64,000 nucleotides of DNA from a virus. The stretch lies in the IMG/VR virus record IMGVR_UViG_3300021420_000014. One strand, written 5' to 3'. Made by a program: the position numbers and the translations under genes. Positions 1 through 64,000 of this stretch are shown here, piece after piece (within the stretch, counting starts at the first letter, position 1; each line of letters opens with the position of its first letter). Below the pieces are notes generated by a model. That model was not told the origin of the DNA. It saw only the letters and a program-made list of their open reading frames with translations, and did not search any database.

Positions 1-37
1 TGGATTGATGCGGGTTCGACTCCCGCCAGCGGCATCA
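1..37 (+). tRNA. 3' fragment of a tRNA (or tmRNA-like) gene cut by the window edge
   Basis: T-arm GCGGG-TTCGACT-CCCGC followed by an acceptor 3' strand. Confidence 0.6.
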
Positions 38-111
38 GATTTGTGTTGGTAGACATCTGTATATTTTAGCGTAGAAACTAGTTCAAGTGTCGCAGGGATT
101 ACCAGTTTGGA

Positions 112-294
112 GTGGCCATGCCAGACAAGAAAGTCGTTCGCATCGAGATTGAATACGAAGATGGATCCGGCGAACGCGCCATCGGCGACGATGCCGAGAA
201 AATCTGGCAGGCGATCAACGGCGGATTTGTGATGAATCACATCCACGGCATCAACTATGATGGTCCGCAGATGAAGCCGGTGGAAAAGTTTTGA
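112..294 (+). CDS. hypothetical protein
   Basis: 60-aa ORF filling the gap between tRNAs; GGAG SD before ATG 118. Confidence 0.6.
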   Translation: MAMPDKKVVRIEIEYEDGSGERAIGDDAEKIWQAINGGFVMNHIHGINYDGPQMKPVEKF

Positions 295-369
295 GCTGGC
301 GTAGTTCAACGGTAGAACGCCTCTTTTGTAAAGAGGATGTCGCGGGTTCAACACCTGCCGCCAGCCCCA
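295..369 (+). tRNA. tRNA-Thr(UGU)
   Basis: cloverleaf; CCTCT-TTTGTAA-AGAGG; CCA end. Confidence 0.9.
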
Positions 370-375
370 GTTTGA

Positions 376-450
376 TGTGGCGCAGCACGATTGGTCGTGC
401 GACCGGCTGTTAACCGGAGGGTTATAGGTTCGAATCCTATCGCCACAGCC
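376..450 (+). tRNA. tRNA-Asn(GUU)
   Basis: CCGG-CTGTTAA-CCGG; TTCGAAT T-loop. Confidence 0.88.
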
Positions 451-513
451 TTTGAAGGCGCGAGCCATGGAGGGGTTGTAATCCACGAATCGCGTGCTCG
501 CGCCGCAAGTTTA

Positions 514-590
514 GGCTCGATGGTGAAAATGGCTAATCACATGGCCCTCATAAAGCCAAAGTCCTGGTTCAATCCCAGGTCGAGCCACCA
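514..590 (+). tRNA. tRNA(CAU), Met or Ile2
   Basis: loop CTCATAA; acceptor GGCTCGA/TCGAGCC; ACCA. Confidence 0.85.
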
Positions 591-599
591 AATTTATGA

Positions 600-677
600 C
601 GCGCGGATTGAGCTACGGTGCGCTCGCCTGTCTCATAAGCAGGCACTTACTCAGTTCAACTCTGAGCCGCGCAACCA
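600..677 (+). tRNA. tRNA-Met(CAU) with initiator-like C1:A72 mismatch
   Basis: CCTGT-CTCATAA-GCAGG; ACCA. Confidence 0.82.
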
Positions 678-683
678 GTTTAG

Positions 684-758
684 TGCGGCATAGTTCAGGT
701 GGCAGAACGCAGCCCTGATAAGGCTGAAATGAAAGTTCAAGTCTTTCTGCCGCAACCA
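684..758 (+). tRNA. tRNA-Ile(GAU)
   Basis: CAGCC-CTGATAA-GGCTG; ACCA. Confidence 0.9.
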
Positions 759-762
759 GATT

Positions 763-835
763 GCAGGAGTAGCTCAATGGCAGAGCATCGGTTTGGTAAA
801 TCGACGACCGGCGTTCGATTCGCCGCTCTTGCTCC
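763..835 (+). tRNA. tRNA-Thr(GGU)
   Basis: TCGGT-TTGGTAA-ATCGA; TTCGATT T-loop. Confidence 0.85.
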
Positions 836-930
836 GAGACGACCAATGAAACGGTCAATATAGGGCCCAAACGGAAGGGGCCGCATTCGACTGTCAGCCG
901 CGGCCTCAAACTTCCCAAAAGGAGAAAACC

Positions 931-957
931 ATGGAATGCATTACAGGCCCTCTCTAG
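931..957 (+). promoter_or_regulatory. putative leader uORF MECITGPL* overlapping a hairpin (948-975)
   Basis: strong SD AAGGAG; stop lies in the 5' arm of CCCTCTCTA/TAGAGAGGG; in frame with CDS 988. Confidence 0.45.
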
Positions 958-987
958 GTAAGCCAATAGAGAGGGAGAAGAGGAATA

Positions 988-1686
988 ATGCGTCGCGACA
1001 TGAACGAAGTAATTATTGAGACTGGCCGATCCGGTGGCATTAACAAAGGCAGAAACAAAAACTGGAAGCGTGGATTCACAGCCGATGATCCATACTTTGA
1101 CGGAGGACCGAATCGCATATTCAGTACAAAAGCGTCATACAACAGAAAGTCGCAGGGCGACAAGCTCAATCCGTTGCGTCGATTTCTCCGCAGCAGAGTC
1201 GGACACAAATGGGATGGCGTCTTTTCTGAGATTTGCGCCGTCAACGATGTGCGATCGATGGTCGGCTTCCATCTGCTCACGCATCTCAAGGGTTATGTCA
1301 AAGCTACCGGCCTAGACGAGGATCGATTCTATGGTGATTTTTTTGTTGATTCTCAAGGTGTTCTTAGACAGGTCTCGCGCAAAAGCTATCGAGCACGCTG
1401 GCGCGAAGAAGCCCGAAGAGCACCAATCGAACAGCTGCCCGGAGATGACGGATGGATTTACAAACTGATCGATGGCTTCTGGTATCGAACCAAGACCGAG
1501 ACGTACCAGGTGCCGACTTCTTATGAGTATCTCGATGAAGCGAATGGCGATGTCGTCATCAAACGGTCGCCGACAAAAATGGTGACGGAGACCAGAGACT
1601 TCAAGTTTCAGTGCGGCCGCAAGGAATTGAAGAAGATTCGCGAAAGGTTGAACGCAAGATATGCAGAAATGCGGACACAGCGATGA
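988..1686 (+). CDS. conserved hypothetical basic protein
   Basis: 232-aa ORF; PLRRFLRSRVGxxWDxVFSEIC resembles a widespread uncharacterised family. Confidence 0.8.
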   Translation: MRRDMNEVIIETGRSGGINKGRNKNWKRGFTADDPYFDGGPNRIFSTKASYNRKSQGDKLNPLRRFLRSRVGHKWDGVFSEICAVNDVRSMVGFHLLTHLKGYVKATGLDEDRFYGDFFVDSQGVLRQVSRKSYRARWREEARRAPIEQLPGDDGWIYKLIDGFWYRTKTETYQVPTSYEYLDEANGDVVIKRSPTKMVTETRDFKFQCGRKELKKIRERLNARYAEMRTQR

Positions 1687-1867
1687 ATCGTGGTACTCGA
1701 TATGTTCTGCCCACAGCCGGTACAACTCCGAGTGCCGCAACTGTCAGATCGGGCGGTGCATCGAGTGTCATCCTGAAGAGACGCCAATAGGAGAACGTAT
1801 GAGGCTGTGGGATCGCGATGGCAATGTGGCGAACCCATTTCCGAATCTGGGCGTCAGAGTCAAGTAA
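1661..1867 (+). CDS. small Cys-rich hypothetical protein
   Basis: CxxH/CxxC motifs; fills the gap before tRNA-Phe. Confidence 0.5.
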   Translation: MQKCGHSDESWYSICSAHSRYNSECRNCQIGRCIECHPEETPIGERMRLWDRDGNVANPFPNLGVRVK

Positions 1868-1941
1868 CCCGGTTTAGCACAGTGGCAGTGCCCTGGTTTG
1901 AAGCACCAGTTATCGGAGTTCGATTCTCCGGGCCGGGACCA
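1868..1941 (+). tRNA. tRNA-Phe(GAA)
   Basis: CTGGT-TTGAAGC-ACCAG; ACCA. Confidence 0.88.
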
Positions 1942-1942
1942 T

Positions 1943-2020
1943 GGGACCGTAGCAAAGCTGGCTAATGCCCTCGCCTCTTAAGCGAGAAATGCGTGAGTTC
2001 AAATCTCACCGGTCCCACCA
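1943..2020 (+). tRNA. tRNA-Lys(CUU)
   Basis: CTCGC-CTCTTAA-GCGAG; ACCA. Confidence 0.92.
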
Positions 2021-2087
2021 ATTCTGTTAGAATGCGAGAAGGAGAAAGCGAATGTCATCGGACGGCTCATCTAGTAGCAACAAACCC

Positions 2088-2175
2088 GGAGATGTGGCCG
2101 AGTGGTTTAAGGCACCGCACTGCTAACGCGGCGTCCCGAAAGGGGCCGTCGGTTCGAATCCGACCATCTCCGCCA
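2088..2175 (+). tRNA. tRNA-Ser(GCU)
   Basis: loop CTGCTAA; long variable arm; GCCA. Confidence 0.92.
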
Positions 2176-2177
2176 GA

Positions 2178-2265
2178 GGAAGAGTGGCCGAGGTGGTCAA
2201 GGCGTCAGTCTCGAAAACTGATTCACCGAAAGGTGTTGTGGGTTCAAACCCCACCTCTTCCTCCA
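2178..2265 (+). tRNA. tRNA-Ser(CGA)
   Basis: TCAGT-CTCGAAA-ACTGA; long variable arm. Confidence 0.92.
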
Positions 2266-2273
2266 AAAGTTTC

Positions 2274-2349
2274 TGGGAAGTCGACCAACTGGTAGGTCCT
2301 CTGACTTTGACTCAGAGAATGCACGGTTCGAATCCGGCCTTCCCATCCA
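2274..2349 (+). tRNA. tRNA-Gln(UUG)
   Basis: TCTGA-CTTTGAC-TCAGA; CCA. Confidence 0.9.
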
Positions 2350-2354
2350 GATTT

Positions 2355-2504
2355 ATGAGAAAGCCGCGCTGGACGATTAGAAGCAAAACGCGTGATGGCA
2401 GGATCGTAGAAGCTACGTTTCATTTGCGAACGCATGCGGCGGCAGCAATTAAAGCATTGAACATTTTTGGAATTAAGGCACGGCTGGTGCCTAAGAAATA
2501 TTAA
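2355..2504 (+). CDS. small basic hypothetical protein
   Basis: 49-aa ORF exactly filling the inter-tRNA gap. Confidence 0.45.
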   Translation: MRKPRWTIRSKTRDGRIVEATFHLRTHAAAAIKALNIFGIKARLVPKKY

Positions 2505-2578
2505 GCGGGCGTGGCTCATTGGCTGAGCATCGGGTTTCCACCCCGAACAAGCGAGTTCAATTCTCGCCGCTCGCTCCA
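2505..2578 (+). tRNA. tRNA-Gly(UCC)
   Basis: TCGGG-TTTCCAC-CCCGA; TCCA. Confidence 0.9.
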
Positions 2579-2585
2579 AAAGTTT

Positions 2586-2660
2586 TGGCGAGTCGTCTAA
2601 TCGGTAGGACGCTGCGCTCTGGACGCAGTAACAAAGGTTCGAGGCCTTTCTCGCCAGCCA
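2586..2660 (+). tRNA. tRNA-Gln(CUG)
   Basis: CTGCG-CTCTGGA-CGCAG; GCCA. Confidence 0.9.
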
Positions 2661-2664
2661 TTTT

Positions 2665-2739
2665 GCGGGCGTCGTACAGCGGCCAGTATATTGCCTTGCC
2701 AAGGCAAGGACGTGGGTTCGACTCCCATCGCCCGCTCCA
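2665..2739 (+). tRNA. tRNA-Gly(GCC)
   Basis: TTGCC-TTGCCAA-GGCAA; TCCA. Confidence 0.92.
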
Positions 2740-2741
2740 AT

Positions 2742-2806
2742 GCCTCTGCGTCAGCGTACGGGACGCGTGTTCTAGGCACGGTCAGAATTAACTGACAAGG
2801 GCTCCA
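2742..2806 (+). ncRNA. minimal tRNA-like cloverleaf with a CUA anticodon loop
   Basis: four stems, 7-nt loop TTCTAGG, 3' TCCA, no TTC T-loop. Confidence 0.5.
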
Positions 2807-2821
2807 AATTTATGAGTGAAC

Positions 2822-2896
2822 AGGGGAGTAAGATAGCGGCCAGTCTGAACGCCTCCAAAGCGTTTCACGGGGGTTCGAGTCCCTCCTCCCCTGCCA
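2822..2896 (+). tRNA. tRNA-Trp(CCA)
   Basis: AACGC-CTCCAAA-GCGTT; GCCA. Confidence 0.9.
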
Positions 2897-2922
2897 AACT
2901 TTCTGATTTGAGTTGGGCGTTC

Positions 2923-3165
2923 GTGAAAGACGAGCATCCGACTCCGGAGCAGCGCGCCGAACGAGTATTGAATGCGATGTTCGGCAAAGTTGAGCACTCC
3001 GATTTCAACGTGCAGGCAATCGCAGCGGAGATTCGCGAAGCACTGCGTCGGCCGATTGAGAAGCTGCGCAAGGTTGGCGCGCAATGTGGAGCTGGCGGTC
3101 ACACGCAGAGGCAAAAAATGTTTGAAGCGATTGCCAAAGAGTTGGAGGTAGAGAATGGCTACTGA
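2923..3165 (+). CDS. hypothetical protein
   Basis: GTG start after tRNA-Trp; overlaps the next start. Confidence 0.55.
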   Translation: MKDEHPTPEQRAERVLNAMFGKVEHSDFNVQAIAAEIREALRRPIEKLRKVGAQCGAGGHTQRQKMFEAIAKELEVENGY

Positions 3166-3508
3166 GCCACGCAAGCGCGAAGGGTGGATGGACAGCACGA
3201 CGTTTGAAAACGAACTGGGTGTTGCGATCGGCGGCGAGAAGGTTTATGCCGACCAAGAAGATCTATTGGCTAGCAAGCCGTGCCTGACCGATCCAGAGGA
3301 TCATTACTGCCAACCGATGCGCGTCTATGTGTTCGATGCGGACGAGTTTGATAAATGGCTTCATGGTGCAGAGGCTAGCATTCCCGCTTCTCAGGCGGGC
3401 GACGCGGGTTCGAATCCCGCTGAAGCTGCCAATATCGAAGCTTGGCCGATGGATCTTAGTTCGCCGGTTGCACAATGTTTGCGGCGCGAACACACCGGAG
3501 CTAGGTAG
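3155..3508 (+). CDS. hypothetical protein (frame runs through tRNA-Glu)
   Basis: SD GGAGG; protein-like for about 65 aa. Confidence 0.5.
   Translation: MATEPRKREGWMDSTTFENELGVAIGGEKVYADQEDLLASKPCLTDPEDHYCQPMRVYVFDADEFDKWLHGAEASIPASQAGDAGSNPAEAANIEAWPMDLSSPVAQCLRREHTGAR
3357..3431 (+). tRNA. tRNA-Glu(CUC)
   Basis: CCCGC-TTCTCAG-GCGGG; GCCA. Confidence 0.88.
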
Positions 3509-3551
3509 CTGAGGCCGGGAGAAGAACGCATACGGAAAAGCCAAGGATCAG

Positions 3552-3628
3552 GGATCGGTAGCCAAGCGGCCAAAGGCGGCGGTCTGCAAAACCGCTAAGC
3601 GCTGGTTCGAATCCAGCCCGGTCCTCCA
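3552..3628 (+). tRNA. tRNA-Cys(GCA)
   Basis: GCGGT-CTGCAAA-ACCGC; U73 and CCA. Confidence 0.93.
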
Positions 3629-3666
3629 AAGTTTGGCGCGGGGCAGGATTAGGCTGTAACCCATTT

Positions 3667-3745
3667 CGGGACGTAGGAAAGTCTGGTTTAATCCGCGTGC
3701 CTTGGGCGCACGAGAGCGCGAGTTCAAATCTCGCCGTCCCGACCA
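3667..3745 (+). tRNA. tRNA-Pro(UGG)
   Basis: CGTGC-CTTGGGC-GCACG; ACCA. Confidence 0.92.
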
Positions 3746-3775
3746 TTCTGTTAAGATCTGAATAGAGGTACAAAC

Positions 3776-3934
3776 ATGTACTGCAATCCAGGTCCTGCAC
3801 CTTTGGCGAATTACCAGCAACCGAACGCTGCGCTTATCAGCAGCAGCAATGCGAGTGTTCATACGGAGAGCGGCACAGCATCGGCGGGAGTGATTGGGCC
3901 AGCATGGCCAGGAAATTATCACCAGCCGTCATGA
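3776..3934 (+). CDS. 52-aa micro-peptide, paralog A (MYCNPGP...GPAWPGNYHQPS)
   Basis: SD GAGG; below the ORF-track cutoff; paralogous to the next ORF. Confidence 0.8.
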   Translation: MYCNPGPAPLANYQQPNAALISSSNASVHTESGTASAGVIGPAWPGNYHQPS

Positions 3935-3964
3935 TAGAATGCAGTTGTAACGAGGAGGCAACTC

Positions 3965-4120
3965 ATGTTCTGCGTTCCAGGACCAAACTTTCCAGGAAAT
4001 GCTCAGCAGCCGAATCAGCTGTTGATATCGAGTGACGCATCTGGTGTTTCGAATAATCCTACCGTTTCGCCGACTGTGGCTGGGCCTGCATGGCCTGGGA
4101 ATTACCATCAGCCGAGTTAA
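3965..4120 (+). CDS. 51-aa micro-peptide, paralog B (MFCVPGP...GPAWPGNYHQPS)
   Basis: SD GAGGAGG; last 12 aa identical to paralog A despite synonymous codon changes. Confidence 0.8.
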   Translation: MFCVPGPNFPGNAQQPNQLLISSDASGVSNNPTVSPTVAGPAWPGNYHQPS

Positions 4121-4130
4121 AGAAGAATTT

Positions 4131-4205
4131 CGAGGCGTAGCCGAGTGGAAAGGCGCGCGTTTCGGGTACGCGAGATCGGGTGTTCGATTCACCCCGCCTC
4201 GACCA
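4131..4205 (+). tRNA. tRNA-Pro(CGG)
   Basis: CGCGT-TTCGGGT-ACGCG; ACCA. Confidence 0.9.
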
Positions 4206-4209
4206 ATTT

Positions 4210-4283
4210 GGGGGCCTAGTCTACCGGCATGACGGCTGGTCTGCACCCAGCAAGAGGGAGTTCAATTCTCCTGGCCTCCACCA
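4210..4283 (+). tRNA. tRNA-Ala(UGC)
   Basis: G3:U70 pair; GCTGG-TCTGCAC-CCAGC. Confidence 0.88.
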
Positions 4284-4354
4284 TTTTTTTTTGTTGCATT
4301 TGAGTAAGCGTTTAGGTACTGTGTTCCAAGTCGCAGGGCGGTTTGGGCCACCCG

Positions 4355-4390
4355 GTTTCGAGCGTTTCGAGCGTTTCGAGCGTTTCGAGC
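4355..4390. repeat. 4 x 9-bp tandem repeat GTTTCGAGC
   Basis: four perfect copies. Confidence 0.95.
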
Positions 4391-4543
4391 TTCTAGAGCA
4401 GTACGATAGTAGCATCATCAGGTGGACGTCGTTTGGCGGCGTCCACCTGATTCTTCAAGGAGCGATAACATGGCTCACCTACGAGATTACCTTTATCGCG
4501 GCGATACGCTCCTCGCCCTTTTACATAGCTAAACATTTTCTGC

Positions 4544-4617
4544 GGGGACGTGATCTACCGGTATGATGCGGCACTGTCTATGCCGTCGAGCGAGTTCGAT
4601 TCTCGTCGTCCCCGCCA
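4544..4617 (+). tRNA. tRNA-Asp(GUC)
   Basis: CGGCA-CTGTCTA-TGCCG; GCCA. Confidence 0.88.
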
Positions 4618-4624
4618 TCTCTTC

Positions 4625-4701
4625 GGTGGACGTGGCCGAGTGGTTATGGCACCGGATTGTGGCTCCGGTTTTCGCGAGTTCGAATCTCGTCGTCCACCCC
4701 A
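4625..4701 (+). tRNA. tRNA-His(GUG)
   Basis: G-1:C73; CCGGA-TTGTGGC-TCCGG. Confidence 0.93.
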
Positions 4702-4709
4702 AGTTTTGG

Positions 4710-4794
4710 GCTCGGTTGGCGGAATTGGCAGACGCGCAAGGTCGAGAGCCTTGTGGGTAACACCGTACAGGTTCGAGTCCTGTACCGAGCACCA
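4710..4794 (+). tRNA. tRNA-Leu(GAG)
   Basis: CAAGG-TCGAGAG-CCTTG; long variable arm; ACCA. Confidence 0.88.
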
Positions 4795-4799
4795 AATTT

Positions 4800-5210
4800 A
4801 TGAACTTTGGCACGCTGCCACTGGACACTCCGGCAGAAGTGCTGCGTCAAGCGCAGTGGTCTAAATCATGGCGAGCGTATGCGGGAACGCGATTAACGCT
4901 GAGATACAAAGCGAGGCGGCGTTGTTATTACTGCGGCGTACCAATGACGCGAGATGGCCGTGCATCCATGCACAATTTTATGACGCGCGATCATTTGGTG
5001 GCGCGATCGAAGGGCGGAAATTTTAAGTGGATTGCAAACAAGAGGGCGACTCCAGAAGAACGAAACATGGTTCATGCGTGCCGATGGTGCAACAACCTGA
5101 AACGCGATATGAGCGTAGAAGAATTTCGGACAGTGTTCGCGGCTCTTAGCGGAACGGCGCAATTTTACAGCGAGAGCCATGTGCCCGATTGGTCTCAGAT
5201 TTTTGCGTAA
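4800..5210 (+). CDS. HNH endonuclease
   Basis: CYYCG...TRDHLVARSKGG...N.VHACRWCNNLK. Confidence 0.9.
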   Translation: MNFGTLPLDTPAEVLRQAQWSKSWRAYAGTRLTLRYKARRRCYYCGVPMTRDGRASMHNFMTRDHLVARSKGGNFKWIANKRATPEERNMVHACRWCNNLKRDMSVEEFRTVFAALSGTAQFYSESHVPDWSQIFA

Positions 5211-5218
5211 CGATTTTT

Positions 5219-5306
5219 GGGACGTTGGCAGAGCGGCTAATGCACTCGGCTGTAGACCGAGCGGCCCTTCGGGTCTTCGCACGTTCGAGTCGTGCACGTC
5301 CCACCA
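5219..5306 (+). tRNA. tRNA-Tyr(GUA)
   Basis: CTCGG-CTGTAGA-CCGAG; long variable arm. Confidence 0.92.
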
Positions 5307-5310
5307 GATT

Positions 5311-5388
5311 GCGGGTGTAGCAGAAACTGGCAAATGCGCCTGGTTCAGGCCCAGGATCTTGGAGGTTCGATTCCTCTCACCCGCACCA
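5311..5388 (+). tRNA. tRNA-Leu(CAG) with short variable loop
   Basis: CCTGG-TTCAGGC-CCAGG; 5-nt variable region. Confidence 0.85.
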
Positions 5389-5392
5389 GATT

Positions 5393-5477
5393 GCGCCCTT
5401 GGCGGAATTGGCAGACGCACCTGATTCAAAATCAGACGCCTTCGGGTATGCAGGTTCGACTCCTGCAGGGCGCACCA
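5393..5477 (+). tRNA. tRNA-Leu(CAA)
   Basis: CTGA-TTCAAAA-TCAG; long variable arm. Confidence 0.92.
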
Positions 5478-5542
5478 AATGTAAAGTTTTCCTGACATGA
5501 AATTGTCAAGTTTATTTGACATGCGGGATGGATGAAAAGGAT

Positions 5543-5624
5543 GCCCGGCTGGCGGAACGGCAGACGCGCACGGTCTAAACCCGTGTCCCTTGGGGTGAGA
5601 GTTCAAATCTCTCGCCGGGCACCA
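5543..5624 (+). tRNA. tRNA-Leu(UAA)
   Basis: CACGG-TCTAAAC-CCGTG; long variable arm; A73. Confidence 0.82.
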
Positions 5625-5681
5625 AGCCTAAAAATTACCGCCTCCCGCACACCTCAGAATCCTCAGCTGAAATACCCTCAA

Positions 5682-5722
5682 AATAATTCTTGTTGTTGCT
5701 GTTGCTTTTTTGATCTAGGCTC
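5682..5722 (+). promoter_or_regulatory. repeated late-gene upstream motif, copy 1
   Basis: AATAATTCTTGTTGTTGCTGTTGCTTTT, recurring at 20530 and (core) 36786. Confidence 0.65.
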
Positions 5723-5771
5723 CTGTCTCGATGGTTGATTCCCAAAACATTGATGTTTTGACAGTGGCGAG

Positions 5772-6986
5772 ATGAGCGAGCTGACTAGCGACAAAAGCAT
5801 TTTCATCCCATTCTCAAAAGTGGATGTGGTGAAGAGAGAAGTTTCCGGAATCGTCACCGCCGAACAGCCCGACAAGGATCTCGAGGTTTGCGATTACGAA
5901 AAATCAAAGCCTTATTACAAAGCCGTGATTCAAGAGATCGGCAAGGCCACTGATGGCAAGAATTTTTTTCCGCTTCGATATATGCATCAGCTGGATGCAG
6001 TCGGCAAGTGCATCGGTTTCAACTTCAACGATTCCGACAAAGAAATAGAAATGACATTTAAGGTGGTAGATGAAGAAGCTTGGAAGAAAGTCGACGAGCG
6101 TGTGCTCACTGGTTTCAGCCAGGGTGGCCGCAAAGTAGGCGATCAAGTTCCGGATCCCGTGCACAAAGGGTGCATGCGGTACGTAGCGAATCCAAGCGAA
6201 ATTTCTCTGGTAGACAATCCTTGCCTCGCAAGCGCCCATTTTGCCTACGTCAAGGCGGACGGCCAAGTGGAAATGCGGAAATTCCTCAAGACTGTTGAAT
6301 CGCCAGAGGCTCGTATTGCCGCGTTGGAAAAGGATGTCAGCCTGTTAAAGGCTGGCGGAGCTTCACAGCAGACAACGCAGAAGCAAGTTACTCCTCCGGC
6401 AGAGCTAATCAAGAAAACCAAGCGTGTTGGCGGCAAAGATTTGCAGGCTTCGGCTTTCGCCTTTGTGGGAGATCCAGAGAAGACCGAGACCTGGAAGCTG
6501 CCCATCCACGATAAGGCGCACGCGCAAAATGCGCTTGCCCGATTCAATCAGACTCAAGGTATTCCTCCGTCCGCCAAAGCGAAAGTAAAGTCCAAGATCG
6601 TAGCCGCCGCGAAGAAATTCGGAATCGATGTGGCCAGCGAAAATGAAAAGATCGCTGCAATTGCGGATGCGCTGCGCAAGGGCGTGCGCATTTACGTGAA
6701 CCGGAATTACAGCAAAGTTGTGAGCCCGCGGCTGTTGAAGCTCGATAGCGAGCTCGGCAAATTAGCGAAGGGCATGTACGAAGTAGAGAGCCTGGCAGGC
6801 CATCTCGATTGTTTGAGCCGGCTTCTTTACTGCGTGTGTTGCGAGCAGGAATGGGAAGGCGACGATTCGTCGGAGCTTCCGGAAATGCTTGCGCAGAATT
6901 TAATCGATCTGGCCGGTACTCTGGTTGAAATGGTGGATGAAGAGACGCGCGAAATGATTGAAGAAGCGCGTATGCACGTCGCCTAA
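5772..6986 (+). CDS. prohead protease-like protein with a DUF6582-like segment
   Basis: F.KVD...V.G; RYMHQ..AVGK; GFSQGG; EISLVDNPC; later KLPIHDKAHAQNALARFNQ. Confidence 0.8.
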   Translation: MSELTSDKSIFIPFSKVDVVKREVSGIVTAEQPDKDLEVCDYEKSKPYYKAVIQEIGKATDGKNFFPLRYMHQLDAVGKCIGFNFNDSDKEIEMTFKVVDEEAWKKVDERVLTGFSQGGRKVGDQVPDPVHKGCMRYVANPSEISLVDNPCLASAHFAYVKADGQVEMRKFLKTVESPEARIAALEKDVSLLKAGGASQQTTQKQVTPPAELIKKTKRVGGKDLQASAFAFVGDPEKTETWKLPIHDKAHAQNALARFNQTQGIPPSAKAKVKSKIVAAAKKFGIDVASENEKIAAIADALRKGVRIYVNRNYSKVVSPRLLKLDSELGKLAKGMYEVESLAGHLDCLSRLLYCVCCEQEWEGDDSSELPEMLAQNLIDLAGTLVEMVDEETREMIEEARMHVA

Positions 6987-7021
6987 AAGTTTCGCCGTCC
7001 ATAGGATGGCAGGAGGAAGAC

Positions 7022-7774
7022 ATGTTTAAGCTGACAGAGACTGCGGACCTCGAAAAGGCCGGCCGCTCGATCGCCAACTTCATCGCTTCGCAGGTCGCCG
7101 ACCTTGAGAAGAGCCGCGAGAATCTGGAAAAAAATTATACGTTCCATAAGGCTGCGGCAGCCCATCACGAAGGGCTCGCTAAAGCCCATGCGGACGCAGC
7201 GGCTACTCATAAGGCTGCGCACGATGGATTGGACGATGGCGATATGCACAAGACCGCGCACGCAGCGCTCGCGATCCATCACCAGACCATGTCTACCCAT
7301 CACGATGGTCTTGCGAAATTGCATGCTGCTCATGCCGACACCATGAAGGCCGCGGCAGATTCTGTGAAGGCCGACGTCGACAATAAGAAGGCATTCGCCG
7401 CCGAATGGGGTGCTACGGTTGCGACGCAAGTGACAAAGGCAGCCAATGGAACTGCAATCGTTGTGCCGGCTGGCGGGATGGAAGAAAAGTTCCAGAGTGT
7501 CACGGAAGCCCTGGTTGCCAAAGCACTCGAATCAATTGCCCAGAGTCCGAAAATCCACGAAATGATGGAAAATTTTGCACTCGACCACGTCAACAAGCTT
7601 TTGGGCAGCAAGATCAGCGACAAATTGATTCCCGATCAGGTGCGATCGATCATCCCGCCGTCAGAGGCCTATGGTTCTGCCTTAACCGCAGTTCCACGTA
7701 CCGGCCAGCCGGCGATGAATACCGAGAAAGTGGAAGTGCCGCTGGAGTTTGAACACTTAGTAAAGGTCGAATAG
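7022..7774 (+). CDS. putative scaffolding protein with a His-rich helix
   Basis: lies between protease and MCP; helical, Ala/His-rich. Confidence 0.6.
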   Translation: MFKLTETADLEKAGRSIANFIASQVADLEKSRENLEKNYTFHKAAAAHHEGLAKAHADAAATHKAAHDGLDDGDMHKTAHAALAIHHQTMSTHHDGLAKLHAAHADTMKAAADSVKADVDNKKAFAAEWGATVATQVTKAANGTAIVVPAGGMEEKFQSVTEALVAKALESIAQSPKIHEMMENFALDHVNKLLGSKISDKLIPDQVRSIIPPSEAYGSALTAVPRTGQPAMNTEKVEVPLEFEHLVKVE

Positions 7775-7840
7775 CTTTCTGGTTCAAAGTTACGGTTTTA
7801 AAGGTTCATGCAGGGCGCACAAAGAGCTTAGGAGAGAAAA

Positions 7841-9766
7841 ATGAGAATCGATCAAGATCTGTACAAAGCCAATGTAACGGATGCTCGTTCCAAGTTGGCG
7901 AAGCAAATGGCTCCTGGCTCTCCATTGGCCAATCTGATGAAGCGAGCCTTGCCAAAAACCCTCGGCGGCGAAATAGCCCCGAAGGATTGGAGCCTCGATC
8001 ATCCTTTGGTCAAGGCCGTCGGTCGTGCGCTCATCAAGGCTGGACTGACGACCGCGACAGGCTTTAACTTTTTCGATCTTCGCGGTCCCGCCTATTTCCT
8101 GTTCCCTTTGCTGACGCCATTCATTCAATCTATTCCGCGCATGGGGCGCGTGAATGCCGGCGTCGGCACGGCTGCGCACTGGAAGGCCACGCGCAATCCG
8201 AACTCCACGTTCGTTTACGCAGGCTTGCTTGAGGGGCAGCGGAATGCGATCGCAACGCCAAACGAAATCGACTATCTGGCCACATACAAAGAGTTGGGCA
8301 TGGACGCAGGGGAGACCTTCACGGCGCAGTTTGCTGGAGAAGGCTATACCGATAACCTGGCGGACGAACATTTCCGTAACCTGGCTCGCTTGCGCCTCCA
8401 AGAAGAGATGATGACGTTGTGGGGTAATTCCGGGACCGCTTCCGGAAACCTCGGTTATGCATTAGGTCAGCCGACAAACGTTACGTCGGCACTTGCTGTC
8501 GGCACCGGCACGCTCGGAACTTCTGCCAACGTGGTTGCAGCTGTCGTTGCCATCACGCCATTCGGCATGAACCCTGGCGGTCAGGCTGGCTATGCTGCCC
8601 CTCCTTCGGTGGCCAATGGCCTCACGACCAATTATCTGCGCACGAATGCTGACGGCACGACGACGAACGTAAGCTGTGGCTTGAGCCAAATTTCGAACGT
8701 GGCCGCGATCGTGACCACGAACTCGACGTTCCAGCAAGTTGCGGTTTCGATTCCCGCCGTAAAAGGTGCGGTCGGATACGCTTGGTTTTGGGGCGTGAAC
8801 GTCGCTGCATCTACCGGCAACGTCAAACTCGGCTCGATCACAGCTTGGCCGAGCTATACGATTACCGCGCCGGCCACCGGCGTTCAGTTGGGTAACGCTG
8901 CTGGCTTGAACGTAGACAACTCATTCCAGCCGACAGACTTTGACGGGCTCGGCACCTACGCTTTCCAGAATGGTTTCTGGACAGACATGAACGGTGGCTC
9001 GTTCACCGCTGCAGGAAACGGACAGGTCAAGGAAATTGAAACCGACCTGCAGAATCTCTGGACCAACTATCAGGCTCAGCCGGATGAGATTTGGGTATCG
9101 GCCGACGTCCGGGCCGCGCTGGAATCGGCGGTTGTCTATTCTTCGACCGGCACGAACAGCTACATCTTCCCCGTTCCTCGTTCTGAGCAGGATGGCGGAA
9201 TGCTGGGCGGCTTCATCATCAATGCCTACAAGTCGAAGTACAGCATCAATCCTGAAGGTGGCGCAGCCATTCCTGTGCGGTTGCACCCGATGTTCCCGCA
9301 AGGCACGTTGTTCTACAATATCAAGACCAATCCGTACCCGCACTCGCGCATTCCAGCCGTGGCTGCATTCCTCACCCAGAGAGATTACTACGCGATCGAA
9401 TGGCCGATTGTGACGAGACAGTGGACATTCGGCACCTACGTGCAGGAAGTCCTCGCGCACTATATGCCATGGATCTCGGCCATCCGTACCGGAATCGGAC
9501 CGTTCGTTCCTTGCTATATCGCGGCCGTAGTCTTCGGCGAAGACTTCTTCACCGGACCGCGCGTCAACTTGGTCCGCAAGTGGCTGGTCAACGATTGGCA
9601 GAAGACCGGACCATTCGCGAAGCTGATCATGGCTCTCTACAGTACGTATGGCGAACGTGTCGCCAAGCACGTCGAGAAGAGTGGGCTGCTCAAGGGCATG
9701 TTCCGCAAATTGTTTGATCGTGCATTGGCGAAAGCCGAAGCAAAGTACGGAACCGTCAAGGCATAG
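7841..9766 (+). CDS. major capsid protein with C-terminal CFI-box-CTERM-like extension
   Basis: position; size; PDEIWVS and VRLHPMFPQGT capsid-like motifs; strong SD. Confidence 0.8.
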   Translation: MRIDQDLYKANVTDARSKLAKQMAPGSPLANLMKRALPKTLGGEIAPKDWSLDHPLVKAVGRALIKAGLTTATGFNFFDLRGPAYFLFPLLTPFIQSIPRMGRVNAGVGTAAHWKATRNPNSTFVYAGLLEGQRNAIATPNEIDYLATYKELGMDAGETFTAQFAGEGYTDNLADEHFRNLARLRLQEEMMTLWGNSGTASGNLGYALGQPTNVTSALAVGTGTLGTSANVVAAVVAITPFGMNPGGQAGYAAPPSVANGLTTNYLRTNADGTTTNVSCGLSQISNVAAIVTTNSTFQQVAVSIPAVKGAVGYAWFWGVNVAASTGNVKLGSITAWPSYTITAPATGVQLGNAAGLNVDNSFQPTDFDGLGTYAFQNGFWTDMNGGSFTAAGNGQVKEIETDLQNLWTNYQAQPDEIWVSADVRAALESAVVYSSTGTNSYIFPVPRSEQDGGMLGGFIINAYKSKYSINPEGGAAIPVRLHPMFPQGTLFYNIKTNPYPHSRIPAVAAFLTQRDYYAIEWPIVTRQWTFGTYVQEVLAHYMPWISAIRTGIGPFVPCYIAAVVFGEDFFTGPRVNLVRKWLVNDWQKTGPFAKLIMALYSTYGERVAKHVEKSGLLKGMFRKLFDRALAKAEAKYGTVKA

Positions 9767-9785
9767 ATTCACCAGGAGGCTTGTA

Positions 9786-9812
9786 GGCGGTTGTTCAACT
9801 CGACCGCCTCAA
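9786..9812 (+). terminator. hairpin after the MCP gene
   Basis: AGGCGGTTG-TTCAACT-CGACCGCCT; no U-tract. Confidence 0.4.
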
Positions 9813-9825
9813 GTAAACCGTGAAA

Positions 9826-10050
9826 ATGGCAGGACCAAATACACCGACTAAAGCGCAGCTTGCTGCGCTTGCTGTTTTGCAAACCACTTTGAATTCGGCG
9901 CTTTCGACGCTGAGCACGAACACAGCCGCGCATGTGACGGCACAAAATGCCGTCCTTGTAGCCCAGCAAAATCTAAAGAATTACGAAGCGTACATCTACG
10001 GCGGAAATAAACCCGGGATATACGATGAAGGCAGCAATAGCGTAACGTAA
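9826..10050 (+). CDS. small head-associated protein
   Basis: coiled-coil-like ORF after MCP. Confidence 0.6.
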   Translation: MAGPNTPTKAQLAALAVLQTTLNSALSTLSTNTAAHVTAQNAVLVAQQNLKNYEAYIYGGNKPGIYDEGSNSVT

Positions 10051-10054
10051 CGGC

Positions 10055-10546
10055 ATGCAGTCCATCTCTCAGTTTAGCCTAGTCCAATCTGGGTATCCCT
10101 TCTCACTCCAGAATACAGTTGGCATAGCCTCGGGCGGCACGCTAATTATCACTTACACGATCTCCGGTGCGCCGGCGACGCTTTCGATTGCGGTTCAAGG
10201 CTGCAAGAATGCCAGCTCGCCTGTTGTGATCGACACCTATATTGGCGTGGCGGGCACGACTAGGAATATCAGCATCTCCGATACATACGATTATTTCGTG
10301 GTACTCCCGCAGTGGACAGGCGGTAATAACGTCACCGTTACCGTAACCGCAACCCTCGTTGGATCCGGCCAGACGCAAACGGCTGTTACTGCACTCATCC
10401 CGCTGAGTGGTGTTGGATCGCCGCAAAATGTTGTCGCGGCTCCCTTGGGAAGCATTTATCTGAATATCAGCGGTGGCGTTGGATGCCTCTGGGTAAAGGA
10501 GACCGGTGGTAGCACTTCAGCTGGTTGGGTGCAGGCAACCTTCTAG
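10055..10546 (+). CDS. putative head decoration/fibre protein
   Basis: C-terminal GSP..VVAAPLGSIYLN..GG...LWVKE.G....GW motif typical of phage fibre modules. Confidence 0.65.
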   Translation: MQSISQFSLVQSGYPFSLQNTVGIASGGTLIITYTISGAPATLSIAVQGCKNASSPVVIDTYIGVAGTTRNISISDTYDYFVVLPQWTGGNNVTVTVTATLVGSGQTQTAVTALIPLSGVGSPQNVVAAPLGSIYLNISGGVGCLWVKETGGSTSAGWVQATF

Positions 10547-10594
10547 TATAAGTAAGCGTTTACAATCCTGATCTCTTCCTCTACAATCCTCGGT

Positions 10595-11032
10595 GTGCGC
10601 AGAATAGTTTTCAATGATGCGGATGTAGTTTCAACCGACCAAGAGCAGCGAAAGAGTTTCCTTGACTCAAGAGATCCTATTCGCGAGCGGCTTGATTATG
10701 AGGTGGCCAAACTTCGTTTACGCTATCCTCAGTTAAACGATCAGGACATTAAAATATGGTGCGACTATCGGTTGATAACTTCAGCCGAGACGGCCACGCG
10801 AGAGGTGCTGAATCACGTTTACGGAACTCCGCGCCATCCGAATTACTTTTCTGATCGGTCGCCACAAAAATCGGCCACAGATTTACTTCTCAATCCCGAT
10901 GATTTCATTGGGGTGATTTGTTGGCAATGCGGCAAGCAAGTATGGAAAGGCATTAGAAAACTGTCGCCTTACCTACCTGGGGAAGTTTTGTGCAAAATAT
11001 GCGCATATCAACGATTAAAAGGTCTGAAGTAA
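10595..11032 (+). CDS. hypothetical protein with C-terminal CxxC pairs
   Basis: 145-aa ORF; TACAAT just upstream. Confidence 0.6.
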   Translation: MRRIVFNDADVVSTDQEQRKSFLDSRDPIRERLDYEVAKLRLRYPQLNDQDIKIWCDYRLITSAETATREVLNHVYGTPRHPNYFSDRSPQKSATDLLLNPDDFIGVICWQCGKQVWKGIRKLSPYLPGEVLCKICAYQRLKGLK

Positions 11033-11045
11033 GCGGCTTCGAATA

Positions 11046-12044
11046 ATGCGCATCGCACTGTTTTATCCGCGGAACATTATGGCCTGCTGGTATGCGATCG
11101 GCGGCTATCATGAAACGCTCACCAGGATGGGCTATGACGTTTTGAATTGTCCTTTCCCGGGCAATGCTGTGCAGAACGTGGATTATGTGCGTCTGCACAT
11201 GCCCAGCGTCGAAGGCCTGAATAAGTGCGATATGGTCTGCTCTATGTACCACGAATACACGCAGCCGTGGCTTGCTGCCGTCTACGGATGGGAGAACTGG
11301 TCCAAGATCAAAGTGCCGATCATAGCGCGCTTTGATGAATCGATGGATCGCAACGATCTTGGGCTGCCGGCGAGAGTGCCGGAACTGTTGAAGTGGGCGA
11401 GCCACTATTCGTTTCCGGCCGCGCAAGATGCAAAGAAATACGGTGGACAATGGCTGCCATTTGGTGCCGACACGACAATCTTCAAGCCGCATCTCGAGGA
11501 TGAGCACGGCAAGGTTTATAACGTCAAAGTTTGGGAACTCGGCTTTATTGGCACGATGTATCCGGACCGCAAGAGGTATCTCGATAAGCTGATCCAGCAC
11601 ATGCCGCCCAACCTGACGTTCAGATACGGTCCGGTAATCGTGCAGGATCTCTCCGGGATCCGCGAGCGCGAGAGCACAGAGCTGCTCGCTGATAACTATC
11701 GTTCCCTAAAGATGTTTTTTTGTCTGCCGCCCATCTCGCGTCTGATCGTGGAAAAAGTCTTTGACGTGATGGCCTGTGGGACGTTTGTTTTATATCCGCG
11801 ACTCTTCGGCGAATCAGAAGAGAACCTACAAGTGTTCGAGGATCGCAAGCATCTGGTCTATTACAGCTTTGGCTATTTCGCCGACAATGCAAAGCAGATC
11901 GTTCATTACCTGCAGAACGATGAGGAACGCGCGAAGATCGCGAAGGCCGGCTGCGAGCTGGTCCACAAAAAATATACGCTTGAGGGAATGCTTGAGAGAA
12001 TGCTTGAAAGTGTAAAAGTAAAGAACGAAGCCGCGAAGGCATGA
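11046..12044 (+). CDS. glycosyltransferase, CgeB/Glyco_trans_1_2-like (GT-B)
   Basis: GFIGTMYPDR; KVFDVMACGTF; ERAKIAKAGCELVHKKYT. Confidence 0.85.
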   Translation: MRIALFYPRNIMACWYAIGGYHETLTRMGYDVLNCPFPGNAVQNVDYVRLHMPSVEGLNKCDMVCSMYHEYTQPWLAAVYGWENWSKIKVPIIARFDESMDRNDLGLPARVPELLKWASHYSFPAAQDAKKYGGQWLPFGADTTIFKPHLEDEHGKVYNVKVWELGFIGTMYPDRKRYLDKLIQHMPPNLTFRYGPVIVQDLSGIRERESTELLADNYRSLKMFFCLPPISRLIVEKVFDVMACGTFVLYPRLFGESEENLQVFEDRKHLVYYSFGYFADNAKQIVHYLQNDEERAKIAKAGCELVHKKYTLEGMLERMLESVKVKNEAAKA

Positions 12045-12688
12045 CCTTTCCTGAAGAGCACGCAGCCATTTGCAAAATACTATGGGAGCGCGATAGCCCT
12101 TGTGTTGTCGAGCTTGGAGCCCATGATGGCAGTGACACCGAATGGATGCTTGCGGCTTCTAAACATCCTAATATCTTCGCCATCGAGGCAGATCTGATCA
12201 ATTTTCACTCCCTCATATCAAAAATGCTCCCGATCCTTGCTGTTTACGGAGCTATTGCAGGCCACAGTGGAATTTGTGATTTCTGGGGTTCGCGCTCAAG
12301 CGGCGGAGGCTATGGTTCTATTTATAGGCCGATGAATGGCCTGAGCGTACCAGCCGATGAATTCACTGGAATCGGCCCTGTTCCTTGCTATACGTTCGAC
12401 GATTTTTGCAACAATCACGCGATCGGCCAAATCGATCTTCTCTATGTCGATATACATGGAGCCGAGCGTGACATGATCGAGCATGGCCGCGCCGCTATCG
12501 GCCGAACGCGCTATCTCTTCATGGAAGTATTCAATTATTCTGCCTATCAAAACATGGCGACAAGAGATCAGTTGTTGGCCATGCTGCCTGGTTGGACGTT
12601 AATGCAAGAGTTCCCCTGGAACGTGCTTTTGAAGAATGGGGCATACAGTGAAACTGTACGCACGAATGCCTTCGCCTCGCGAGCGTAA
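12041..12688 (+). CDS. FkbM-family methyltransferase
   Basis: VELGAHDG; AIEAD; IDLLYVDIHGAE. Confidence 0.88.
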   Translation: MTFPEEHAAICKILWERDSPCVVELGAHDGSDTEWMLAASKHPNIFAIEADLINFHSLISKMLPILAVYGAIAGHSGICDFWGSRSSGGGYGSIYRPMNGLSVPADEFTGIGPVPCYTFDDFCNNHAIGQIDLLYVDIHGAERDMIEHGRAAIGRTRYLFMEVFNYSAYQNMATRDQLLAMLPGWTLMQEFPWNVLLKNGAYSETVRTNAFASRA

Positions 12689-13190
12689 ATTATACGATAT
12701 GGTGATCGGCCGCGGCGTAGAACAAGAAGTCGGAGCATTGCTATATGGGTTAGTCCGCGTGCTTAAACCGAATGTGTGCGTAGAAACAGGAACGCTAGTC
12801 GGCGATTCTGCCGAGTGGATTGGGCGAGCTCTGCGCGATAACGGCTTTGGCCATTTGACGACTTGCGATATCGATCCAGCTAGGATTGAGCCAGCCAGTA
12901 AACGTCTTCAGGGCTTACCTGTTTCGATCATTCAGAAGCCAGGAATAGAGACGTTGGGCAGTTTTGAAATGATGGATTTTGTTCACATTGATTCCGGAGA
13001 TTTAGAGTGCCGTATCAACGAAGTCATGAGCCTGGATGAACGCAATATCTCGCCCGGTGGAATTGTGTGCTGGCACGACGCTATCGTTGGATTTGACTCG
13101 ATGTACGAATCATTTGCGAACGCTAGAAATTGGCCGCATCTGCTGATACCTAGTGTGGTAGGCTTGGCTGTGTTTGCGCGGCCTGAATAA
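12648..13190 (+). CDS. class I SAM methyltransferase (Methyltransf_24-like)
   Basis: VETGTLVGDS; DFVHIDS; PGGIVCWHD. Confidence 0.85.
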   Translation: MKLYARMPSPRERKLYDMVIGRGVEQEVGALLYGLVRVLKPNVCVETGTLVGDSAEWIGRALRDNGFGHLTTCDIDPARIEPASKRLQGLPVSIIQKPGIETLGSFEMMDFVHIDSGDLECRINEVMSLDERNISPGGIVCWHDAIVGFDSMYESFANARNWPHLLIPSVVGLAVFARPE

Positions 13191-13199
13191 TCAGTAATC

Positions 13200-13403
13200 A
13201 TGAACAAAAATCATGAACAAAAATTGACGTACTGGTTTTATATTGATCGAGGGCTGTGCGGTCATTGCCATAAACAGCCTCTCGCGGCTGGGTCAAAAAG
13301 CTATTGCTCCGAATGTCTGGAGAATCACCGAGCTTCTAATCGAAGGCTGTTCGGCTATAAAGGCATCCCAAAAATGGGCAGGCCAGCTTTGCCCAGGGCA
13401 TGA
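13200..13403 (+). CDS. small zinc-finger protein
   Basis: GLCGHC...YCSECL. Confidence 0.6.
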   Translation: MNKNHEQKLTYWFYIDRGLCGHCHKQPLAAGSKSYCSECLENHRASNRRLFGYKGIPKMGRPALPRA

Positions 13404-14074
13404 TCTCCATCCTATTTCCGACGCGCGGTCGCCCGAAACAACTTCGCCGTCTTTATGATTCCTTCCAGGTTCACAGCACGGTTTCGCCAGAGATAATCTG
13501 CTACGTGGACGATGATGATCGCTCCTATGATGACGTAGGATGTGTAAATATCATTCGCGGTCCACAAACCGTGCTCTCTGGCTACTGGGATAAGTTGCTG
13601 CCTTACGCTACCGGCGATCTGCTCATGGCTTCTGCGGATGATGTAGTATGCTGCACGCCTGGATGGGATGGCTTAGTGGAAGCCGCCTTTGCACAGTGTC
13701 CGGATAAGATCCTCATGGTTTTTGGCGATGACGGAGGGCCAGATGGTAAAAAATATCCGACATCTCCAATCATTCATCGCCGCTGGGTTGAAACTGTGGG
13801 GCGATGGATCCCACCCTATTTTTGCGCCGATTATATCGATAGCTGGCTATGGGATGTTGCTAGAAGAATTAAACGTATTCAATACGTTCCTTTTCTTGTC
13901 GAGCATATTCACCCTCTTTGGAATAAGGCACCGCTTGACGATACTTACCGTAGAGGCGACCAAAGGCGTCAAGAGCAGCAACCTTGGAAAGCATATGAAT
14001 TGACAGCCCGCGAGCGCGAAAGCGAAAGCAATAAATTGCGAGCCGTAATGGATCCGAATTGGAAGGTGCCGTGA
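13400..14074 (+). CDS. GT2/GT-A glycosyltransferase
   Basis: ISILFPTRGRP; ADD motif; EHIHP. Confidence 0.88.
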   Translation: MISILFPTRGRPKQLRRLYDSFQVHSTVSPEIICYVDDDDRSYDDVGCVNIIRGPQTVLSGYWDKLLPYATGDLLMASADDVVCCTPGWDGLVEAAFAQCPDKILMVFGDDGGPDGKKYPTSPIIHRRWVETVGRWIPPYFCADYIDSWLWDVARRIKRIQYVPFLVEHIHPLWNKAPLDDTYRRGDQRRQEQQPWKAYELTARERESESNKLRAVMDPNWKVP

Positions 14075-14709
14075 GTTCTGAAAGTGAAATGATGGCGGTC
14101 GGCGCAATTTTAAGGGAATGCAGAAACCCTGTGATCGTCGACCTTGGCTCCCATCAAGGCGAGGACACTCTCTGGATGGCTAGCTATGTCCGTGATCGCC
14201 AGCCGAAGATCATCATGGTCGAAGCCGACAAAGAAAACTTTGCAACCATCGCAAACATTGCTGCCCACGTCACTGGGTTCACGGCAATCTTCGGAGCCAT
14301 CCACGACCACACTGGTACGTGCGACTTTTGGGCGTGCTACACCACTGAAGGCCGCGGCTCAGGATCGATACGTCGACCAAGCGGTCATCTTCGAGAGAAG
14401 CCTTGGTACGATTTCCGGTTGCTCAGTGAACAGATACCTTGTTACGACTTAGACACTATTTTTGCCACTGTCGGTTTGGATCACATCGACGTTTTGTGGG
14501 TCGACATCCAGGGTGCCGAGCGCGACATGATCAAGGGCGGTCAGGCGGCATTAAAACGCACGCGCTATTTGTTCATTGAATCGGAAGAACGTGAACTCTA
14601 TGATGGCCAGGCTCTACGTCCGGAGCTGCTGGAGATGTTGCCGGGATGGACGGTCACCGATGTCTTCGATTATAACCTGTTGTTGCGCAACGATCGGTAC
14701 ATGGAATGA
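14071..14709 (+). CDS. FkbM-family methyltransferase (paralog of 12041)
   Basis: VDLGSHQG; IDVLWVDIQGAE. Confidence 0.88.
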   Translation: MSSESEMMAVGAILRECRNPVIVDLGSHQGEDTLWMASYVRDRQPKIIMVEADKENFATIANIAAHVTGFTAIFGAIHDHTGTCDFWACYTTEGRGSGSIRRPSGHLREKPWYDFRLLSEQIPCYDLDTIFATVGLDHIDVLWVDIQGAERDMIKGGQAALKRTRYLFIESEERELYDGQALRPELLEMLPGWTVTDVFDYNLLLRNDRYME

Positions 14710-14882
14710 GTTTAGTTGATAGACCGTGCGTGATATGCGGGCACTCACGCCTTCAGCATTCGATGTTTGGAGCCAAGAAATGCCGCGGCGTGCATCTTGA
14801 CTGTGACTGTCCTGGCTTCTCAGATGATCCCGCCGGTTTGCCTCGCTCCAGCAAGCCCAGAGAAAGCGGCGACAATCTATGA
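14706..14882 (+). CDS. small Cys/His zinc-binding protein (58 aa)
   Basis: CVICGH...H...C...CDCPGF; ATGA overlaps on both sides. Confidence 0.6.
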   Translation: MSLVDRPCVICGHSRLQHSMFGAKKCRGVHLDCDCPGFSDDPAGLPRSSKPRESGDNL

Positions 14883-15565
14883 TCAGCCTGCTTTGCCCGA
14901 CAAGAGGCCGGCCTTTTCAGCTTGAGAGGATGGTTCACTCCGTCCTAGCGACAGTCGCTAATCCTATAGAGATACTTCTATATGTAGATAGCGATGATCT
15001 CGCTAGCGCGAAATGTGGTGTCGAGCTGTGCGTCTCTTATATCAAAATTGGACCGCGGATTATCTTGTCCCAGACATGGAATGAACTAGCTAAACACGCA
15101 ACTGGAGATATCCTCGCACAGTGGAACGACGATATAATCGCACGTTCGCCAGGATGGGATAAGCTCGTAGAAGAAGCTTTCGCGGCCTGTCCGGATAAAA
15201 TCCTCATGGTGCATGGCAACGATGGCAGTGATTCGGGCCTTCCAAGCAGCAATGGCAGCTTTGGCGTTCACCCATTTGTGCATCGGCGTTGGATCGAAAC
15301 GCTTGGCTATTTCATGCCGGGAATTTATTCATCTGATTACGGCGACGCCTATGTTAATTTTTGTGCAGATCAACTGGGACGCAGAAGATACCTTCCCTTT
15401 ATAATCGAGCACATGCATTTCTGGCTTGGCAAGGCCAGCGAAGATCAAACTACAAGAGATCGACTGGCCCGTCATGATCGTGACAACGTCAGCCAATTAT
15501 GGCGAGAGTCTCTTCCGCAACGCATAGAAGACGTTCAAAAACTCAGGAGGGCAATGAATGGCTGA
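14879..15565 (+). CDS. GT2/GT-A glycosyltransferase (paralog of 13400)
   Basis: ISLLCPTRGRP; NDD; EHMH. Confidence 0.88.
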   Translation: MISLLCPTRGRPFQLERMVHSVLATVANPIEILLYVDSDDLASAKCGVELCVSYIKIGPRIILSQTWNELAKHATGDILAQWNDDIIARSPGWDKLVEEAFAACPDKILMVHGNDGSDSGLPSSNGSFGVHPFVHRRWIETLGYFMPGIYSSDYGDAYVNFCADQLGRRRYLPFIIEHMHFWLGKASEDQTTRDRLARHDRDNVSQLWRESLPQRIEDVQKLRRAMNG

Positions 15566-16343
15566 ACAAACAGCAAAACCAAAGGTAAAGCCAGAAGTAA
15601 AAGCGGAAGAAAAAATGCCAGAAGTGAAGCCAAAGCCACATGGAATCAAGTGGTCTATTTTGATCCTGCACGAGCCCGGTCGTTCGGCATTGCTCGAACG
15701 TCTTATGGCTGCGCTGCGCCCACAAGTCCAAGGCAAGGATGACGTCGAAATCATTGTGCGCCCATTCGATAAAGGTTTGGATCTCGGCTCAAATCGTCAA
15801 GCAATGATCGAAGCAGCCAAGGGCGAATATGTGAGTCAGATCGACGACGACGATCTAGTGGCTGACAATTATGTGTCCACGATTTATCCGCTGCTCGATG
15901 GAATAGATTACATCGGATTCCAACTCCAAATGTATATGGACGGCGATAAACAGGTTCCAACATTCCATTCCTTGCGCTACAAGGAATGGTCAGGAGATTC
16001 CAAAGGTTGGTATAGAGATATTTCTCACGTGAATCCGATGCGCCGCGAGCTAGCATTACAGGTGCCGATGCGCGGCGGCCCGGGCGAAGATGCGCGATGG
16101 GCAGCCGAGCTCCGCAATAAGGGAGTCGTCAAGACCGAACACTACATTTCCGAAATCATGTACCTTTACTATTTTAGAAGTAATAAAGCGGCGTATTCAG
16201 GACCTGCTGCGTCAGGTCCTGGTCCTGGGCACTCAACGGTGCCTTTACAGCAAGCCAAATGCACAGAATGCGGAAGTACGGCAGTTTCAATGGCGGGTGG
16301 TATGAGGCATTGTAATAGTTGCGGGCATCGCTGGGAACCGTGA
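15558..16343 (+). CDS. GT2 glycosyltransferase with C-terminal zinc ribbon
   Basis: AKGEYVSQIDDDD; GED..W; CTECG...CNSCG. Confidence 0.88.
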   Translation: MAEQTAKPKVKPEVKAEEKMPEVKPKPHGIKWSILILHEPGRSALLERLMAALRPQVQGKDDVEIIVRPFDKGLDLGSNRQAMIEAAKGEYVSQIDDDDLVADNYVSTIYPLLDGIDYIGFQLQMYMDGDKQVPTFHSLRYKEWSGDSKGWYRDISHVNPMRRELALQVPMRGGPGEDARWAAELRNKGVVKTEHYISEIMYLYYFRSNKAAYSGPAASGPGPGHSTVPLQQAKCTECGSTAVSMAGGMRHCNSCGHRWEP

Positions 16344-16352
16344 GGTCTGAGC

Positions 16353-16547
16353 ATGGCTGGCAATCGATTGACTCAAGAAACTACTTTGACGGCTTCAGAG
16401 CCGCTGCCGGCAGATTTGTGTGAATATGTGACCGTGGTATGTTCCGCCGGTAATTGCGAATTCATGTGGATCGTTGAAGATTATGACGGCGATTACATTG
16501 AGCTGCCAAAGTTCTGCCCAAGCTGTGGAAGGCGAGCCGAAGGATGA
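16353..16547 (+). CDS. small zinc-ribbon protein
   Basis: CSAGNC...FCPSCG. Confidence 0.55.
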   Translation: MAGNRLTQETTLTASEPLPADLCEYVTVVCSAGNCEFMWIVEDYDGDYIELPKFCPSCGRRAEG

Positions 16548-17389
16548 TAATTTACTGCATTCAGAACTGTATCAACGATAAGGTCTACGTAGGCCAGACG
16601 GTAAAACCGCTAGCGAAAAGGTGGGCACAACATCGGCAAGAGTGCCGAGGGAGCCGAATCTGCGCTGCCGTTAGCAAATATGGCCAACGGAACTTTGAGA
16701 TATCCATACTCTCTACTAGCGCAATTAAAAGCTCACTCGACAACTTGGAACGAGTCTGGATCATACTCCTTCAGTCTACTCACAAAACATTCGGCTACAA
16801 CGTTGCTGTTGGCGGCTCAGCACCGCCAACTCGTACAACGCCTTGCACTGTCTGTGGCGCGTCGGTTACTTATTGCTCTTGGCGCGTAGCCAAATATTGC
16901 AAAGAGTGCTATGTCACACAACGGAATGCACGCGTTATGGCGCGTCGCAGGGCACGCGGTATGCCACCGGATAGATTATTCGATGGTGACATTGCCTCTC
17001 TTTATCAGAGACATTCAGAAGGCGTTTCGATCAATGCTCTCTCGAAGGAGCTTGGATTTTCGCGCGAGACAATTACTAGAGCATTTCGAAATGCCGGATT
17101 GACGGTTCATAATTTTCCTGAAGCCATCAAACGTGCTGCCTCTACTGGAGGTAAGCGTCGTTGGGAACTACACAAATATCCTATTCCTGGTGGAGGTCGT
17201 CGCTACGCCGAGTTATATGGAAGTCCTGGAACTGCTGAAAGCAGGAGTAGAGGCGGTCGCAAGAGTATTGGTGTTCCTGGAGATTCCGAAAGTCGCAAAA
17301 GGGGTCGCATTAAAGCTAGCCATAACCGATGGCACGTTAAGCGTGGCATAAATAATCCGGCATGTGCATTTTGTTTGGAGATATCGTGA
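16544..17389 (+). mobile_element. GIY-YIG homing endonuclease
   Basis: IIYCIQNCINDKVYVGQT...RW.QH...LE..WI...GYN; HTH; C-terminal HNRWHVKRG..C..C. Confidence 0.88.
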
Positions 17390-18204
17390 TGGAGAGAATA
17401 TGTGTGTGTGGATTAGGACGCGTAGGACTCCCACTACTAGAGATGCTGCGCTACATCGGCTTCCAAGCGATTGGCTATGACCTGGATCCAGCGAAAACAG
17501 AATGCAATGGAGCAGAGGCTGTCGACCGCTCTGATGCGGCCATCTTCATCGTTCAAACGCCGTCTAATCCGGATGGCTCATTTTCCAATGCGCATTTATT
17601 TGAAGCCTTAGAACGGTTCTCTCGTCACGCAGCCGTCCAGAAGAAACATGATTATCTCTACATCATCGGCAGCACGACGACGCCAGGTAGTTGCAACAAA
17701 TTCCTTGAAATGGTTGGCCCAAACATCTGTTATAAGCCTGAGTTTATCCGGCTCGCCGACGTGCGCCGCGATCTATTGAATCCTGCAATCGTGTTGATCG
17801 GCTCAAATCACAAAGGGGCCGGCGACCAATGCGAAGAAATCTATAAACGCGTGACATCCGCGCCGGTAAAGCGTATGAGTATGATCGAAGCGGAACTAGC
17901 AAAGATCACTTTGAATTGTGCCTTGACGATGAAGATTTCGCTGGCTAATCAATTGCATCTTGTCGCCAAGGAACTCGGCGCGGATTCTTCGATTATCATG
18001 GATGCCGTTGGCAGCGATCCGCGCATAGGGAACGCCTATTTGAAGCCTGGATCTCCCTATGGAGGGCCCTGCCTACCCCGCGATAACCGTATGTTTCAAT
18101 ACGTAGCTAAGACGGTTGGTGTAGATGCCTGCCTTTCCGCAGCTGCAGATCAAATCAATGAATCAGAGGGCATTGGTAAATTGAAAACCGCCGAAGTAGT
18201 CTAG
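17389..18204 (+). CDS. UDP-glucose/GDP-mannose dehydrogenase family, short form
   Basis: GLGRVGLP; VQTP; STT.PG; PEF; AEL.K; YGGPCLPRD. Confidence 0.9.
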   Translation: MERICVCGLGRVGLPLLEMLRYIGFQAIGYDLDPAKTECNGAEAVDRSDAAIFIVQTPSNPDGSFSNAHLFEALERFSRHAAVQKKHDYLYIIGSTTTPGSCNKFLEMVGPNICYKPEFIRLADVRRDLLNPAIVLIGSNHKGAGDQCEEIYKRVTSAPVKRMSMIEAELAKITLNCALTMKISLANQLHLVAKELGADSSIIMDAVGSDPRIGNAYLKPGSPYGGPCLPRDNRMFQYVAKTVGVDACLSAAADQINESEGIGKLKTAEVV

Positions 18205-18224
18205 AAGCATGGTAGTATTCTTCC

Positions 18225-19085
18225 GTGAGCCTACGCGGTAAGTCCCTCTCGATCCTTACCCCTATGTACGGTGGCCAGCTTTCCATGAATTATCATTCTT
18301 CCTTCTTGCAACTCGCGCTTTTGTGCCGCGAGAGAGGGATCGACTTCGGCTGGAGCAACGTCATCAATGAATCGCTGATCTCCCGCGCTCGCAATACATT
18401 GGCAGACAGCTATCTGAAAGATAGCTCGAGGACACATGCTGTGTTTATCGACGCCGACATTGGATTCGATGCGCTCGATATTCTCGCCATGCTGGAAATG
18501 GATGTCGATATCGTCGGCGTTCCCTGCTCCAAAAAGTCCATTCGCTGGGATCGCGTCCAGCACGCCATCACTAAGCGTGTGTTTCAGTGGGTAAAGGAGA
18601 ATGAAGCGATTTGTCAAAATGGCTCAGACGTCAATAGCCTAGCGCAACAATTCCAGCGCGACGGCATGGAGATCGATCCAGCAGAGTTTCCCAGAATTGC
18701 AGGCGATTTCGTTATGCGCTTCCTGCCTTTCGAAGAAAAGGTAATCCAAGTCGACAAGCCAGAGATAATGAAACAAATGGGTACAGGCTTGCTGATGATC
18801 AAGAGGGAAGTCTTTTTGAAATTCAAGAAGGCTTATCCCGACCGCTGGTATGAGGCACCGCACGGCGAATCAGGTACGCTTCCTGGCCAGATACACGATT
18901 TCTTCAGGGTGGGCGTAAATCCGGAAACGCGCCTCTACGATTCCGAAGATTTCTGGTTTTGTAAAAATTGTTCCGATCTCGGTTACAAGATCTGGATGCT
19001 TCCCCATGTGCGCACCACGCATATGGGCACCTATACTTTTGTTGGAGACATGCCGGCAGCGCTTGCCTACGCCGGAGAGATTTGA
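18225..19085 (+). CDS. GT-A-like glycosyltransferase (phage family)
   Basis: ESLISRARN; FIDADI; GTGLLMIKR; SEDFWFC. Confidence 0.85.
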   Translation: MSLRGKSLSILTPMYGGQLSMNYHSSFLQLALLCRERGIDFGWSNVINESLISRARNTLADSYLKDSSRTHAVFIDADIGFDALDILAMLEMDVDIVGVPCSKKSIRWDRVQHAITKRVFQWVKENEAICQNGSDVNSLAQQFQRDGMEIDPAEFPRIAGDFVMRFLPFEEKVIQVDKPEIMKQMGTGLLMIKREVFLKFKKAYPDRWYEAPHGESGTLPGQIHDFFRVGVNPETRLYDSEDFWFCKNCSDLGYKIWMLPHVRTTHMGTYTFVGDMPAALAYAGEI

Positions 19086-19094
19086 GGAGCAATC

Positions 19095-19334
19095 ATGGCA
19101 TTCCAACTTAATCCGATGGGGATAACCGGGCCGACCTGGGCCGGCAACTTTGTTCAATCCGATTACCGTGTACCGGCCGTGAACTCTGCGGTTGCGTCCT
19201 CTCCCGTTGGTGCCGATGAATTCGTTGGCACTTGGCCAATCGCTGTTTATACGCAACCCAATTATCCGACGACGCCAGTGCCGAATCCTCCCTTCCCGCT
19301 CGGCAATTGGACTCCAATTAAGACATTGCAATAG
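19095..19334 (+). CDS. Pro-rich small protein sharing the GPxWxGN[FY]xQ motif
   Basis: SD GAGGAG; GPTWAGNFVQS. Confidence 0.7.
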   Translation: MAFQLNPMGITGPTWAGNFVQSDYRVPAVNSAVASSPVGADEFVGTWPIAVYTQPNYPTTPVPNPPFPLGNWTPIKTLQ

Positions 19335-19336
19335 AC

Positions 19337-20032
19337 ATGGCTGGCGCAACCACATCGGTACTTGACTTGATCTCGGTTCAGGACATGCACGACTGGATCC
19401 CTGGGCTCAAGCAATCCACGACCGATGATGATGTGCTTCTCCAGGCATGCATCACAGCCTGGGGCTTTGAGTTTCTGAGCCGCACTGGCCTTGGCGATCA
19501 AAACACTGATTTCGCGCAATCTCCATTCACTGCAATTTGTAACTTCGATGAATTCCATGACGGTTCAGGAACGACCAGATTGTTTTTGAAGAATAGGCCA
19601 ATTAGAACCGTGACACTCTTGAATATCAACGGAATGAGTGTGGCTCCATCCACAGGTGTTGCTGTGCAGGGATACGTGATTGATGGAAATGCTAAAAGTA
19701 TTGCATTGAGAAGCGGAGTTCCAGGAACCGGTGGGCCCAGCCCTATCTTTGCGCAGTGGCAGGCTGGACCCTTCTACGCCTTAGGCGGAGGCTTGCGCTT
19801 TTGGAAAGGGATCCAAAACATAGAAGTCCAATACACGGCCGGCTACGCCACTGTTCCGGCAGACATAGCACAAGCTGCCAAGATTGTCGTCCATCAAAAC
19901 TACAAACGTCGGCCGTATACAGATGAAGCATCGCGCTCTTTGGCTGGTGGCGGTGGAACGATTCGTTATCGCGATTGGGATATACCAATCGCCGCACAGT
20001 GGGTCGTGGACCGCTACACGCGTACTTTGTAG
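19337..20032 (+). CDS. head-tail adaptor protein
   Basis: DGSG...L.L.NRPI; NIEVQYTAGYATVPADIAQA. Confidence 0.85.
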   Translation: MAGATTSVLDLISVQDMHDWIPGLKQSTTDDDVLLQACITAWGFEFLSRTGLGDQNTDFAQSPFTAICNFDEFHDGSGTTRLFLKNRPIRTVTLLNINGMSVAPSTGVAVQGYVIDGNAKSIALRSGVPGTGGPSPIFAQWQAGPFYALGGGLRFWKGIQNIEVQYTAGYATVPADIAQAAKIVVHQNYKRRPYTDEASRSLAGGGGTIRYRDWDIPIAAQWVVDRYTRTL

Positions 20033-20042
20033 TGACTAACGC

Positions 20043-20534
20043 ATGCCTGATACTCTTAAGATCACCATGCAGAATGATGCAACTCTGATCGCCAAGTTGC
20101 GTGCGGCAGGGCCGCGGATTATTCAAGTCATTACGAACAAAATGAATGCACTCATGTTTCTTTTGGAAGGTAAGATCAAGAGCGAAAAACTGTCGGGCCA
20201 AGTATTGCAACGCCGCAGTGGCATACTCTCTGGAAGTGTGCGCGCGATCCCGGCCGCGCTCGAAGGAACCAATATTGTTGGCGGGGTAACGGCTGGAGGC
20301 GGCGCAGCCATGTATGCAAGTGTGCAAGAATACGGTGGCACTCACGCCTATCCGGTATTCGCTGTGAAAGCTCGGGCCTTGGCATTTTTAATGGATGGCA
20401 AGCAGGTTTTTGCAAAGCGCGTCATGCATCCACCTCTACCCGCTAGATCGTACATGCGCTCGTCTCTCGAAGAGAATTCCGCTAAAATCAAATCCGAACT
20501 CCAGCAATCCATCCTGGATAGCCTCAACGAATAA
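20043..20534 (+). CDS. neck/tail-completion protein (HK97 gp10-like)
   Basis: RSG.L..S; YA.VQEYGG; ARSYMRSSL. Confidence 0.8.
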   Translation: MPDTLKITMQNDATLIAKLRAAGPRIIQVITNKMNALMFLLEGKIKSEKLSGQVLQRRSGILSGSVRAIPAALEGTNIVGGVTAGGGAAMYASVQEYGGTHAYPVFAVKARALAFLMDGKQVFAKRVMHPPLPARSYMRSSLEENSAKIKSELQQSILDSLNE

Positions 20535-20565
20535 TTCTTGTTGTTGCTGTTGCTTTTGTATAGTA
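20530..20565 (+). promoter_or_regulatory. repeated late-gene upstream motif, copy 2
   Basis: 28 bp identical to copy 1, followed by TATAGT. Confidence 0.65.
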
Positions 20566-20585
20566 GCGTCCCTGTTGGTTCTCGA

Positions 20586-21668
20586 ATGGTTTTTTCCATC
20601 AACAAGTCTGCCCAGAATAAAGCCGTAGAGGCGCATGGCGCATATTTTTCAGGTGATCCTGCCACAGCTGCCGTGCTTTATCGAGACGCCTACGAACTCG
20701 ATCCCACGCCAGAACGCGCCTACGACATAGGCATTGCACTTAGCCATAGCGGCGGATTTGACGAAGGGCTGCATTGGCTGAGCATTGCTTATAAAGGTCG
20801 ACCAGAAAAGTACCGTGGCGCATACGGTGAAGCGCTTTTCCGTGATGGCCAGTGGCTCGAGGCCTGGAAGTACTGGTCTCCGCTGGTTGAGAATCCTTTT
20901 GAAGGTGGCGGCGAAAAGTGGCGTGGCCAGGACCTTACCGGCAAAGAAGTGCTCGTAGTTCCAGCCGGCGGATTTGGCGATATATTCATGCTCGCACGCT
21001 ACATTCCTGAAGTCGCGCGCCGGTTCAACTGCAACGTGAGTTTCGCGCCGACGTCTGACTTGGTTCCCGTGTTCTTGCGCCAACCTTCACTCGCCACCGT
21101 GAACATGAAGGACCACCGCAAGTGGGATATCTGGATTCATTTGTTCGAGTTCATGCAGCTCTTTCAGATGACGCCAGAAACGGTTTTGTGGAATGGCCCG
21201 TATATTGAGCCTATCAGCGTTCCGCGTACGCGCGGTCTTCGCATAGGTGCCAAACTCGGCGCAGGTGAGAAAGGCGACGTTTTCAAATTCCGTTCTGTCC
21301 CTACCTCGCTCGGCGATCGATTCATGGAGACAATTTACAATTACGGCGACGACAACGATGAAGTCATTCCGCTTACGTTAGGTAGCGGACTAATCCAAGA
21401 CTGGCGTGACACGATTGCGCTCATCTCTGCTTGCGATTTGGTTTTGAGTGTCGATACCGCAGTGTTGCACCTAGCTGGTGCAATGGGGAAACCGGCATGG
21501 GCGATACTTGGCGACTTTAACGATGCCAAGTGGGGGAAAGCAGGATCCTCGACACCGTGGTATCCCTCGATGCAAATTTTCCGTGGTGAAGGCAAAGGCT
21601 ACGAACATACTCTTGATCAGGTGACAGCGGCTTTGCGTGTTTGGCTGTTGCACCAAAAGGAGAACTAA
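20586..21668 (+). CDS. TPR-containing GT9-like glycosyltransferase
   Basis: N-terminal TPR helices; GGFGD..M.ARY; DLVLSVDTAVLHLAGAMG; TPWYPSM. Confidence 0.88.
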   Translation: MVFSINKSAQNKAVEAHGAYFSGDPATAAVLYRDAYELDPTPERAYDIGIALSHSGGFDEGLHWLSIAYKGRPEKYRGAYGEALFRDGQWLEAWKYWSPLVENPFEGGGEKWRGQDLTGKEVLVVPAGGFGDIFMLARYIPEVARRFNCNVSFAPTSDLVPVFLRQPSLATVNMKDHRKWDIWIHLFEFMQLFQMTPETVLWNGPYIEPISVPRTRGLRIGAKLGAGEKGDVFKFRSVPTSLGDRFMETIYNYGDDNDEVIPLTLGSGLIQDWRDTIALISACDLVLSVDTAVLHLAGAMGKPAWAILGDFNDAKWGKAGSSTPWYPSMQIFRGEGKGYEHTLDQVTAALRVWLLHQKEN

Positions 21669-21669
21669 C

Positions 21670-22122
21670 TTGCGTAGATTCAATTTGACTGGAACGATTG
21701 CAGTGATGGCTAGCTCGTACAAGTCAGCTCTCTCCATTGCTGCAACTGCGGCTGTAACGCCGACGATCTATGACTTTACCGTTGGCACCTCGGGCACGCC
21801 GGCTGATAACTCGACACAGTGGGAAGCGATCCGTATGTCGGGCACAGTTGGCACTTCCACAGCCTCGGTGCCGAACCCGCTTGAAGCGAACGACGGCGCG
21901 TCAACCTCGATCGGTGCAACGAACTATACGGCCGAGCAGGGCACGCCAGGTGTGATCATATTCGGGCCGATGGACTTGAACATGCGCGCCACTTATCGGT
22001 GGGTCGCGGCACCTGGCGGCGAGTTGGTCACGCCTCCGACTGCGGCGAATACGATCAACCTCAGATCGCAGTCGAGCGCGTACACGGGCGTGTCGGACGC
22101 CCACTGTCATTTCTGGGAATGA
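21670..22122 (+). CDS. putative virion structural protein
   Basis: SD AAGGAG plus TTG; Thr/Ala-rich beta protein. Confidence 0.65.
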   Translation: MRRFNLTGTIAVMASSYKSALSIAATAAVTPTIYDFTVGTSGTPADNSTQWEAIRMSGTVGTSTASVPNPLEANDGASTSIGATNYTAEQGTPGVIIFGPMDLNMRATYRWVAAPGGELVTPPTAANTINLRSQSSAYTGVSDAHCHFWE

Positions 22123-22193
22123 ATAAGTTATTTATTATCAACACTATATAACAATATTACCAAAATACTCCGGTCTGTGCTAAGCTTTCCGGC

Positions 22194-22721
22194 ATGCCAC
22201 ATGGATATAAGTGCCGCGAAGGTGAAACTCCCGAAGAAGCGACGAAGCGGTATATGCGCGAGTACCGCGCTGCTCATCGGGCACAACTCTCCGAATACGA
22301 ACGTGTCCGCTCAGCCAACCGCCGTCGAGATTCTCCGGAATATCGTCAGGCAGCTAATAATCGCGCCAGGCGTTGGGCTGAAAAGATGGGCAAAGAATAT
22401 ATTCATGAGCAGGCCCACGAACGTACCCGCGAACTCAAAAAAGAAGTTGTCGCTGCGTATGGTGGCAAGTGTACCTGTTGTGGTGAAGATAATTGGCAGC
22501 TTTTGACTATTCATCACATTGATGGTGAAGGCGCTGCACATAGAAAATCTCTATTTGGCAGCCGCACCGCGGCTGGCAATCGTTTTTATCGCTGGCTCAA
22601 AGCGCAAGGTTTCCCGAAGGATAATTTCGAGTTGAATTGTTGGAATTGCAACCTAGGCAAGGAATTGAATCACGGCATCTGTCCCCACCAAGCTCGGCGA
22701 GCGCAAGCGGCCTCTGCCTAA
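22194..22721 (+). mobile_element. HNH-like endonuclease
   Basis: YGGKCTCCGE...LTIHHIDG...CWNCN..K...CPH. Confidence 0.8.
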
Positions 22722-22762
22722 TTTTGGTTCTAGCTGTTGCGTTATTCTGATACCCTCGGTGC

Positions 22763-23404
22763 ATGGGGCATCTTGAAGAGTTTTCCCGTTGGCCCGCCCA
22801 GCGCTTCATTGAAACCGGCGTCGGCGAAGGTAAGACACTTGCTGCGGCCGCGCAGGTTTATGCAGAGTGCATTTCCATAGAACTTCATCCAGTTCGTCAC
22901 AAGGCCGCTGTTGAACGCTTCAATGGTTTCTCCAACGTCAGCATATATTACGGCAATAGCCCAGACATCTTGCGCAAGGTAGTCGACCCGAAGATCTCTA
23001 CGGTCTTTTGGCTCGACGCGCATTTCGTCAAAGGCGACGCCGACTGGAAGAATGGCACTGCACCGAAAGAACACGGGCTCTGTCCGCTGGTCGAGGAGTT
23101 GCAGATCATCAAGGATCTCGAGTGGGCGACAAAACCTGTAATCCTCATCGATGACTGGAGCACCTTCCGGTTGACAGATTTCGGTTGGCCGACTCTAGCC
23201 TCACTAGATGAGTTGATGGGCGTGAAGCATCAGCGATTCACGGATCTCCCGGGCGGGGATGTATTCGGTTACGTGCTACCAACTCCGGCACAGCCAGCAC
23301 CGATGCGGCCGCGTGCAGACGTGATGGCTGACGTCAGGCTGTATTTGCCGCCGGTGTTGCGCGAAGAACTCGATCGGGCGAACGCCGAATTGGAGAAGGC
23401 GTGA
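22763..23404 (+). CDS. methyltransferase-like protein
   Basis: FIETG..G; SIEL; GNS; FWLDAH; VILIDD. Confidence 0.75.
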   Translation: MGHLEEFSRWPAQRFIETGVGEGKTLAAAAQVYAECISIELHPVRHKAAVERFNGFSNVSIYYGNSPDILRKVVDPKISTVFWLDAHFVKGDADWKNGTAPKEHGLCPLVEELQIIKDLEWATKPVILIDDWSTFRLTDFGWPTLASLDELMGVKHQRFTDLPGGDVFGYVLPTPAQPAPMRPRADVMADVRLYLPPVLREELDRANAELEKA

Positions 23405-23521
23405 CCAAGCTGGATCCGTGCACTAGGTGTGGGCGTCCCAGGACTGCAGGAGATGAACCATTTTTTCAATGCAGTCGTTGCCGACGAAGAGCGCGAGTGA
23501 TGCGCAAGAAGAAAGCCACAC

Positions 23522-23821
23522 ATGCTTAAACCTCAAGGCTACGGAATCATCACTGATCCCGGCGATCCAACTGGTCGCACGTACAAGATTCCCATCGAAC
23601 ACGAGACATGCACATGTAGCCATTGCAATAAAATTGTGATCATCCCGCCTGGATGGACGCCGAAGAACATGCCGAACCAGTGCAAGGGTTGCATGGGCTA
23701 TCTATGTCTTGGCTGTTGGGGCGCTCGCACGCTCGGCGCGCCGTGTGTGACTTGGCGTCAGCAAATTGATCGCATGCTTGAGAGGAACTACGCGCTGAGG
23801 TCTTACGGAATCGAGGTCTAA
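23522..23821 (+). CDS. small Cys-rich zinc-binding protein
   Basis: CSHC...CKGC...CLGC. Confidence 0.65.
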   Translation: MLKPQGYGIITDPGDPTGRTYKIPIEHETCTCSHCNKIVIIPPGWTPKNMPNQCKGCMGYLCLGCWGARTLGAPCVTWRQQIDRMLERNYALRSYGIEV

Positions 23822-23822
23822 C

Positions 23823-25010
23823 GTGAAACGATTTCTGCTCACAAGCGGTGCGTTGGTCCTGGCGGCTATTGTGCTCTCGCTTTTGATACCTTCGCCGCGG
23901 CGAATGTCCGCGCAGACCAACGTCACGATTCCACAGAACTTCGCAAACGTGCTGTGCATCGATTCGTCTGGCTCAGGAACGGTGCAAAGCTGTTCGACAA
24001 CGCCGAGTTTCACAGCCGGCGACAATTCCGCGATTCTTTACGAAACGACGACGGCCAATACTGGCGATGTGACCATTGCCGTCAATGGTGGGTCTGCGCA
24101 GCACGTTCGCAAATGGCTTGGCGCATCAGTTTTGGCAGCTGGAGATCTGCCAGCCAACACGCCGATGTGGATCGTGAACGATGGTACGTATTGGGAGTTA
24201 TCAACGATCGGGAATGTTCCGGGTAGTTCTGCTCCTGGGTGGCTTTCATATTACGGTGACGGCTCAGACGGAGCCTTAACCGATAGTTCTAGCGGAAATC
24301 GCTCAGGCATTTTTTACGCCACGACCTATACCTGCTCGGGTACTACGACAGTAACGAGTAATTTGTTGAACTCCTCGTTAATCATTCGCGCTACCGTATC
24401 TATCACTATCGGTGCGGCTTGTTCATTCGTGGCGACCGGAGAAGCTAATGGAGCAAGTGATTCTGGAGGCGCTGGCGGTGGTGGAGGTGGCGGCACTGCT
24501 GCAGGAGGAAATGGATCTTCAAACAAGGGTTTATCGGCGGGAAGTCAAGTTACGATTGTGTTAGGGGGTTCTGGTGGGGGATCGAGTGGTGGAACCGGAG
24601 GCGTTGGAGCTGCTCCGTCTACCAACGTTATTCGATCTCTTTTAGAAGGTGGTATTGCTACTACTGATTACGTTATGGGCGGGGGTGCAATAGGTGGTAC
24701 AGGAGGTAGCAGCGGTGGTGCGGGTGGAAATGGTGGTGGTGTAATGATTTTCGTTGCGCCAAAGATTACTTTGGCATCAGGGGCTTCGTTTACATCGAAT
24801 GGTTCCCCTGGAAGCAATTCTGGAGCGAATACTCAAGGCGCGGGAGGTGGTGGAGGTGGTGGCGTGATTATTATTCGCTCGCCAAACCTCACTGATAGTG
24901 GGGCAACTTTTAGTGTTGCAGGAGGAGCAGCGGGAAGTTGTCTCTCATTCACAACTTGCGGTCCTGGCGGTGCAGGCGGCGCAGGCTGGAGCAAAGAGAT
25001 CACGCAATGA
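23823..25010 (+). CDS. signal-peptide-bearing glycine-rich fibre-like protein
   Basis: hydrophobic N-terminus ...MSA|Q; YGDGSDG; poly-Gly tracts. Confidence 0.75.
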   Translation: MKRFLLTSGALVLAAIVLSLLIPSPRRMSAQTNVTIPQNFANVLCIDSSGSGTVQSCSTTPSFTAGDNSAILYETTTANTGDVTIAVNGGSAQHVRKWLGASVLAAGDLPANTPMWIVNDGTYWELSTIGNVPGSSAPGWLSYYGDGSDGALTDSSSGNRSGIFYATTYTCSGTTTVTSNLLNSSLIIRATVSITIGAACSFVATGEANGASDSGGAGGGGGGGTAAGGNGSSNKGLSAGSQVTIVLGGSGGGSSGGTGGVGAAPSTNVIRSLLEGGIATTDYVMGGGAIGGTGGSSGGAGGNGGGVMIFVAPKITLASGASFTSNGSPGSNSGANTQGAGGGGGGGVIIIRSPNLTDSGATFSVAGGAAGSCLSFTTCGPGGAGGAGWSKEITQ

Positions 25011-28000
25011 AAAAGTTTTTGGGACTTATTGTTGTCTTTTTGGCTACCGTGCCGTTCAGTTTTGCAATGTGTCCTGGCAGTGCTCCTGCGATCACATCTG
25101 GTCCTTCGGCGTCAATTTCTGGACTAGACGCAACGATAAGTTGGAATACGGATTCGCTGTCAACTTCCGAAGGGAGTTACGGTGATCTTGGTTATACAAA
25201 CGATTCGGGTAGCGTGTGGATTGCGCAAGACCAATCTGTAGGGGTTACTAGTCACAGTATTGTATTTCATAACGCGTTATTGACTACTGGCCAAAGTACT
25301 ATCCAATATTGGGTGACTTCGCGGTGTATCGTTGCAGGCACTCCCAGTTGGGCTTTGATCGCGCAGTCAGCGGCTCACACATTTGCTCTGTCCTCTGGTG
25401 GGCCAACCATTACAGCAGGGCAGCTCGTTACGGCGCTTGGTAGTCCTTTGCGGCCGGTGTTTCCCGTTTATGACGGTGTGCACCCAGGTTATCAGGTAAC
25501 GCCTGGGCAAGGCTTCGTAGTTCAATTTAATTCGTTTGGCACAACCCTTCCCAGTAGTGGCTACGTGTTCAGTGATGGTACTGGGACGACCATGAATTAT
25601 GTTTTTTCGGGGACGGCCTTCAACTACATCACAAGCATGAGAGGCTGGTCGTCTGGTGGAGCCATCTTTGATGGCGGAAGTTTACCAACCAGCGCCCTAA
25701 ATGCCCTCAAGCTAGGGGGGCAGTGCAACACCGTAAGTGTGATAGTTGCGTGTGGCAACGTCGATTTTGTTTTGTCTCCCACCACGCCGACAGGCGGAGC
25801 GAACTGTACCAATAATGGCGGAATAGATTTAGGCGGAGGTCGCTGCGCTTACACTTTGGTCATCACAGAAACTTCGGGCGACACGAATTGCATTTATAAC
25901 GGAGGTTCGACTCTTACTTGCAACACCGCAACCGCCAGCGGCTACGTAATCGCGAATAGCACGCCGGCGCTTCCCGTTGGTCCGGGCTGGGCGGGAGAGG
26001 CCGACATCCCTTGTCGAACACGGGCCACGATGTTTACTGATAATTGTCAGTGCCTGATCTCCTCAGGTGATACGAACTGTACAACGGCTGCTCTGTGCCC
26101 AGACATAATGTCGAGTACTTGTTACTATTCTTACGAGAGTCTCATCCACAACAATCCGGCGCAGAAAGACAACACTTGGGCCGAAATTTGGGGTTTATCC
26201 ACCTACCACTTTGCTGTCAGCGGAAATCCCAACTGGTTTTACGAAGCCTGTCATGTAGATCATCTGTTGGCGGCCTACACGGGCCAGAACGCTCAATGGA
26301 ACAACGTCTCGCAATATTGCTTACATACGATGCGAGACATTCAGCAATATCCGCCCACGCTAGAGACTGTCACCTCGACAAATTCCTTTACGGTGACCGG
26401 GAACGGTGCTCCTACCCAAAATGCCGTCGATTCGTGCGCCACAATTTTGACAAATAGTACCGGCACTCAGGTTTGTGCGACGTATACCGTGCCGACTGCA
26501 GCTACTCTCTCTGGTCTAGTGTCAGGTTTGGCGTCTGGGTATCAATACCTTGCTGTTGATACCAATTTTAACAGCTCTGCCTGCCCCCAGCATTGCGGTG
26601 CGGATTGCCAGGTGTTGAGCGCCGTGAGTGGAACGAGCTTCACAACCGAATGTGTTCTCGGCAGCACGCCTGGAACTACCGATACGTGGACTATCGTGCG
26701 CCTGTTGAGCAACCTGACGGCGACAGCCGGCACAACCGGAACTTCGCTTGTGTGTTCGACTTGTGATTTTGCGGGGATGTTTACTATCAGTCCTACTTCG
26801 GGACACGCCGGCACAAGCTACGCCGTAGGCGATGTGGTGACGATCACGGCGCAAGGCGATACCGCGACAGTGTATGTCGTCAACAGTGGTGCGGTTGTTT
26901 CTCTCGTCCCGAACGCGGCACAGGCATACGTCATTGGTTCCGGTTTGGCCACGACGACAGGAGGTTCAGGCAGCGGCTTACAAGTGGACATAAGTCTGGC
27001 ACCGCAAACGGCCTATATCGTAAGCGGCGTGTCGAACGAGTGGGATGGCATAGCTACTTCGCCGGGGGCAAAAGTAAGCAGCGTAAACGTCAGCACTCAC
27101 ACGGTTACGCTATCGAGTTCGATCACCGGATTAGCCAGCAGTTCCGTTTTTCAAATCCGCACTTGGATAGGACCAGGTGGCGGTGCAGCCATTTATAACT
27201 GGCCAATCCAGCTTCAGGATGTGTGGAACAGCCAAGGTGACTACATTTCTCTCGACATGATCAATCTCATGTCGGTCACGGACAACCCCGGAGGTATTCC
27301 GGCGCTTTATGAGAATCAGCGAGAACTGGCTATAGAGATTCGTAGCTGCCAAATTATTTTGGATATTCGCAATACCGCGGCGGGGACGTTAGCTGCTCAG
27401 TTGCCTTCCTCAGTCTGTACAGATCCCGTTCAAATGGCAATGTTGGTCGATGCGGAGTTCTCGCAGATCGACTGGCTTGTAAACAATTCCGGCAATTCCA
27501 ATCCTTCGGCAGTCATCATCGGAGGCAATGGAACTAATAACGATACGTTTCTAAGCGGCGTGCAGATGTACTCGGTTCAAAGGATACTCAACGATCCTTT
27601 GGTTTACTCTGCCACTGATCCGCGAGGGCCGTACTGGATAAAGACTTATGCCGATTATCTCTACGTTAACGGCTACAGTTACGTTAATCCGGCCTGTGGT
27701 GCCTACTTATTTCACGAATGGGCTTACGAATTTGAATCTCCACACATGGGCTTGTGCACGGTATTGGGCGGCTCTCTTCCTATAAATGTTTCAGGGACTC
27801 CCGTACAGAATGTTTGGAGTGAGCAGGCTCTAATCTGGCCTGCTTTTGCATGGTTATGCAATAAAACTGGAGCGGCACTTATCCCCACGACATCGGTCAG
27901 TTATTGCGCGGCCTTCAACGATATGTTCCGGTACGGCACGGTCTACTCTATTCAGGCGATTGACAGTGCGGTGGCGCCGGGACCAAAAACGATAGGACAG

Positions 28001-28108
28001 ATGGGTCTCTGGATGTTCGGAGATCCAGCCAGGCAAGATGCTTTTGATTGGATGACTCAGGCCAGCGTACTTCCCGGTTCTGATGACGGTCCGGTAATCA
28101 CCTTCTAA
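25007..28108 (+). CDS. large Cys-rich signal-peptide-bearing multidomain protein
   Basis: MKKFLGLIVVFLATVPFSFA; FN3-like ATISWNTD; ends DDGPVITF. Confidence 0.75.
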   Translation: MKKFLGLIVVFLATVPFSFAMCPGSAPAITSGPSASISGLDATISWNTDSLSTSEGSYGDLGYTNDSGSVWIAQDQSVGVTSHSIVFHNALLTTGQSTIQYWVTSRCIVAGTPSWALIAQSAAHTFALSSGGPTITAGQLVTALGSPLRPVFPVYDGVHPGYQVTPGQGFVVQFNSFGTTLPSSGYVFSDGTGTTMNYVFSGTAFNYITSMRGWSSGGAIFDGGSLPTSALNALKLGGQCNTVSVIVACGNVDFVLSPTTPTGGANCTNNGGIDLGGGRCAYTLVITETSGDTNCIYNGGSTLTCNTATASGYVIANSTPALPVGPGWAGEADIPCRTRATMFTDNCQCLISSGDTNCTTAALCPDIMSSTCYYSYESLIHNNPAQKDNTWAEIWGLSTYHFAVSGNPNWFYEACHVDHLLAAYTGQNAQWNNVSQYCLHTMRDIQQYPPTLETVTSTNSFTVTGNGAPTQNAVDSCATILTNSTGTQVCATYTVPTAATLSGLVSGLASGYQYLAVDTNFNSSACPQHCGADCQVLSAVSGTSFTTECVLGSTPGTTDTWTIVRLLSNLTATAGTTGTSLVCSTCDFAGMFTISPTSGHAGTSYAVGDVVTITAQGDTATVYVVNSGAVVSLVPNAAQAYVIGSGLATTTGGSGSGLQVDISLAPQTAYIVSGVSNEWDGIATSPGAKVSSVNVSTHTVTLSSSITGLASSSVFQIRTWIGPGGGAAIYNWPIQLQDVWNSQGDYISLDMINLMSVTDNPGGIPALYENQRELAIEIRSCQIILDIRNTAAGTLAAQLPSSVCTDPVQMAMLVDAEFSQIDWLVNNSGNSNPSAVIIGGNGTNNDTFLSGVQMYSVQRILNDPLVYSATDPRGPYWIKTYADYLYVNGYSYVNPACGAYLFHEWAYEFESPHMGLCTVLGGSLPINVSGTPVQNVWSEQALIWPAFAWLCNKTGAALIPTTSVSYCAAFNDMFRYGTVYSIQAIDSAVAPGPKTIGQMGLWMFGDPARQDAFDWMTQASVLPGSDDGPVITF

Positions 28109-28458
28109 TGAGTTTCCTTCTCCAAGACTCCGGCGCTGCTATCTGGCTCGTGGACGTTACAGATCAAGGTTTGTTGAAAGCGACCGCGAGTTCTGGAACA
28201 CCGGTTGTCGTGAATCTGAGTGACGTGAACGGCAATGCCTGGGGTGTGCAGGTTACGACGCAAGGCTATCTTGAAGCGGTCTCGGTTGCGGGCAGTGCTT
28301 TTACTTATCCGATCTCGAAGCCGATGCAAAGCTCTGGCGGCTTCCAGTTCAACCTGAAGATTTTCTTGGATCAGAATAACGTTGGCAACTTGGGCACCGT
28401 GCTCGTGCCAAGCCAGCTTGTGCCGACGCAGTCGATGGACTGTGTAGTTTGGTACTGA
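28108..28458 (+). CDS. small adaptor-like protein with three beta-hairpin modules
   Basis: LxDxxGxxWxVxVxxxGxL repeats. Confidence 0.65.
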   Translation: MSFLLQDSGAAIWLVDVTDQGLLKATASSGTPVVVNLSDVNGNAWGVQVTTQGYLEAVSVAGSAFTYPISKPMQSSGGFQFNLKIFLDQNNVGNLGTVLVPSQLVPTQSMDCVVWY

Positions 28459-28463
28459 CCCCG

Positions 28464-30776
28464 ATGATCAAGAAACTCTGCTACGCACTCGTGATTTCCT
28501 ATATTGCGACGACTGCGGTTGTGTATTTTGGTTCGCACCGGAAAGTTACGTTTGCGCAAGCATTGACCTTCTGCGCCTTGAGCCAGAATTGCACGTGGAC
28601 GGGGAATAACGCGATGTCATCCGTCAACAATATAATTTACGTTGATGGGTGTTCGGGAGGTACGAAGTATCCGTGCACGGCGGCTGGCATAAATTCAGCC
28701 CTTACCGCTTCCGCAAACGGGCAAGAGACATGGGTTTCTACCAATCTATCGACCATAACTTTGACTGATGCGCTCATTACGCTGAACAAGCACAACCGAC
28801 TTTATCTGGCTGGCCAGGGAACCTATGTGGTGGGGACCGCGAGTGCGGCTTACACGACCACGCCAGCGATTACTGTTCCTGACTCCTCGACGGACGTAAC
28901 AGCGGATTCAGCTATATTTTGTCCTGACCATGCGAAGATTCAGCTTGCGGCAGGAGCCAACCGCGACATCATCGCGGATCAGAACTTCTTCTCGCTGACC
29001 GGAACGTCGAACCAATTCGGCACCTTCAAATTCACGACTCAGGGCTGCACGCTCGATGGGAATAAGACGAATGAGGCTGCACTGGTAACGACAGGCACTT
29101 GCATTCCCTTAAACGTGACGCGCTCCAGTGGCGGTCTTGCCACGATCAACTGCTCGAATACTCCGAGCCCAGCATTCCTGGCTGGCTACGCCGTGGACGT
29201 AGCAGGCGTGGCTACTGACGGCTTTACCTTCAATGGACATTTTATTGTTCAGAGCGCTACCGCGACGCAGATTACTTTCAACGATAATCAGTGCATCGTT
29301 CAAACCTCGTGTCATACGACCGCGCTCACGACTCAGCCCGTGGCGATAGCGATTACCGGATGTACTGCATCCGGTTTCACGGCGACGTGCAACACGGGAT
29401 CGGCGCATGGATTCGTGCCCCAGCAAAACGTCACCATGTCCGGGCTTACGCCAGCCGGTTACAATGGCACGTTTTTACTGGTAAGCGCGAGTGGCACCTC
29501 GTTTACTTACGTTCCACTGACGAGCGGCTTAGGGGCATCCGGCACAGGCACGGCTACTCCTGTAATAACCGCGATTGGTTATGGCGGCGCGGGCGGGATC
29601 AAGATTTACGGTCGGCGTTCAATCTTCCGCGATACGGTTGTCGCTAACAACACGTGCGACGGGCGATGGGATGAAGGTGTAAACCCGCCAGCCTTCGGCG
29701 ACGATACAACGCAGCTAATTTCCACCTATACCGACATTCAAGATATGAACTCCGGCTGCGATGGATGGGTGTTTTGGGGACCGCAGAGTTCAAATTTCGT
29801 AAATGTAGATGATTTCAATCACGGCCATTGGGGAATAGAAGCCTTCCAGACCTTGTGGGGCAAGGGAGGAACTTCGTACCTAAATGGTTCGGGCGGAATA
29901 CATGATTTTGCTGCCGATGTGCAGTTAACGAATAGGCAGGATGCTTCTGCCGTGGGATGGGGCATACTCACCGAACCTACAGCCTCTCAGTTTGTTATGT
30001 CTGGATCTTCACTATCCGCCCCGATAGGAATTGAGTTCCGCAATCCTGGTAACACCTTTCAAGGGCTGATTCTAAACAGTGCTCTGGGAATGAAGTTTAA
30101 CGGCGGATCAGTCAACGCCCAAATAAATATCTTCACCGTCACGACTTGGTTTGATTGTACCAACGAAAATGCTCTTGTTATTTTGGACGTCAGCTACGGG
30201 AGCACGGTCGGCACGATGAAGGGCACGAACTGTTGGACCGGCCAGGAAATGCTGCGGTTGCCTTTGACCGCTGGCAACACTACTGGCACGCAAATTCCTG
30301 GTAGCTTAAGCGGGTTTTTCATTGCAGGCTGGAATCCTCAGTTTCCGGCGACTAACAATACATTGGTTGCAAGCCCGAATGCTGGAACTGTTAGATCGTC
30401 TCTTCATATTAGCGACCAAGGAAGTGCCTGTACGAATGGCGAACTGGCTCTGAGCGCTGGCTGGGCCGTCACTGGATCGTCTAGCGTTACTGCCGCTGCA
30501 GGCAATGGCCAGACTTGCTCGTGGACGATCACTACCGGCACGACCACCAGTGCGAATCCCACCGTTACCGATACGCTGACTAATGCCCTGCCGACGGCAA
30601 CTACGGTATGCTGGATGATCGTGAACGGCGGTTCGCATACGCCGGTTGTGGGCGCGGGAACAGAAGACGCATTTCGGCAGACCACGTTGTCGGCTACTGC
30701 CCCAGTTTTTACATTCGAGGAAACGCCAACACCTGCTGGAACGACGTATTTCGTAACTCGTGGTTGCGGTCCTTAG
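28464..30776 (+). CDS. signal-peptide-bearing tailspike-like protein (beta-helix with inserted modules)
   Basis: ...TFA|Q; AGINSAL...GQGTYVV; TLDGNK; H-G-F...GYNGTF modules. Confidence 0.7.
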   Translation: MIKKLCYALVISYIATTAVVYFGSHRKVTFAQALTFCALSQNCTWTGNNAMSSVNNIIYVDGCSGGTKYPCTAAGINSALTASANGQETWVSTNLSTITLTDALITLNKHNRLYLAGQGTYVVGTASAAYTTTPAITVPDSSTDVTADSAIFCPDHAKIQLAAGANRDIIADQNFFSLTGTSNQFGTFKFTTQGCTLDGNKTNEAALVTTGTCIPLNVTRSSGGLATINCSNTPSPAFLAGYAVDVAGVATDGFTFNGHFIVQSATATQITFNDNQCIVQTSCHTTALTTQPVAIAITGCTASGFTATCNTGSAHGFVPQQNVTMSGLTPAGYNGTFLLVSASGTSFTYVPLTSGLGASGTGTATPVITAIGYGGAGGIKIYGRRSIFRDTVVANNTCDGRWDEGVNPPAFGDDTTQLISTYTDIQDMNSGCDGWVFWGPQSSNFVNVDDFNHGHWGIEAFQTLWGKGGTSYLNGSGGIHDFAADVQLTNRQDASAVGWGILTEPTASQFVMSGSSLSAPIGIEFRNPGNTFQGLILNSALGMKFNGGSVNAQINIFTVTTWFDCTNENALVILDVSYGSTVGTMKGTNCWTGQEMLRLPLTAGNTTGTQIPGSLSGFFIAGWNPQFPATNNTLVASPNAGTVRSSLHISDQGSACTNGELALSAGWAVTGSSSVTAAAGNGQTCSWTITTGTTTSANPTVTDTLTNALPTATTVCWMIVNGGSHTPVVGAGTEDAFRQTTLSATAPVFTFEETPTPAGTTYFVTRGCGP

Positions 30777-31193
30777 ATGGCATTCAGCGTAGACGCATGG
30801 GGTCAGCCACCAACACCGCCGCAGACTAACTGGGCGGTCCTGCGCGCGCAGTATGCCATTCTCATAGCGGTCTCAGGGCAAGCCGCATTCGACCCGAATC
30901 CACATGGAACGTATATCCTCGGAGTGAACGACAGTGGTGACCTGACCATGACCCCGGCCACGAAGAGTCCGATCTTCCCGATCCTGAATGATTTGAGTGG
31001 CAATTCGTGGCAGCTGGGATCCTCGCTAAGCGGCGGGATCACGAATCAGCCAACTACCAATGGCGGCTATCCACTCTCGACAACGCTGCGAAGTCCGTCG
31101 GGCTTTCTCTATAACCTTTTCGTCCTGACTTCGGGGATGCTGCAGACGGTCAGGATTCCCGTTTTGCAGATGCGAGACGCGATCGTGTACTGA
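30777..31193 (+). CDS. adaptor-like protein: one scaffold repeat plus three beta-hairpin modules
   Basis: N-terminal DAWGQPPTPPQTNW matches 32623; LRSPSG.LY.L.V. Confidence 0.65.
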   Translation: MAFSVDAWGQPPTPPQTNWAVLRAQYAILIAVSGQAAFDPNPHGTYILGVNDSGDLTMTPATKSPIFPILNDLSGNSWQLGSSLSGGITNQPTTNGGYPLSTTLRSPSGFLYNLFVLTSGMLQTVRIPVLQMRDAIVY

Positions 31194-31903
31194 TGATTAA
31201 ACAACTCGCAATGTCATTGCTGTTTTGTCTAGCCTTCATTCCAGAAGCTCACGCCTGGACCAAAATTCAGGTGGCGCACATTGCTGCTAGCTGCTCGGTT
31301 AGCCCTTGTGTCGTTTCTCTTGCAGCGACCGGAGCAAACCATCTTCTTGTGGTTGGATTCGAAGATAATTCTTTCAGTGATGTAATGGGTGCGCCACCTG
31401 CTAGTGCTTGTGCCATTCCTTGGGTACATGCCCCTAATGCCCCAGCTATTTACGTACCAGCGGGAGACGTAAACGACGCTTATTATTGCTTGCAATCGAA
31501 CGGCGGCATTACCTCGTTTAGTCAGCCAGTCACGACTTTTACGGGCGCAGCCGACGTGATTGTGTGGGAAGCGGCATCAGGACTCGCGGTCGTTGCGCTT
31601 GATGCTGGCGGCAAGCTTCAGGATACGACTTGCACGTCGTGCGCGGGAGTTCCGCTAACCCTTTCAGGCAACAGTGATTTCATCATCGCCTTGGCTGGAG
31701 GGACGGTAGTCGTCTCCGGGCTCACAGGTACGGGTTTCACCTATGAAGGCACGACTGGATTCGGTGATGGGTTCGCTACTGGCCTGACCACGGGATCACT
31801 GACTGCACCGACAACGTGGACCGGATCGAGCGGCCTACTCAGTGTTTATGCATTGGCAATTCAAGAAGTCGGGCCAAGTGATGGTGGCGTAATCACTTTC
31901 TAG
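31193..31903 (+). CDS. signal-peptide-bearing protein
   Basis: MIKQLAMSLLFCLAFIPEAHA|W; ends SDGGVITF. Confidence 0.7.
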   Translation: MIKQLAMSLLFCLAFIPEAHAWTKIQVAHIAASCSVSPCVVSLAATGANHLLVVGFEDNSFSDVMGAPPASACAIPWVHAPNAPAIYVPAGDVNDAYYCLQSNGGITSFSQPVTTFTGAADVIVWEAASGLAVVALDAGGKLQDTTCTSCAGVPLTLSGNSDFIIALAGGTVVVSGLTGTGFTYEGTTGFGDGFATGLTTGSLTAPTTWTGSSGLLSVYALAIQEVGPSDGGVITF

Positions 31904-31937
31904 CGCGATGCGTGAGGCAATTGTCTATTGAACGAGA

Positions 31938-32621
31938 ATGGCCGCGATCACTTTATTCCTTCGCTCAACCGCTTCCGGTGTAGTCAGCAGTAATGCCAGT
32001 GTTAATCAGCTCAGCTTAACTGAAGGTGCGACCGCAGGCGGTGTGGCTGATGGTACGGCTTTCGTTCCGGTCGCTTCCACGAACTACAACGTAGGCCCAG
32101 GAGCGAACGTAATCGGCACGCCTGGCGGCACGATCACAGGCACCGGCAAGGGTTGGATTTATGACACGCAACCACTGACGACTTTTCTGGCCGGTACGTG
32201 GACCATAGACTTTGAGAATATTCGGGCTTCCGGTGGTGCCCACACTGGCCACGCAATCTGCGAAGTCTACGTTGTCACGGCGAGCACTACCACTGTCACA
32301 AAGGTTTCACTGATCGGCACGGCAGATTCTGGACTCATCACACTGGGGACGGTAGCCACCAGATTTCAGGCGACATTCGCCGGATCCCAGATCACACTGA
32401 CGGCTAATCAATATCTTTATATTCAGTTTTTTTGGGAATGCACGACGGTCGGAACGGGCACATTTTCTAACCTTGTTGATGACAGCTCTGGAACGACTGC
32501 TTCGCAGATCATCACGCCAGCAACCGGCTTGGCAGTAGATGTGATTGATAGCCAAGCACCAGGCCGAGAGTCGCCGCCTATTCCGTTGGCTCATTGGAAT
32601 CCTGAAATCGTAGGTTACTGA
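31938..32621 (+). CDS. putative virion structural protein
   Basis: Thr-rich beta protein; ends PEIVGY. Confidence 0.65.
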   Translation: MAAITLFLRSTASGVVSSNASVNQLSLTEGATAGGVADGTAFVPVASTNYNVGPGANVIGTPGGTITGTGKGWIYDTQPLTTFLAGTWTIDFENIRASGGAHTGHAICEVYVVTASTTTVTKVSLIGTADSGLITLGTVATRFQATFAGSQITLTANQYLYIQFFWECTTVGTGTFSNLVDDSSGTTASQIITPATGLAVDVIDSQAPGRESPPIPLAHWNPEIVGY

Positions 32622-32622
32622 C

Positions 32623-35600
32623 ATGCCGAGACGCTGGCAATATCAAGAGAAAGTCCAGCCGGTCGTAACCCCTCCGAATACTGCCGAAACAGTTCACCCT
32701 GAAGCGTGGATGCAGCCTCCTACACCGCCGCAACGTAATTGGGCTTTACGTGCTGCGGCCTTCGCTATTGTCCTTGCGGCAGCTTCGTCCGGTAGCCAGC
32801 GCAATTTCGACGTTAAAGATTACCCAGGTAACGGCAATTGGCGGCCGGCTTACACGGATATCGTTCCGCGGACCTCGCAGTGGAATTACTACGCAACCCT
32901 CTCGGCATCTTCGGGACAAGCTCCATCGGATCCAGAACAGGCAACCGAACCGGAAGAACCGTTTGTAGATAAGTTCGGCCAGCCACCGCCTTCGATTCAT
33001 TTGCGGCGTCGCAATTACGGTGTGTGTTCCGGCAGTACGTTCGTTCCCCCTGTACCGCTATTTTTGGATAAGTGGTTTGAGCCTCCCTCGCAGCCAACTT
33101 ATTCGAAGCGCGCAGTTGATCTGACCCAGACTATTGCTCCCGTTACTGTGCCAGTGGCAGAGACGGTCACCATCGACAAATGGTTCGAACCGCCGTCACA
33201 GCCACTCAAGCAACCGTATCCCTTTGACCTCTTCACAGTTCCTGGCCATCAACAGGCGTTCGCATATATCCACGGCTACGAAGATCATTGGCATCCGAAT
33301 TACCCAGCTTGGCTCGCGCGCGTTCGCAGGGGCCTTAGCTCCGGAAGTGCCTATGTTGGCCTGATCAGCGAGAGCGTCACTCTTGATAAGTGGTACGCAG
33401 CGCCTTCTCAACCAACCTATTTGCCGAAGAGAACTGGCGCAGAGCAGGGTCAGTCGGTCACTGATACGAAACTGCTCACCCAACAAGAGCAGGTCACGAT
33501 TAGTAGATTCAAGGCAACGTATCCGGATTGGTTGCCGCGACCATATTCAGAAGCGACATATGTCGCATCGGGCTATACGGGACCGGTTGTCGTTAGCGAA
33601 GTTGTAACCATCGATAAGTGGTGGCAGCCGTCAAGTCAGCCAATCTACCTGAAGAGATCGCCGGTACTGGATCAGGACGTCACTGATTCACGCCTGCTCA
33701 CGCAGCAAGAATCGGTTTCTATAAGCAAATGGGGTCAACCGGCACCAGAAGTTGCGCGGCGTCGTCGCTATGGCGTCAATTCTGGCAGCGCATTCGTCGG
33801 CCTGATCAGTGAAACGGTCACGCTGGATAAATGGTTCTCGCCTGCGTCTCAGCCATTATTCCAGCCAAGCCGTATTCCCTCGCTTGTACCTGAACCGGCA
33901 TTCGTCCAAGTCGTAGCTGCTGGCGCTGAAGTCGTCACGCTCGACAAGTGGTGGCACGAGCAGCCGGATCCCGTACGGCCTCCGTATCCATACGATCTCT
34001 TCACCGTTCCCGGGCATCAGCAGGCATTCGCAACACTGCACGGCGCCTATTCGCCGATGTATGCGGATTATCCGGGCGCTTTCCCGAAGCCGTTCCCTGC
34101 GCAGCTTTACGTGTCTGCGACTTCTTTCGTTCCTCTGGTGCCGACCGAAGTCGTGCTGGCCGACAAATGGTTGCCGGATTATCCGGTTTGGCTAGCGCGC
34201 ACCTACGTACAACCGGCGTCCGGTGCCGTCACCGTCGTCTCGACAGCAAAAGAATCTGTAAGCGTTGAGAAATTTAAGGCTGATTATGCAGATGCTGTTC
34301 CTCGCCTGGCGCAACGGTCTCCAGTTCTTGACCAGCAAGTAATCGACCCCACGGTCTTACTAAAATCAGGCGAGATTGTCCTGCTCGATAAGTGGTTCGA
34401 ACCGGCTAGTCAGCCAACATATTTAGCGAAGCGGTCTGCTGATCTCAGGCAAGTATTAATTGATCCTAAGGTTCTGACGCAGCAAGAAACGGTTAGCATT
34501 GACCGTTTCGGCCCGAGCTATGTTGATCGCGTAACGCGGTTGTCGCCAATTGCCGCACAAGTATCCTCAAACTGGACAGGGCCAGTCTTCGCTGGCGAAA
34601 TCGTCACCGTCGACAAATGGTTTGAGCCAACTTCACAACCAACCTATCTACCAAAGAGAACTTCGGAATTAATTCAAATCGTTCAGCCGGCCATATCCCT
34701 AACTGAATTCCAACCTGTCTATCCAGATCTGTTGCCGCGTGCGATACCACAACCAACTTCTGGAGCTGCCACGGTTGTTTCGACCGCACAAGAAACTGTT
34801 TTTGTTGAAAAGTTCCAGGCTGATTATGCAGACATCGCACCGCGGTTAGCTGCGCGTTGCATCGTCCTCTATCAAAACGTCATTGATCCGACTGTTCTGC
34901 TCAAGTCTGGCGAAGTTGTCACCATCGACAAATGGTGGCAGCCAGCCTCGCAACCCACATATCTACCGAAGCGGTCGGCAGTTCTAGATCAAGCGGTAAT
35001 TGATTCTAAACTCCTCACGCAAAAAGAAGCGGTCCACGTCGATGCGTGGATGGAACAGCCTGAATACCCGGCCGCCAATCTTTCGCTCAAACTGAAGGTC
35101 TACGCCGCCCAAGCCGCTTCTGGCATGGCGGCAATCGATGCGAAGCAGCTAACTTTGCAAGAAGCAGTTCGCATCGATAAATTCAATCCAGATTATCCGA
35201 GCCGCGTACCAGGAGCATTCAATTCCGCAGTTCAGCAGGCATCGGGCGGCATTTATATGCCTCAGCCGCCCATCGAAACCATCACGCTCGACAAGTGGTG
35301 GGAACCAGCTTCGCAGCCGACATATTTGCCGATCCGCTCGGCTGATCTCACTCAGACCGTAATACCGCCGCCAGAGAAGATCCTGGTCGACAAGTGGTGG
35401 CAGCCGACTTCACAACCAACGTACCTGCCAAAGCGTTCTGCGGAGCTACAGCAGTTCATTATTGATCCGAAGCCGGAGACGATCAGGATCGACAAGTGGG
35501 GGCCTGATTATCAGGCATGGATCAACAGGCCATTCAATTCCGCTATACAGGCAGCTTCCGGCGAAACACTTGTCTTAACGGAAATCGTTAGCTTCGATAA

Positions 35601-35913
35601 GTGGTGGCAACCGGTTTCGCAGCCGACGTATTTAGCGAAGAGAACCGCCGAATTAGGCCAAAGCATTATCGACGCTGGCGCACTGCTGAAACCTGAAACG
35701 GTCAGCATCGACAAATTCGGACCAACTTATCAGAATTGGATCAATCGAATTCCGAACATGGCCGTGCCGGCGAGCTCTGGGGCTGTCTTCCTTGAGTTGC
35801 AGCCGCCGAACATTGGGTTCATTTTTGCTTCAATTTCGGTTACGCCGCTGGTACAGGGAACGCCTTCAGTGAATAGCCTTGTAATTGCAGCTAACATAAA
35901 AGTGGCGAGTTAG
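32623..35913 (+). CDS. 1096-aa repeat protein (roughly 27 E.V.[IL]DKW..P.SQP repeats)
   Basis: repeats visible throughout the translation. Confidence 0.85.
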   Translation: MPRRWQYQEKVQPVVTPPNTAETVHPEAWMQPPTPPQRNWALRAAAFAIVLAAASSGSQRNFDVKDYPGNGNWRPAYTDIVPRTSQWNYYATLSASSGQAPSDPEQATEPEEPFVDKFGQPPPSIHLRRRNYGVCSGSTFVPPVPLFLDKWFEPPSQPTYSKRAVDLTQTIAPVTVPVAETVTIDKWFEPPSQPLKQPYPFDLFTVPGHQQAFAYIHGYEDHWHPNYPAWLARVRRGLSSGSAYVGLISESVTLDKWYAAPSQPTYLPKRTGAEQGQSVTDTKLLTQQEQVTISRFKATYPDWLPRPYSEATYVASGYTGPVVVSEVVTIDKWWQPSSQPIYLKRSPVLDQDVTDSRLLTQQESVSISKWGQPAPEVARRRRYGVNSGSAFVGLISETVTLDKWFSPASQPLFQPSRIPSLVPEPAFVQVVAAGAEVVTLDKWWHEQPDPVRPPYPYDLFTVPGHQQAFATLHGAYSPMYADYPGAFPKPFPAQLYVSATSFVPLVPTEVVLADKWLPDYPVWLARTYVQPASGAVTVVSTAKESVSVEKFKADYADAVPRLAQRSPVLDQQVIDPTVLLKSGEIVLLDKWFEPASQPTYLAKRSADLRQVLIDPKVLTQQETVSIDRFGPSYVDRVTRLSPIAAQVSSNWTGPVFAGEIVTVDKWFEPTSQPTYLPKRTSELIQIVQPAISLTEFQPVYPDLLPRAIPQPTSGAATVVSTAQETVFVEKFQADYADIAPRLAARCIVLYQNVIDPTVLLKSGEVVTIDKWWQPASQPTYLPKRSAVLDQAVIDSKLLTQKEAVHVDAWMEQPEYPAANLSLKLKVYAAQAASGMAAIDAKQLTLQEAVRIDKFNPDYPSRVPGAFNSAVQQASGGIYMPQPPIETITLDKWWEPASQPTYLPIRSADLTQTVIPPPEKILVDKWWQPTSQPTYLPKRSAELQQFIIDPKPETIRIDKWGPDYQAWINRPFNSAIQAASGETLVLTEIVSFDKWWQPVSQPTYLAKRTAELGQSIIDAGALLKPETVSIDKFGPTYQNWINRIPNMAVPASSGAVFLELQPPNIGFIFASISVTPLVQGTPSVNSLVIAANIKVAS

Positions 35914-35971
35914 AGCAGCCCAATTTTCTAGTATTAAAAACAAAGCCCTTATATACTTGCACCGTCGTCCC

Positions 35972-36295
35972 ATGATCATAAGTCCACAAATTTTCTATCC
36001 ACTTAATTCGACGGTCATTACCGTCACTGGCCTGCAGGATTTCTTGTCGCTAGTCTATTTGGATTCGGCGACGGTGACAGCCACCCTGTTCGATGAAAGA
36101 GGAAATAAGGATTCAACGATCAATGGGTTGCCCTTAAATTACATCCCGGCTTCTAACGGTAATTATCAAGGAATCGTCCCCGATACTTTCAATGCCGCGA
36201 TCGGCAGCCGGTATCAACTTCAAATCACCGCGCTACAAGGCATCGAACAAGCGGTCTGGACCTTGGACGCAGCAGTGCGGTATCGTACGCAGTAA
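35972..36295 (+). CDS. Ig-like/BppU-like small structural protein
   Basis: ATVTATLFD..G...G.Y.G.V......Y.L.IT. Confidence 0.55.
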   Translation: MIISPQIFYPLNSTVITVTGLQDFLSLVYLDSATVTATLFDERGNKDSTINGLPLNYIPASNGNYQGIVPDTFNAAIGSRYQLQITALQGIEQAVWTLDAAVRYRTQ

Positions 36296-36777
36296 TGAAG
36301 TCTGCTCGCGAAGACATTTCCGTCGCACTTTTCAATTTGCTCAGCGGCTATCAGCCTCTCGTCAATCTTTGCAAAAACATCACACGCGTTCCTAGAATTT
36401 GGACTGAAGTGAATGAAGCCGAAAAACCATTCCTGGTTCTGTTCAAGGGCGGACCTGGCACCGAAGATTTCGTTCAGCCACAACAGGCACACATCGGCCT
36501 TACCAAGTACAGAATCAATTACAACCTTTGGCTTTATGTGACGGCCGATCCAACCCACCAGACTGTCGCGGAGACTTTGATCAATCAAATATCCGACCAG
36601 ATCGATGCTGCCATGCAACAGGGTGCCATTCCTAATGCCAGTGGCTTTGCTGAACGGCAAACGCTAGGAAGCCTGGTGAATAATGCCTGGCTTGAGGGTG
36701 GCTCAGAATGGGGTCGCGAATTTGAAGACACCAACGTCGTGGTCTTTTGGCGCATTGCCGTAGAGCTGGGAATCTGA
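36295..36777 (+). CDS. tail terminator protein
   Basis: position before tail tube; RE.I..ALF; QTLG.LV..AW.EG. Confidence 0.75.
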   Translation: MKSAREDISVALFNLLSGYQPLVNLCKNITRVPRIWTEVNEAEKPFLVLFKGGPGTEDFVQPQQAHIGLTKYRINYNLWLYVTADPTHQTVAETLINQISDQIDAAMQQGAIPNASGFAERQTLGSLVNNAWLEGGSEWGREFEDTNVVVFWRIAVELGI

Positions 36778-36785
36778 TTCTTTCC

Positions 36786-36815
36786 TTGTTGCTGTTGCTT
36801 TTTTGGTCTAGGCTC
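36786..36815 (+). promoter_or_regulatory. repeated late-gene upstream motif, copy 3
   Basis: TTGTTGCTGTTGCTTTTTTGGTCTAGGCTC. Confidence 0.65.
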
Positions 36816-36840
36816 TCTCCGTAGCGAAGAGGGTAACCAT

Positions 36841-37611
36841 ACGAGATTAGCCTTCGGCTCGGGGCAATTGTTCGCATTGCCAGGACCATTTTTTGGTGGC
36901 GTCTTCAACGCCTCTCCTGTTTGGTTTGCCACACTGCAAGATGTCGATATCACCATCGACGCCACGATCAAAGAACTCCGCGGCCAGCTTCAATTTCCAG
37001 ATGATACGGCAATCTCGGACAAGAAAATAACCTGGAAAGCCGGCTACGGTCGCTTCTCGATCGATACCTGGAACAACATTTATTTCGGCGATACGATTAG
37101 TGCTGGATCCAACTCCGGTGGCATAGGAGCAGGCGGCGGCGTTCCGCAAGTTCAGGAATCGACCACGCTCGTTTCGACTACTTATACAGTTACCCACTCG
37201 GCCACATTCACACAAGACATGGGCGTCATTTACGGTTCGAACCTTCAACTCTTCCAGAAAGTTACCGGAGCTCCTGCACTGGGCCAATACAACGTTAGCG
37301 CGGGCTTATATACATTCAATGCTTCCGACAACAATAAAGCGATCCTGGTCAGCTATCGCTATCAGATCACCACTGGCCGCGTGCTCGTCGTTCAGAATCA
37401 CGTCCAAGGCTGGGGCCCGCAGTTCGAAATGCTTTTGTCGCAACCTTATCAGGAATTGACGACCGGCATTCCCAATTATCTCGACCTCTACGCTTGCAAG
37501 GCCGGCAAGCTCACCGCTCCGCTCAAGCGCGCCGATTACTTGATCTCCGACATCGAGGGACAAGCGTTCGCAAATTCGGCTGGTTTCCTCGGCGAATTTT
37601 ACGAAGATTGA
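36841..37611 (+). CDS. tail tube (major tail) protein; probable ACG start
   Basis: FGSG.L; LQDV.I....IKELRGQ.QFP; GQYNVS.G.YTF..SD. Confidence 0.8.
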   Translation, partial: TRLAFGSGQLFALPGPFFGGVFNASPVWFATLQDVDITIDATIKELRGQLQFPDDTAISDKKITWKAGYGRFSIDTWNNIYFGDTISAGSNSGGIGAGGGVPQVQESTTLVSTTYTVTHSATFTQDMGVIYGSNLQLFQKVTGAPALGQYNVSAGLYTFNASDNNKAILVSYRYQITTGRVLVVQNHVQGWGPQFEMLLSQPYQELTTGIPNYLDLYACKAGKLTAPLKRADYLISDIEGQAFANSAGFLGEFYED

Positions 37612-37625
37612 ACGTTATCAACAAG

Positions 37626-38120
37626 TTACGTGCGCCATCGTTTCCGATTCACGATCTTGGATATCGTATTAGGTTTCCTATTGAATCGCTTGGCTAGTTC
37701 AGTTTGCGGAACTCCGGATTCCCACAGCTTTCTAATTTCGCACACTTGCTCGAATTTTAAGCGCGTAGGATAGTGTTCGTCGCCTGCTGGAAAATGCTGC
37801 CTTCCCTTTTTAAGCATATCTTGCATGTTGTCCTGGCGCGTTCCAGTGAATAGGTGAGTAGGTCGAATACAATTAGGTTGGTCGCAATGATGAAACAGCT
37901 CATGGCCCTCTGGTATTGTATTGCCGTGCAGTTCCCATGATACGCGATGGACTACGCGTAATCCTTTGCTCGTTCCAATTTGTCCATAACCATCCTGATT
38001 TTTAGATCCGGTCCAAATCCAGCACGGCCCTAACTCCGGGCACGACGCAGGGATAGGCCCATTCTTGTCGACATGCTTCCAGAATCGTTCTTTGAGAGTA
38101 TTATCTGTAGGACAGGGCAT
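37626..38120 (-). mobile_element. HNH homing endonuclease with C-terminal HTH
   Basis: RFW..V.K...CWIWTG; HRVSW; HHCDQPNCIRPTHL..GT..DN. Confidence 0.92.
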
Positions 38121-38180
38121 CGCGCCTCCTGTCAGGTGCGGTGTTCTTCGGGGTCTGCGTGTCCAGCGCAGGCCCTTTTA
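38115..38180 (+). ncRNA. HNH-associated two-hairpin element, copy 1
   Basis: stems close with G-U pairs only on the + strand; conserved in three copies. Confidence 0.55.
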
Positions 38181-38247
38181 TTTTATCATTTGACAGTGTT
38201 GCTTTTCACGCATATGAAGGGACAGGATGTAGCTCTTCAGAGGGTAT

Positions 38248-38460
38248 CTGCCAGACATAACCTACGAATGCCTCGAATGCGGACATCAGATCACTGAATT
38301 TATTGCTTGTCAATCTTCCATGAAGAAGGGCATCTGCGGTCCTTGCGCAGTTAAGCTGATTCGGATTGCCTTTCCTCCGCGGTTTTCCAAAATTGAATGG
38401 TTCTTTGTTCGGATCAAGCGGCGTCTACTAAAAGAGAAACCAGTTGCAATCGCTGCTTGA
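38248..38460 (+). CDS. FmdB-like zinc-ribbon protein (70 aa); probable CTG start
   Basis: P..TYEC.ECGH...C.PC; SD GAGGG; in-frame TAG upstream. Confidence 0.6.
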   Translation: MPDITYECLECGHQITEFIACQSSMKKGICGPCAVKLIRIAFPPRFSKIEWFFVRIKRRLLKEKPVAIAA

Positions 38461-38710
38461 CGGATTGCCTTGACGGTTTTATCATCTGGTCCAGAATCAG
38501 ACTGCCTCGCAATCCTGCCGAGACTATTTGATTCTCCCTTGGGGCCTAGCCCTTGCTGGGCCCTTTAATCTGGAGACGCTCTCGTTGAAAATATTGAGCT
38601 ACTCCTAAAATCCGCAAAAGCTGTTCAGGAATACCGCGGCTAACCCAAGCGAGGACGCTCGCAAGCCGCTCAGCAGTTAAAATCCAAACTGAATCCAAGA
38701 GCAAGAGTAA

Positions 38711-39388
38711 ATGCGCGTACACGAAGTCTACATGGATGGGATCTCCGTTCGTATCGCGCCGCTGACCTTCGATGAAACCGAGCAGTACATCGAGGAAAAT
38801 CGCGCGTCGGCGAAACATACCCACCGAGAATGGACAGAGCGCAGTTTGGAGACGGTATGCCGAGCATTAAATAAGGCGGCTGGCCGAGAGGCATGGACGA
38901 TCGAGCGAATCAAGTCAGAGTTGGATCTTGCCTTCTTCCTTTATTTGCACGAACAGATTCTGAACAAGAGTGGGCTCATTACTGTCGCACCGGAAGAGGA
39001 CCATGATGTCGATTTTGCCTTCATTCGCTGCCGCATCGTTACCGAACTTGGCATGACGCCAAATGAAGTAGGAGCAATGGATTTCCCGTTCGTGCAAGAG
39101 TTGCTTGAGTACTGGCTCGATTATCCGCCAGCGCACGTGCTTTTGCGCGCACAAGTTGGATATGACCCGAAGAAGCAAAACTGGCGAGAGCATCGCGCTA
39201 ATGAAGTTGGCGATGAAAGCTATGCACCGGAGCGTAAATCTATAGCTTCACGGCATTCATCGTCTGCTGAAGAAGTCCGTATGGCCATGAATTCCTTTAC
39301 AGGAGCACGACATCTCGATTGTGCTCCAGGCCACATTCAAGAAGCAGTCGCCCGCGCTAAACGCGGCGATCATCTTAACGTTCCGTAA
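38711..39388 (+). CDS. tail assembly chaperone, G-T-like fusion
   Basis: between tube and TMP; C-half ..ELG.TP.EV..M....L.EYW...PP. Confidence 0.7.
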   Translation: MRVHEVYMDGISVRIAPLTFDETEQYIEENRASAKHTHREWTERSLETVCRALNKAAGREAWTIERIKSELDLAFFLYLHEQILNKSGLITVAPEEDHDVDFAFIRCRIVTELGMTPNEVGAMDFPFVQELLEYWLDYPPAHVLLRAQVGYDPKKQNWREHRANEVGDESYAPERKSIASRHSSSAEEVRMAMNSFTGARHLDCAPGHIQEAVARAKRGDHLNVP

Positions 39389-39401
39389 CCGAGGTGAAAC
39401 G

Positions 39402-39734
39402 ATGGTTCGTGTAGTTGATTTCAAGATCGATGAATTCGTTAGTGTAAGGCTTGCGGCAATGAGTTGGGCCGAGGCTGAGAAGTTTCAGGAAGAGACAGCG
39501 CAACTGCTCGCTAACAAAGAAGCAACAAAATCGGAAGATTGGATGGGTCTTACGCAACGCACCGTCATTGAATCGATCAAAAAGGCAACAACGATTAGGC
39601 CCATAGATGGTCAGCCAACAAATGGAGATTTCACCTTAGAGGTTTTGAAGAGGGATTTTGATTTGCCAGCCATCAATGCGATGTACTTTAAGGTGCTCGA
39701 AATCTCCGGTCTCAAGACAGAGGTTAAATCTTAA
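39402..39734 (+). CDS. tail assembly chaperone, stand-alone G-like paralog
   Basis: aligns with the N-half of 38711; SD GAGGTG. Confidence 0.7.
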   Translation: MVRVVDFKIDEFVSVRLAAMSWAEAEKFQEETAQLLANKEATKSEDWMGLTQRTVIESIKKATTIRPIDGQPTNGDFTLEVLKRDFDLPAINAMYFKVLEISGLKTEVKS

Positions 39735-42088
39735 TGGCAGACGATAACCTTCGAATTTCTGCATCTATGGATGTGGGCCCGATCGTCAGCGGTACCAATG
39801 CTGCTGGCGCGGCCGTACAAAGTCTGGCTGACAAGTTCAAACAAGTTGCTGCCGATGCCCAAAGGGCCGGAGATGCTGTCTTAGCTCAAGCGGCTCGCTT
39901 TCAAGCTCAAGGATTGACGGCAGAACAAGCTGCTCAAGCCCTAATGCATTTTGGCAGCAGCGCAACGGAAGCAGCTACAGCAGCAGCGGCGGCAGCAAGT
40001 GCCGCAGGCGTGGAAGCCGCAGCTCTCACAACGGTCGCCGAGGCCGCAACCGGGGCTGGCGTGAGCATGCAAGCGAGTGCCATGGCCGGTGCTAAGGTTA
40101 GAGAAGAATTAGGCGCACTCACCGGAAGCATCGGTGGCATTGAATACGGCTTGGCGCGCGTCGCTTCCCGCATACCAAGTTTGATTCCGATCATCAGCGA
40201 TGTTTTCCCTCTCTTCCTAGCTATCGGTTTCGTGGAAATGCTCGGCGCGATGATTAGCAAGATAGGCGAAGTTGTGTCTGCGTATGAAGGGTGGGACGCG
40301 GTAACTCAAAGACTTTATGCCGATGCCCTCAAGGCAAACGCAGAGGAGATGAAGTACACCACCGATCTAAAGATCCAGCAGATGGAATTGAACGAGATTG
40401 GCCTCAAAGGATCCGAGCTCGAAGCAGTATCGGCAAAAGATGCTCACGCTGCAGCACTATTGAAGACCGCAGATGCCGCGGCAGAACTTGCCGTACAACG
40501 AGATCTTTTGGCCCAGCGTGACAAGACCGCAGCGCAATCCATGCGGGAACAAGGAGTACCAGAAACTGCGATTCGCCCATGGATGGAACAGCAAGCTCTC
40601 GTCAGAGAAGGCAGCAAAGAATGGGACGATCTTACCAAGCGTGCGGCTGAAGCCGGAGAAAAAGCAAGAGACTATGCAAAGGAAGGACAGAACCTAGAGC
40701 TCGTCAAGCTTCCAACCGACAAGCTAAAGGAAACGGCGGATCTAGCCAAAGAGGTGGCAGAGCAAGAGAAAAAATTGCGAGAGATCTGGGATCAGACGGG
40801 CAAGGACGCTGTGAAGGCCTACGATTTGCAGATCGCCGCCACCAAAAATAGGACTAAGGCGGAAGAAGAGATGGGCTTGGCTGTTTCCTCATCAAGCGAT
40901 AGAGAGGTGCGAGCTGCATCAGAAGCCGCAGTAGAAAAAGTCAAGTTTGAAAACGATTATCTGGCCGCTCTTCGGAGCGGTGAAGAACAAGCCGCACTGA
41001 TATCGATAGGAGCTCAGGAGATTGCCGCAAAGCAGCATGCTGAGATGCAGAAGGAAAAGCTTCGCGTATCTCTAGAATCGGCTCCTCACAAATCTAAAGA
41101 CCTAGGAAAGCTACAAACCGATGAGCTAGAAACGCAGAAGCGGCTAGAACAGGAAAAGGCCGACGCTGTTGTCAAAAGCCTAGAGGCACAGCGCGACGCC
41201 ATGGGTTCGCATGCTGCGGAGCTGGGGTCTATTAGCGGTATAGGCGTGGGGACAGCACCGCGGGCAGTGCCGGAAAATGCCGCCGACGCAGCACTGCTAG
41301 CGAAATGGCAAGAGTTACAAAACAAAATCGTCGATGCCAAGAAACAAGCTGCTGCAAAGATGCAAGAGATCGACGGCCAGATCAAGCTCTCCAATCAGCA
41401 AACGGCTAATCAGATCCAGCAATACTGGGCGTCCACCATGATGCGGTTCATGCAGCCGTTCGAGACTGCCTTCGACGGTGTGATCAAAGGAACTGAGTCC
41501 GTAAAGTTCGCCTTCATTAAGTTGGGCGGCGAACTAGTCATGAACATGGTTCATTCCCTAGAACAAATGCTTATGAAATGGATTACCACGCATGTTGCCA
41601 TGACGATTGTGCATGCTCTGATGGGCCAGCAGCAGGTGATTCAGGATACTACTACAGCTGCGGAAAAGCAGGCAATTCAGGCGGCATCGGCCACTGCGAC
41701 CATTACGCAATATGCTGGCGTGGCTGCCGCCGAAGCTTATGCCGCCGAAGCTGCGGTTCCTGTAGTGGGTCCGGGCTTGGCGGCAGGCGCGGCGGCCACA
41801 GCCTTCTCTGAAGTTATGGCCTTCAACGCATTCGCTGCCGCGCAGAAAGGCGCGATCGTGCCACGGAACATGCCCCTCAATGTGCACGAAGGGGAAATGG
41901 TGCTCCCTGCTGGGATTTCTAGACCATTACAGCAAGCGTTAAGTCCTGGCGGCGGTGGGATAGGCGCTAATCCGACGAATGTTCATATCCACGCAATGGA
42001 CAGTGAAAGTATGCGTAGTTTTCTATATCGCAACCAACGCACTTTTGTCTCTTTAGCGCGCGGAGCCATCCGAAACGGGAGATTCTAG
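39734..42088 (+). CDS. tape measure protein
   Basis: 784 aa, Ala-rich and helical; C-terminal VHEGEMVLPA. Confidence 0.9.
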   Translation: MADDNLRISASMDVGPIVSGTNAAGAAVQSLADKFKQVAADAQRAGDAVLAQAARFQAQGLTAEQAAQALMHFGSSATEAATAAAAAASAAGVEAAALTTVAEAATGAGVSMQASAMAGAKVREELGALTGSIGGIEYGLARVASRIPSLIPIISDVFPLFLAIGFVEMLGAMISKIGEVVSAYEGWDAVTQRLYADALKANAEEMKYTTDLKIQQMELNEIGLKGSELEAVSAKDAHAAALLKTADAAAELAVQRDLLAQRDKTAAQSMREQGVPETAIRPWMEQQALVREGSKEWDDLTKRAAEAGEKARDYAKEGQNLELVKLPTDKLKETADLAKEVAEQEKKLREIWDQTGKDAVKAYDLQIAATKNRTKAEEEMGLAVSSSSDREVRAASEAAVEKVKFENDYLAALRSGEEQAALISIGAQEIAAKQHAEMQKEKLRVSLESAPHKSKDLGKLQTDELETQKRLEQEKADAVVKSLEAQRDAMGSHAAELGSISGIGVGTAPRAVPENAADAALLAKWQELQNKIVDAKKQAAAKMQEIDGQIKLSNQQTANQIQQYWASTMMRFMQPFETAFDGVIKGTESVKFAFIKLGGELVMNMVHSLEQMLMKWITTHVAMTIVHALMGQQQVIQDTTTAAEKQAIQAASATATITQYAGVAAAEAYAAEAAVPVVGPGLAAGAAATAFSEVMAFNAFAAAQKGAIVPRNMPLNVHEGEMVLPAGISRPLQQALSPGGGGIGANPTNVHIHAMDSESMRSFLYRNQRTFVSLARGAIRNGRF

Positions 42089-42983
42089 AGGACATGTTTC
42101 CAACTTCGCCTGTGAACTATACCCCAAATTGTTGCAATATGGACCTTAAAGCTTCGCGCGATATCTGCCAGTCTTTCCGTTCGTGCTCTCCATCTTATCT
42201 CTCTAACTTGATCCTCATTAAGTATAGAATTTTTGTTTTGCGAGCCTGGGAAGGATTTATTTCTTCCTTTTGCCATCATGTCATCAGCATTCTCTTTATG
42301 GTTGCCAAGGAAAAGATGCGAAAGACGTACACATGGCGGATTGTCACACTTGTGCAGAACGCTAATGTCTCCGGATCTTCTCCTGTTTGTATAAGCCACG
42401 CCACTCTATTAACTCTACTGATTCTGCCGTCGATGCTCATATGCCCATAGCCTTGGCGCTGACGGTATCCAGTCCAAATCCAGCATGGCCCCAATTCAGG
42501 GCAATCTTCTGGCATAGGTCCCTTTTTGTTAACCTTAGCCCAAAAGCGTTCTTCCAACGTCGGAGGTGGTTTGCGTTCTTGCGTCCGGATACGTCTAATC
42601 CAATAATCTATCCCACTTGGATGGTAAGATCTATTTCTGGCGATCATTTCAGCGATATTCTCCGCTTGAGTACCCACCCTCAGATGATCTGGATTGGGAC
42701 AGCCCATGTTGTCGCAATGATGGAGCACACAATAACCGTCAGGTACCGGCCCATTGTGCAATTCCCAAGAGACCTTGTGCGCATGCTGAGTCCCCTTGCT
42801 CGTACCAATTTGGCCGCGGCCATCCTCTTTTTTATAACCAAGCCAAATCCAGCATGGGCCAAGTTCTGGGCAATGCTTTGGAACCTGGCCGTTCTTATCT
42901 ATCTTTTGCCAGAATCTTTCGGCAAGAGTGGAATCAAGGCACTGGTTCTTGACGTGTTTGGCAGTAGAATCGAGAGAAAGCAT
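42085..42983 (-). pseudogene. tandem double-HNH endonuclease with a 1-nt frameshift near 42372
   Basis: two CPELGPCWIW units; the second HNH continues in another frame. Confidence 0.8.
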
Positions 42984-43042
42984 CGCGCCTCCTTAGTAGG
43001 CGTGGTGTTCAGCGCGGGGGCGTTTACGCGTCCTCGCGCTTT
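42979..43042 (+). ncRNA. HNH-associated two-hairpin element, copy 2
   Basis: same architecture as copy 1. Confidence 0.55.
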
Positions 43043-43053
43043 CGCATTCTAAC

Positions 43054-43251
43054 ATGGCTGTCGAACGTCAGATTCTGACGGTTGTTTCAAAAGACGGCAA
43101 CGTTTTGCAATTAGAAACCGAAGCTGGTGAGAAATGGTCGCTCGATTTAGATACGGCGGTTGAATTCGAAGTTGGCGATCAGTTTACGTGGGATGGCACA
43201 ACATTACACATCCTACAGGCAAAAAGAGTCAAAGAGGATTTTGTTAACTGA
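43054..43251 (+). CDS. small hypothetical protein
   Basis: 65-aa acidic beta-rich ORF. Confidence 0.55.
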   Translation: MAVERQILTVVSKDGNVLQLETEAGEKWSLDLDTAVEFEVGDQFTWDGTTLHILQAKRVKEDFVN

Positions 43252-43289
43252 CATGATCCGTGGCGCGATAAGGAATGGGAGGTTCTGAC

Positions 43290-43658
43290 GTGAAGAGAAT
43301 CGCACTTTGCCTGCTGTGTGTGCTCGCGTTCTTCATTGGACGAGGTTATTCACAGACCGTTTACACTACCGTGACAATCGCCAATGGTACTGCAGCTCTT
43401 GGAACCGGTGCCATTAACTCCGGAACGTGCGCCAGTGTGGTCACCATCTCAGCACCGGGCACACTGAGTACCGACAACATCATTGCTGATTTCAATACCG
43501 ATCCGACCGGAGTTACCGGCTATAGCCCCACATCAGGAGGTATTCTAACGATCATCAAGTATCCAGGTCTGAATACTGTCTCGTTCAAGGTATGTAACAG
43601 CACCACTTTGCCAATTACACCGGGGCCCATAACCTTGAACTGGAGGGTGCCACGTTGA
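43290..43658 (+). CDS. signal-peptide-bearing small beta-sandwich protein
   Basis: MKRIALCLLCVLAFFIGRGYS|Q. Confidence 0.7.
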   Translation: MKRIALCLLCVLAFFIGRGYSQTVYTTVTIANGTAALGTGAINSGTCASVVTISAPGTLSTDNIIADFNTDPTGVTGYSPTSGGILTIIKYPGLNTVSFKVCNSTTLPITPGPITLNWRVPR

Positions 43659-45886
43659 AGCTCTTCGTTATAGCTGCGGCCATCTTGCTTTTAGCCATTC
43701 CGGCGCACGCGCAACTCTGGTCTGGAGTCATCTCCGCAGGCCGCGCTATAGATTGGTCATCTGCTGGCGTCGTCGGTGGAATTCCAGACGCAGCTTGGAC
43801 TCAATGCGGTTCAACCATCGCGGCCTACGGGACGGTGGGCACTCCTGGTGCTCCAACTACGATCAACAGCGCCATCGCAGCTTGTGGCGTAAACCAATAC
43901 GTGCTGCTAGGGATTGGCACCTTCGTTCTAAATGCCAAGATAGATTTTGCTTCAAAGTCGAATGTTGTCCTGCGCGGTGCCGGAGCAGACCAGACAATTA
44001 TTAAGTTTACAGCAGGACCGGGGACCGGATGTTTTGGGCTCGGCGGTGCTGTTTGTATTACAGGCCAAGATAATTTTGACATTCGGGATAACGTTCAAAA
44101 CTCTGCGAACTGGACGGCTGGATACGCCCAAGGTGCAACATCGATCACTTTGAGCAATACCACAAACTTGCAAATCGGTGCTCTTTTAGTGCTTTGGCAA
44201 GCAGATCAGGCAACCGATCCGGGCACGATTTGGAATTGTCAGAATACTGGAGCGTTAGGAGATTGTTCGGAGCAAGGAGGCCAAAACGGTCCTTCTGGCA
44301 ACAGTCAAACGCAAACTGTCACTGTAACTTCTATCCCCGGAGGAGGCGCAGGAGGCGCAGTTGGCATTTCTCCTGGTCTGTATTCGCCGATCTGGTCGGG
44401 AACTTTCTCGCCTGCGGCAGGCTGGAATACCCATCTGCCAGTTCAGAACGATGGCGTTGAAAACCTTACGCTTGATGGTTCTCTCACGACTGATAGCCCA
44501 GGTAGTGCGGGGTCATTCATCTTTTTTGGTTGGGCTAAAAACTGCTGGGTAACAGGCGTTCGCACGATCAACAATGGCTCACCGCCGGACAGAAATAATA
44601 TCTGGAGCTATTTGTCGTCGCATTTGACGATCCAGAATAACTATTCTTACGGGTCGAACGGTTCTAATCTGAGTTATGGGCACGAAGTATCTTTCATGTC
44701 TGACGACATTCTGGACGCAAACAATATATTTCAACACGTTGCCGGTGCTGAAATAATGAATGGCGGAGCGGGAAACGTCTTTGCGTACAACTTCTCGGTG
44801 GACAATTACTACACTGCGGGCGGCACGGCCCCCAATTTCGAGCAATCAGATTCCTACCCTTCTCACCAAGACGGTTCCTATTTCAATCTGTTTGAAGGCA
44901 ATGTTGGAGCAAAAATTGCTTCCGACGATATTCACGGCACGAGTTGGATGGTAACTGCATTTCGGAACCGCTGGACCGGGAGGGACGGTCCATTCAAGGT
45001 CGCGAGCACGATGGTCGCGGACATTGAAGCCTATTCACGCTATTACAACCTGATTGGTAATGTGATGGGTGAGTCCGGCTACCATACGACGTACAAAGAC
45101 ATCCCCTCTTCGAATGTCGATAATACTGGCTGCACGACTACAGGGAATGTCTCGATCTATGCACTAGGATGGGCGGGCGGACAGGCTTGCAACTACAGCA
45201 TTGTTTACAACGACACCAATGTCGCTCCTTTCTCTTATTTTTGGGGCAATTACGATGTCGTTACCGCAGCAGTCAGGTGGTGCGGGAATTCTGGCGATCC
45301 AGGCTGGTCGACGACGTGTAGCAGCACTTCGGAAGTCCCGACTGGTTTGGGCTCTTATGCTCAGACCGTTCCGTCCAGTACTGCGCTTCCTACATCGTTT
45401 TATTATTCGTCCAAGCCCTCGTGGTACAACGACGGAATCGGACACTCCGCACTTCACTATCCTGCGATTGGCCCCGATCTTTCTGGTGGCCCTGATCCGG
45501 GCGGCTTCGGCTATGCGATCCCCGCGCAGTTGTGTTTCAACAATACAAGCTACGATACAAATTATTCCGTTTCGGATTCCATAACCTCAATCAGTGAGGC
45601 GGGAACCACGGCGACCGCTACGCTTAGTTCAAGTGCGCCGGCGAGCTTCACGCAATATCAATCGTTTTGGATCACGGGCTCTTCGGTCGCTGGCTACAAC
45701 CGTCTCTGGCAGATAGCGACGGTAGCAGGAACCACGCTGACGTTCACTGCGACTTCCGGCCTAGGGTCGGCCACAGGAGGAAGCGCCGCGGTAAATGCAG
45801 TTCATTCTTTCAACGCCAACACCTGCTATAGCGGTGCTCTACCTGCACCTCCTACGCAAGTATCGGCAATCACGATTGGACCTTAA
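43655..45886 (+). CDS. signal-peptide-bearing pectate-lyase-like beta-helix protein
   Basis: ...AHA|Q; INSAIAAC...L..GTF; VVLRGAG.DQT; GVENLTLDG. Confidence 0.8.
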   Translation: MKLFVIAAAILLLAIPAHAQLWSGVISAGRAIDWSSAGVVGGIPDAAWTQCGSTIAAYGTVGTPGAPTTINSAIAACGVNQYVLLGIGTFVLNAKIDFASKSNVVLRGAGADQTIIKFTAGPGTGCFGLGGAVCITGQDNFDIRDNVQNSANWTAGYAQGATSITLSNTTNLQIGALLVLWQADQATDPGTIWNCQNTGALGDCSEQGGQNGPSGNSQTQTVTVTSIPGGGAGGAVGISPGLYSPIWSGTFSPAAGWNTHLPVQNDGVENLTLDGSLTTDSPGSAGSFIFFGWAKNCWVTGVRTINNGSPPDRNNIWSYLSSHLTIQNNYSYGSNGSNLSYGHEVSFMSDDILDANNIFQHVAGAEIMNGGAGNVFAYNFSVDNYYTAGGTAPNFEQSDSYPSHQDGSYFNLFEGNVGAKIASDDIHGTSWMVTAFRNRWTGRDGPFKVASTMVADIEAYSRYYNLIGNVMGESGYHTTYKDIPSSNVDNTGCTTTGNVSIYALGWAGGQACNYSIVYNDTNVAPFSYFWGNYDVVTAAVRWCGNSGDPGWSTTCSSTSEVPTGLGSYAQTVPSSTALPTSFYYSSKPSWYNDGIGHSALHYPAIGPDLSGGPDPGGFGYAIPAQLCFNNTSYDTNYSVSDSITSISEAGTTATATLSSSAPASFTQYQSFWITGSSVAGYNRLWQIATVAGTTLTFTATSGLGSATGGSAAVNAVHSFNANTCYSGALPAPPTQVSAITIGP

Positions 45887-45907
45887 TGCACGCTGATGGA
45901 CTAACTA

Positions 45908-46906
45908 ATGTTCAATCTCAGAGATTCATCGGGCTACCTATGGTCAGTAAACGTTCTCGACAACGGCGATTTGACACAAACCAAGGGCTCTCTAGGCTCT
46001 ACGCCAAACGTCTACTTGAACGATCCAACAAATTCCGCATCGTTTCAGATCGGCATCACAATAGTCGGAGGGTTGACCCAGACTTCGGTAACTTTCAATG
46101 CTTTGTATCCAGAATCAATTACTCTGATTTCTCCATCCGGCCTGACGTATGGTTTGTTCATTACGCTGGCTGGCGATTTATTTACAGTTGCTTTCGTGGG
46201 GTTTCCTGTGGCCTTTCCCGTTTATCCGACAATTCGCGGTAAAGCTTGGCCGGTGACTCGTACACAGATGTGGGAGAACCAGGTTCAACGGATGAGCTCT
46301 GGAGCTGAAGTGAGAATTGCTTACTGGGCAAATCCGCTGAAGAGCTGGGAGATTCGCTACGGCGGCGGGGCTAACGACGCTGGCTATATTAAAGATAATC
46401 CAGGCGACATCATGATTGGCGCGACTGAAACGGATATGCGTGTGATCGAAGGTTTCTATAATCAGATGCAAGGCCGCTTTGGTGTTTTCCTTTTTGATGA
46501 TGTGACTCCAGGTTATGCGCAAGGCCAAGGTCCATGGGATTCGGTCGGGATCGTTGGCATGGGTGGCAATCCACCTGTTCAGCAATCGATAGGTACTGGC
46601 GATGGTTCGACGACGACATTTCAGTTGGTCCGTACGATAGGCGGATTCACCGAGGCGATTCAAACTCCATTCACGACGCCGGCACCCAATATTTATTTGA
46701 ATGCTGTCCTGCAGGTTTCTGGCTACTCAATCAATCAAATCGGCCAGTTAATTTTTACCAGCCCTCCTGGCAGTGGTGTGGCGATAACTGGAACTTATGG
46801 CTATTACTGGCCGTGCCGATTTTCAGATGATTCGATTCCATTTGACAATAATTTGCTTTATCTCTGGGCAGCTAAGTCAATCAAAATCGAACAATGCCGT
46901 CTCTAA
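45908..46906 (+). CDS. DUF2460-family distal tail protein with three N-terminal beta-hairpin modules
   Basis: SSG.E.R...W; GTGDGSTTTFQL.R; YWPCRF.DD. Confidence 0.85.
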   Translation: MFNLRDSSGYLWSVNVLDNGDLTQTKGSLGSTPNVYLNDPTNSASFQIGITIVGGLTQTSVTFNALYPESITLISPSGLTYGLFITLAGDLFTVAFVGFPVAFPVYPTIRGKAWPVTRTQMWENQVQRMSSGAEVRIAYWANPLKSWEIRYGGGANDAGYIKDNPGDIMIGATETDMRVIEGFYNQMQGRFGVFLFDDVTPGYAQGQGPWDSVGIVGMGGNPPVQQSIGTGDGSTTTFQLVRTIGGFTEAIQTPFTTPAPNIYLNAVLQVSGYSINQIGQLIFTSPPGSGVAITGTYGYYWPCRFSDDSIPFDNNLLYLWAAKSIKIEQCRL

Positions 46907-46975
46907 AATATGTTTCCACGTCTTCGGGGTGTTCACGCGTTCTGGCCGCTTCCAATTTTACGTCGGGGGTGGCCA

Positions 46976-47869
46976 ATTAAACCAGCGTCCTCGGCTTTCA
47001 AGAACTTGCTTTTTCAAGACTACAGTTACTGGGTCGGCAATCTGTTCACGATTACGCTCTTCGATGGCACGATCTTCACGTGGACAGACTTCGAATATGA
47101 TGTCGTACTCTCCGGCACGCGCTTTTCTTCCCGCGGCCCCTACCCGTTATGGTCTGGCTTCACACAAAAGATCGGCGTAGAAGTAGATGAAGGTAAGCTC
47201 CAGCTTTGGGCACTTCTTACTAACCTCGTTGAGAGCCAGGCCGTCCTCCAAGCGATCGGCACCGGCTTGTTTGATAACGCGGACATCGTGATTCAACGCG
47301 TGATGATGGGAAGCACTGGAGCTCAACCGGCACGGCCGATCAACTTCGATACTTCAGCGGGCGCAGTTACGCTCTTCCATGGCAATGTGTCAGACATCAC
47401 AGAGGTTGATCGAAGTCACGCTGAAATAGACATCAAAAGCAAGAAGGAATTGCTCAATCGACCGTTCCCGGCTCACGTCTATCAGCCGGCGTGCCGTTGG
47501 GATCTTTATGGAGCAGGTTGTACGCTGAACATTAACAATTTCTACATCAATGGCAGCATAGTCGGAAGTGGCTCTCTTAATCTGCTTTTCAATACAACGA
47601 TGACTAATATCGACCACTACTTTGATGAAGGCTTAATCACTTTTACCAGCGGAGCGAATGTTGGTGTTACCAGGACCGTGCGCCTATATCTGAATGCCAG
47701 CGGCCAGACTCTTCTTTTTGTGCCGCTACCTGCGGCTCCCGCTAATGGAGACCAGTTCAAAATGGCACCTGGGTGCGATAAGCAATTGGCTACCTGCCGC
47801 GATAAATTTAACAACTTAATTAACCTGGGTTCGATGCCCTTCGTACCGGTCGCAGAAAGTGCTATCTAG
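46976..47869 (+). CDS. DUF2163-family baseplate hub protein (start ATT 46976 or ATG 46910)
   Basis: LFTITL.DG; CRWDLY..GC; PGCDK....C..KFNN..N..G.PFVP. Confidence 0.85.
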   Translation: MKPASSAFKNLLFQDYSYWVGNLFTITLFDGTIFTWTDFEYDVVLSGTRFSSRGPYPLWSGFTQKIGVEVDEGKLQLWALLTNLVESQAVLQAIGTGLFDNADIVIQRVMMGSTGAQPARPINFDTSAGAVTLFHGNVSDITEVDRSHAEIDIKSKKELLNRPFPAHVYQPACRWDLYGAGCTLNINNFYINGSIVGSGSLNLLFNTTMTNIDHYFDEGLITFTSGANVGVTRTVRLYLNASGQTLLFVPLPAAPANGDQFKMAPGCDKQLATCRDKFNNLINLGSMPFVPVAESAI

Positions 47870-48857
47870 GTTATACTTATGGTATGCATACAAAGGACGC
47901 TGGTTCATATACGCACTCTCCATCAACAAACGTGTCATTTACATTGGTCGGACGAAACATCCGTCTCTGCGACTGGCACAGCATCGCAAGCGCTTCGGCA
48001 TCAAGGTCCAAATGCGTATTTTGGAACAAGGAATGCGCGGAGGAGCAAAGGAAGCCGAACTGAAATGGTTGAAACGCTACCTCAAAAAGACTCGACTCAA
48101 GAACCTTATGATAACTGCTGGCGGCGCGTTTGTGTCGTCACCGGCAACGTTACGCAAATTACGGCGTGCTACGAGGCAGCTGTGGAAAGACATGCAATAT
48201 CGGGCAAAACAAAACGCAGCCCTTCTTGCTGCCGTTCGAGCACCGGAATATCGGAAGCGGCGCAGCAAAATGTCGAAGGCGATGTGGCGAAACCCTCGTT
48301 ATGCAGCAAAGATGCGACCATATATCGTTGCCGCAGGCAAACGACCGCGCAGCAAGAAGTACCGCCAGTACATGAGCGAAACGCTCAAAGCTCGCGGCAA
48401 GCCAAAGTGGAGCAAGGCTGGCGAGAAGCGCGTGCGGGCTACGCAGTTCCAGAAAGGCCGCAAGAATACACCAGAAGAATCACGCAAGCAGTCAGCAGCA
48501 TTGCGGCGTCGTTGGAAGAAGGTTCCGAAAGCCAAGCGATCCCAAATGCTCACGGAGTTAAACCTAAAAGTTTGGCGGAAGCGCAGCAAGAGCAAGCGAT
48601 GTCAGATCGGCCGCAATATCAGCAAAGCACTTCGCGCTTTGCCGGAACGAACGAAAAAGCGCATAGGACGTGTTGGATACAAAGCGGCCCTGAAAAAAGA
48701 TCCAAACTTCCACAAAAAAGCACGTGCAGGAGTCAAAGCCTTTTGGGCATCAATGACCCCGAGCGCTCGCAGTGCGCTCATGCTGAAACGAATGGCGAAA
48801 GCTGTGAGGAAGCGGCATGAGCGAAAAACTAAAAGAGAAGTTCCAAAGCCTACCTGA
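47859..48857 (+). mobile_element. GIY-YIG endonuclease with a basic repeat DNA-binding tail
   Basis: FIYAL....VIYIGRT....RL.QH; E..W; K/R-rich repeats. Confidence 0.75.
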
Positions 48858-49350
48858 TTTTTATCATCCACCATTTATTCCTGGCGAAGAATCCACTAAA
48901 CGTGCTGCTGTCATTGCCGAAGCCAGGACTTGGCTTTCGACACCGTTCCATCCAAACGCGTGCGTGAAGGGCCATGGCGTAGACTGTGGCCGCTTTCTGA
49001 TAGCCGTATATTCATCTGTCGGTCTTATGCCAGAATACGAACCTGGATATTGGAGCCCGCAATTCCATCTTCACTCTGGCGAGCCTAGCTATATGGCCGA
49101 AATGCTGAAGTTTGCGCATGAGATTCAAGTGCCGCCGGAACCAGCCGACATCGTGATGATTCATCTCGGACGTCAATACGCTCATAGTGGCATCGTCATA
49201 GAGTGGCCGAATCAAGTGATTCATGCGCCAGCCGCAGATATGCAAGGGGTAGTGCAAATTAGCGATGCCAGCAAAGACGCCTTATTTCTGCATGGCGGTA
49301 TGAGATTCCCTCCAAAATTCTTCTCGCCATTCAACCGGGAGACGCAATGA
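48817..49350 (+). CDS. NlpC/P60 tail-associated peptidase
   Basis: EARTWL.TPFH...GVDC; HSGI; IHA. Confidence 0.9.
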   Translation: MSEKLKEKFQSLPDFYHPPFIPGEESTKRAAVIAEARTWLSTPFHPNACVKGHGVDCGRFLIAVYSSVGLMPEYEPGYWSPQFHLHSGEPSYMAEMLKFAHEIQVPPEPADIVMIHLGRQYAHSGIVIEWPNQVIHAPAADMQGVVQISDASKDALFLHGGMRFPPKFFSPFNRETQ

Positions 49351-49979
49351 AAAAACTAGCACCAATTATTATAGTGTGCGTCGGATTGCTTGCTGGTTTA
49401 TTCGTCGGAATACCTAGGTTAAGAGTAGCGGCACAGAACACATTTGCGGCGCTTAATCTGGCGCAGAATTTTACTGCATTGCAACAATTCAGTGCTGGCA
49501 TCAGCGCAGACGGCACACATGTGGAGACAATTCCAGCCGTTACTGGCGGAACTCTAGCCGTGCTTCCTACATCATCTTTGGTTCCTGGTCTAACAGCTCC
49601 AAACATCGTAGCGGATGTTAACCTCACCGCTCAAACAGGCAATATCGGTACGCTCCTTTATGCTGTGCCAGTTGGCGGAACGGGGCAATATTACGTAACC
49701 TGTTACGTGGTACTCACACAAGCTGCAACTAGCTCATCCACTATGCCTGCCTGTAGTCTATCGTGGAATGAAGGGGATACTAATGTCTCTGCAAACCTAA
49801 CGTTTTTTTCAGGGGGTAGTGCCTCTAATACCGTAGGTGCTAACGAGACAGCATTTCCGAATGTCATCAGTGCGCGTGCAAGCACAAACATATTTTACAG
49901 CACGACAGGATATGGAAGTGTTGGTGCGACTCCGATGCAATATGCGATCCACCTTCGGCTTATCTATCTCGGTACGTGA
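49347..49979 (+). CDS. signal-peptide-bearing fibre-like protein
   Basis: hydrophobic N-terminus ...VAA|Q; NFTA.Q.F repeat. Confidence 0.7.
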   Translation: MKKLAPIIIVCVGLLAGLFVGIPRLRVAAQNTFAALNLAQNFTALQQFSAGISADGTHVETIPAVTGGTLAVLPTSSLVPGLTAPNIVADVNLTAQTGNIGTLLYAVPVGGTGQYYVTCYVVLTQAATSSSTMPACSLSWNEGDTNVSANLTFFSGGSASNTVGANETAFPNVISARASTNIFYSTTGYGSVGATPMQYAIHLRLIYLGT

Positions 49980-49992
49980 CCGCCACTGCGGT

Positions 49993-50490
49993 TTAAATAT
50001 GCTTCCAGCGTTTGCGAGTAACGATCAGTTGGACGCACTGCTGAATCACGCCAAATTTGTCGGCGATGGCCTGTTGTGTCATGCCATTGGCGGCGAGAGC
50101 GCGGATCTCCAACACTTCCTTTTCGCTAAGCTTGCTATTGGGCTGGTCTTCACCACGAAGCATATTCGCTCGGCCTTTAGCAAACTTATCCCGCATGTTA
50201 TCGAGTTGAGTGCCTTCAAAAAGATGGGATGGTCGTACGCATTTGCGATTATCGCATTTATGCAGGATGCGCTTCCCTTCTGGTATTGGCCCAACGAACA
50301 ACCTCCAAGAGACGCGGTGGGCCATCTCGCGTTCTGTGCTGCTGATCCAGATGCAGCCATAACCGAAACCTCGAAGCTCGCCGGTCCATTCCCAACACGG
50401 TCCGAGCTCAGGGCAATGTGGTTGGGTTGGGCCGTTTTTATTGACGTGGGACCAAAAGATTTCTTCCGTGGTACGCTTGCGCCTAGGCAT
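49993..50490 (-). mobile_element. HNH homing endonuclease with C-terminal HTH
   Basis: CPELGPCWEWTG; AHRVSW; HKCDNRKCVRPSHL. Confidence 0.92.
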
Positions 50491-50551
50491 CGATTCCTCC
50501 CAATTAGGATCGGTGTTAGAACCGCAGGAGATTCACAGTCTCTTGCGGTTC
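50486..50551 (+). ncRNA. HNH-associated two-hairpin element, copy 3
   Basis: same architecture, diverged sequence. Confidence 0.55.
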
Positions 50552-50576
50552 GTCATTTTAACACTTGCGGTGCCAT

Positions 50577-53500
50577 GTGACTAGTATACTCCGTGGCTCT
50601 GGTTATATTTATCCGAACAATCGTCTCGGTGGGATCCGCATCCAGACGTCCCTCTTTGGAATGCCAATACCTATCGTCGGCGGCCGTAATCGCATTGCGC
50701 CCAATATCCTCTGGTATGGCGATTTCGTTGCGCAGCATGTGGCTGGCGGTAAAAAGGGAGCATCGAGCGGCGGCTCGAGCGGCAAGAAGGGACAAGCTGA
50801 ATACGATTATGGAGCCGCTGTCATTCTCGGCCTTTGCCAAGGCCCAATCCAACGTGTTGGAAATATCTGGGCCAATTCCGGCTATCTGCCAGTAAATCTT
50901 ACGCAAGAAACTTTCACTGTTCCAAGCGGTGGCGGCCAGTACGTGGTTACTCAAGTCAACACGTTTTTGCAGGACATGGGTGTGCAACGCGCGGACTTCT
51001 TTAGCGTGCCGTCGAACGATTTTGCATCGCCCTATGGTGCGATCACGCTTACTGGCACGCAGCAGACTCCAATGTCGTATGGGGCAGGAACTGGCCACTA
51101 TTCCCAAAGTGGCGGCACATACACTTTCTACGGTGGCGACGCAGGAAAGATCGTTACGATCAGCTATACCTATGCGCCGCCGATCACGACCGGTGGCGTA
51201 GCGCAGGATCCGATCACGACGATTGGCTTCTCATTTTTCAATGGCGCGCAAGGTCAAGCTCCTTGGGGCTATATGAGCTCGCGTCATCCAACGCAAGCTC
51301 TTGGCTACACGACGATTGCTTATGCAGCAACGCCACGGCTAGATCTTGGAGTTTCAGGAACGCTGCCGAATTTCAATTTTGAAATCTATGGCCTCGATCA
51401 TTTCGGCCGCGGCGTTTGGGATTGCGATCCTTCTGTGTGGATTCAGGACATGCTTACGAATGCAATCTGGGGTGTGGGATTTTCTGTTAACGATATTGGT
51501 TCGATGAATCAGATGTCCAATTATTGCGTTGATCCGAAGACACGGATCTTGACCGCTGATCTTAGGTGGATTCCCGCTAGCGAGATAAAAGTTGGCTGCA
51601 GTGTTCTAGCGTTCGATGAAGAATCAACAGTAAAACGCAGCGGACGCGGCACGTGGAAGGGACGCCAATGGAAAGTCTCGGAGATCCAGGAAAAACGGAT
51701 CATTAAAAGGCCGTGCTACAAAATCCATCTAAGCGATGGCACCACGCTTATATCGTCTGCGGAGCATCTATGGTTGGCATCAAGAGGGGAGGAGCATCAC
51801 TATCACTGGATCCGAACCGATCAGTTAATGACTAATCGCTTTTCCTGGGGCCGTAAATGGTGCCTCTTCAAAGCAATAGCTACTTGGAGCGAGCGTCAGG
51901 AATATCAAGCAGGCTATTTGGCTGCTGCTTTTGACGGAGAAGGCTCATTCAGCCAAGGTCGAAGATACTGGGCTCATGAAGAAGGCCTGAAAAAGGGCTG
52001 CGGTACAACCTCGTTGTCATTCGCTCAAAAACCTAATGCAATGCTCCATGCAACTAAGGAATATCTGCATGACTTTGGCTTCATGTTCAGCGAAAGGCCG
52101 CGGAAGGATCACGATCTTGTAGATATACAAATCCTAGGTGGCATCACTGACTATTTACGATTCGTAGGAACTGTTCGTCCGCATCGACTTCTAGAAAACT
52201 TTGATCCGGCGAAGCTTGGCAAGTTTGCACGCAAGGAAGCGATAGCTGTAATAGGTTTGGAGTACATTGGCGAACAGGAAGTAGTAGCGCTACAGACATC
52301 AGAACATACGTTTATTGCCGAGGGCTTCGCAAGCCACAACTGCGTGGCCAACGGGCTCTTTATTTCTCCAGTATGCGATGAGCAGCGGACCGCCGGCGAC
52401 TATATCAAGGACTGGCTCGAGGCCACCAATACTGAAATCGTGGAATCCGGCGGAGTGCTGACTTTCATCCCACGCGGAGATACGACCACCGTTGGTAACG
52501 GGGTGACTTTCACACCGCAAACCGCGCCAATCTATGGTCTCGACGATAGTGCGTTCATCCGAGATGGCCAGGCACCGCCCGTCAAAGTACGCCGCCCTTC
52601 AATTCAGGATGCCTACAACTCGATCAAGATCGAATATGTGGATGTCTTCAATAATTACAATCCATCGGTTGTTGAAGCTCAGGATCTCGGAGCAATTCAA
52701 CGATATCGCTATCGTCCTGAAGGCCAGCGCAACTGGCATTTTTTTACGCAACAGACACCAGCCGCATTAGCAGCTCAAACGCTTCTCGTCCGTAAGGTCT
52801 ATATCCGCAATACCTACGAATTCAAATTGAGCATGCGGTATCTACTGCTCGATCCAATGGATATCGTAACGATTCCGGCGCACCTGATTTACGGGACCGG
52901 CTTAAACCAACTGGTATGGTCACAAAACTTCGAAAACGTTTGGACGATCCATCAAATTGTGACGCCAAGCCCAGGAATAGTTGCTCCGGATGGAACCTTG
53001 ACCGCAGAAGCTTTTGTTGCGACGGCTGGAGCCACTGATTCTTATGCTTTGCAGGTGGTGGGGAATATTACAGCAGGAGCACCTTATATATTCTCCGTTT
53101 GGCTGAAGGTTCCTAGCGGCACCAAATCCACTAACATCTATCTCTATGCGGTAACAGGGGCGACTCTCGTACCGGTCACCGTAACATCTGCTTGGAAGCG
53201 TTTCCTCATTACGGGAATTTCTAGTGGCACCAGTCTGACAGTGCAAATAGGCGGCGGCGGTACGTTTACTTCTGGCGAAATCGATGCGTGGGGGACTCAA
53301 CTGGAACCAGATTCTGGCTCCCACATTCCTAGCATATATTCACCGACCCAGGGTAAACCAGCCTATACGCCAGATGTAGCGGTTCGCCTCATCTCTGTCA
53401 CTGAAAATTCAGATAACACATTATCGTTCGAGGCCGAAGATTTTCCGTGGGGCTGCTCTGGACCAACGCTTTATCCGAAACAGATTCCTAATCCTGGCGG

Positions 53501-54080
53501 GCCCAATCCTTATGCATCTCCTGGCAGCGTCAATATACCGATTATCTTTGAGGCACTCGAACGACTCAATAATCAAATTGGCCATGCGATCTGGTTCGGT
53601 CTTTCTGGGTCCAATTCCAATTGGGGCGGCTGCCAGATTTGGGTGTCGCTTGACGGTGGGTCTACCTATCAACATATCACGACAGCCGTATCGCCAACTA
53701 AGATGGGCGTGCTCACTTCGCAGCTTGTATCACACACCGATCCAGACACAGTGGATTCTTTCGGCGTGGACCTTACCGAATCGTTCGGCCAGTTAGCAAG
53801 CGTGACTCAAGTAGAGTGCGATGCAAATGCCACGCTTTCATTTATTAGCTCGCCAGAAAACGCGCAGGATACGTTTGCTCCTGTTATTACCGCTTTCTAT
53901 CTACAGGATCCAGCAGGACAGATATGGCAGCTTTCAGTAACCGATGCAGGTGTGCTTCAAACGATTCCTGCATCGGTTACTGGAACTATTCCTAAAAGTA
54001 TTGTGCTAAATGCTGCTGACGGCGGTTCGTGGTCGATCAGCGTGGATACGTCTGGAGTTCTGACCGCGATAAGGATTTGA
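50577..54080 (+). CDS. host-specificity / central tail protein (Phage-tail_3-like), N-terminal part, with intein
   Basis: IQTS.FG.PIPI..G..RI; LCQGPI; LPNFNFEI; LLDPMDIVT; WGGC.IW.S.DG. Confidence 0.88.
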   Translation: MTSILRGSGYIYPNNRLGGIRIQTSLFGMPIPIVGGRNRIAPNILWYGDFVAQHVAGGKKGASSGGSSGKKGQAEYDYGAAVILGLCQGPIQRVGNIWANSGYLPVNLTQETFTVPSGGGQYVVTQVNTFLQDMGVQRADFFSVPSNDFASPYGAITLTGTQQTPMSYGAGTGHYSQSGGTYTFYGGDAGKIVTISYTYAPPITTGGVAQDPITTIGFSFFNGAQGQAPWGYMSSRHPTQALGYTTIAYAATPRLDLGVSGTLPNFNFEIYGLDHFGRGVWDCDPSVWIQDMLTNAIWGVGFSVNDIGSMNQMSNYCVDPKTRILTADLRWIPASEIKVGCSVLAFDEESTVKRSGRGTWKGRQWKVSEIQEKRIIKRPCYKIHLSDGTTLISSAEHLWLASRGEEHHYHWIRTDQLMTNRFSWGRKWCLFKAIATWSERQEYQAGYLAAAFDGEGSFSQGRRYWAHEEGLKKGCGTTSLSFAQKPNAMLHATKEYLHDFGFMFSERPRKDHDLVDIQILGGITDYLRFVGTVRPHRLLENFDPAKLGKFARKEAIAVIGLEYIGEQEVVALQTSEHTFIAEGFASHNCVANGLFISPVCDEQRTAGDYIKDWLEATNTEIVESGGVLTFIPRGDTTTVGNGVTFTPQTAPIYGLDDSAFIRDGQAPPVKVRRPSIQDAYNSIKIEYVDVFNNYNPSVVEAQDLGAIQRYRYRPEGQRNWHFFTQQTPAALAAQTLLVRKVYIRNTYEFKLSMRYLLLDPMDIVTIPAHLIYGTGLNQLVWSQNFENVWTIHQIVTPSPGIVAPDGTLTAEAFVATAGATDSYALQVVGNITAGAPYIFSVWLKVPSGTKSTNIYLYAVTGATLVPVTVTSAWKRFLITGISSGTSLTVQIGGGGTFTSGEIDAWGTQLEPDSGSHIPSIYSPTQGKPAYTPDVAVRLISVTENSDNTLSFEAEDFPWGCSGPTLYPKQIPNPGGPNPYASPGSVNIPIIFEALERLNNQIGHAIWFGLSGSNSNWGGCQIWVSLDGGSTYQHITTAVSPTKMGVLTSQLVSHTDPDTVDSFGVDLTESFGQLASVTQVECDANATLSFISSPENAQDTFAPVITAFYLQDPAGQIWQLSVTDAGVLQTIPASVTGTIPKSIVLNAADGGSWSISVDTSGVLTAIRI
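51525..52340 (+). mobile_element. intein with LAGLIDADG homing endonuclease (272 aa)
   Basis: N-terminal CVDPKTRIL; S.EH block B; YLAAAFDGEG; C-terminal ASHN followed by Cys. Confidence 0.92.
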
Positions 54081-54081
54081 A

Positions 54082-56412
54082 ATGCCTTGGGATCCATCAC
54101 AAGGGCCATGGCCAATCTACCCGGAGTCGATACGACGCAGACTCCAGGCACTTCTATCCGATCTTGTAGAGCCTGTAAAGGTTCCTATCGGTGGAATTCC
54201 ATCAATACTTAATCTCGTCAGTCCGAGTGGAATTGCCTACAATTTATCCATCACGTCTGCTGGAGCTTTGCAGACCACCCAGGTTCAAACATCGTTTTAC
54301 CATCCGGGCAGCACTATAGCCTCAGATAATTTCAATCGGGCATTACTTGGTGCAAATTGGGGTACAAACGACAACGCGATGGTGATCAACAACTCCACAG
54401 ACATCGAACCGCGGAATATCGTCGATTATTCAACGGCTCGTTGGTTGCCGACTACTTTTCCACCAGATCAATCATCGCAAGCCACAATTACAGCTCTAGG
54501 GTCCGGAGACGCTATTGGTGTGGCAGTACGGATGGATCCAGCAGGTGCACGAATTTACTATGCCTTTTTCTTATCATCCAATACGGCCACGCTGATCATA
54601 TATGACTCAATCATCACAGTTCTCGCTATCAGGTCGTATGCCGCCAACGTTGGCGACGTTATATTACTGCAGGTAATCGGTAATAAGCTGAATTGTATGG
54701 TTAACGGCGTCTCTATTTTGACTGCCACGGATAATACCCTTACATCTGGTCAGCCTGGTATCGAAGGACTCGCAGCTCATTCGCCAGCACTCAGTCGCGT
54801 CGATAATTGGAGTGCTGTAAGCATCATTTCTAATTGGACAGTGACTGTTGATAGTTTGGCACTTCTCGGCGACGGCGTTTACGAATCAGGTACTTCTGGC
54901 ACGTCTGGCCTGATGTACTGGAATGTGAGCTCTTTTCCGGCCGATCAGCAAGCCAACTTGCGAATCGATGGGTTATTCGGCGACACCATTTCTTTCATCG
55001 GTCCAGCTGTGCGTGTAGCTGCTAGCGGAAATACACGTTATGCCGCGCTAGTTCGCGGCGATGGCCAGTTGATCTTGCAGAAGATGGTTGCTGGCACTCC
55101 CACGATCTTAGGAACGTTGCCAGCCGGGACGGTGCACGTCGAAGACGTTGTGGCAATTTCCGCAGTCCAGTCGACGATAACCGTATATCTCAATGGTAAT
55201 GCGGTTCTGTCTGCTATTGACTCGGCTATTGCAGGCGGGCAACCGGGCATCGCCGGCGTTGGCGGTCAATCCGGCACAAATGGCACGGATTGGGCGGCGA
55301 TCTCACTTGGCACTAATCTTGGCGAGCTCATCTCCTATCAAGCCGCCACACTTACTTCGAGCAATAAATATGCGATTGACACGCGTATTCGCCGTGGAGT
55401 CTATAACTCGTTGATCAGCACACATCCACTTGGATCAGCTTACATGCTTTTGGATGATTCAGTTGAAGCCTGGAATTATGATCCTATTTTGATCGGGAAG
55501 ACGGTTTTCTTCAAATTTACGTCCTTCAACCAATCTGGGTTATTGCAAGAACTTTTGGCTAACGTGATTGCCTACCCCTTTACAATTACTGGGCAAAGCA
55601 TCGGCCTTCTGACCCCGGCGCACATTACCTATCGTCCGACCTCGAATCCTTTGACTGCCCATGATGCTGGCTCGAGTGCAACTATTTTCATAGCCTCATT
55701 TAGCATGCGCGTGCCAGGAATAGCAGATATCGTAGAAAATTCAGGATCGATCACAGGTCTTGTCTACAACACGCTCTATTACGTCTATTTTGATGACCCA
55801 GGATTTGTTGGCGGAGCTGTGATTTATTTAGCTACCACGGTCAAAGAAACAGCCTTAAGTGGTGCTGGACGGTTTTTCGTGGGTTCGATTCTAGCACCTA
55901 TAGCGGGTGCTCAGGATACAGTTGGAAATGGCGATGGTGGATCAGGGGCGCAATCCGGAAATGTATATAGAGTAAGCTTTATCAACGCGCAAGCAGTTAC
56001 GATTATAGGATCGTTCGCGATCATTAACCCCTATGGTGCGATCGATGGTGATACGACCACGTTCGCGACAATTGGCTGCGCTGGGGGTAATGATTCTCAG
56101 ACGCTCGAATTGCTTAATGCCCCATCTATTATTCAAAGACCGTCAAGTATTGCAATCAAGTATTGGCGTCAGATAACTGTTTCTTCTGGGGCAGTAGCCT
56201 GGACTGCATCGCTTTATGATCCTACAGGTTCTTCTCAAACGGTTCTTTTGGAATCACTTACTAACCCAGGTGTCGATGCAGCACCAGTGTTAATTACTAT
56301 TCCTCTTGCACTTAATGTAAACATAAACAACTATCAGTTCAGGGGTGAAGTAAGTGGAACAGGCTCGATGACTCTTAAACTATTCGAAACATGGTTTGAA
56401 TATACTTCTTGA
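54082..56412 (+). CDS. host-specificity protein, C-terminal part, with two lectin-like repeats
   Basis: two FP.DQ...GQPGI domains; GELISY.....RRG.Y; IGKT.FFKF.SFN. Confidence 0.8.
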   Translation: MPWDPSQGPWPIYPESIRRRLQALLSDLVEPVKVPIGGIPSILNLVSPSGIAYNLSITSAGALQTTQVQTSFYHPGSTIASDNFNRALLGANWGTNDNAMVINNSTDIEPRNIVDYSTARWLPTTFPPDQSSQATITALGSGDAIGVAVRMDPAGARIYYAFFLSSNTATLIIYDSIITVLAIRSYAANVGDVILLQVIGNKLNCMVNGVSILTATDNTLTSGQPGIEGLAAHSPALSRVDNWSAVSIISNWTVTVDSLALLGDGVYESGTSGTSGLMYWNVSSFPADQQANLRIDGLFGDTISFIGPAVRVAASGNTRYAALVRGDGQLILQKMVAGTPTILGTLPAGTVHVEDVVAISAVQSTITVYLNGNAVLSAIDSAIAGGQPGIAGVGGQSGTNGTDWAAISLGTNLGELISYQAATLTSSNKYAIDTRIRRGVYNSLISTHPLGSAYMLLDDSVEAWNYDPILIGKTVFFKFTSFNQSGLLQELLANVIAYPFTITGQSIGLLTPAHITYRPTSNPLTAHDAGSSATIFIASFSMRVPGIADIVENSGSITGLVYNTLYYVYFDDPGFVGGAVIYLATTVKETALSGAGRFFVGSILAPIAGAQDTVGNGDGGSGAQSGNVYRVSFINAQAVTIIGSFAIINPYGAIDGDTTTFATIGCAGGNDSQTLELLNAPSIIQRPSSIAIKYWRQITVSSGAVAWTASLYDPTGSSQTVLLESLTNPGVDAAPVLITIPLALNVNINNYQFRGEVSGTGSMTLKLFETWFEYTS

Positions 56413-56422
56413 AGGGCGGCAA

Positions 56423-56686
56423 ATGAAAAAACTGAATCCAATTACAGTTGGTACTCATACTATTCAAATTATCGTCTCCGAGAATGCTGCTTATTCGCAC
56501 GTGCTTTTTTTTGAGGCAACGTGCTGCGGAAAGACGCGCATAGAAAATCGCATGACGCACCAAGGTCCAGCCGATCATCCTGTTGATTTATTTGCCAAGG
56601 ATGTCGCAGCCCATGCCCGGAAGCTAGCAGAAGAAGTTGCCGGCCGTTGCCAAAGTGCTGATTTGGTCAAGCGGTTCACCTCTTAG
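56423..56686 (+). CDS. hypothetical protein
   Basis: ORF directly after the tail protein. Confidence 0.55.
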   Translation: MKKLNPITVGTHTIQIIVSENAAYSHVLFFEATCCGKTRIENRMTHQGPADHPVDLFAKDVAAHARKLAEEVAGRCQSADLVKRFTS

Positions 56687-56755
56687 CACTTCACCGAATA
56701 ATAAAGGTAGGAATGGTTAACTGGCGATGGTATGATCCGCCCGTAAAGGAGCAGC

Positions 56756-56986
56756 ATGAACGGCTATAAATCGATTCTCACCTCTAAGACGTTTTGGGGA
56801 GCGGTCGTCGCCGTCTATGCGGCAGTGTTCCCCTCGCACGTTGCTTATTTATTGTCGTTGTTCGGCGTTACCGACCAGATGATGCTTGCGGCTAAGATCG
56901 TCTCGGTCCTCGGCGGAGTTTTCTCTATTTATGGCCGCATTGCAGCCAAGAAGCTCGTCACCCTCACGGGAAAGCCCCCAGCCTGA
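56756..56986 (+). CDS. holin-like protein
   Basis: K..L.SKT.W; two TM segments; IYGRI.A. Confidence 0.7.
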   Translation: MNGYKSILTSKTFWGAVVAVYAAVFPSHVAYLLSLFGVTDQMMLAAKIVSVLGGVFSIYGRIAAKKLVTLTGKPPA

Positions 56987-57018
56987 TTACCGCTGGGTAG
57001 CAACTTAACGGAGGCTAA

Positions 57019-57621
57019 ATGAAAGCAATAACTCGCAGGAACTTCGGCAAGCTCTGGGGCACCTGTCTGCTCGCACTCTCGGTCGGTCCCTCTCTGCTTT
57101 CGACAGGCTGCGGCACGTCATTCGCCACAATTCTCTCCTGGATCGATACGGGTCTCGCTGCATTTCAAGCTGTGGTCGACTTGCTCGTTGGCCAAGGGAT
57201 TCTTATGGTTACCGCTGGATCGGCCATCGATCTCGTTATCAAAGCCGTAAAGGCGGCGATAGCCGACATCGGCACAGCAGTGAGCAACTACAACGCTGCT
57301 CCAGCCGCTAGCAAGGCCAGCTTGGTAGGCAAGATTTCTACAGCACTGGTCGTTGCCCAAAACTTGATCGCGCAATTCTGGAATGACCTCAGCATACCCG
57401 ACACTAAGCTTGCTTCGACTGTCGCCGGATTGCTTGGGCTGATCGTCTCGACACTCGCCGGCTTTATGAGTCTGTTGCCGCCAACACCTGCACCGGCAGC
57501 GTTGAGGACGTTCCCGAAGACCCTAACAGTGACTCCGCAGAAGCGTTCGGTTCCTCAATTTAAGAGCGCGTTCAATGGCATCCTGGACGCTAATGGTTTC
57601 AGCCAGTACAAAAAATTCTAG
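57019..57621 (+). CDS. putative Tat-exported lipoprotein
   Basis: TRRNF twin-Arg; lipobox-like LSTG|C. Confidence 0.65.
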   Translation: MKAITRRNFGKLWGTCLLALSVGPSLLSTGCGTSFATILSWIDTGLAAFQAVVDLLVGQGILMVTAGSAIDLVIKAVKAAIADIGTAVSNYNAAPAASKASLVGKISTALVVAQNLIAQFWNDLSIPDTKLASTVAGLLGLIVSTLAGFMSLLPPTPAPAALRTFPKTLTVTPQKRSVPQFKSAFNGILDANGFSQYKKF

Positions 57622-58116
57622 GTGAGAAGGTTGGCCATCATCGTGCTCTCGTTGGCACTTTTTACACCAACGAGAGCACATTCAAAGCCGCGTAAACTGG
57701 CACGTGCTGCACATTCCAGCGGCAAGTTCTTAAGCAGAAAAGTTGGACAAGCCGGAGACGCGGTTACCAACGCTGTGGCCGATTGCTTCAAGAGCAAACT
57801 GATGGCTGTAGAGTGCGCGGTCATTGTCGGATCTACCGTTTGGGATGCTAAATCCACTTTATCCTGCGCAAGCCACGCTACGCTGCCTTGTTACGGAGCC
57901 AACCTTGCTTTGTCGCCGCGGCCGTCTCTTGTGCAGACTGTATCTGTTGGGGTGTCCGAAGATCTCGCGTTGCTGGCATCCGCGGACGCTGTTCGTAGAA
58001 CATCTCCAGTGTCTTCTGTTCTAGTGTTGGTAACTCCCGTCGCCCTTCATATAGAGAGTATTATGGATAACGATGGGGAAGTTAGAGACCTAAGGAATCA
58101 GGGAGTCCTTAAGTAA
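57622..58116 (+). CDS. signal-peptide-bearing hypothetical protein
   Basis: MRRLAIIVLSLALFTPTRA. Confidence 0.55.
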   Translation: MRRLAIIVLSLALFTPTRAHSKPRKLARAAHSSGKFLSRKVGQAGDAVTNAVADCFKSKLMAVECAVIVGSTVWDAKSTLSCASHATLPCYGANLALSPRPSLVQTVSVGVSEDLALLASADAVRRTSPVSSVLVLVTPVALHIESIMDNDGEVRDLRNQGVLK

Positions 58117-58117
58117 A

Positions 58118-58375
58118 ATGCTCTCACCCAATGCTTCGCAGATCGAGACTGCCGTAGACACACTCATGTCGGTCAGCAACTTCGTTCGTGAATCTCAGCA
58201 GAAAGAACTCACGTCCGCGATGGGTGCGCCCACGCTTGAAAAGATAGGATCCACATACCCGCTCACCCATGATTTCCGGCTCGGCTACGAACTCGGTCTG
58301 CAGACGGCGCGCATCGTAATCGCAGAATCAGTCGCGTTGATCTTGAAACATGTAAATCCTGACGAGGTGCTGTAG
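58118..58375 (+). CDS. hypothetical protein
   Basis: 85-aa ORF, coupled to upstream stop. Confidence 0.55.
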   Translation: MLSPNASQIETAVDTLMSVSNFVRESQQKELTSAMGAPTLEKIGSTYPLTHDFRLGYELGLQTARIVIAESVALILKHVNPDEVL

Positions 58376-58451
58376 GTGAAGTGGCGCGGTACACGTTTAA
58401 TGGGTTGCAATCGTAAGGTGAGATGCCGCGCCGACCGCCATTATAGATGAG

Positions 58452-59285
58452 GTGACTAAAATGCCAGAACTTATTCTTTCTCCTGGTGGACGCCGTTACG
58501 GATACATTCGCAAGCCGCATAGCCATCGTGCATTCGGACTCGCATCGGTCCCGAATCTGAAACTGATCGCACTGCCGCCAGTCGATGAGCATCTCGCGCA
58601 GTGGATGCCTCCGGTCAAGGATCAAGGAAACCTAGGGGCCTGCACTGCATTTGCCGGCACCGAAGATCGCGAAGCGATCGCTCGGCAGTTTGAGAACGCC
58701 TCACCAATTCTGGCTCCGCTTTTTCTCTATTACCTCGAACGCCAGATAGATGGCTCCGTCGATCAGGGCGATACCGGTTCGACAGGAGAAACCTCCTGCA
58801 AGGCGCAGATCCAGTTCGGGATTTGCGAAGAGACGGTCGATCCCTACGACACTTTCAACTTTAATCGCACGCCAACCGCAGCGCAGCTTGCCGCTGCTCT
58901 GAAGTGGAAGAATGGCGCCTACCACTCGATCTTCATCGTTGAGGACATCAAGACTTGCATTATTTCTGGCTATCGCGTTCGCATTGGTTTCAACGTTTAT
59001 GATTCTTTTGAGAACGACATCAAGTCAGACGGCCTCATGCCGATGCCGAATCCGAACAAGGAACAACTGCTCGGCGGGCACGAAGTGCTTGCTTACGCCT
59101 ATGATGATACTGTGCGTTGCCCGAACACCAACTCTCCTGGCGCAATCTGGATCCGCAACTCTTGGGGCTCATGGGGTCGCGGCGGCGACTTCGCTATGCC
59201 GTACGAGGCCTTCGCATCTCCGATATTAGCTGCCGATGCGAAAATACAGCACCTCGGCCCAAGATGGGTTCCTAAGGCTGCATGA
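58452..59285 (+). CDS. C1-family (papain-like) cysteine peptidase
   Basis: DQGNLGACTAF; GGHEV; IRNSWG. Confidence 0.92.
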   Translation: MTKMPELILSPGGRRYGYIRKPHSHRAFGLASVPNLKLIALPPVDEHLAQWMPPVKDQGNLGACTAFAGTEDREAIARQFENASPILAPLFLYYLERQIDGSVDQGDTGSTGETSCKAQIQFGICEETVDPYDTFNFNRTPTAAQLAAALKWKNGAYHSIFIVEDIKTCIISGYRVRIGFNVYDSFENDIKSDGLMPMPNPNKEQLLGGHEVLAYAYDDTVRCPNTNSPGAIWIRNSWGSWGRGGDFAMPYEAFASPILAADAKIQHLGPRWVPKAA

Positions 59286-59322
59286 TGCGCTTGGTAGAAC
59301 AAACACACAATCGAAGGACCGA

Positions 59323-59916
59323 ATGAAAACTCTCATCATTATCGTGCTCGCGGCTTTGTCCGCGAACGCACAAGAATCGGTTAAGCAGGTGGCTCACTAC
59401 AAATCGGAAACAATCGCTGGATTCACTGCACAGTTACCTGATCCGAACTACAGCCCCGGCGCCGAGAATCCGGACATCACCCAAGCGACCATCGGCGACA
59501 CGACCTGCAATCCACACTGGAGCACGAAAAGTATTCGGCCGCCAGCCTCTTACACCAACAAGCTCAAGCGCGAGCAGATGATTGCATATGGCGATACAGT
59601 TCCACAGATCCCGCCGCTAGGAAATCCGCCAGACGTCTCTAAGTGCATCGCGCATTCAAACGATCCCCATTGTTATGAAGAGGATCACATAATTTCTCTG
59701 GAGGGCGGGGGCCATCCACGTGATCCGAAGAATCTGATGCCGCAGCCGTATTATCCAAGGCCAGGCGCACACGAAAAAGATGCGGTCGAAAATCTTCTCT
59801 TTGGAAAGCCGCGAGGGCTCGTGTGTTCTGGCAAGATGTCGCTTGTAGATGCGCAGAAGGCCATAAAGACCGATTGGCTTGCGGTTTGGGTGAAGCACAT
59901 TGGTCCGACAAAATGA
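59323..59916 (+). CDS. secreted HNH-like nuclease
   Basis: signal peptide ANA|Q; EEDHIISLEGGG....NL.PQ; KD.VE. Confidence 0.75.
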   Translation: MKTLIIIVLAALSANAQESVKQVAHYKSETIAGFTAQLPDPNYSPGAENPDITQATIGDTTCNPHWSTKSIRPPASYTNKLKREQMIAYGDTVPQIPPLGNPPDVSKCIAHSNDPHCYEEDHIISLEGGGHPRDPKNLMPQPYYPRPGAHEKDAVENLLFGKPRGLVCSGKMSLVDAQKAIKTDWLAVWVKHIGPTK

Positions 59917-60116
59917 GAACCGACCCGCCTCTCATCGGCCCTGATCCTGAGTGGAAATTCTTACTGAGCGGGAAGGATCATGTTTTCTATGCACTCGCCG
60001 GTATAGCAGTGCTCGCCATCTTTATTGCACCTAAGGCTCCGCGCGCAGCGGCCCTCACGGTTGGTCTTGCTTTGGGCTGCATAGCTGACTTGTGGGCTCA
60101 CGAGTACGGCCACTGA
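59913..60116 (+). CDS. small two-TM membrane protein
   Basis: two hydrophobic segments; lies directly before the endolysin. Confidence 0.55.
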   Translation: MRTDPPLIGPDPEWKFLLSGKDHVFYALAGIAVLAIFIAPKAPRAAALTVGLALGCIADLWAHEYGH

Positions 60117-60117
60117 A

Positions 60118-60636
60118 ATGACAGATCCGATCTCGATAGAAAGATTAAAGCCGGTGCATCCGGAACTCGCGCGGCGAGTGACCGGCTTGATCGATGAGCT
60201 AGCGGCCGATCCGGATCCCGTCAACATTCGCGTCACGCGCGGAATTGCTACAGTCGAGCAGCAGAATGCGCTATGGCAAATTGGGCGCGATGCCGATGGC
60301 AACAAGATTGGTGTGACTGTAACGAATGCTAAGGGCACGCAAAGTAATCATGTCCTTGGATTCGCCGCGGACGTCGTGCCGATGGATATCGATACGGGCC
60401 AGCCGGACTGGAATCTTAGCCACAAAGATTGGCAGCGCATTATCGCCTTGGCACCTAAATATGGTTTACGCGATGGCCAGTGTTTTCACGATGCGCCGCA
60501 TTTGGAGCTGATCGAAGTTCCTGAAGTGCCGACCGAAGAGATGCAACAAACCTACCTTCAGGCCGGCGTTACGTCCCTGTGGGCCGAGACTACAATCCCG
60601 ACTGCGGTTTGGGATAGTCCTGGTATTTCCGCTTAG
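60118..60636 (+). CDS. endolysin, M15-family L-Ala-D-Glu peptidase
   Basis: VTNAK..QSNH..G.A.DVVP; D.PHLE. Confidence 0.88.
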   Translation: MTDPISIERLKPVHPELARRVTGLIDELAADPDPVNIRVTRGIATVEQQNALWQIGRDADGNKIGVTVTNAKGTQSNHVLGFAADVVPMDIDTGQPDWNLSHKDWQRIIALAPKYGLRDGQCFHDAPHLELIEVPEVPTEEMQQTYLQAGVTSLWAETTIPTAVWDSPGISA

Positions 60637-60660
60637 CGTCCGGTTTTCCACAACCGCTGC

Positions 60661-60690
60661 TTGACAGCATACCTGCTATTGGTTGATGAT
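60661..60690 (+). promoter_or_regulatory. sigma70-like early promoter
   Basis: TTGACA, 18 nt, GATGAT; AGCA-N4-TGCT inverted repeat in the spacer. Confidence 0.5.
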
Positions 60691-60698
60691 GCCGATCC

Positions 60699-60842
60699 AT
60701 GGCAACGGCCAAGATCGTTTTAACCGTCAGAATAACTCCAGATCAGCACGGACCGCTGAAACGTATCGCTAACCGCCGTAAGGTCTCGGTTAATCAATTT
60801 ATCCTGCGCCTGATAGAGAAGGAGCTTAAACGAAATGCCTAA
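60699..60842 (+). CDS. ribbon-helix-helix regulator (47 aa)
   Basis: LTVRITPDQH..LK..A....SVNQFI..LI; below the ORF-track cutoff. Confidence 0.75.
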   Translation: MATAKIVLTVRITPDQHGPLKRIANRRKVSVNQFILRLIEKELKRNA

Positions 60843-61893
60843 CGACGAAATCATTAAGGAAGATGCGAATTCTTACGAAGTCATAGACCTCCAGGGCAAA
60901 TCAACTGCCTTGGCCCAAGTCACGAAGGCTGAAATAGATTTGCAAATCAGCACAGCTCATAGCTATCCGCGGAGCTTGACGACCTTCAACAAGAAGGCCA
61001 TGACCATGTTGATGATGAACAAAGAAATCGCCGAGGAATGTTTCTATGTAATTCCCCGCGGCGGCAAGACAGTCGAGGGCCCGAGCGTCAGGTTGGCCGA
61101 AATCGTGGCAGCCAGCTATGGCAATCTTCGTTCCGGAGCTCGTGTCGTTGCTGAAGAAGGTGACTTCATCGTGGCTCAAGGCGTTTGTCACGATCTTGAA
61201 AACAATCTAGCCATTACGTTTGAGGTGAAGCGGCGAATCGTCGACTCCCGAGGACAGCGTTTTAATTCAGACATGATCGGTGTGACCGGCAACGCTGCGT
61301 CGGCGATCGCATTCCGCAATACTGTGTTCCGCGTGGTTCCGAAAGTATTGTGGCTTCCACTTTACGAGCAGGCACGGCGCGTGGCCAAGGGAGATGAAAA
61401 GACTTTCGAGGTTAAGCGCGAAGCTACGCTGATTGCCTTCGAAAAGTTGAACGTAAAGCGCAAAAAGATCTTCGAATATCTGGGCATCGAAGGCATTCAG
61501 GACATGAATTCCGATCATCTGGTTACGCTGATCGGAATCGGTAACGCAATTAAAAATGGGGAAGCAAGCATATCTGATTTAGATGCCAATTCTGAACCGA
61601 CTCCACCACAACGAAAGACGGCTGGCCCAAAAGAGGAGAACGGCCAAACGCAGAAGACTGGGCCTGGCTCACCCGCTGAAAAGTCAGAACCAAAAACGCA
61701 GCCGCAGCAGGAAACTGATCCTCTACTGACCAGCGAAGAACAAAACGAAATCTGGAAGTTCGCATTCAACCGCAGCTGGTCAAAGGTCAACGCAAAGCAG
61801 CTCATCAAGAAAGAGTTTGGCGTTGACGATCTGAAAGATTTGCGTCGATCACAACGGGCCAAGCTCGAAGAATTGTTGGAGGCAAGAAAGTAA
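60835..61893 (+). CDS. putative ssDNA-annealing recombination protein
   Basis: EID.QI.TA..YPR; GPSVRLAE; next to an exonuclease. Confidence 0.6.
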   Translation: MPNDEIIKEDANSYEVIDLQGKSTALAQVTKAEIDLQISTAHSYPRSLTTFNKKAMTMLMMNKEIAEECFYVIPRGGKTVEGPSVRLAEIVAASYGNLRSGARVVAEEGDFIVAQGVCHDLENNLAITFEVKRRIVDSRGQRFNSDMIGVTGNAASAIAFRNTVFRVVPKVLWLPLYEQARRVAKGDEKTFEVKREATLIAFEKLNVKRKKIFEYLGIEGIQDMNSDHLVTLIGIGNAIKNGEASISDLDANSEPTPPQRKTAGPKEENGQTQKTGPGSPAEKSEPKTQPQQETDPLLTSEEQNEIWKFAFNRSWSKVNAKQLIKKEFGVDDLKDLRRSQRAKLEELLEARK

Positions 61894-61935
61894 CCACTTT
61901 CAATTTAAAAACCACCACTGGAATGGCGCGGATCA

Positions 61936-62589
61936 ATGGCCTTTGCGTTCGACGCAATAACTCATTCCTATACGCTGAACGGGATCGTCGTACCAAGCTG
62001 TACGCGGTGTCTCGATCATGCAGGGCTAGTTTCCTACGACATGGTGCGAAGAGAAATTCTAGAGCGAAAGAGCAGGATTGGAGTCCTCGTACATCAAGCA
62101 ACCAACTACTACGACGAAGATCAACTGGATCCTAATTCGGTCCACGAGAAAATTAAGGGCTACGTTGATGCTTGGGCGATGTTTCGACAAGATACCGGTT
62201 TTGTTCCCAGGCGTATCGAGAAATCATTCTGCGCCAGCATAAATGGCATGCCTGTTGGCTTAACGCCTGATCGAGAGGGAATGTTTCTGAAGCAGGAAGC
62301 TATCGTGGATCTCAAGACTTCAGTGGCAGAGCAACCATGGTGGAGCATTCAACTCGCCGGCTACGCCCTGGGAGTTCCGGACTTTTATGGCGTGGCCAGC
62401 GGACTTCTCAGCTCTCCTTTAGCCTTATTCGTACGCAGGCGGCGGATCGCCGTGCAGCTCAGAGACGATGGGAAGTACAAAAAGTTCGACTATACCGAGC
62501 GGGAAGATGCAAACGTATTCATCTCGGCTCTGCACGTTACGCATTGGAAAATTAAACAGGGAATTAAATTGAGAGCGATAGCAGCATGA
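61936..62589 (+). CDS. PD-(D/E)XK exonuclease
   Basis: H.Y.....PS.T; G..VH; T.D...IVDLKT; QLAGY. Confidence 0.8.
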   Translation: MAFAFDAITHSYTLNGIVVPSCTRCLDHAGLVSYDMVRREILERKSRIGVLVHQATNYYDEDQLDPNSVHEKIKGYVDAWAMFRQDTGFVPRRIEKSFCASINGMPVGLTPDREGMFLKQEAIVDLKTSVAEQPWWSIQLAGYALGVPDFYGVASGLLSSPLALFVRRRRIAVQLRDDGKYKKFDYTEREDANVFISALHVTHWKIKQGIKLRAIAA

Positions 62590-62804
62590 CCAAAAACGAA
62601 TTGATGGTCGAAAACTGGAACCTAAAAACTAATAGCCAACCCATTGAAGTGCGCTTTTGGACTGGTGCACGCGAAGGCGAGGGGCGATTAGGGAAAACTT
62701 GGACTCCAGCGCAAATGATGAGCGGCACTGCCGTTGTCTATATCCGTGATTCACAAGGTAAGAACGTCGGTGCTGTTGCACTCTCCCATGTTGAGGCCAT
62801 ATGA
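62586..62804 (+). CDS. hypothetical protein
   Basis: ATGA-coupled ORF. Confidence 0.6.
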   Translation: MTKNELMVENWNLKTNSQPIEVRFWTGAREGEGRLGKTWTPAQMMSGTAVVYIRDSQGKNVGAVALSHVEAI

Positions 62805-63532
62805 GCGAACCAGCAACGCAACCGAATCTTACGGTAACACCGCTTGATCAGAAGGAGCTCGCCAAGATGCAAGAGGCGGCTCCGAAGGTTTTGCTCCAGG
62901 CTCAGGAACTTGAAATAAATACAACCGAAGATTACGAAGCGAGCGGCGCGTTTCTCGATGTGGTTGCCGAGCGGCAAAGGAAAGTTGAAGAGTTTTTCGA
63001 AAGGCCGGTCAAAGAGGCCAATAGCGTTCATAAATTCCTTACCAGCCTGAGAGGCATGCTCACAAGCCCTTACAGTCAAGCCGAAGAACTTATCAAGAGG
63101 CGTCGACGTGATTGGCGTATGGAAGAGGAACGAAAACGCCAAGCTGCGGAAGAAGAAGCGCGTAAACGAGCCAAAGCCGAACAAGAAGCACAGGCACTCG
63201 AGGAAGCCAGCCAATTAACCGAAATAGGCGAGCATGAAGCGGCAGCAGTAGTGATCGATCGCGCGGTGACTGCGCCGCCGCCACCTGTCATTGTGCCTAG
63301 CATAGTTCCCAAGCAGGCTGGCCATTCGATCCGTAAGGTTTGGAAATTCAGAATTAAAAATCCTGCGCTGATCAAGCGTGAATTCCTGATGCCCAAGAAT
63401 GCGTTTGATCCTAAGGAATACAAGAAGATTGACGCTCTAGTTTCTGATCTAGGGCCTGATGCAGGACCACTAGTAGGTCCTGGGGCGATAGAAATATACG
63501 AAGATGAAATTGAGAGCTCGCGCAGGAAATGA
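62801..63532 (+). CDS. coiled-coil phage protein
   Basis: 243 aa; R..WKF.I....I.REFLMP. Confidence 0.7.
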   Translation: MSEPATQPNLTVTPLDQKELAKMQEAAPKVLLQAQELEINTTEDYEASGAFLDVVAERQRKVEEFFERPVKEANSVHKFLTSLRGMLTSPYSQAEELIKRRRRDWRMEEERKRQAAEEEARKRAKAEQEAQALEEASQLTEIGEHEAAAVVIDRAVTAPPPPVIVPSIVPKQAGHSIRKVWKFRIKNPALIKREFLMPKNAFDPKEYKKIDALVSDLGPDAGPLVGPGAIEIYEDEIESSRRK

Positions 63533-63601
63533 ACTGAATCATCCAGATTTTGGAAACCATATCAGTAATGGTTCATTTCCTGCGTGTTGTAATCGAGAGA
63601 A

Positions 63602-63790
63602 ATGATGGACACCATCAAGATTGGCGATATCCGTTATCTGAATGCGGACGAGCTGCGAAACATGACGAATCCAATGGCGATTACCTGCAAGGGAGAACCT
63701 GTGGCCGTTCTGGTACCATACAAACTTTTCTTGGAATGGCAGGAGGCTGCCCGTGGACTCACCGAAGACATTCGGCTTGAAACTCAGTGA
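63602..63790 (+). CDS. Phd/YefM-like small protein
   Basis: P.AIT..GEPVAVLVPY..F. Confidence 0.55.
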   Translation: MMDTIKIGDIRYLNADELRNMTNPMAITCKGEPVAVLVPYKLFLEWQEAARGLTEDIRLETQ

Positions 63791-64000
63791 ACTGCGTCCG
63801 TGTGATGCTTGCGGAGGCCAAATCACACCGTTTTTTCAGCATATTCAGATTCGGCATGCCATCTTCAATGCAAGAAATGTGAACGCTACGATCGGCATCA
63901 TGCACGGATGGGGTAGGACGCTGGCGGATCGTGATGCTATGCAGGCTTTGAACGTAGCCGAAGCCCTTTCGCCTGGAGCGGATGCGGCCGTTGAGGTTCT

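Follow-up and report, generated by a model that had tools for sequence, protein, structure and literature searches.

The stretch of DNA analysed here (the window, 64,000 nucleotides of IMG/VR record IMGVR_UViG_3300021420_000014) comes from a complete 165-kb long-tailed phage of soil Acidobacteriota, in which seven late genes encode proteins with export leaders (23823, 25007, 28464, 31193, 43290, 43655 and 49347, named by start position). All features described lie on the plus strand. The starts proposed in an earlier note were borne out for each gene (GTG for 23823 and 43290, TTG for 43655 and ATG for the other four), and a Shine-Dalgarno-like GGAG/GAGG lies 6-13 nt ahead of the start in five of the seven. 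Spacing between the leader genes and adjoining leaderless structural genes runs from -4 to +5 nt, so that they overlap or abut; no promoter or terminator of their own was found, and their GC content is like that of the rest of the genome.

The first group opens with a 395-residue protein (23823..25010) comprising a leader of approximately 30 residues, a conserved mature N-module and a Gly-rich C-terminal domain, with 6 Cys. Its homologues P0126 and P0127 keep both leader and N-module, while P0124, P0129, P0137 and others carry a different leader directly ahead of the Gly-rich domain; the P0124 gene directly follows a head-closure gene on another siphovirus-like contig (L095). The next protein (25007..28108; 1033 residues, 30 Cys) ends in the tag GPVITF, and the sole homologue found for it among 5.8 billion proteins, the 910-residue P0122 of phage-like contig L005, has a different leader and is 44-55% identical from the first mature Cys onward, with most Cys kept. 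The stop of 25007 overlaps the start of a leaderless 116-residue protein (28108..28458) made of a three-hairpin module that is common to 30777, the N-terminus of Dit, the C-terminus of the gpJ-like protein and the N-terminus of 54082 (BLASTP, alignment A1). Gene 28464 (28464..30776) encodes 770 residues with 20 mature Cys and a conserved mature N-module of about 50 residues. It is probably a pectate-lyase-type β-helix; its match to phage pectate-lyase or K1-lyase clusters (Atlas features 0.89, TM 0.50) serves as a lead only. A body 89% identical to that of 28464 stands behind a different leader and N-module in L010, whereas the related large phage L011 has only the leader and some 50 mature residues in common with it. 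A leaderless protein of 138 residues follows (30777..31193), with an N-terminal motif in common with 32623 and then the three-hairpin module. The 236-residue leader protein 31193 (31193..31903; 6 mature Cys) bears the same C-terminal tag as 25007 and is 53% identical to the first 225 residues of P0005, in which this domain is fused ahead of a β-helix of the 43655 type. Two leaderless neighbours (31938..35913), of 227 residues and a 1096-residue Pro/Trp repeat protein with 2 Cys, have homologues that come after a leader-bearing gene in L011.

The second group surrounds the tail genes. Beyond the tape measure protein (39734..42088; PHROG tape-measure matches, 0 Cys, no leader) lies a 122-residue leader protein with 2 mature Cys (43290..43658), for which no relatives were found in IMG/VR and whose stop overlaps the start of 43655 (43655..45886). 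The latter, a leader-bearing β-helix protein of 743 residues with 13 Cys that resembles polysaccharide depolymerases, is inserted between the tape-measure and Dit genes. The leaderless tail-tip module (45908..54080) comprises Dit (DUF2460, with an N-terminal hairpin module), the hub (phiJL001 Gp84_N/BR0599), an NlpC/P60-like protein and a gpJ-like protein with an intein-like insert. Between the last two, and sharing an ATGA overlap with 48817-49350, stands the 210-residue leader protein 49347 (49347..49979), whose C-terminal jelly-roll tip domain (residues ~85-210) is modelled at a pLDDT above 90 and matches C1q/TNF-like, CBM and viral P-domain folds. This domain occurs in 1037 clusters, always C-terminally, in proteins of 134-1937 residues. 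The label "fibre/spike-like" given to all seven genes thus suits four of them (43655, 49347, 23823 and, as a lead only, 28464); 25007, 31193 and 43290 have no assigned fold.

Export leaders and cysteine content

Each of the seven leaders is built of 1-3 Lys/Arg, 12-20 uncharged hydrophobic residues and a small-x-small site, which is the anatomy of Sec/signal peptidase I pre-proteins (a basic n-region, an uncharged hydrophobic h-region ~10-20 residues long, and small side chains at -3 and -1), as judged from sequence features and homologue comparison. The signal peptides described earlier could accordingly be read in every one of the seven ORFs, and the five predicted junctions with Gln at +1 are all present (MSA↓Q in 23823, GYS↓Q in 43290, VAA↓Q in 49347, together with TFA↓Q and AHA↓Q), the remaining two being SFA↓M and AHA↓W (the latter in 31193). 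None of the seven has a lipobox Cys at +1; a lipobox protein does occur elsewhere in the window, at 57019. The phage endolysin has no leader. The leaders of 23823, 28464 and 49347 are atypical in their long c-regions bearing Arg, Lys or His, and these three could be uncleaved signal anchors.

In the families of 43655, 23823 and 49347, and between 25007 and P0122, the leader keeps its place but not its sequence, and the mature start is conserved. This holds for nearly all of the more than 1250 homologues of 43655, and in over 100 of them a leader of freely varying sequence is followed, directly behind the predicted site, by a conserved motif that opens the mature protein. The N-terminal motif that opens leaderless members of the 49347 family directly follows the leader in leader-bearing members and in gp13 of the cultured phage Tunturi_1, and 73 of 90 leader-bearing members have a small residue and then Gln at the junction. 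Since the mature start is kept while the leader varies, and since chromosomal homologues of 43655 in host exopolysaccharide (EPS) loci also bear leaders, the leaders are, on this comparison, genuine features and not chance.

The claim that these proteins are rich in Cys also stands, as their median mature Cys content is about three times that of 22 structural proteins from the same operon that lack a leader (1.98% vs 0.61%; one-sided Mann-Whitney, p=2e-4). The mature Cys number is even in six of the seven, and short-range pairing is common. Of the 150 top-ranking members of the family that shares the 49347 domain, 90 have a leader, and 64 of these carry exactly 2 Cys within their final 130 residues; of the other 60, which lack a leader, 28 have no Cys there; whole-protein Cys density also differs between the two sets (p=4e-7).

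From these features we infer export, leader cleavage and disulfide formation. Export of the seven proteins from the cytoplasm is highly likely on their sequences and, because the leaders resemble secretion signals and the proteins are Cys-rich, their folding very probably takes place in the periplasm, away from the cytoplasm in which the particles are built. Periplasmic maturation, one half of what the earlier note proposed, is thereby well supported, with export and oxidative folding outside the cytoplasm indicated by the pattern of leader conservation, the host homologues and the co-occurrence of leader and Cys pair. Were the leaders instead not used for export, the proteins would assemble on particles in the cytoplasm, their hydrophobic N-termini retained or trimmed by a phage protease. 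Such a route agrees with classical cytoplasmic assembly, and the virion MS/MS annotation of phage phi18:3 (below) does not show cleavage, but it is very unlikely: it leaves unexplained the Cys enrichment, the leader/Cys-pair co-occurrence, the Gln at +1 and the leaders of host EPS-locus homologues, and the leader sequence is not conserved, unlike an expected assembly interface.

Gln at +1, found here in five of seven, is the substrate feature of the Q-rule, described as Bacteroidetes-specific (PMC5837995, PMC10653852), whereas the host here belongs to Acidobacteriota. The Bacteroidota host with a glutaminyl cyclase that the rule implies does not fit, host-type homologues being overwhelmingly from Acidobacteriota; a search of five such Acidobacteriota genomes for the plant-type glutaminyl cyclase PF05096 found it in one.

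Free enzymes, envelope factors or virion appendages

The body of 43655 is modelled as a right-handed parallel β-helix of the kind that characterizes tailspike depolymerases (pTM 0.77, with a mean pLDDT of only 68). Its best PDB matches by Foldseek are the phage capsule depolymerases 7w1c, 4ru5, 4ru4 and 9k4a (E ~1e-10, with a TM of only ~0.3), with secreted matrix lyases such as RbmB as further structural matches. A copy 75% identical to it is found on contig L001. Leader-bearing genes 58-71% identical over the full length occur in chromosomal Wzx/Wzy EPS loci of Acidobacteriota, and Cys 51, 195, 627 and 724 of an alignment of 43655 with these homologues (A2) are invariant; the phage copy lies not in such a cluster but between tape-measure and Dit genes. 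As 43655 is co-linear with these non-viral host enzymes from the first mature residue, it has no N-terminal particle-binding (anchor) domain, and docking on the particle loses support as judged from this alignment.

In a possible account, with the odds somewhat against it, all seven proteins would be exported and fold in the periplasm, never join the particle, and cut or bind the nascent or surrounding exopolysaccharide of the host. Capsule synthesis would be stopped, the matrix loosened so that progeny get away without being caught on debris, and neighbouring cells stripped after lysis. The near-copying of host EPS-locus enzymes by 43655 (at most 71% identity) with no added domain and the likeness to RbmB speak for it, as does export itself, which keeps the leader proteins apart from particles. 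The phage also has leaderless tip proteins, the gpJ-like and 54082 proteins, which could serve as receptor binders by themselves, and Porphyromonas phages reportedly have Q-rule leader proteins with a presumed action on the host envelope (PMC10367356). Against it, the phage encodes a variety of large enzymes or fibres although the EPS types of a single host are few, and such variety is more typical of the equipment by which virions set their host range. Members of the 49347 family can be long and fibrous, up to 1937 residues; the genes are translationally coupled to tail-tip genes; bodies are exchanged behind conserved leaders and N-modules in the style of receptor-binding proteins; and the leader proteins of phi18:3 are annotated from virion MS/MS.

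The same leaders and neighbourhoods could also belong to exclusion or masking factors that stay in the periplasm, the inner membrane (as uncleaved anchors) or on the outer surface, where, like the lipoproteins T5 Llp and Cor, they would mask the receptor used by the phage itself or destroy it. Three leaders do resemble possible signal anchors, the small proteins 43290 and 49347 adjoin tip genes much as llp adjoins the T5 receptor-binding gene, and the 49347 tip domain could bind a receptor. The absence of a lipobox from all seven makes this unlikely, as do the great size of most of them as enzymes or fibres, their place in the late operon, exclusion factors being usually early or lysogenic, and the lack of leaderless paralogues: none for any of the seven, and thus none of the same specificity, was found within the window.

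The reading we favour, at a probability of roughly 0.4, is periplasmic maturation followed by docking on the particle. An Acidobacteriota host (Terriglobia-type) would export the seven proteins through Sec, signal peptidase I would cut the leaders, mostly before Gln, and folding with disulfides would take place in the periplasm. Produced late, alongside the tail and neck proteins, they would be held there while particles lacking tail fibres were built in the cytoplasm; once holin opened the inner membrane the two pools would mix, and the fibre-type members would bind particles as neck or tail-tip appendages, while 43655, acquired from an EPS locus of a host, could instead act as a free enzyme. 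The presumed target is the polysaccharide surface of the host, to be met by two depolymerase-like β-helices (43655 by structure model, 28464 by a language-model lead only), one jelly-roll tip and others that are fibre-like or of no assigned fold. Extended to a two-compartment assembly in tailed phages of Acidobacteriota (and, by phi18:3, Bacteroidota), whose host-recognition set of spikes, fibres and tip lectins passes through Sec and the periplasm, gains pyroglutamate and disulfides, and joins particles when holin breaks the inner membrane, the proposal is a tentative one.

Docking is the most conjectural step. The operon coupling, the fibre-type modularity, the N-terminal motif common to leaderless and leader-bearing members of the 49347 family, the lack of leaderless paralogues of the seven in the window, a leader-bearing cassette in the tailspike slot of Tunturi_1 and the MS/MS annotation of phi18:3 lend it indirect support. 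Besides the co-linearity of 43655 with host enzymes, the leaderless tip proteins and the basic residues in the long c-regions of three leaders count against it, as does the absence from the phage of any gene for DsbA, signal peptidase or glutaminyl cyclase.

Should the exported proteins belong to the virion, the textbook rule that tailed phages are completed in the cytoplasm would have a sizeable exception among phage groups abundant in soil and sea. This would account for disulfides and blocked N-termini in phage fibres, features that should aid their survival in acid, protease-rich soil; the prediction of receptor-binding proteins, which at present often passes over ORFs with a leader as non-structural, and the expression of such proteins for use would both have to change. 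If they are free enzymes, the phage would carry a set of secreted, stable depolymerases for polysaccharides that were copied from EPS loci of the host, with a bearing on soil carbon and biofilm turnover.

Comparison with known systems

Phage proteins that use Sec include the T5 Llp/Cor lipoproteins, SAR and signal-peptide endolysins, spanins, and pIII and pVIII of Ff. All but the last are small proteins of exclusion or lysis, whereas the Ff coat proteins are exported components of a filamentous virion with assembly at the membrane. To our knowledge, no tailed-phage fibre or spike is among them, and we know of no tailed phage that adds periplasmic parts to cytoplasmic particles. A search of the literature on leader-bearing phage fibres or spikes found nothing beyond a passing remark on Porphyromonas phages, which likewise have leader genes that follow a host export rule with Gln at +1, although these were not linked to fibres or spikes (PMC10367356).

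Tailspike and capsule depolymerases (K1 lyase, 7w1c; LKA1 gp49, 4ru4; phi297 gp61, 4ru5; K64-1 S2-4, 9k4a) share with 43655 the right-handed β-helix and a place in the structural operon, but they lack leaders, contain few Cys and bind the particle through an N-terminal domain. The β-helix enzymes of Acidobacteriota EPS loci are nearer, with the same leader position and conserved Cys as well as their full-length identity, and differ in being chromosomal and lying beside glycosyltransferases, flippase and polymerase.

Among cultured phages, the Tunturiibacter podovirus Tunturi_1 (PP887698; PMC11924767) infects the same host phylum and bears leaders on five of the six proteins gp12-gp17. Four of these are large (675-1190 residues, 10-32 Cys) and mostly predicted to be cut before Gln, and gp17 shows 41% identity with a leader protein encoded on contig L001. 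The cassette, which lies between a tail gene and the lysis cassette, includes an annotated tail spike and a Beta_helix protein; Tunturi_1 differs in being short-tailed and in having a single cassette. The main text of its description (PMC11924767) makes no mention of a signal peptide, mass spectrometry or SDS-PAGE. In Tunturi_4, a cultured Acidobacteriota siphovirus, no protein of the structural module bears a leader, which counts against docking.

The Cellulophaga phage phi18:3 (Pachyviridae) encodes three consecutive late proteins, gp085, gp086 and gp087, with a classic leader and Gln at +1, just upstream of its lysis genes. Its GenBank record lists them as virion, structural and tail proteins "based on experimental MS/MS proteomics analysis", a note that is silent on leader cleavage and compatible with co-purifying contaminants. 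The phage differs in being a podovirus of a Bacteroidota host, its three proteins hold only 0-3 Cys, and no sequence similarity was detected between them and the seven proteins described here. The label of a candidate new system, put forward in the earlier note, is too strong for this window by itself: the pattern is widespread in Acidobacteriota phages and occurs also in one cultured phage of Bacteroidota examined, phi18:3.

Leader-bearing genes in the structural operon

Seven plus-strand ORFs of the window, named by their starts at 23823, 25007, 28464, 31193, 43290, 43655 and 49347, had been described in the earlier note as carrying signal peptides, five with a predicted mature N-terminal Gln, and several of them as rich in paired Cys. 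The observation of leader-bearing ORFs is real and robust. All seven present Lys/Arg followed by 12-20 uncharged hydrophobic residues and a small-x-small motif, and the first residue after the predicted cleavage site (+1) is indeed Gln in five, with Met-Cys and Trp at this position in the other two. A GGAG-type ribosome site is located 6-13 nt upstream of five of the seven starts, and wrong start codons, as an artefact, are ruled out by these Shine-Dalgarno motifs and by the agreement of homologues with the starts. A home-made leader heuristic, run genome-wide, picks up five of the seven ORFs; its other hits are a protein with a lipobox, a pair of leader proteins close to the lysis genes and a few proteins encoded on the other arm. 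The Cys richness likewise held: the seven mature parts have a median Cys content of 1.98%, and the 22 leaderless structural proteins compared from this operon one of 0.61% (p=2e-4); the mature Cys number is even in six of the seven, and many Cys fall in short-range pairs. Searches of Pfam and PHROGs with the seven proteins and their small neighbours returned nothing usable, and no phage-encoded DsbA, Thioredoxin_4, signal peptidase S26 or glutaminyl cyclase was found.

The virus record is complete (164,879 bp with direct terminal repeats, of which the window comprises 64 kb) and represents a long-tailed phage. A prohead protease/scaffold-like gene (5772) in the head module and the major capsid gene (7841) are followed by a glycosyltransferase/methyltransferase block and neck genes, a major-tail-like gene (36868), the tape measure gene (39734) and a tail tip of the RcGTA type, comprised of a DUF2460 distal tail protein (45908), a phiJL001-Gp84/BR0599 hub (46910), an NlpC/P60-like protein (48817) and a Phage-tail_3 gpJ-like protein (50565). 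The first leader-gene cluster (23823-31903) is placed between the neck and tail genes, 43290 and 43655 between the tape-measure and distal tail genes, and the start of 49347 overlaps the NlpC/P60-like stop, with the gpJ-like gene downstream. Since gaps to neighbouring genes are only -4 to +5 nt, promoter- and terminator-like sites occur at or below shuffle counts and GC does not differ from that of the remaining genome, the leader genes are not loose cassettes, and their recent arrival as independent cassettes (morons) was dropped as an explanation. The c-region is long and bears Arg/Lys/His in 23823, 28464 and 49347, an unusual feature; these three leaders may be uncleaved anchors, and even then the C-terminal bodies would lie beyond the cytoplasm. 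Envelope display or exclusion, a role in which the proteins would act at the host surface, is unlikely.

Three reverse-strand ORFs with similar N-termini (37626-38120, 42276-42983 and 49993-50490) interrupt the tail operon and, together with a plus-strand ORF between the hub and NlpC/P60-like genes (47859-48857), look like homing endonuclease genes, putatively HNH by N-terminal sequence. The gpJ-like protein (50565-54080) contains an insert at residues ~318-592 with 32% identity to a terminase stretch of cluster-C-type mycobacteriophages, which would fit an intein in a structural tail protein. The probable lysis region (56756-60636) encodes a small membrane protein, a protein with a lipobox (57019), one with a leader or anchor (57622), a papain-like Peptidase_C1 protein (58452-59285), a second leader-bearing protein (59323) and, without a leader, an M15/VanY-type peptidase (60118-60636; Peptidase_M15_4/VanY matches just below Pfam cut-offs). 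Further leader-bearing proteins are encoded on the other arm, outside the window (minus strand, 107116-108231, 111090-111431 and 111435-111941 in window-based coordinates); one displays a 'Pro-Arg-x-Arg ... Ala|Gln-Thr' junction as in 23823 and a 23823-like mature start, and a lipobox is present in one.

Variable leaders and conserved mature proteins

The best evidence that the leaders are genuine comes from the sequences of relatives. More than 1250 homologues of 43655 were found. Among the 120 listed, the first 20-30 residues differ freely but keep the leader pattern, and alignment becomes possible exactly at the predicted mature start. For 25007, the single homologue among 5.8 billion proteins, encoded on another phage-like contig, has a different leader but conserves the mature protein and most of its Cys. 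In 49347 the last 125 residues make up a domain that is C-terminal in 1037 protein clusters (134-1937 aa) and is modelled as a jelly-roll (pLDDT >90) resembling C1q/TNF domains, viral protrusion domains and carbohydrate-binding modules. Among the best 150 members of this family, Cys density in the 90 with a leader is threefold that of the leaderless members (p=4e-7), and 73 of these 90 place a small residue then Gln at the leader junction. Exactly two Cys occur in the last 130 residues of 64 of the 90, compared to none in 28 of the 60 leaderless members. If the proteins are exported to an oxidising compartment, such co-variation of leader and Cys pair is expected. The leaderless members P0186 and P0196 were found on 1-2 kb contigs only, and tblastn of 49347, P0162 and P0196 against 50,697 GenBank phage records gave no match.

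It is thus probable (roughly 0.85) that the seven proteins are exported with oxidative folding, the part of the earlier interpretation that is well supported by the variable leaders, the conserved mature starts and the Cys co-varying with the leader. That the leaders are carried without being used for export is, given the same evidence, very unlikely.

Relatives of the individual proteins

Relatives of 43655 are encoded at 205 loci in species-representative genomes, of which the best 80, those listed, are nearly all from Acidobacteriota (Terriglobia, Acidobacteriaceae, Sulfotelmatobacter and others). Copies with 58-71% identity are not prophage-borne; they stand in chromosomal clusters beside genes for Wzy, Wzx, glycosyltransferases and sugar-nucleotide enzymes. 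These copies fix the host phylum as Acidobacteriota and show that 43655 was copied from an exported enzyme of a host EPS locus. Action of the proteins as free exported enzymes is a possible reading, only slightly less likely than docking on the particle. The 43655 model is a right-handed β-helix (pTM 0.77, mean pLDDT 68). In the PDB it is matched best by tailspikes and capsule depolymerases of phages (K1 lyase, phi297 gp61, LKA1 gp49, K64-1 S2-4 and AP22 gp54), with secreted matrix lyases such as RbmB lower in the list. No match to 43655 was returned by tblastn against the 50,697 GenBank phage records.

The 31193 protein aligns at 53% identity with residues 1-225 of P0005, a 956-aa protein from a 4.3-kb metagenome contig in which a 31193-type domain, preceded by a leader, is fused in front of a β-helix of the 43655 type; 31193 and 43655 therefore probably share a target. 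This fusion connects two separate genes of the window. A near-identical 10-residue C-terminal tag (ending VITF) is found in 25007 (28079-28108) and 31193 (31874-31903), and also ends an ORF of a related 124-kb phage contig (L011:57-545). In P0122, the 25007 homologue, a different basic tail follows the shared Pro-Gly in place of this tag and resembles the ends of two leader proteins of contig L001. No correspondence exists between the C-terminal tags and the kind of small protein encoded downstream. An Atlas search with 25007 gave no usable match, and 25007, 23823, 31193 and 43290 proved to have no close relatives in scans of IMG/VR.

The Atlas likeness of 28464 to pectate-lyase-type phage proteins is a lead only. 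A body 89% identical to that of 28464 occurs on contig L010 behind a different leader and N-module, and 28464 has only the leader and ~50 mature residues in common with L011; bodies are thus swapped behind leaders. The C-terminal Gly-rich domain of 23823 is always preceded by a leader in closer relatives. Neither 23823 nor 28464 was matched by tblastn in the 50,697 GenBank phage records.

Small leaderless proteins bearing a three-hairpin module (~60-90 aa, three similar β-hairpin-like repeats) are interleaved with the leader genes of the 23823-31903 cluster. The module occurs in five proteins, namely two stand-alone small ones (28108-28458 and 30912-31190), the distal tail N-terminus (45908-46207), the gpJ-like C-terminus (53877-54077) and the N-terminus of 54082 (54082-54381), and could be lectin-like or serve in docking. 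Adjoining the leader cassette is a leaderless Pro/Trp-rich repeat protein (32623-35913, 1096 aa), conserved in L011 (4741-8733, 1331 aa); both contain only 2-4 Cys, and the window protein has an N-terminal motif in common with 30777. It may serve the cassette as a scaffold or a fibre.

Related phages and a proposed attachment to the particle

Runs of leader-bearing, Cys-rich proteins are encoded on the phage-like contigs L001, L005, L006, L008, L010, L094 and L095, after the head-closure gene in L095 and at the tail-fibre end in L001, L008 and L094, ahead of the lysis genes where those are seen. Judged by these genomes, the pattern is general in phages of the Acidobacteriota host group. The cultured Acidobacteriota podovirus Tunturi_1 has five leader-bearing proteins (gp12, gp13, gp14 'tail spike', gp16 and gp17, the last annotated 'virion structural protein' with a Beta_helix match) between a tail gene and the lysis genes, four of them large (675-1190 aa, 10-32 Cys), whereas the cultured siphovirus Tunturi_4 has no leader-bearing structural proteins. 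PHROG and Pfam gave only weak matches for the leader proteins of the related contigs and Tunturi_1, and the terms 'signal peptide', 'mass spectrometry' and 'SDS-PAGE' are absent from the main text of the Tunturi paper (PMC11924767).

Gln at +1 dominates among phage leader proteins and, in a rough and noisy count, is more frequent than any other residue at this position in flanking Acidobacteriota genes whose N-termini resemble leaders (12 of 46; loci L014-L093). A plant-type glutaminyl cyclase is present in one of five Acidobacteriota genomes. The printed literature yielded only papers describing the Q-rule as specific to Bacteroidetes (PMC5837995, PMC10653852) and a passing remark on Q-rule leader proteins without assigned function in Porphyromonas phages (PMC10367356). 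The +1 Gln pattern hints that the rule may extend to Acidobacteriota. In Cellulophaga phage phi18:3, gp085, gp086 and gp087, encoded just upstream of the lysis genes, have classic leaders then Gln and are designated in GenBank as virion, structural and tail proteins 'based on experimental MS/MS proteomics analysis', in a record silent on leader cleavage. This annotation is the only experimental tie found between leader-bearing proteins and particles.

Docking, by which exported, periplasm-matured proteins would join particles at lysis, was the remaining part of the earlier interpretation and is tentative, a little short of an even chance, at least for fibre-type members. It is favoured by the coupling of leader genes with stoichiometric structural genes, modularity as in receptor-binding proteins, the tailspike slot occupied by the Tunturi_1 cassette and the phi18:3 proteomics annotation; no leaderless paralogue of the leader proteins was found, and a set of several different enzymes and fibres is more in keeping with host-range equipment than with action on the EPS of a single host. 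In biochemical terms docking is plausible too, since finished heads can take up P22-type tailspikes in vitro and the endolysin without a leader implies a holin opening large holes. Against docking, we know of no precedent for exported parts joining particles in this way, 43655 offers no domain by which to anchor, and leaderless tip proteins are present in the same phage. Only if particles truly carry mature, cleaved, disulfide-bonded forms would the feature be categorically new; the leader-bearing fibres and spikes are otherwise a variation on known things, namely phage spikes and fibres on the one hand and exported phage proteins on the other.

What the first reader, a model, noticed from the sequence alone, without database searches (positions are those of the whole stretch)
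38115..50551. Conserved antisense two-hairpin RNA over the start of three reverse-strand HNH genes
Seen at 38115-38180, 42979-43042 and 50486-50551: hairpin 1 (GCATCG..CCT-loop-AGG...GGTGTT) spans the complement of the HNH ATG and SD, immediately followed by a GC-rich hairpin 2. Sequences differ but pairing is kept. The stems close with G-U pairs on the + strand, which would be A.C mismatches on the HNH mRNA, so the structure appears selected on the antisense (late) transcript. Inference: a built-in antisense repressor or processing element that travels with this HNH family.
Basis: partly seen in the sequence, partly recalled or inferred. Interest (0 to 1): 0.7.

Follow-up and report, generated by a model that had tools for sequence, protein, structure and literature searches.

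The report
Antisense small-RNA cassette heading HNH nucleases
Each of three selfish DNA-cutting (HNH homing endonuclease) genes in this uncultured phage starts with a portable ~110-base control cassette that most likely makes a ~70-base antisense RNA covering the nuclease's ribosome site, a form of self-restraint known for transposons but not described for this nuclease family.

Summary
At 38114-38176, 42979-43040 and 50486-50551 the + strand folds into two adjacent hairpins (-36 to -42 kcal/mol, z -5.6 to -7.2). The HNH mRNA strand reaches only -23 to -25. Two of the sites are the most stable 70-nt windows in the 165-kb genome.

The same layout heads about half of the diverged CPELGPCW-type HNH_3 genes in IMG/VR and metagenome contigs. 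Both hairpins covary, and G-U pairs fall mostly on the antisense strand (H1 76:12, H2 54:11).

New here:
- A -10-like TAnnnT, often TGn-extended, lies inside HNH codons 3-6 on the antisense strand, 6-8 nt before hairpin 1. It recurred in a hold-out set.
- Hairpin 2 is followed by T-rich sequence only in the antisense direction.
- A second extended -10 on the HNH strand faces it.

Best reading (about 0.6): convergent promoters produce the HNH mRNA and a ~70-nt cis-antisense RNA made of hairpin 1 plus a terminator hairpin. This RNA covers the whole leader, the SD and the AUG, and holds the nuclease down, as IS10 RNA-OUT does for its transposase.

There are no transcript data, and Rfam has no matching family. 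This scan has noted similar antisense cassettes on homing endonuclease genes of T4-like phages in other genomes. This one uses sigma-70-type promoters and a different nuclease family.

The parts
37626..38120 (-). HNH_3 + HTH homing endonuclease gene, copy 1 (164 aa)
   Evidence: Pfam HNH_3 4.8e-11, HTH_38 6e-7
38099..38104 (+). Predicted -10 (TATTAT) of the antisense promoter, inside HNH codons 6-7. It ends 13 nt before the complement of the ATG; by the 38114 boundary that is 9 nt before the base of hairpin 1 (6 nt by the longer stem).
38114..38147 (+). Hairpin 1, copy 1. The 5' arm holds the complement of ATG (38118-38120) and the anti-SD CCTCC.
   Evidence: antisense -21.5 vs sense -10.4 kcal/mol, 4 G-U pairs
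38150..38176 (+). Hairpin 2, copy 1, followed by a T tract at 38177-38185. This is a canonical intrinsic-terminator shape on the + strand.
38180..38188 (-). Extended -10 (TGnTAAAAT) of the HNH promoter, copy 1. The predicted start lies about 3 nt inside hairpin 2'.
42276..42983 (-). HNH gene, copy 2 (235-aa ORF). It is a first copy without the HTH domain, fused to the N-terminus of a second, frameshifted copy whose remainder lies at 42085-42399.
42965..42970 (+). Predicted antisense -10 (TAGAAT), copy 2, 10 nt before the complement of the ATG
42979..43009 (+). Hairpin 1, copy 2
   Evidence: -16.8 vs -8.1 kcal/mol, 3 G-U pairs
43011..43040 (+). Hairpin 2, copy 2, with a weak T-rich tail
   Evidence: -23.5 vs -15.0 kcal/mol
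43046..43054 (-). Extended -10 (TGnTAGAAT) of the HNH promoter, copy 2. It overlaps the ATG of the next + strand gene (43054).
49993..50490 (-). HNH_3 + HTH gene, copy 3 (165 aa)
   Evidence: Pfam HNH_3 8e-16
50469..50477 (+). Predicted extended antisense -10 (TGG TACGCT), copy 3, 10 nt before the complement of the ATG
50486..50517 (+). Hairpin 1, copy 3
   Evidence: -11.6 vs -6.4 kcal/mol
50519..50551 (+). Hairpin 2, copy 3 (15 pairs)
   Evidence: -22.4 vs -16.5 kcal/mol
50555..50563 (-). Extended -10 (TGnTAAAAT) of the HNH promoter, copy 3

Best explanation
Each HNH gene carries a self-contained 5' cassette built on two facing sigma-70-type (often extended -10) promoters about 60-65 bp apart.

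The promoter on the gene strand starts the HNH mRNA at the outer edge of hairpin 2'. The promoter on the opposite strand, hidden in HNH codons 3-6, starts a ~70-nt RNA at the base of hairpin 1. This RNA consists of hairpin 1 (complement of AUG and SD) and hairpin 2, which with its U-rich tail ends the transcript.

The small RNA is fully complementary to the whole HNH leader, SD and start codon. It should therefore block ribosome binding and/or create an RNase III substrate. The converging polymerases add transcriptional interference. The net effect is to keep a potentially harmful nuclease low.

G-U pairs keep the antisense RNA stably folded. The same positions are A.C mismatches in the mRNA, so the mRNA's ribosome site stays usable when the antisense RNA is absent.

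Shown computationally: the fold, its strand bias, covariation, both -10 elements, the T-rich tail, and family-wide spread. Inferred: that both promoters fire, that the RNA terminates after hairpin 2, and that pairing represses HNH.
For: 1. Strand bias.
- The window's three sites differ by 12-19 kcal/mol between strands.
- In 38 curated loci, hairpin 1 is more stable on the antisense strand in 33 and on the sense strand in 3, with 76 vs 12 G-U pairs. For hairpin 2 the figures are 32 vs 6 and 54 vs 11.
- With windows chosen by Watson-Crick-only folding, ddG is -2.5 vs +0.7 in controls, P = 2e-4. A related Watson-Crick-only screen gave P = 0.008 in the hold-out set.

2. Covariation on MAFFT alignments not fitted to the structure.
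- Hairpin 2: 83% of cells paired vs 66% shuffled, 11 of 12 pairs with double-sided changes, score 0.50 vs 0.21 shuffled and 0.07-0.14 for slid registers.
- Hairpin 1: 84% vs 72%, score 0.38 vs 0.19. The T of CAT pairs with G in 16 of 20 sequences, and a second G-U is kept in 15 of 20.

3. Antisense promoter.
- TAnnnT ends 7 nt (12 loci) or 4 nt (9 loci) before CAT in 39 curated loci. That is 6-8 nt before the base of hairpin 1. The background rate is about 0.008 per position.
- In the hold-out set, with starts picked by SD alone, 10 of 35 loci have it at exactly 7 nt, 7 of them with TGn.
- The N-terminal peptides over it differ between loci (HSK, KYT, QCT, QFS, DIT, KRT, DNT and others), while the DNA motif is kept.

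4. Terminator polarity: 4.3 T in the 10 nt after hairpin 2 on the antisense strand vs 1.3 on the sense strand, P = 3e-6.

5. Facing HNH promoter: TAnnnT lies 0-19 nt upstream of hairpin 2' in about 26 of 38 loci. Of the hexamers within 16 nt, 9 of 23 have TGn. All three window copies have it.

6. Context independence: the cassette has the same polarity where the upstream gene runs the same way as HNH. Examples are L160 terminase, L169 methylase and L014 exoribonuclease.

7. The mRNA-strand hairpin 1 is weak (mean -5.7 kcal/mol).
Against: - There is no RNA evidence of any kind. The host and the polymerase that reads these promoters are unknown.
- The window's own antisense -10 elements sit at 10-13 nt rather than 7 nt from CAT. 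One (TACGCT) is a poor hexamer, and -35 elements are weak.
- The T-rich tails of copies 2 and 3 are poor terminators. In this phage the + strand is also the late-gene strand, so read-through transcripts would carry the same hairpins.
- Curated loci were picked from antisense folds, which inflates the 33:3 figure. The unbiased tests give a smaller effect.
- Only about half of the family's loci show the full geometry. Three cultured relatives that were inspected lack it.
- G.T wobble would also stabilise a single-stranded DNA hairpin.
Confidence: 0.6

Rival explanations
1. Cassette-borne insulator. Hairpin 2 is simply an intrinsic terminator for transcription entering from the antisense side, which is the late strand in this phage. 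The antisense -10 is an outward promoter that restores expression of the gene beyond the insertion. Hairpins 1 and 2 would then be a stabilising 5' leader or 3' end, with no regulatory effect on HNH.
For: - All three window copies lie antiparallel between tail genes, and many relatives do too.
- Site 1 has a canonical terminator followed by a + strand TTGACA-17-TATGAA promoter. This arrangement is conserved in the related phage G001.
- At sites 2 and 3 the next gene starts 12-26 nt after hairpin 2 with no room for another promoter.
- Dassa et al. 2009 (PMC2677866) proposed that invading endonuclease genes bring control signals needed by their neighbours.
Against: - The cassette keeps its antisense polarity where the upstream neighbour is co-oriented (L160, L169, L014). 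There, an outward promoter would read into the 3' end of a gene, and no main-strand transcript runs that way.
- This reading does not explain why hairpin 1 always sits exactly on the SD and ATG, or why it starts at the predicted transcription start.
- A promoter followed 70 nt later by a terminator is a poor way to drive a neighbour.
Confidence: 0.2
2. Ordinary mRNA leader. The hairpins act on the HNH mRNA itself, with hairpin 2' as a 5'-terminal stabiliser and hairpin 1' hiding the SD and AUG, as in T-even homing endonuclease genes (I-TevI, mobE, segB).
For: - RBS-sequestering hairpins are the known control of phage homing endonuclease genes (PMC2988022; PMC2677866).
- Hairpin 1' does overlap the SD and AUG.
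- The Watson-Crick core also folds on the sense strand: the geometry is met in 16 of 48 and 14 of 35 loci.
Against: - The non-Watson-Crick positions inside the stems are mostly G-U on the antisense strand, which are A.C on the mRNA (76:12 and 54:11).
- The A of AUG faces a C in 16 of 20 sequences.
- Mean sense hairpin 1' stability is only -5.7 kcal/mol.
- No promoter lies inside the hairpin to bypass it.
- This reading does not explain the antisense -10 or the T-rich tail.
Confidence: 0.1
3. DNA-level element. The inverted repeats are an operator for the HNH protein's own HTH domain (autorepression as in I-TevI), or a single-stranded DNA hairpin used in replication or recombination of the cassette.
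For: - The proteins carry a C-terminal HTH domain.
- The outer stem of hairpin 2 is a conserved palindrome (CCCCGG...CCGGGG) in many relatives.
- I-TevI autorepression is known (PMC2988022).
- G.T is also the most stable DNA mismatch.
Against: - A duplex operator gives no strand bias and no covariation of the inner stem.
- The window's three hairpin 2 sequences are unrelated to one another.
- Copy 2 has lost its HTH domain but keeps the element.
- Promoter and terminator features fit RNA.
Confidence: 0.05

Closest known systems
IS10/Tn10 RNA-OUT / RNA-IN antisense control of transposase (PMC5006887)
   Same: - A selfish element's own nuclease-type gene is controlled.
- Promoters face each other, with the antisense promoter inside the 5' end of the gene.
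- The antisense RNA is ~70 nt (69 nt in IS10), stably folded, and complementary to the translation initiation region.
- The expected outcome is a block of ribosome binding, and the RNA could act in trans between copies. Copies 1 and 2 share 14 nt over the SD-AUG complement.
   Different: - There is no sequence or Rfam relationship.
- Here there are two hairpins and the overlap covers the whole ~62-nt leader, not 35 nt.
- The controlled gene is a homing endonuclease in a lytic-type phage genome, not a transposase.
- Nothing here has been tested experimentally.
RBS-sequestering hairpins of T-even and Aeh1 homing endonuclease genes (I-TevI, I-TevII, I-TevIII, segB, mobE), and 5'-UTR hairpins of 'fractured gene' endonucleases (PMC2988022; PMC2677866)
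   Same: A hairpin lies over the SD and start codon of a free-standing phage homing endonuclease gene. It travels with the gene and is thought to limit nuclease expression.
   Different: - Those hairpins act on the mRNA strand and are bypassed by a late promoter (TATAAATA) inside them.
- Here the fold is selected on the opposite strand, the promoters are sigma-70-like and lie outside the hairpins, and a second terminator-like hairpin is present.
CfrI, the ~225-nt antisense RNA of cyanophage S-PM2 (Millard et al. 2010, as described in PMC2984593 and PMC12197685)
   Same: It is an experimentally detected phage antisense RNA running opposite a homing endonuclease gene.
   Different: - CfrI is three times longer, links the endonuclease gene to psbA, and has unknown function.
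- It is not described as a conserved two-hairpin cassette over the start codon.
- The sequences could not be compared here.
P22 sar/ant, lambda OOP/cII and P1/P7 c4 antisense RNAs (own knowledge; references listed in PMC12197685)
   Same: These are short phage-encoded antisense RNAs that end in a terminator hairpin and cover a ribosome site.
   Different: - They control lysogeny or immunity genes of one phage and are not a portable cassette.
- No Rfam match was found in the window.

Membership tests
HNH_3 free-standing homing endonuclease (Pfam PF13392) | HNH_3 domain above Pfam's gathering score | tested here: met
   42.5, 51.2 and 57.8 bits vs a cut-off of 24.8. Copies 1 and 3 also show an HTH domain; only copy 1 (HTH_38, 29.5 vs 27) passes a cut-off.
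cis-antisense control of IS10 RNA-OUT type (mechanistic class) | Antisense promoter inside the 5' end of the gene, facing the gene's own promoter | tested here: met
   The motif is enriched at a fixed distance in curated and hold-out sets, and a facing extended -10 is present. These are predictions only; no transcript mapping exists.
cis-antisense control of IS10 RNA-OUT type (mechanistic class) | Stable, structured antisense RNA complementary to SD and AUG, ended by a terminator | tested here: met
   Folds and strand bias, covariation, T-rich tail. The tail is weak at window copies 2 and 3.
cis-antisense control of IS10 RNA-OUT type (mechanistic class) | Antisense RNA lowers translation of the target | not testable with these tools
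   Needs reporter or infection experiments.
Any described RNA family (Rfam 15, including phage and plasmid antisense RNAs) | Match at or near the family's gathering score | tested here: not met
   At the element, the best match is R1162 antisense RNA at 23.6 bits vs a gathering score of 55, E = 2.3, on the wrong strand.
T-even type RBS-sequestering leader hairpin | Hairpin is stable on the mRNA strand and hides the SD and AUG | tested here: not met
   Sense hairpin 1' averages -5.7 kcal/mol vs -10.1 on the antisense strand. The A of AUG is mismatched with C in 16 of 20 sequences.
T-even type RBS-sequestering leader hairpin | Late promoter inside the hairpin that frees the RBS | tested here: not met
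   No TATAAATA was seen within hairpin 1 at the three sites, read directly. The promoter elements lie outside both hairpins.
Rho-independent terminator (hairpin 2) | GC-rich stem followed directly by a U tract | tested here: inconclusive
   Copies 1 and 3 pass the consensus scan, though copy 3's tail (GTCATTTT) is weaker; copy 2 does not pass. Family-wide, 20 of 38 loci have at least 5 T in 10 nt on the antisense side vs 1 of 38 on the sense side.

The most novel reading that the evidence does not exclude
The cassette could be a portable copy-number or competition sensor for homing endonucleases. The ~70-nt RNA would act in trans, so that copies in one genome, or in co-infecting phages carrying related cassettes, silence each other's nuclease. 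This would be multicopy inhibition as in IS10. Alternatively it could be a type-I-antitoxin-like safeguard for a toxic nuclease. Either way it would be a widespread unnamed RNA family governing the spread of homing endonucleases in environmental phages.
Probability: 0.2. Interest if true: 0.8.

Novelty: new variant of a known kind. Interest (0 to 1): 0.65.

Why it matters
How free-standing homing endonucleases avoid harming the phage they ride in is known only for a few T-even examples, which use mRNA hairpins and late promoters.

A conserved, self-contained antisense-RNA cassette would add a second, transposon-like solution. It was found here in dozens of diverged uncultured phages and is absent from Rfam. 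It would define a new structured RNA family with clear, testable start and end points. It would also explain why these genes can sit antiparallel inside essential tail operons.

The cassette is short and sigma-70-like, so it is directly testable in a reporter system.

Tried and rejected
- Rfam at a permissive E-value found nothing meaningful.
- Megablast of 16 kb and tblastn of a 743-aa protein from the tail-gene region against cultured phages gave no match.
- Three inspected cultured phages with related HNH_3 proteins (Mx9, DumpsterDude, CB1) have the gene translationally coupled to its neighbour and no cassette. No cultured test system was found among them.
- A no-bulge stem finder mis-called the bulged hairpin 2.
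- Picking starts by Watson-Crick-only folding was noisy in high-GC loci and blurred the -10 distance histogram. SD-based picking was used instead.
- A position-frequency gene caller trained on the HNH genes gave only low-confidence neighbour calls. Key orientations were confirmed with PHROGs and Pfam.
- MAFFT plus RNAalifold on the whole module recovered only part of hairpin 2. No covariance model was built, because a structure-consistent seed alignment of both hairpins could not be obtained from MAFFT.
- The related phage G001 lacks HNH at sites 2 and 3. The flanks there are too diverged to define insertion boundaries to the base.
- A conserved + strand -35 for the antisense promoter was not found.
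- A YUNR loop motif in hairpin 1 was looked for by eye and is not consistent.

Full report
**What is there.** The window is the reverse complement of positions 64760-128759 of a 164,879-bp IMG/VR virus record with terminal repeats. Nearly all long ORFs are on the + strand. The stretch 36-54 kb is a tail module containing the tape measure protein and tail proteins.

Three minus-strand ORFs interrupt it, at 37626-38120, 42276-42983 and 49993-50490. They are HNH_3 endonucleases, two of them with a C-terminal HTH domain. They are 45-48% identical to one another. They lie 13-14 nt after the stop of the preceding + strand gene.

**Observation check.** Directly beyond each HNH start codon the + strand forms two adjacent hairpins. 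Folded as RNA they give -42.0, -41.5 and -36.2 kcal/mol, with z -6.6, -5.6 and -7.2. The complementary strand gives -22.7, -24.7 and -24.3.

Sites 1 and 2 are the two most stable 70-nt windows of the whole genome. Among 113 gene starts of this genome, the three most antisense-biased values match in size the three HNH sites. Hairpin 1 holds the complement of the ATG and of the GGAGG Shine-Dalgarno. The three copies differ by double-sided changes and G-U/G-C swaps. Hairpin 2 has unrelated sequences that all pair. Other HNH subtypes in the genome have no such element.

**Spread.** Relatives of the protein were collected from IMG/VR, bacterial MAGs and metagenomes. In many loci with only 30-45% protein identity the same layout recurs, with quite different sequences.

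With start codons chosen by Shine-Dalgarno alone, the two-hairpin geometry is met on the antisense fold in 24 of 48 earlier loci and 18 of 35 hold-out loci. Three cultured phages with related proteins have the gene coupled to its neighbour and lack the cassette.

**Which strand.** Several tests address this:
- In 38 curated loci, hairpin 1 is more stable on the antisense strand in 33 and on the sense strand in 3, with 76 vs 12 G-U pairs. Hairpin 2 gives 32 vs 6 and 54 vs 11. Curation used antisense folds, so this figure is inflated.
- Windows chosen by Watson-Crick-only folding, which is nearly strand-symmetric, still give ddG -2.5 against +0.7 in matched random windows (P = 2e-4). A related Watson-Crick-only two-hairpin screen gives -2.3 in both the earlier and the hold-out sets (P about 0.007).
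- On MAFFT alignments not fitted to any structure, both hairpins covary.
  - Hairpin 2: 83% paired against 66% shuffled, 11 of 12 pairs with double-sided changes, covariation 0.50 against 0.21 shuffled and 0.07-0.14 for slid registers.
  - Hairpin 1: 84% against 72%, 0.38 against 0.19.
- Two wobble pairs are themselves conserved. The T of the start-codon complement pairs with G in 16 of 20 sequences, so on the mRNA the A of AUG faces a C.

**Promoters.** On the HNH strand an extended -10 lies just upstream of hairpin 2' at all three sites. TAnnnT lies 0-19 nt upstream of hairpin 2' in about 26 of 38 relatives. Of the hexamers within 16 nt, 9 of 23 are preceded by TGn.

On the opposite strand, inside HNH codons 3-6, a TAnnnT ends 7 nt (12 loci) or 4 nt (9 loci) before the start-codon complement. 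That is 6-8 nt before the first base of hairpin 1. The background is about 0.008 hits per position.

This was then tested on loci not used to find it, with starts picked by SD only. There, 10 of 35 loci have the hexamer at exactly 7 nt, 7 of them preceded by TG. The peptides encoded over the motif differ widely between loci while the DNA motif persists. This points to selection on the DNA rather than on the protein.

In the window the hexamers are at 38099-38104, 42965-42970 and 50472-50477, the last with TG at 50469-50470. They are 10-13 nt from the start-codon complement. Because hairpin 1 extends further 5' in these copies, that is 6-8 nt from its base by the stem boundaries. By the boundaries used for the parts list it is 8-9 nt.

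**Terminator polarity.** The 10 nt after hairpin 2 hold 4.3 T on the antisense strand against 1.3 on the sense strand (P = 3e-6). Twenty of 38 loci have at least 5 T, against 1 on the sense side. Copies 1 and 3 in the window pass the terminator consensus scan, though copy 3's tail (GTCATTTT) is weaker. Copy 2 does not pass.

**Context.** In this phage, and in many relatives, the HNH gene is antiparallel to its neighbours. The cassette is also found with the same polarity behind co-oriented genes:
- L160, after a large terminase gene;
- L169, after a DNA methylase gene;
- L014, after an exoribonuclease-like gene.

Co-oriented downstream genes occur in L029, L056 and L088. Read-through of a main strand therefore cannot be the general source of the antisense RNA.

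A related phage, G001, has its tape measure protein 38% identical and the protein upstream of site 1 89% identical. It carries the HNH and cassette at the site 1 equivalent (HNH 68% identical). It has no HNH at the equivalents of sites 2 and 3, where the genes overlap directly.

**Mechanism proposed.** Two converging promoters give the HNH mRNA and a ~70-nt antisense RNA. The antisense RNA would run roughly 38112-38183, 42978-43047 and 50485-50558. It starts at hairpin 1 and ends after hairpin 2. The two RNAs overlap by about 62 nt, covering leader, SD and AUG. Pairing would block initiation or invite RNase III, and the converging polymerases would interfere with each other. These steps are inferred. 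Copies 1 and 2 share a 14-nt identical stretch over the SD-AUG complement, so cross-repression is conceivable.

**Comparison with known systems.**
- The arrangement works like IS10 RNA-OUT/RNA-IN, which uses a 69-nt antisense RNA to block the ribosome and shows multicopy inhibition (PMC5006887). There is no sequence relationship, and Rfam has no matching family.
- Known phage homing endonuclease controls are mRNA-strand hairpins bypassed by late promoters (PMC2988022; PMC2677866). The strand and promoter tests for that class were not met here.
- One antisense RNA opposite a homing endonuclease gene, CfrI of cyanophage S-PM2, is known, but it is ~225 nt and of unknown function.
- Notes from this scan report comparable antisense cassettes with late promoters on endonuclease genes of T4-like phages in other genomes. 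Those are unverified AI notes and were not used as evidence.

**Verdict.** The element is real, conserved and under selection on the strand opposite the HNH gene. The antisense small-RNA reading is the best supported (about 0.6) but has no experimental backing. I class it as a new variant of a known kind of control.

Noticed in passing
window 42085-42983 (- strand): Site 2 holds two HNH genes in tandem. The first has lost its HTH domain and runs in frame into the N-terminus of a second copy (second CPELGPCW at about 42474-42491). The C-terminal half of the second copy is in another frame (42085-42399). The second copy has no cassette of its own.
   Followed up: partly
window 42920-42983 (- strand): The N-terminus of copy 2 repeats the peptide LDST twice (MLSLDST...QCLDSTL). 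The extra first repeat supplies the antisense TAGAAT at the right distance from hairpin 1, as if the promoter had been rebuilt by a short duplication.
   Followed up: no
window 38191-38219 (+ strand); L267 about 11495-11530 (- strand): A + strand sigma-70-like promoter (TTGACA, 17 nt, TATGAA) follows the site 1 terminator directly. The related phage G001 has TTGACA, 17 nt, TATCAT at the same place. Site 1 therefore looks like an operon boundary between the conserved 247-aa protein gene and the chaperone and tape measure genes.
   Followed up: partly
loci L014, L023, L029, L040, L064, L085, L160, L181, L190 and others (alignment A5, columns 67-96): In most distant relatives hairpin 2 has a fixed architecture: outer stem CCCCGG/CCGGGG, one bulged base on the 3' arm, a covarying 5-bp inner stem and a loop-closing U.G. 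This is more specific than a generic terminator and is unexplained. The window's own hairpin 2 copies do not follow it.
   Followed up: partly
window 36868-37611 and 37626-38120 vs L267 12107-12841 and 11607-12098: Between this phage and G001, the structural protein next to site 1 is 89% identical while the HNH is only 68% identical. Either the endonuclease evolves much faster than its neighbour or it was exchanged.
   Followed up: partly
window 43054 and 50565-50577 (+ strand): The + strand genes that follow sites 2 and 3 start within 12-26 nt of hairpin 2 and have no recognisable Shine-Dalgarno. Their first codons overlap the -10/-35 region of the HNH promoter on the other strand.
   Followed up: no
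genome G000:C1:132334-132765, outside the window, about 3.5-4 kb before its start: An HNH gene of another subtype, on the main strand next to a tRNA-like sequence, has an internal TGA stop. Two further diverged HNH-like matches lie at C1:161676-161891 and 51384-51506.
   Followed up: no
L190 (metagenome contig Ga0326597_10000769): One 3.6-kb stretch carries three HNH starts (263, 1429, 2693), each with a full cassette (TGn -10, hairpin 1, bulged hairpin 2, T-rich tail). This is a dense cluster of these elements.
   Followed up: no
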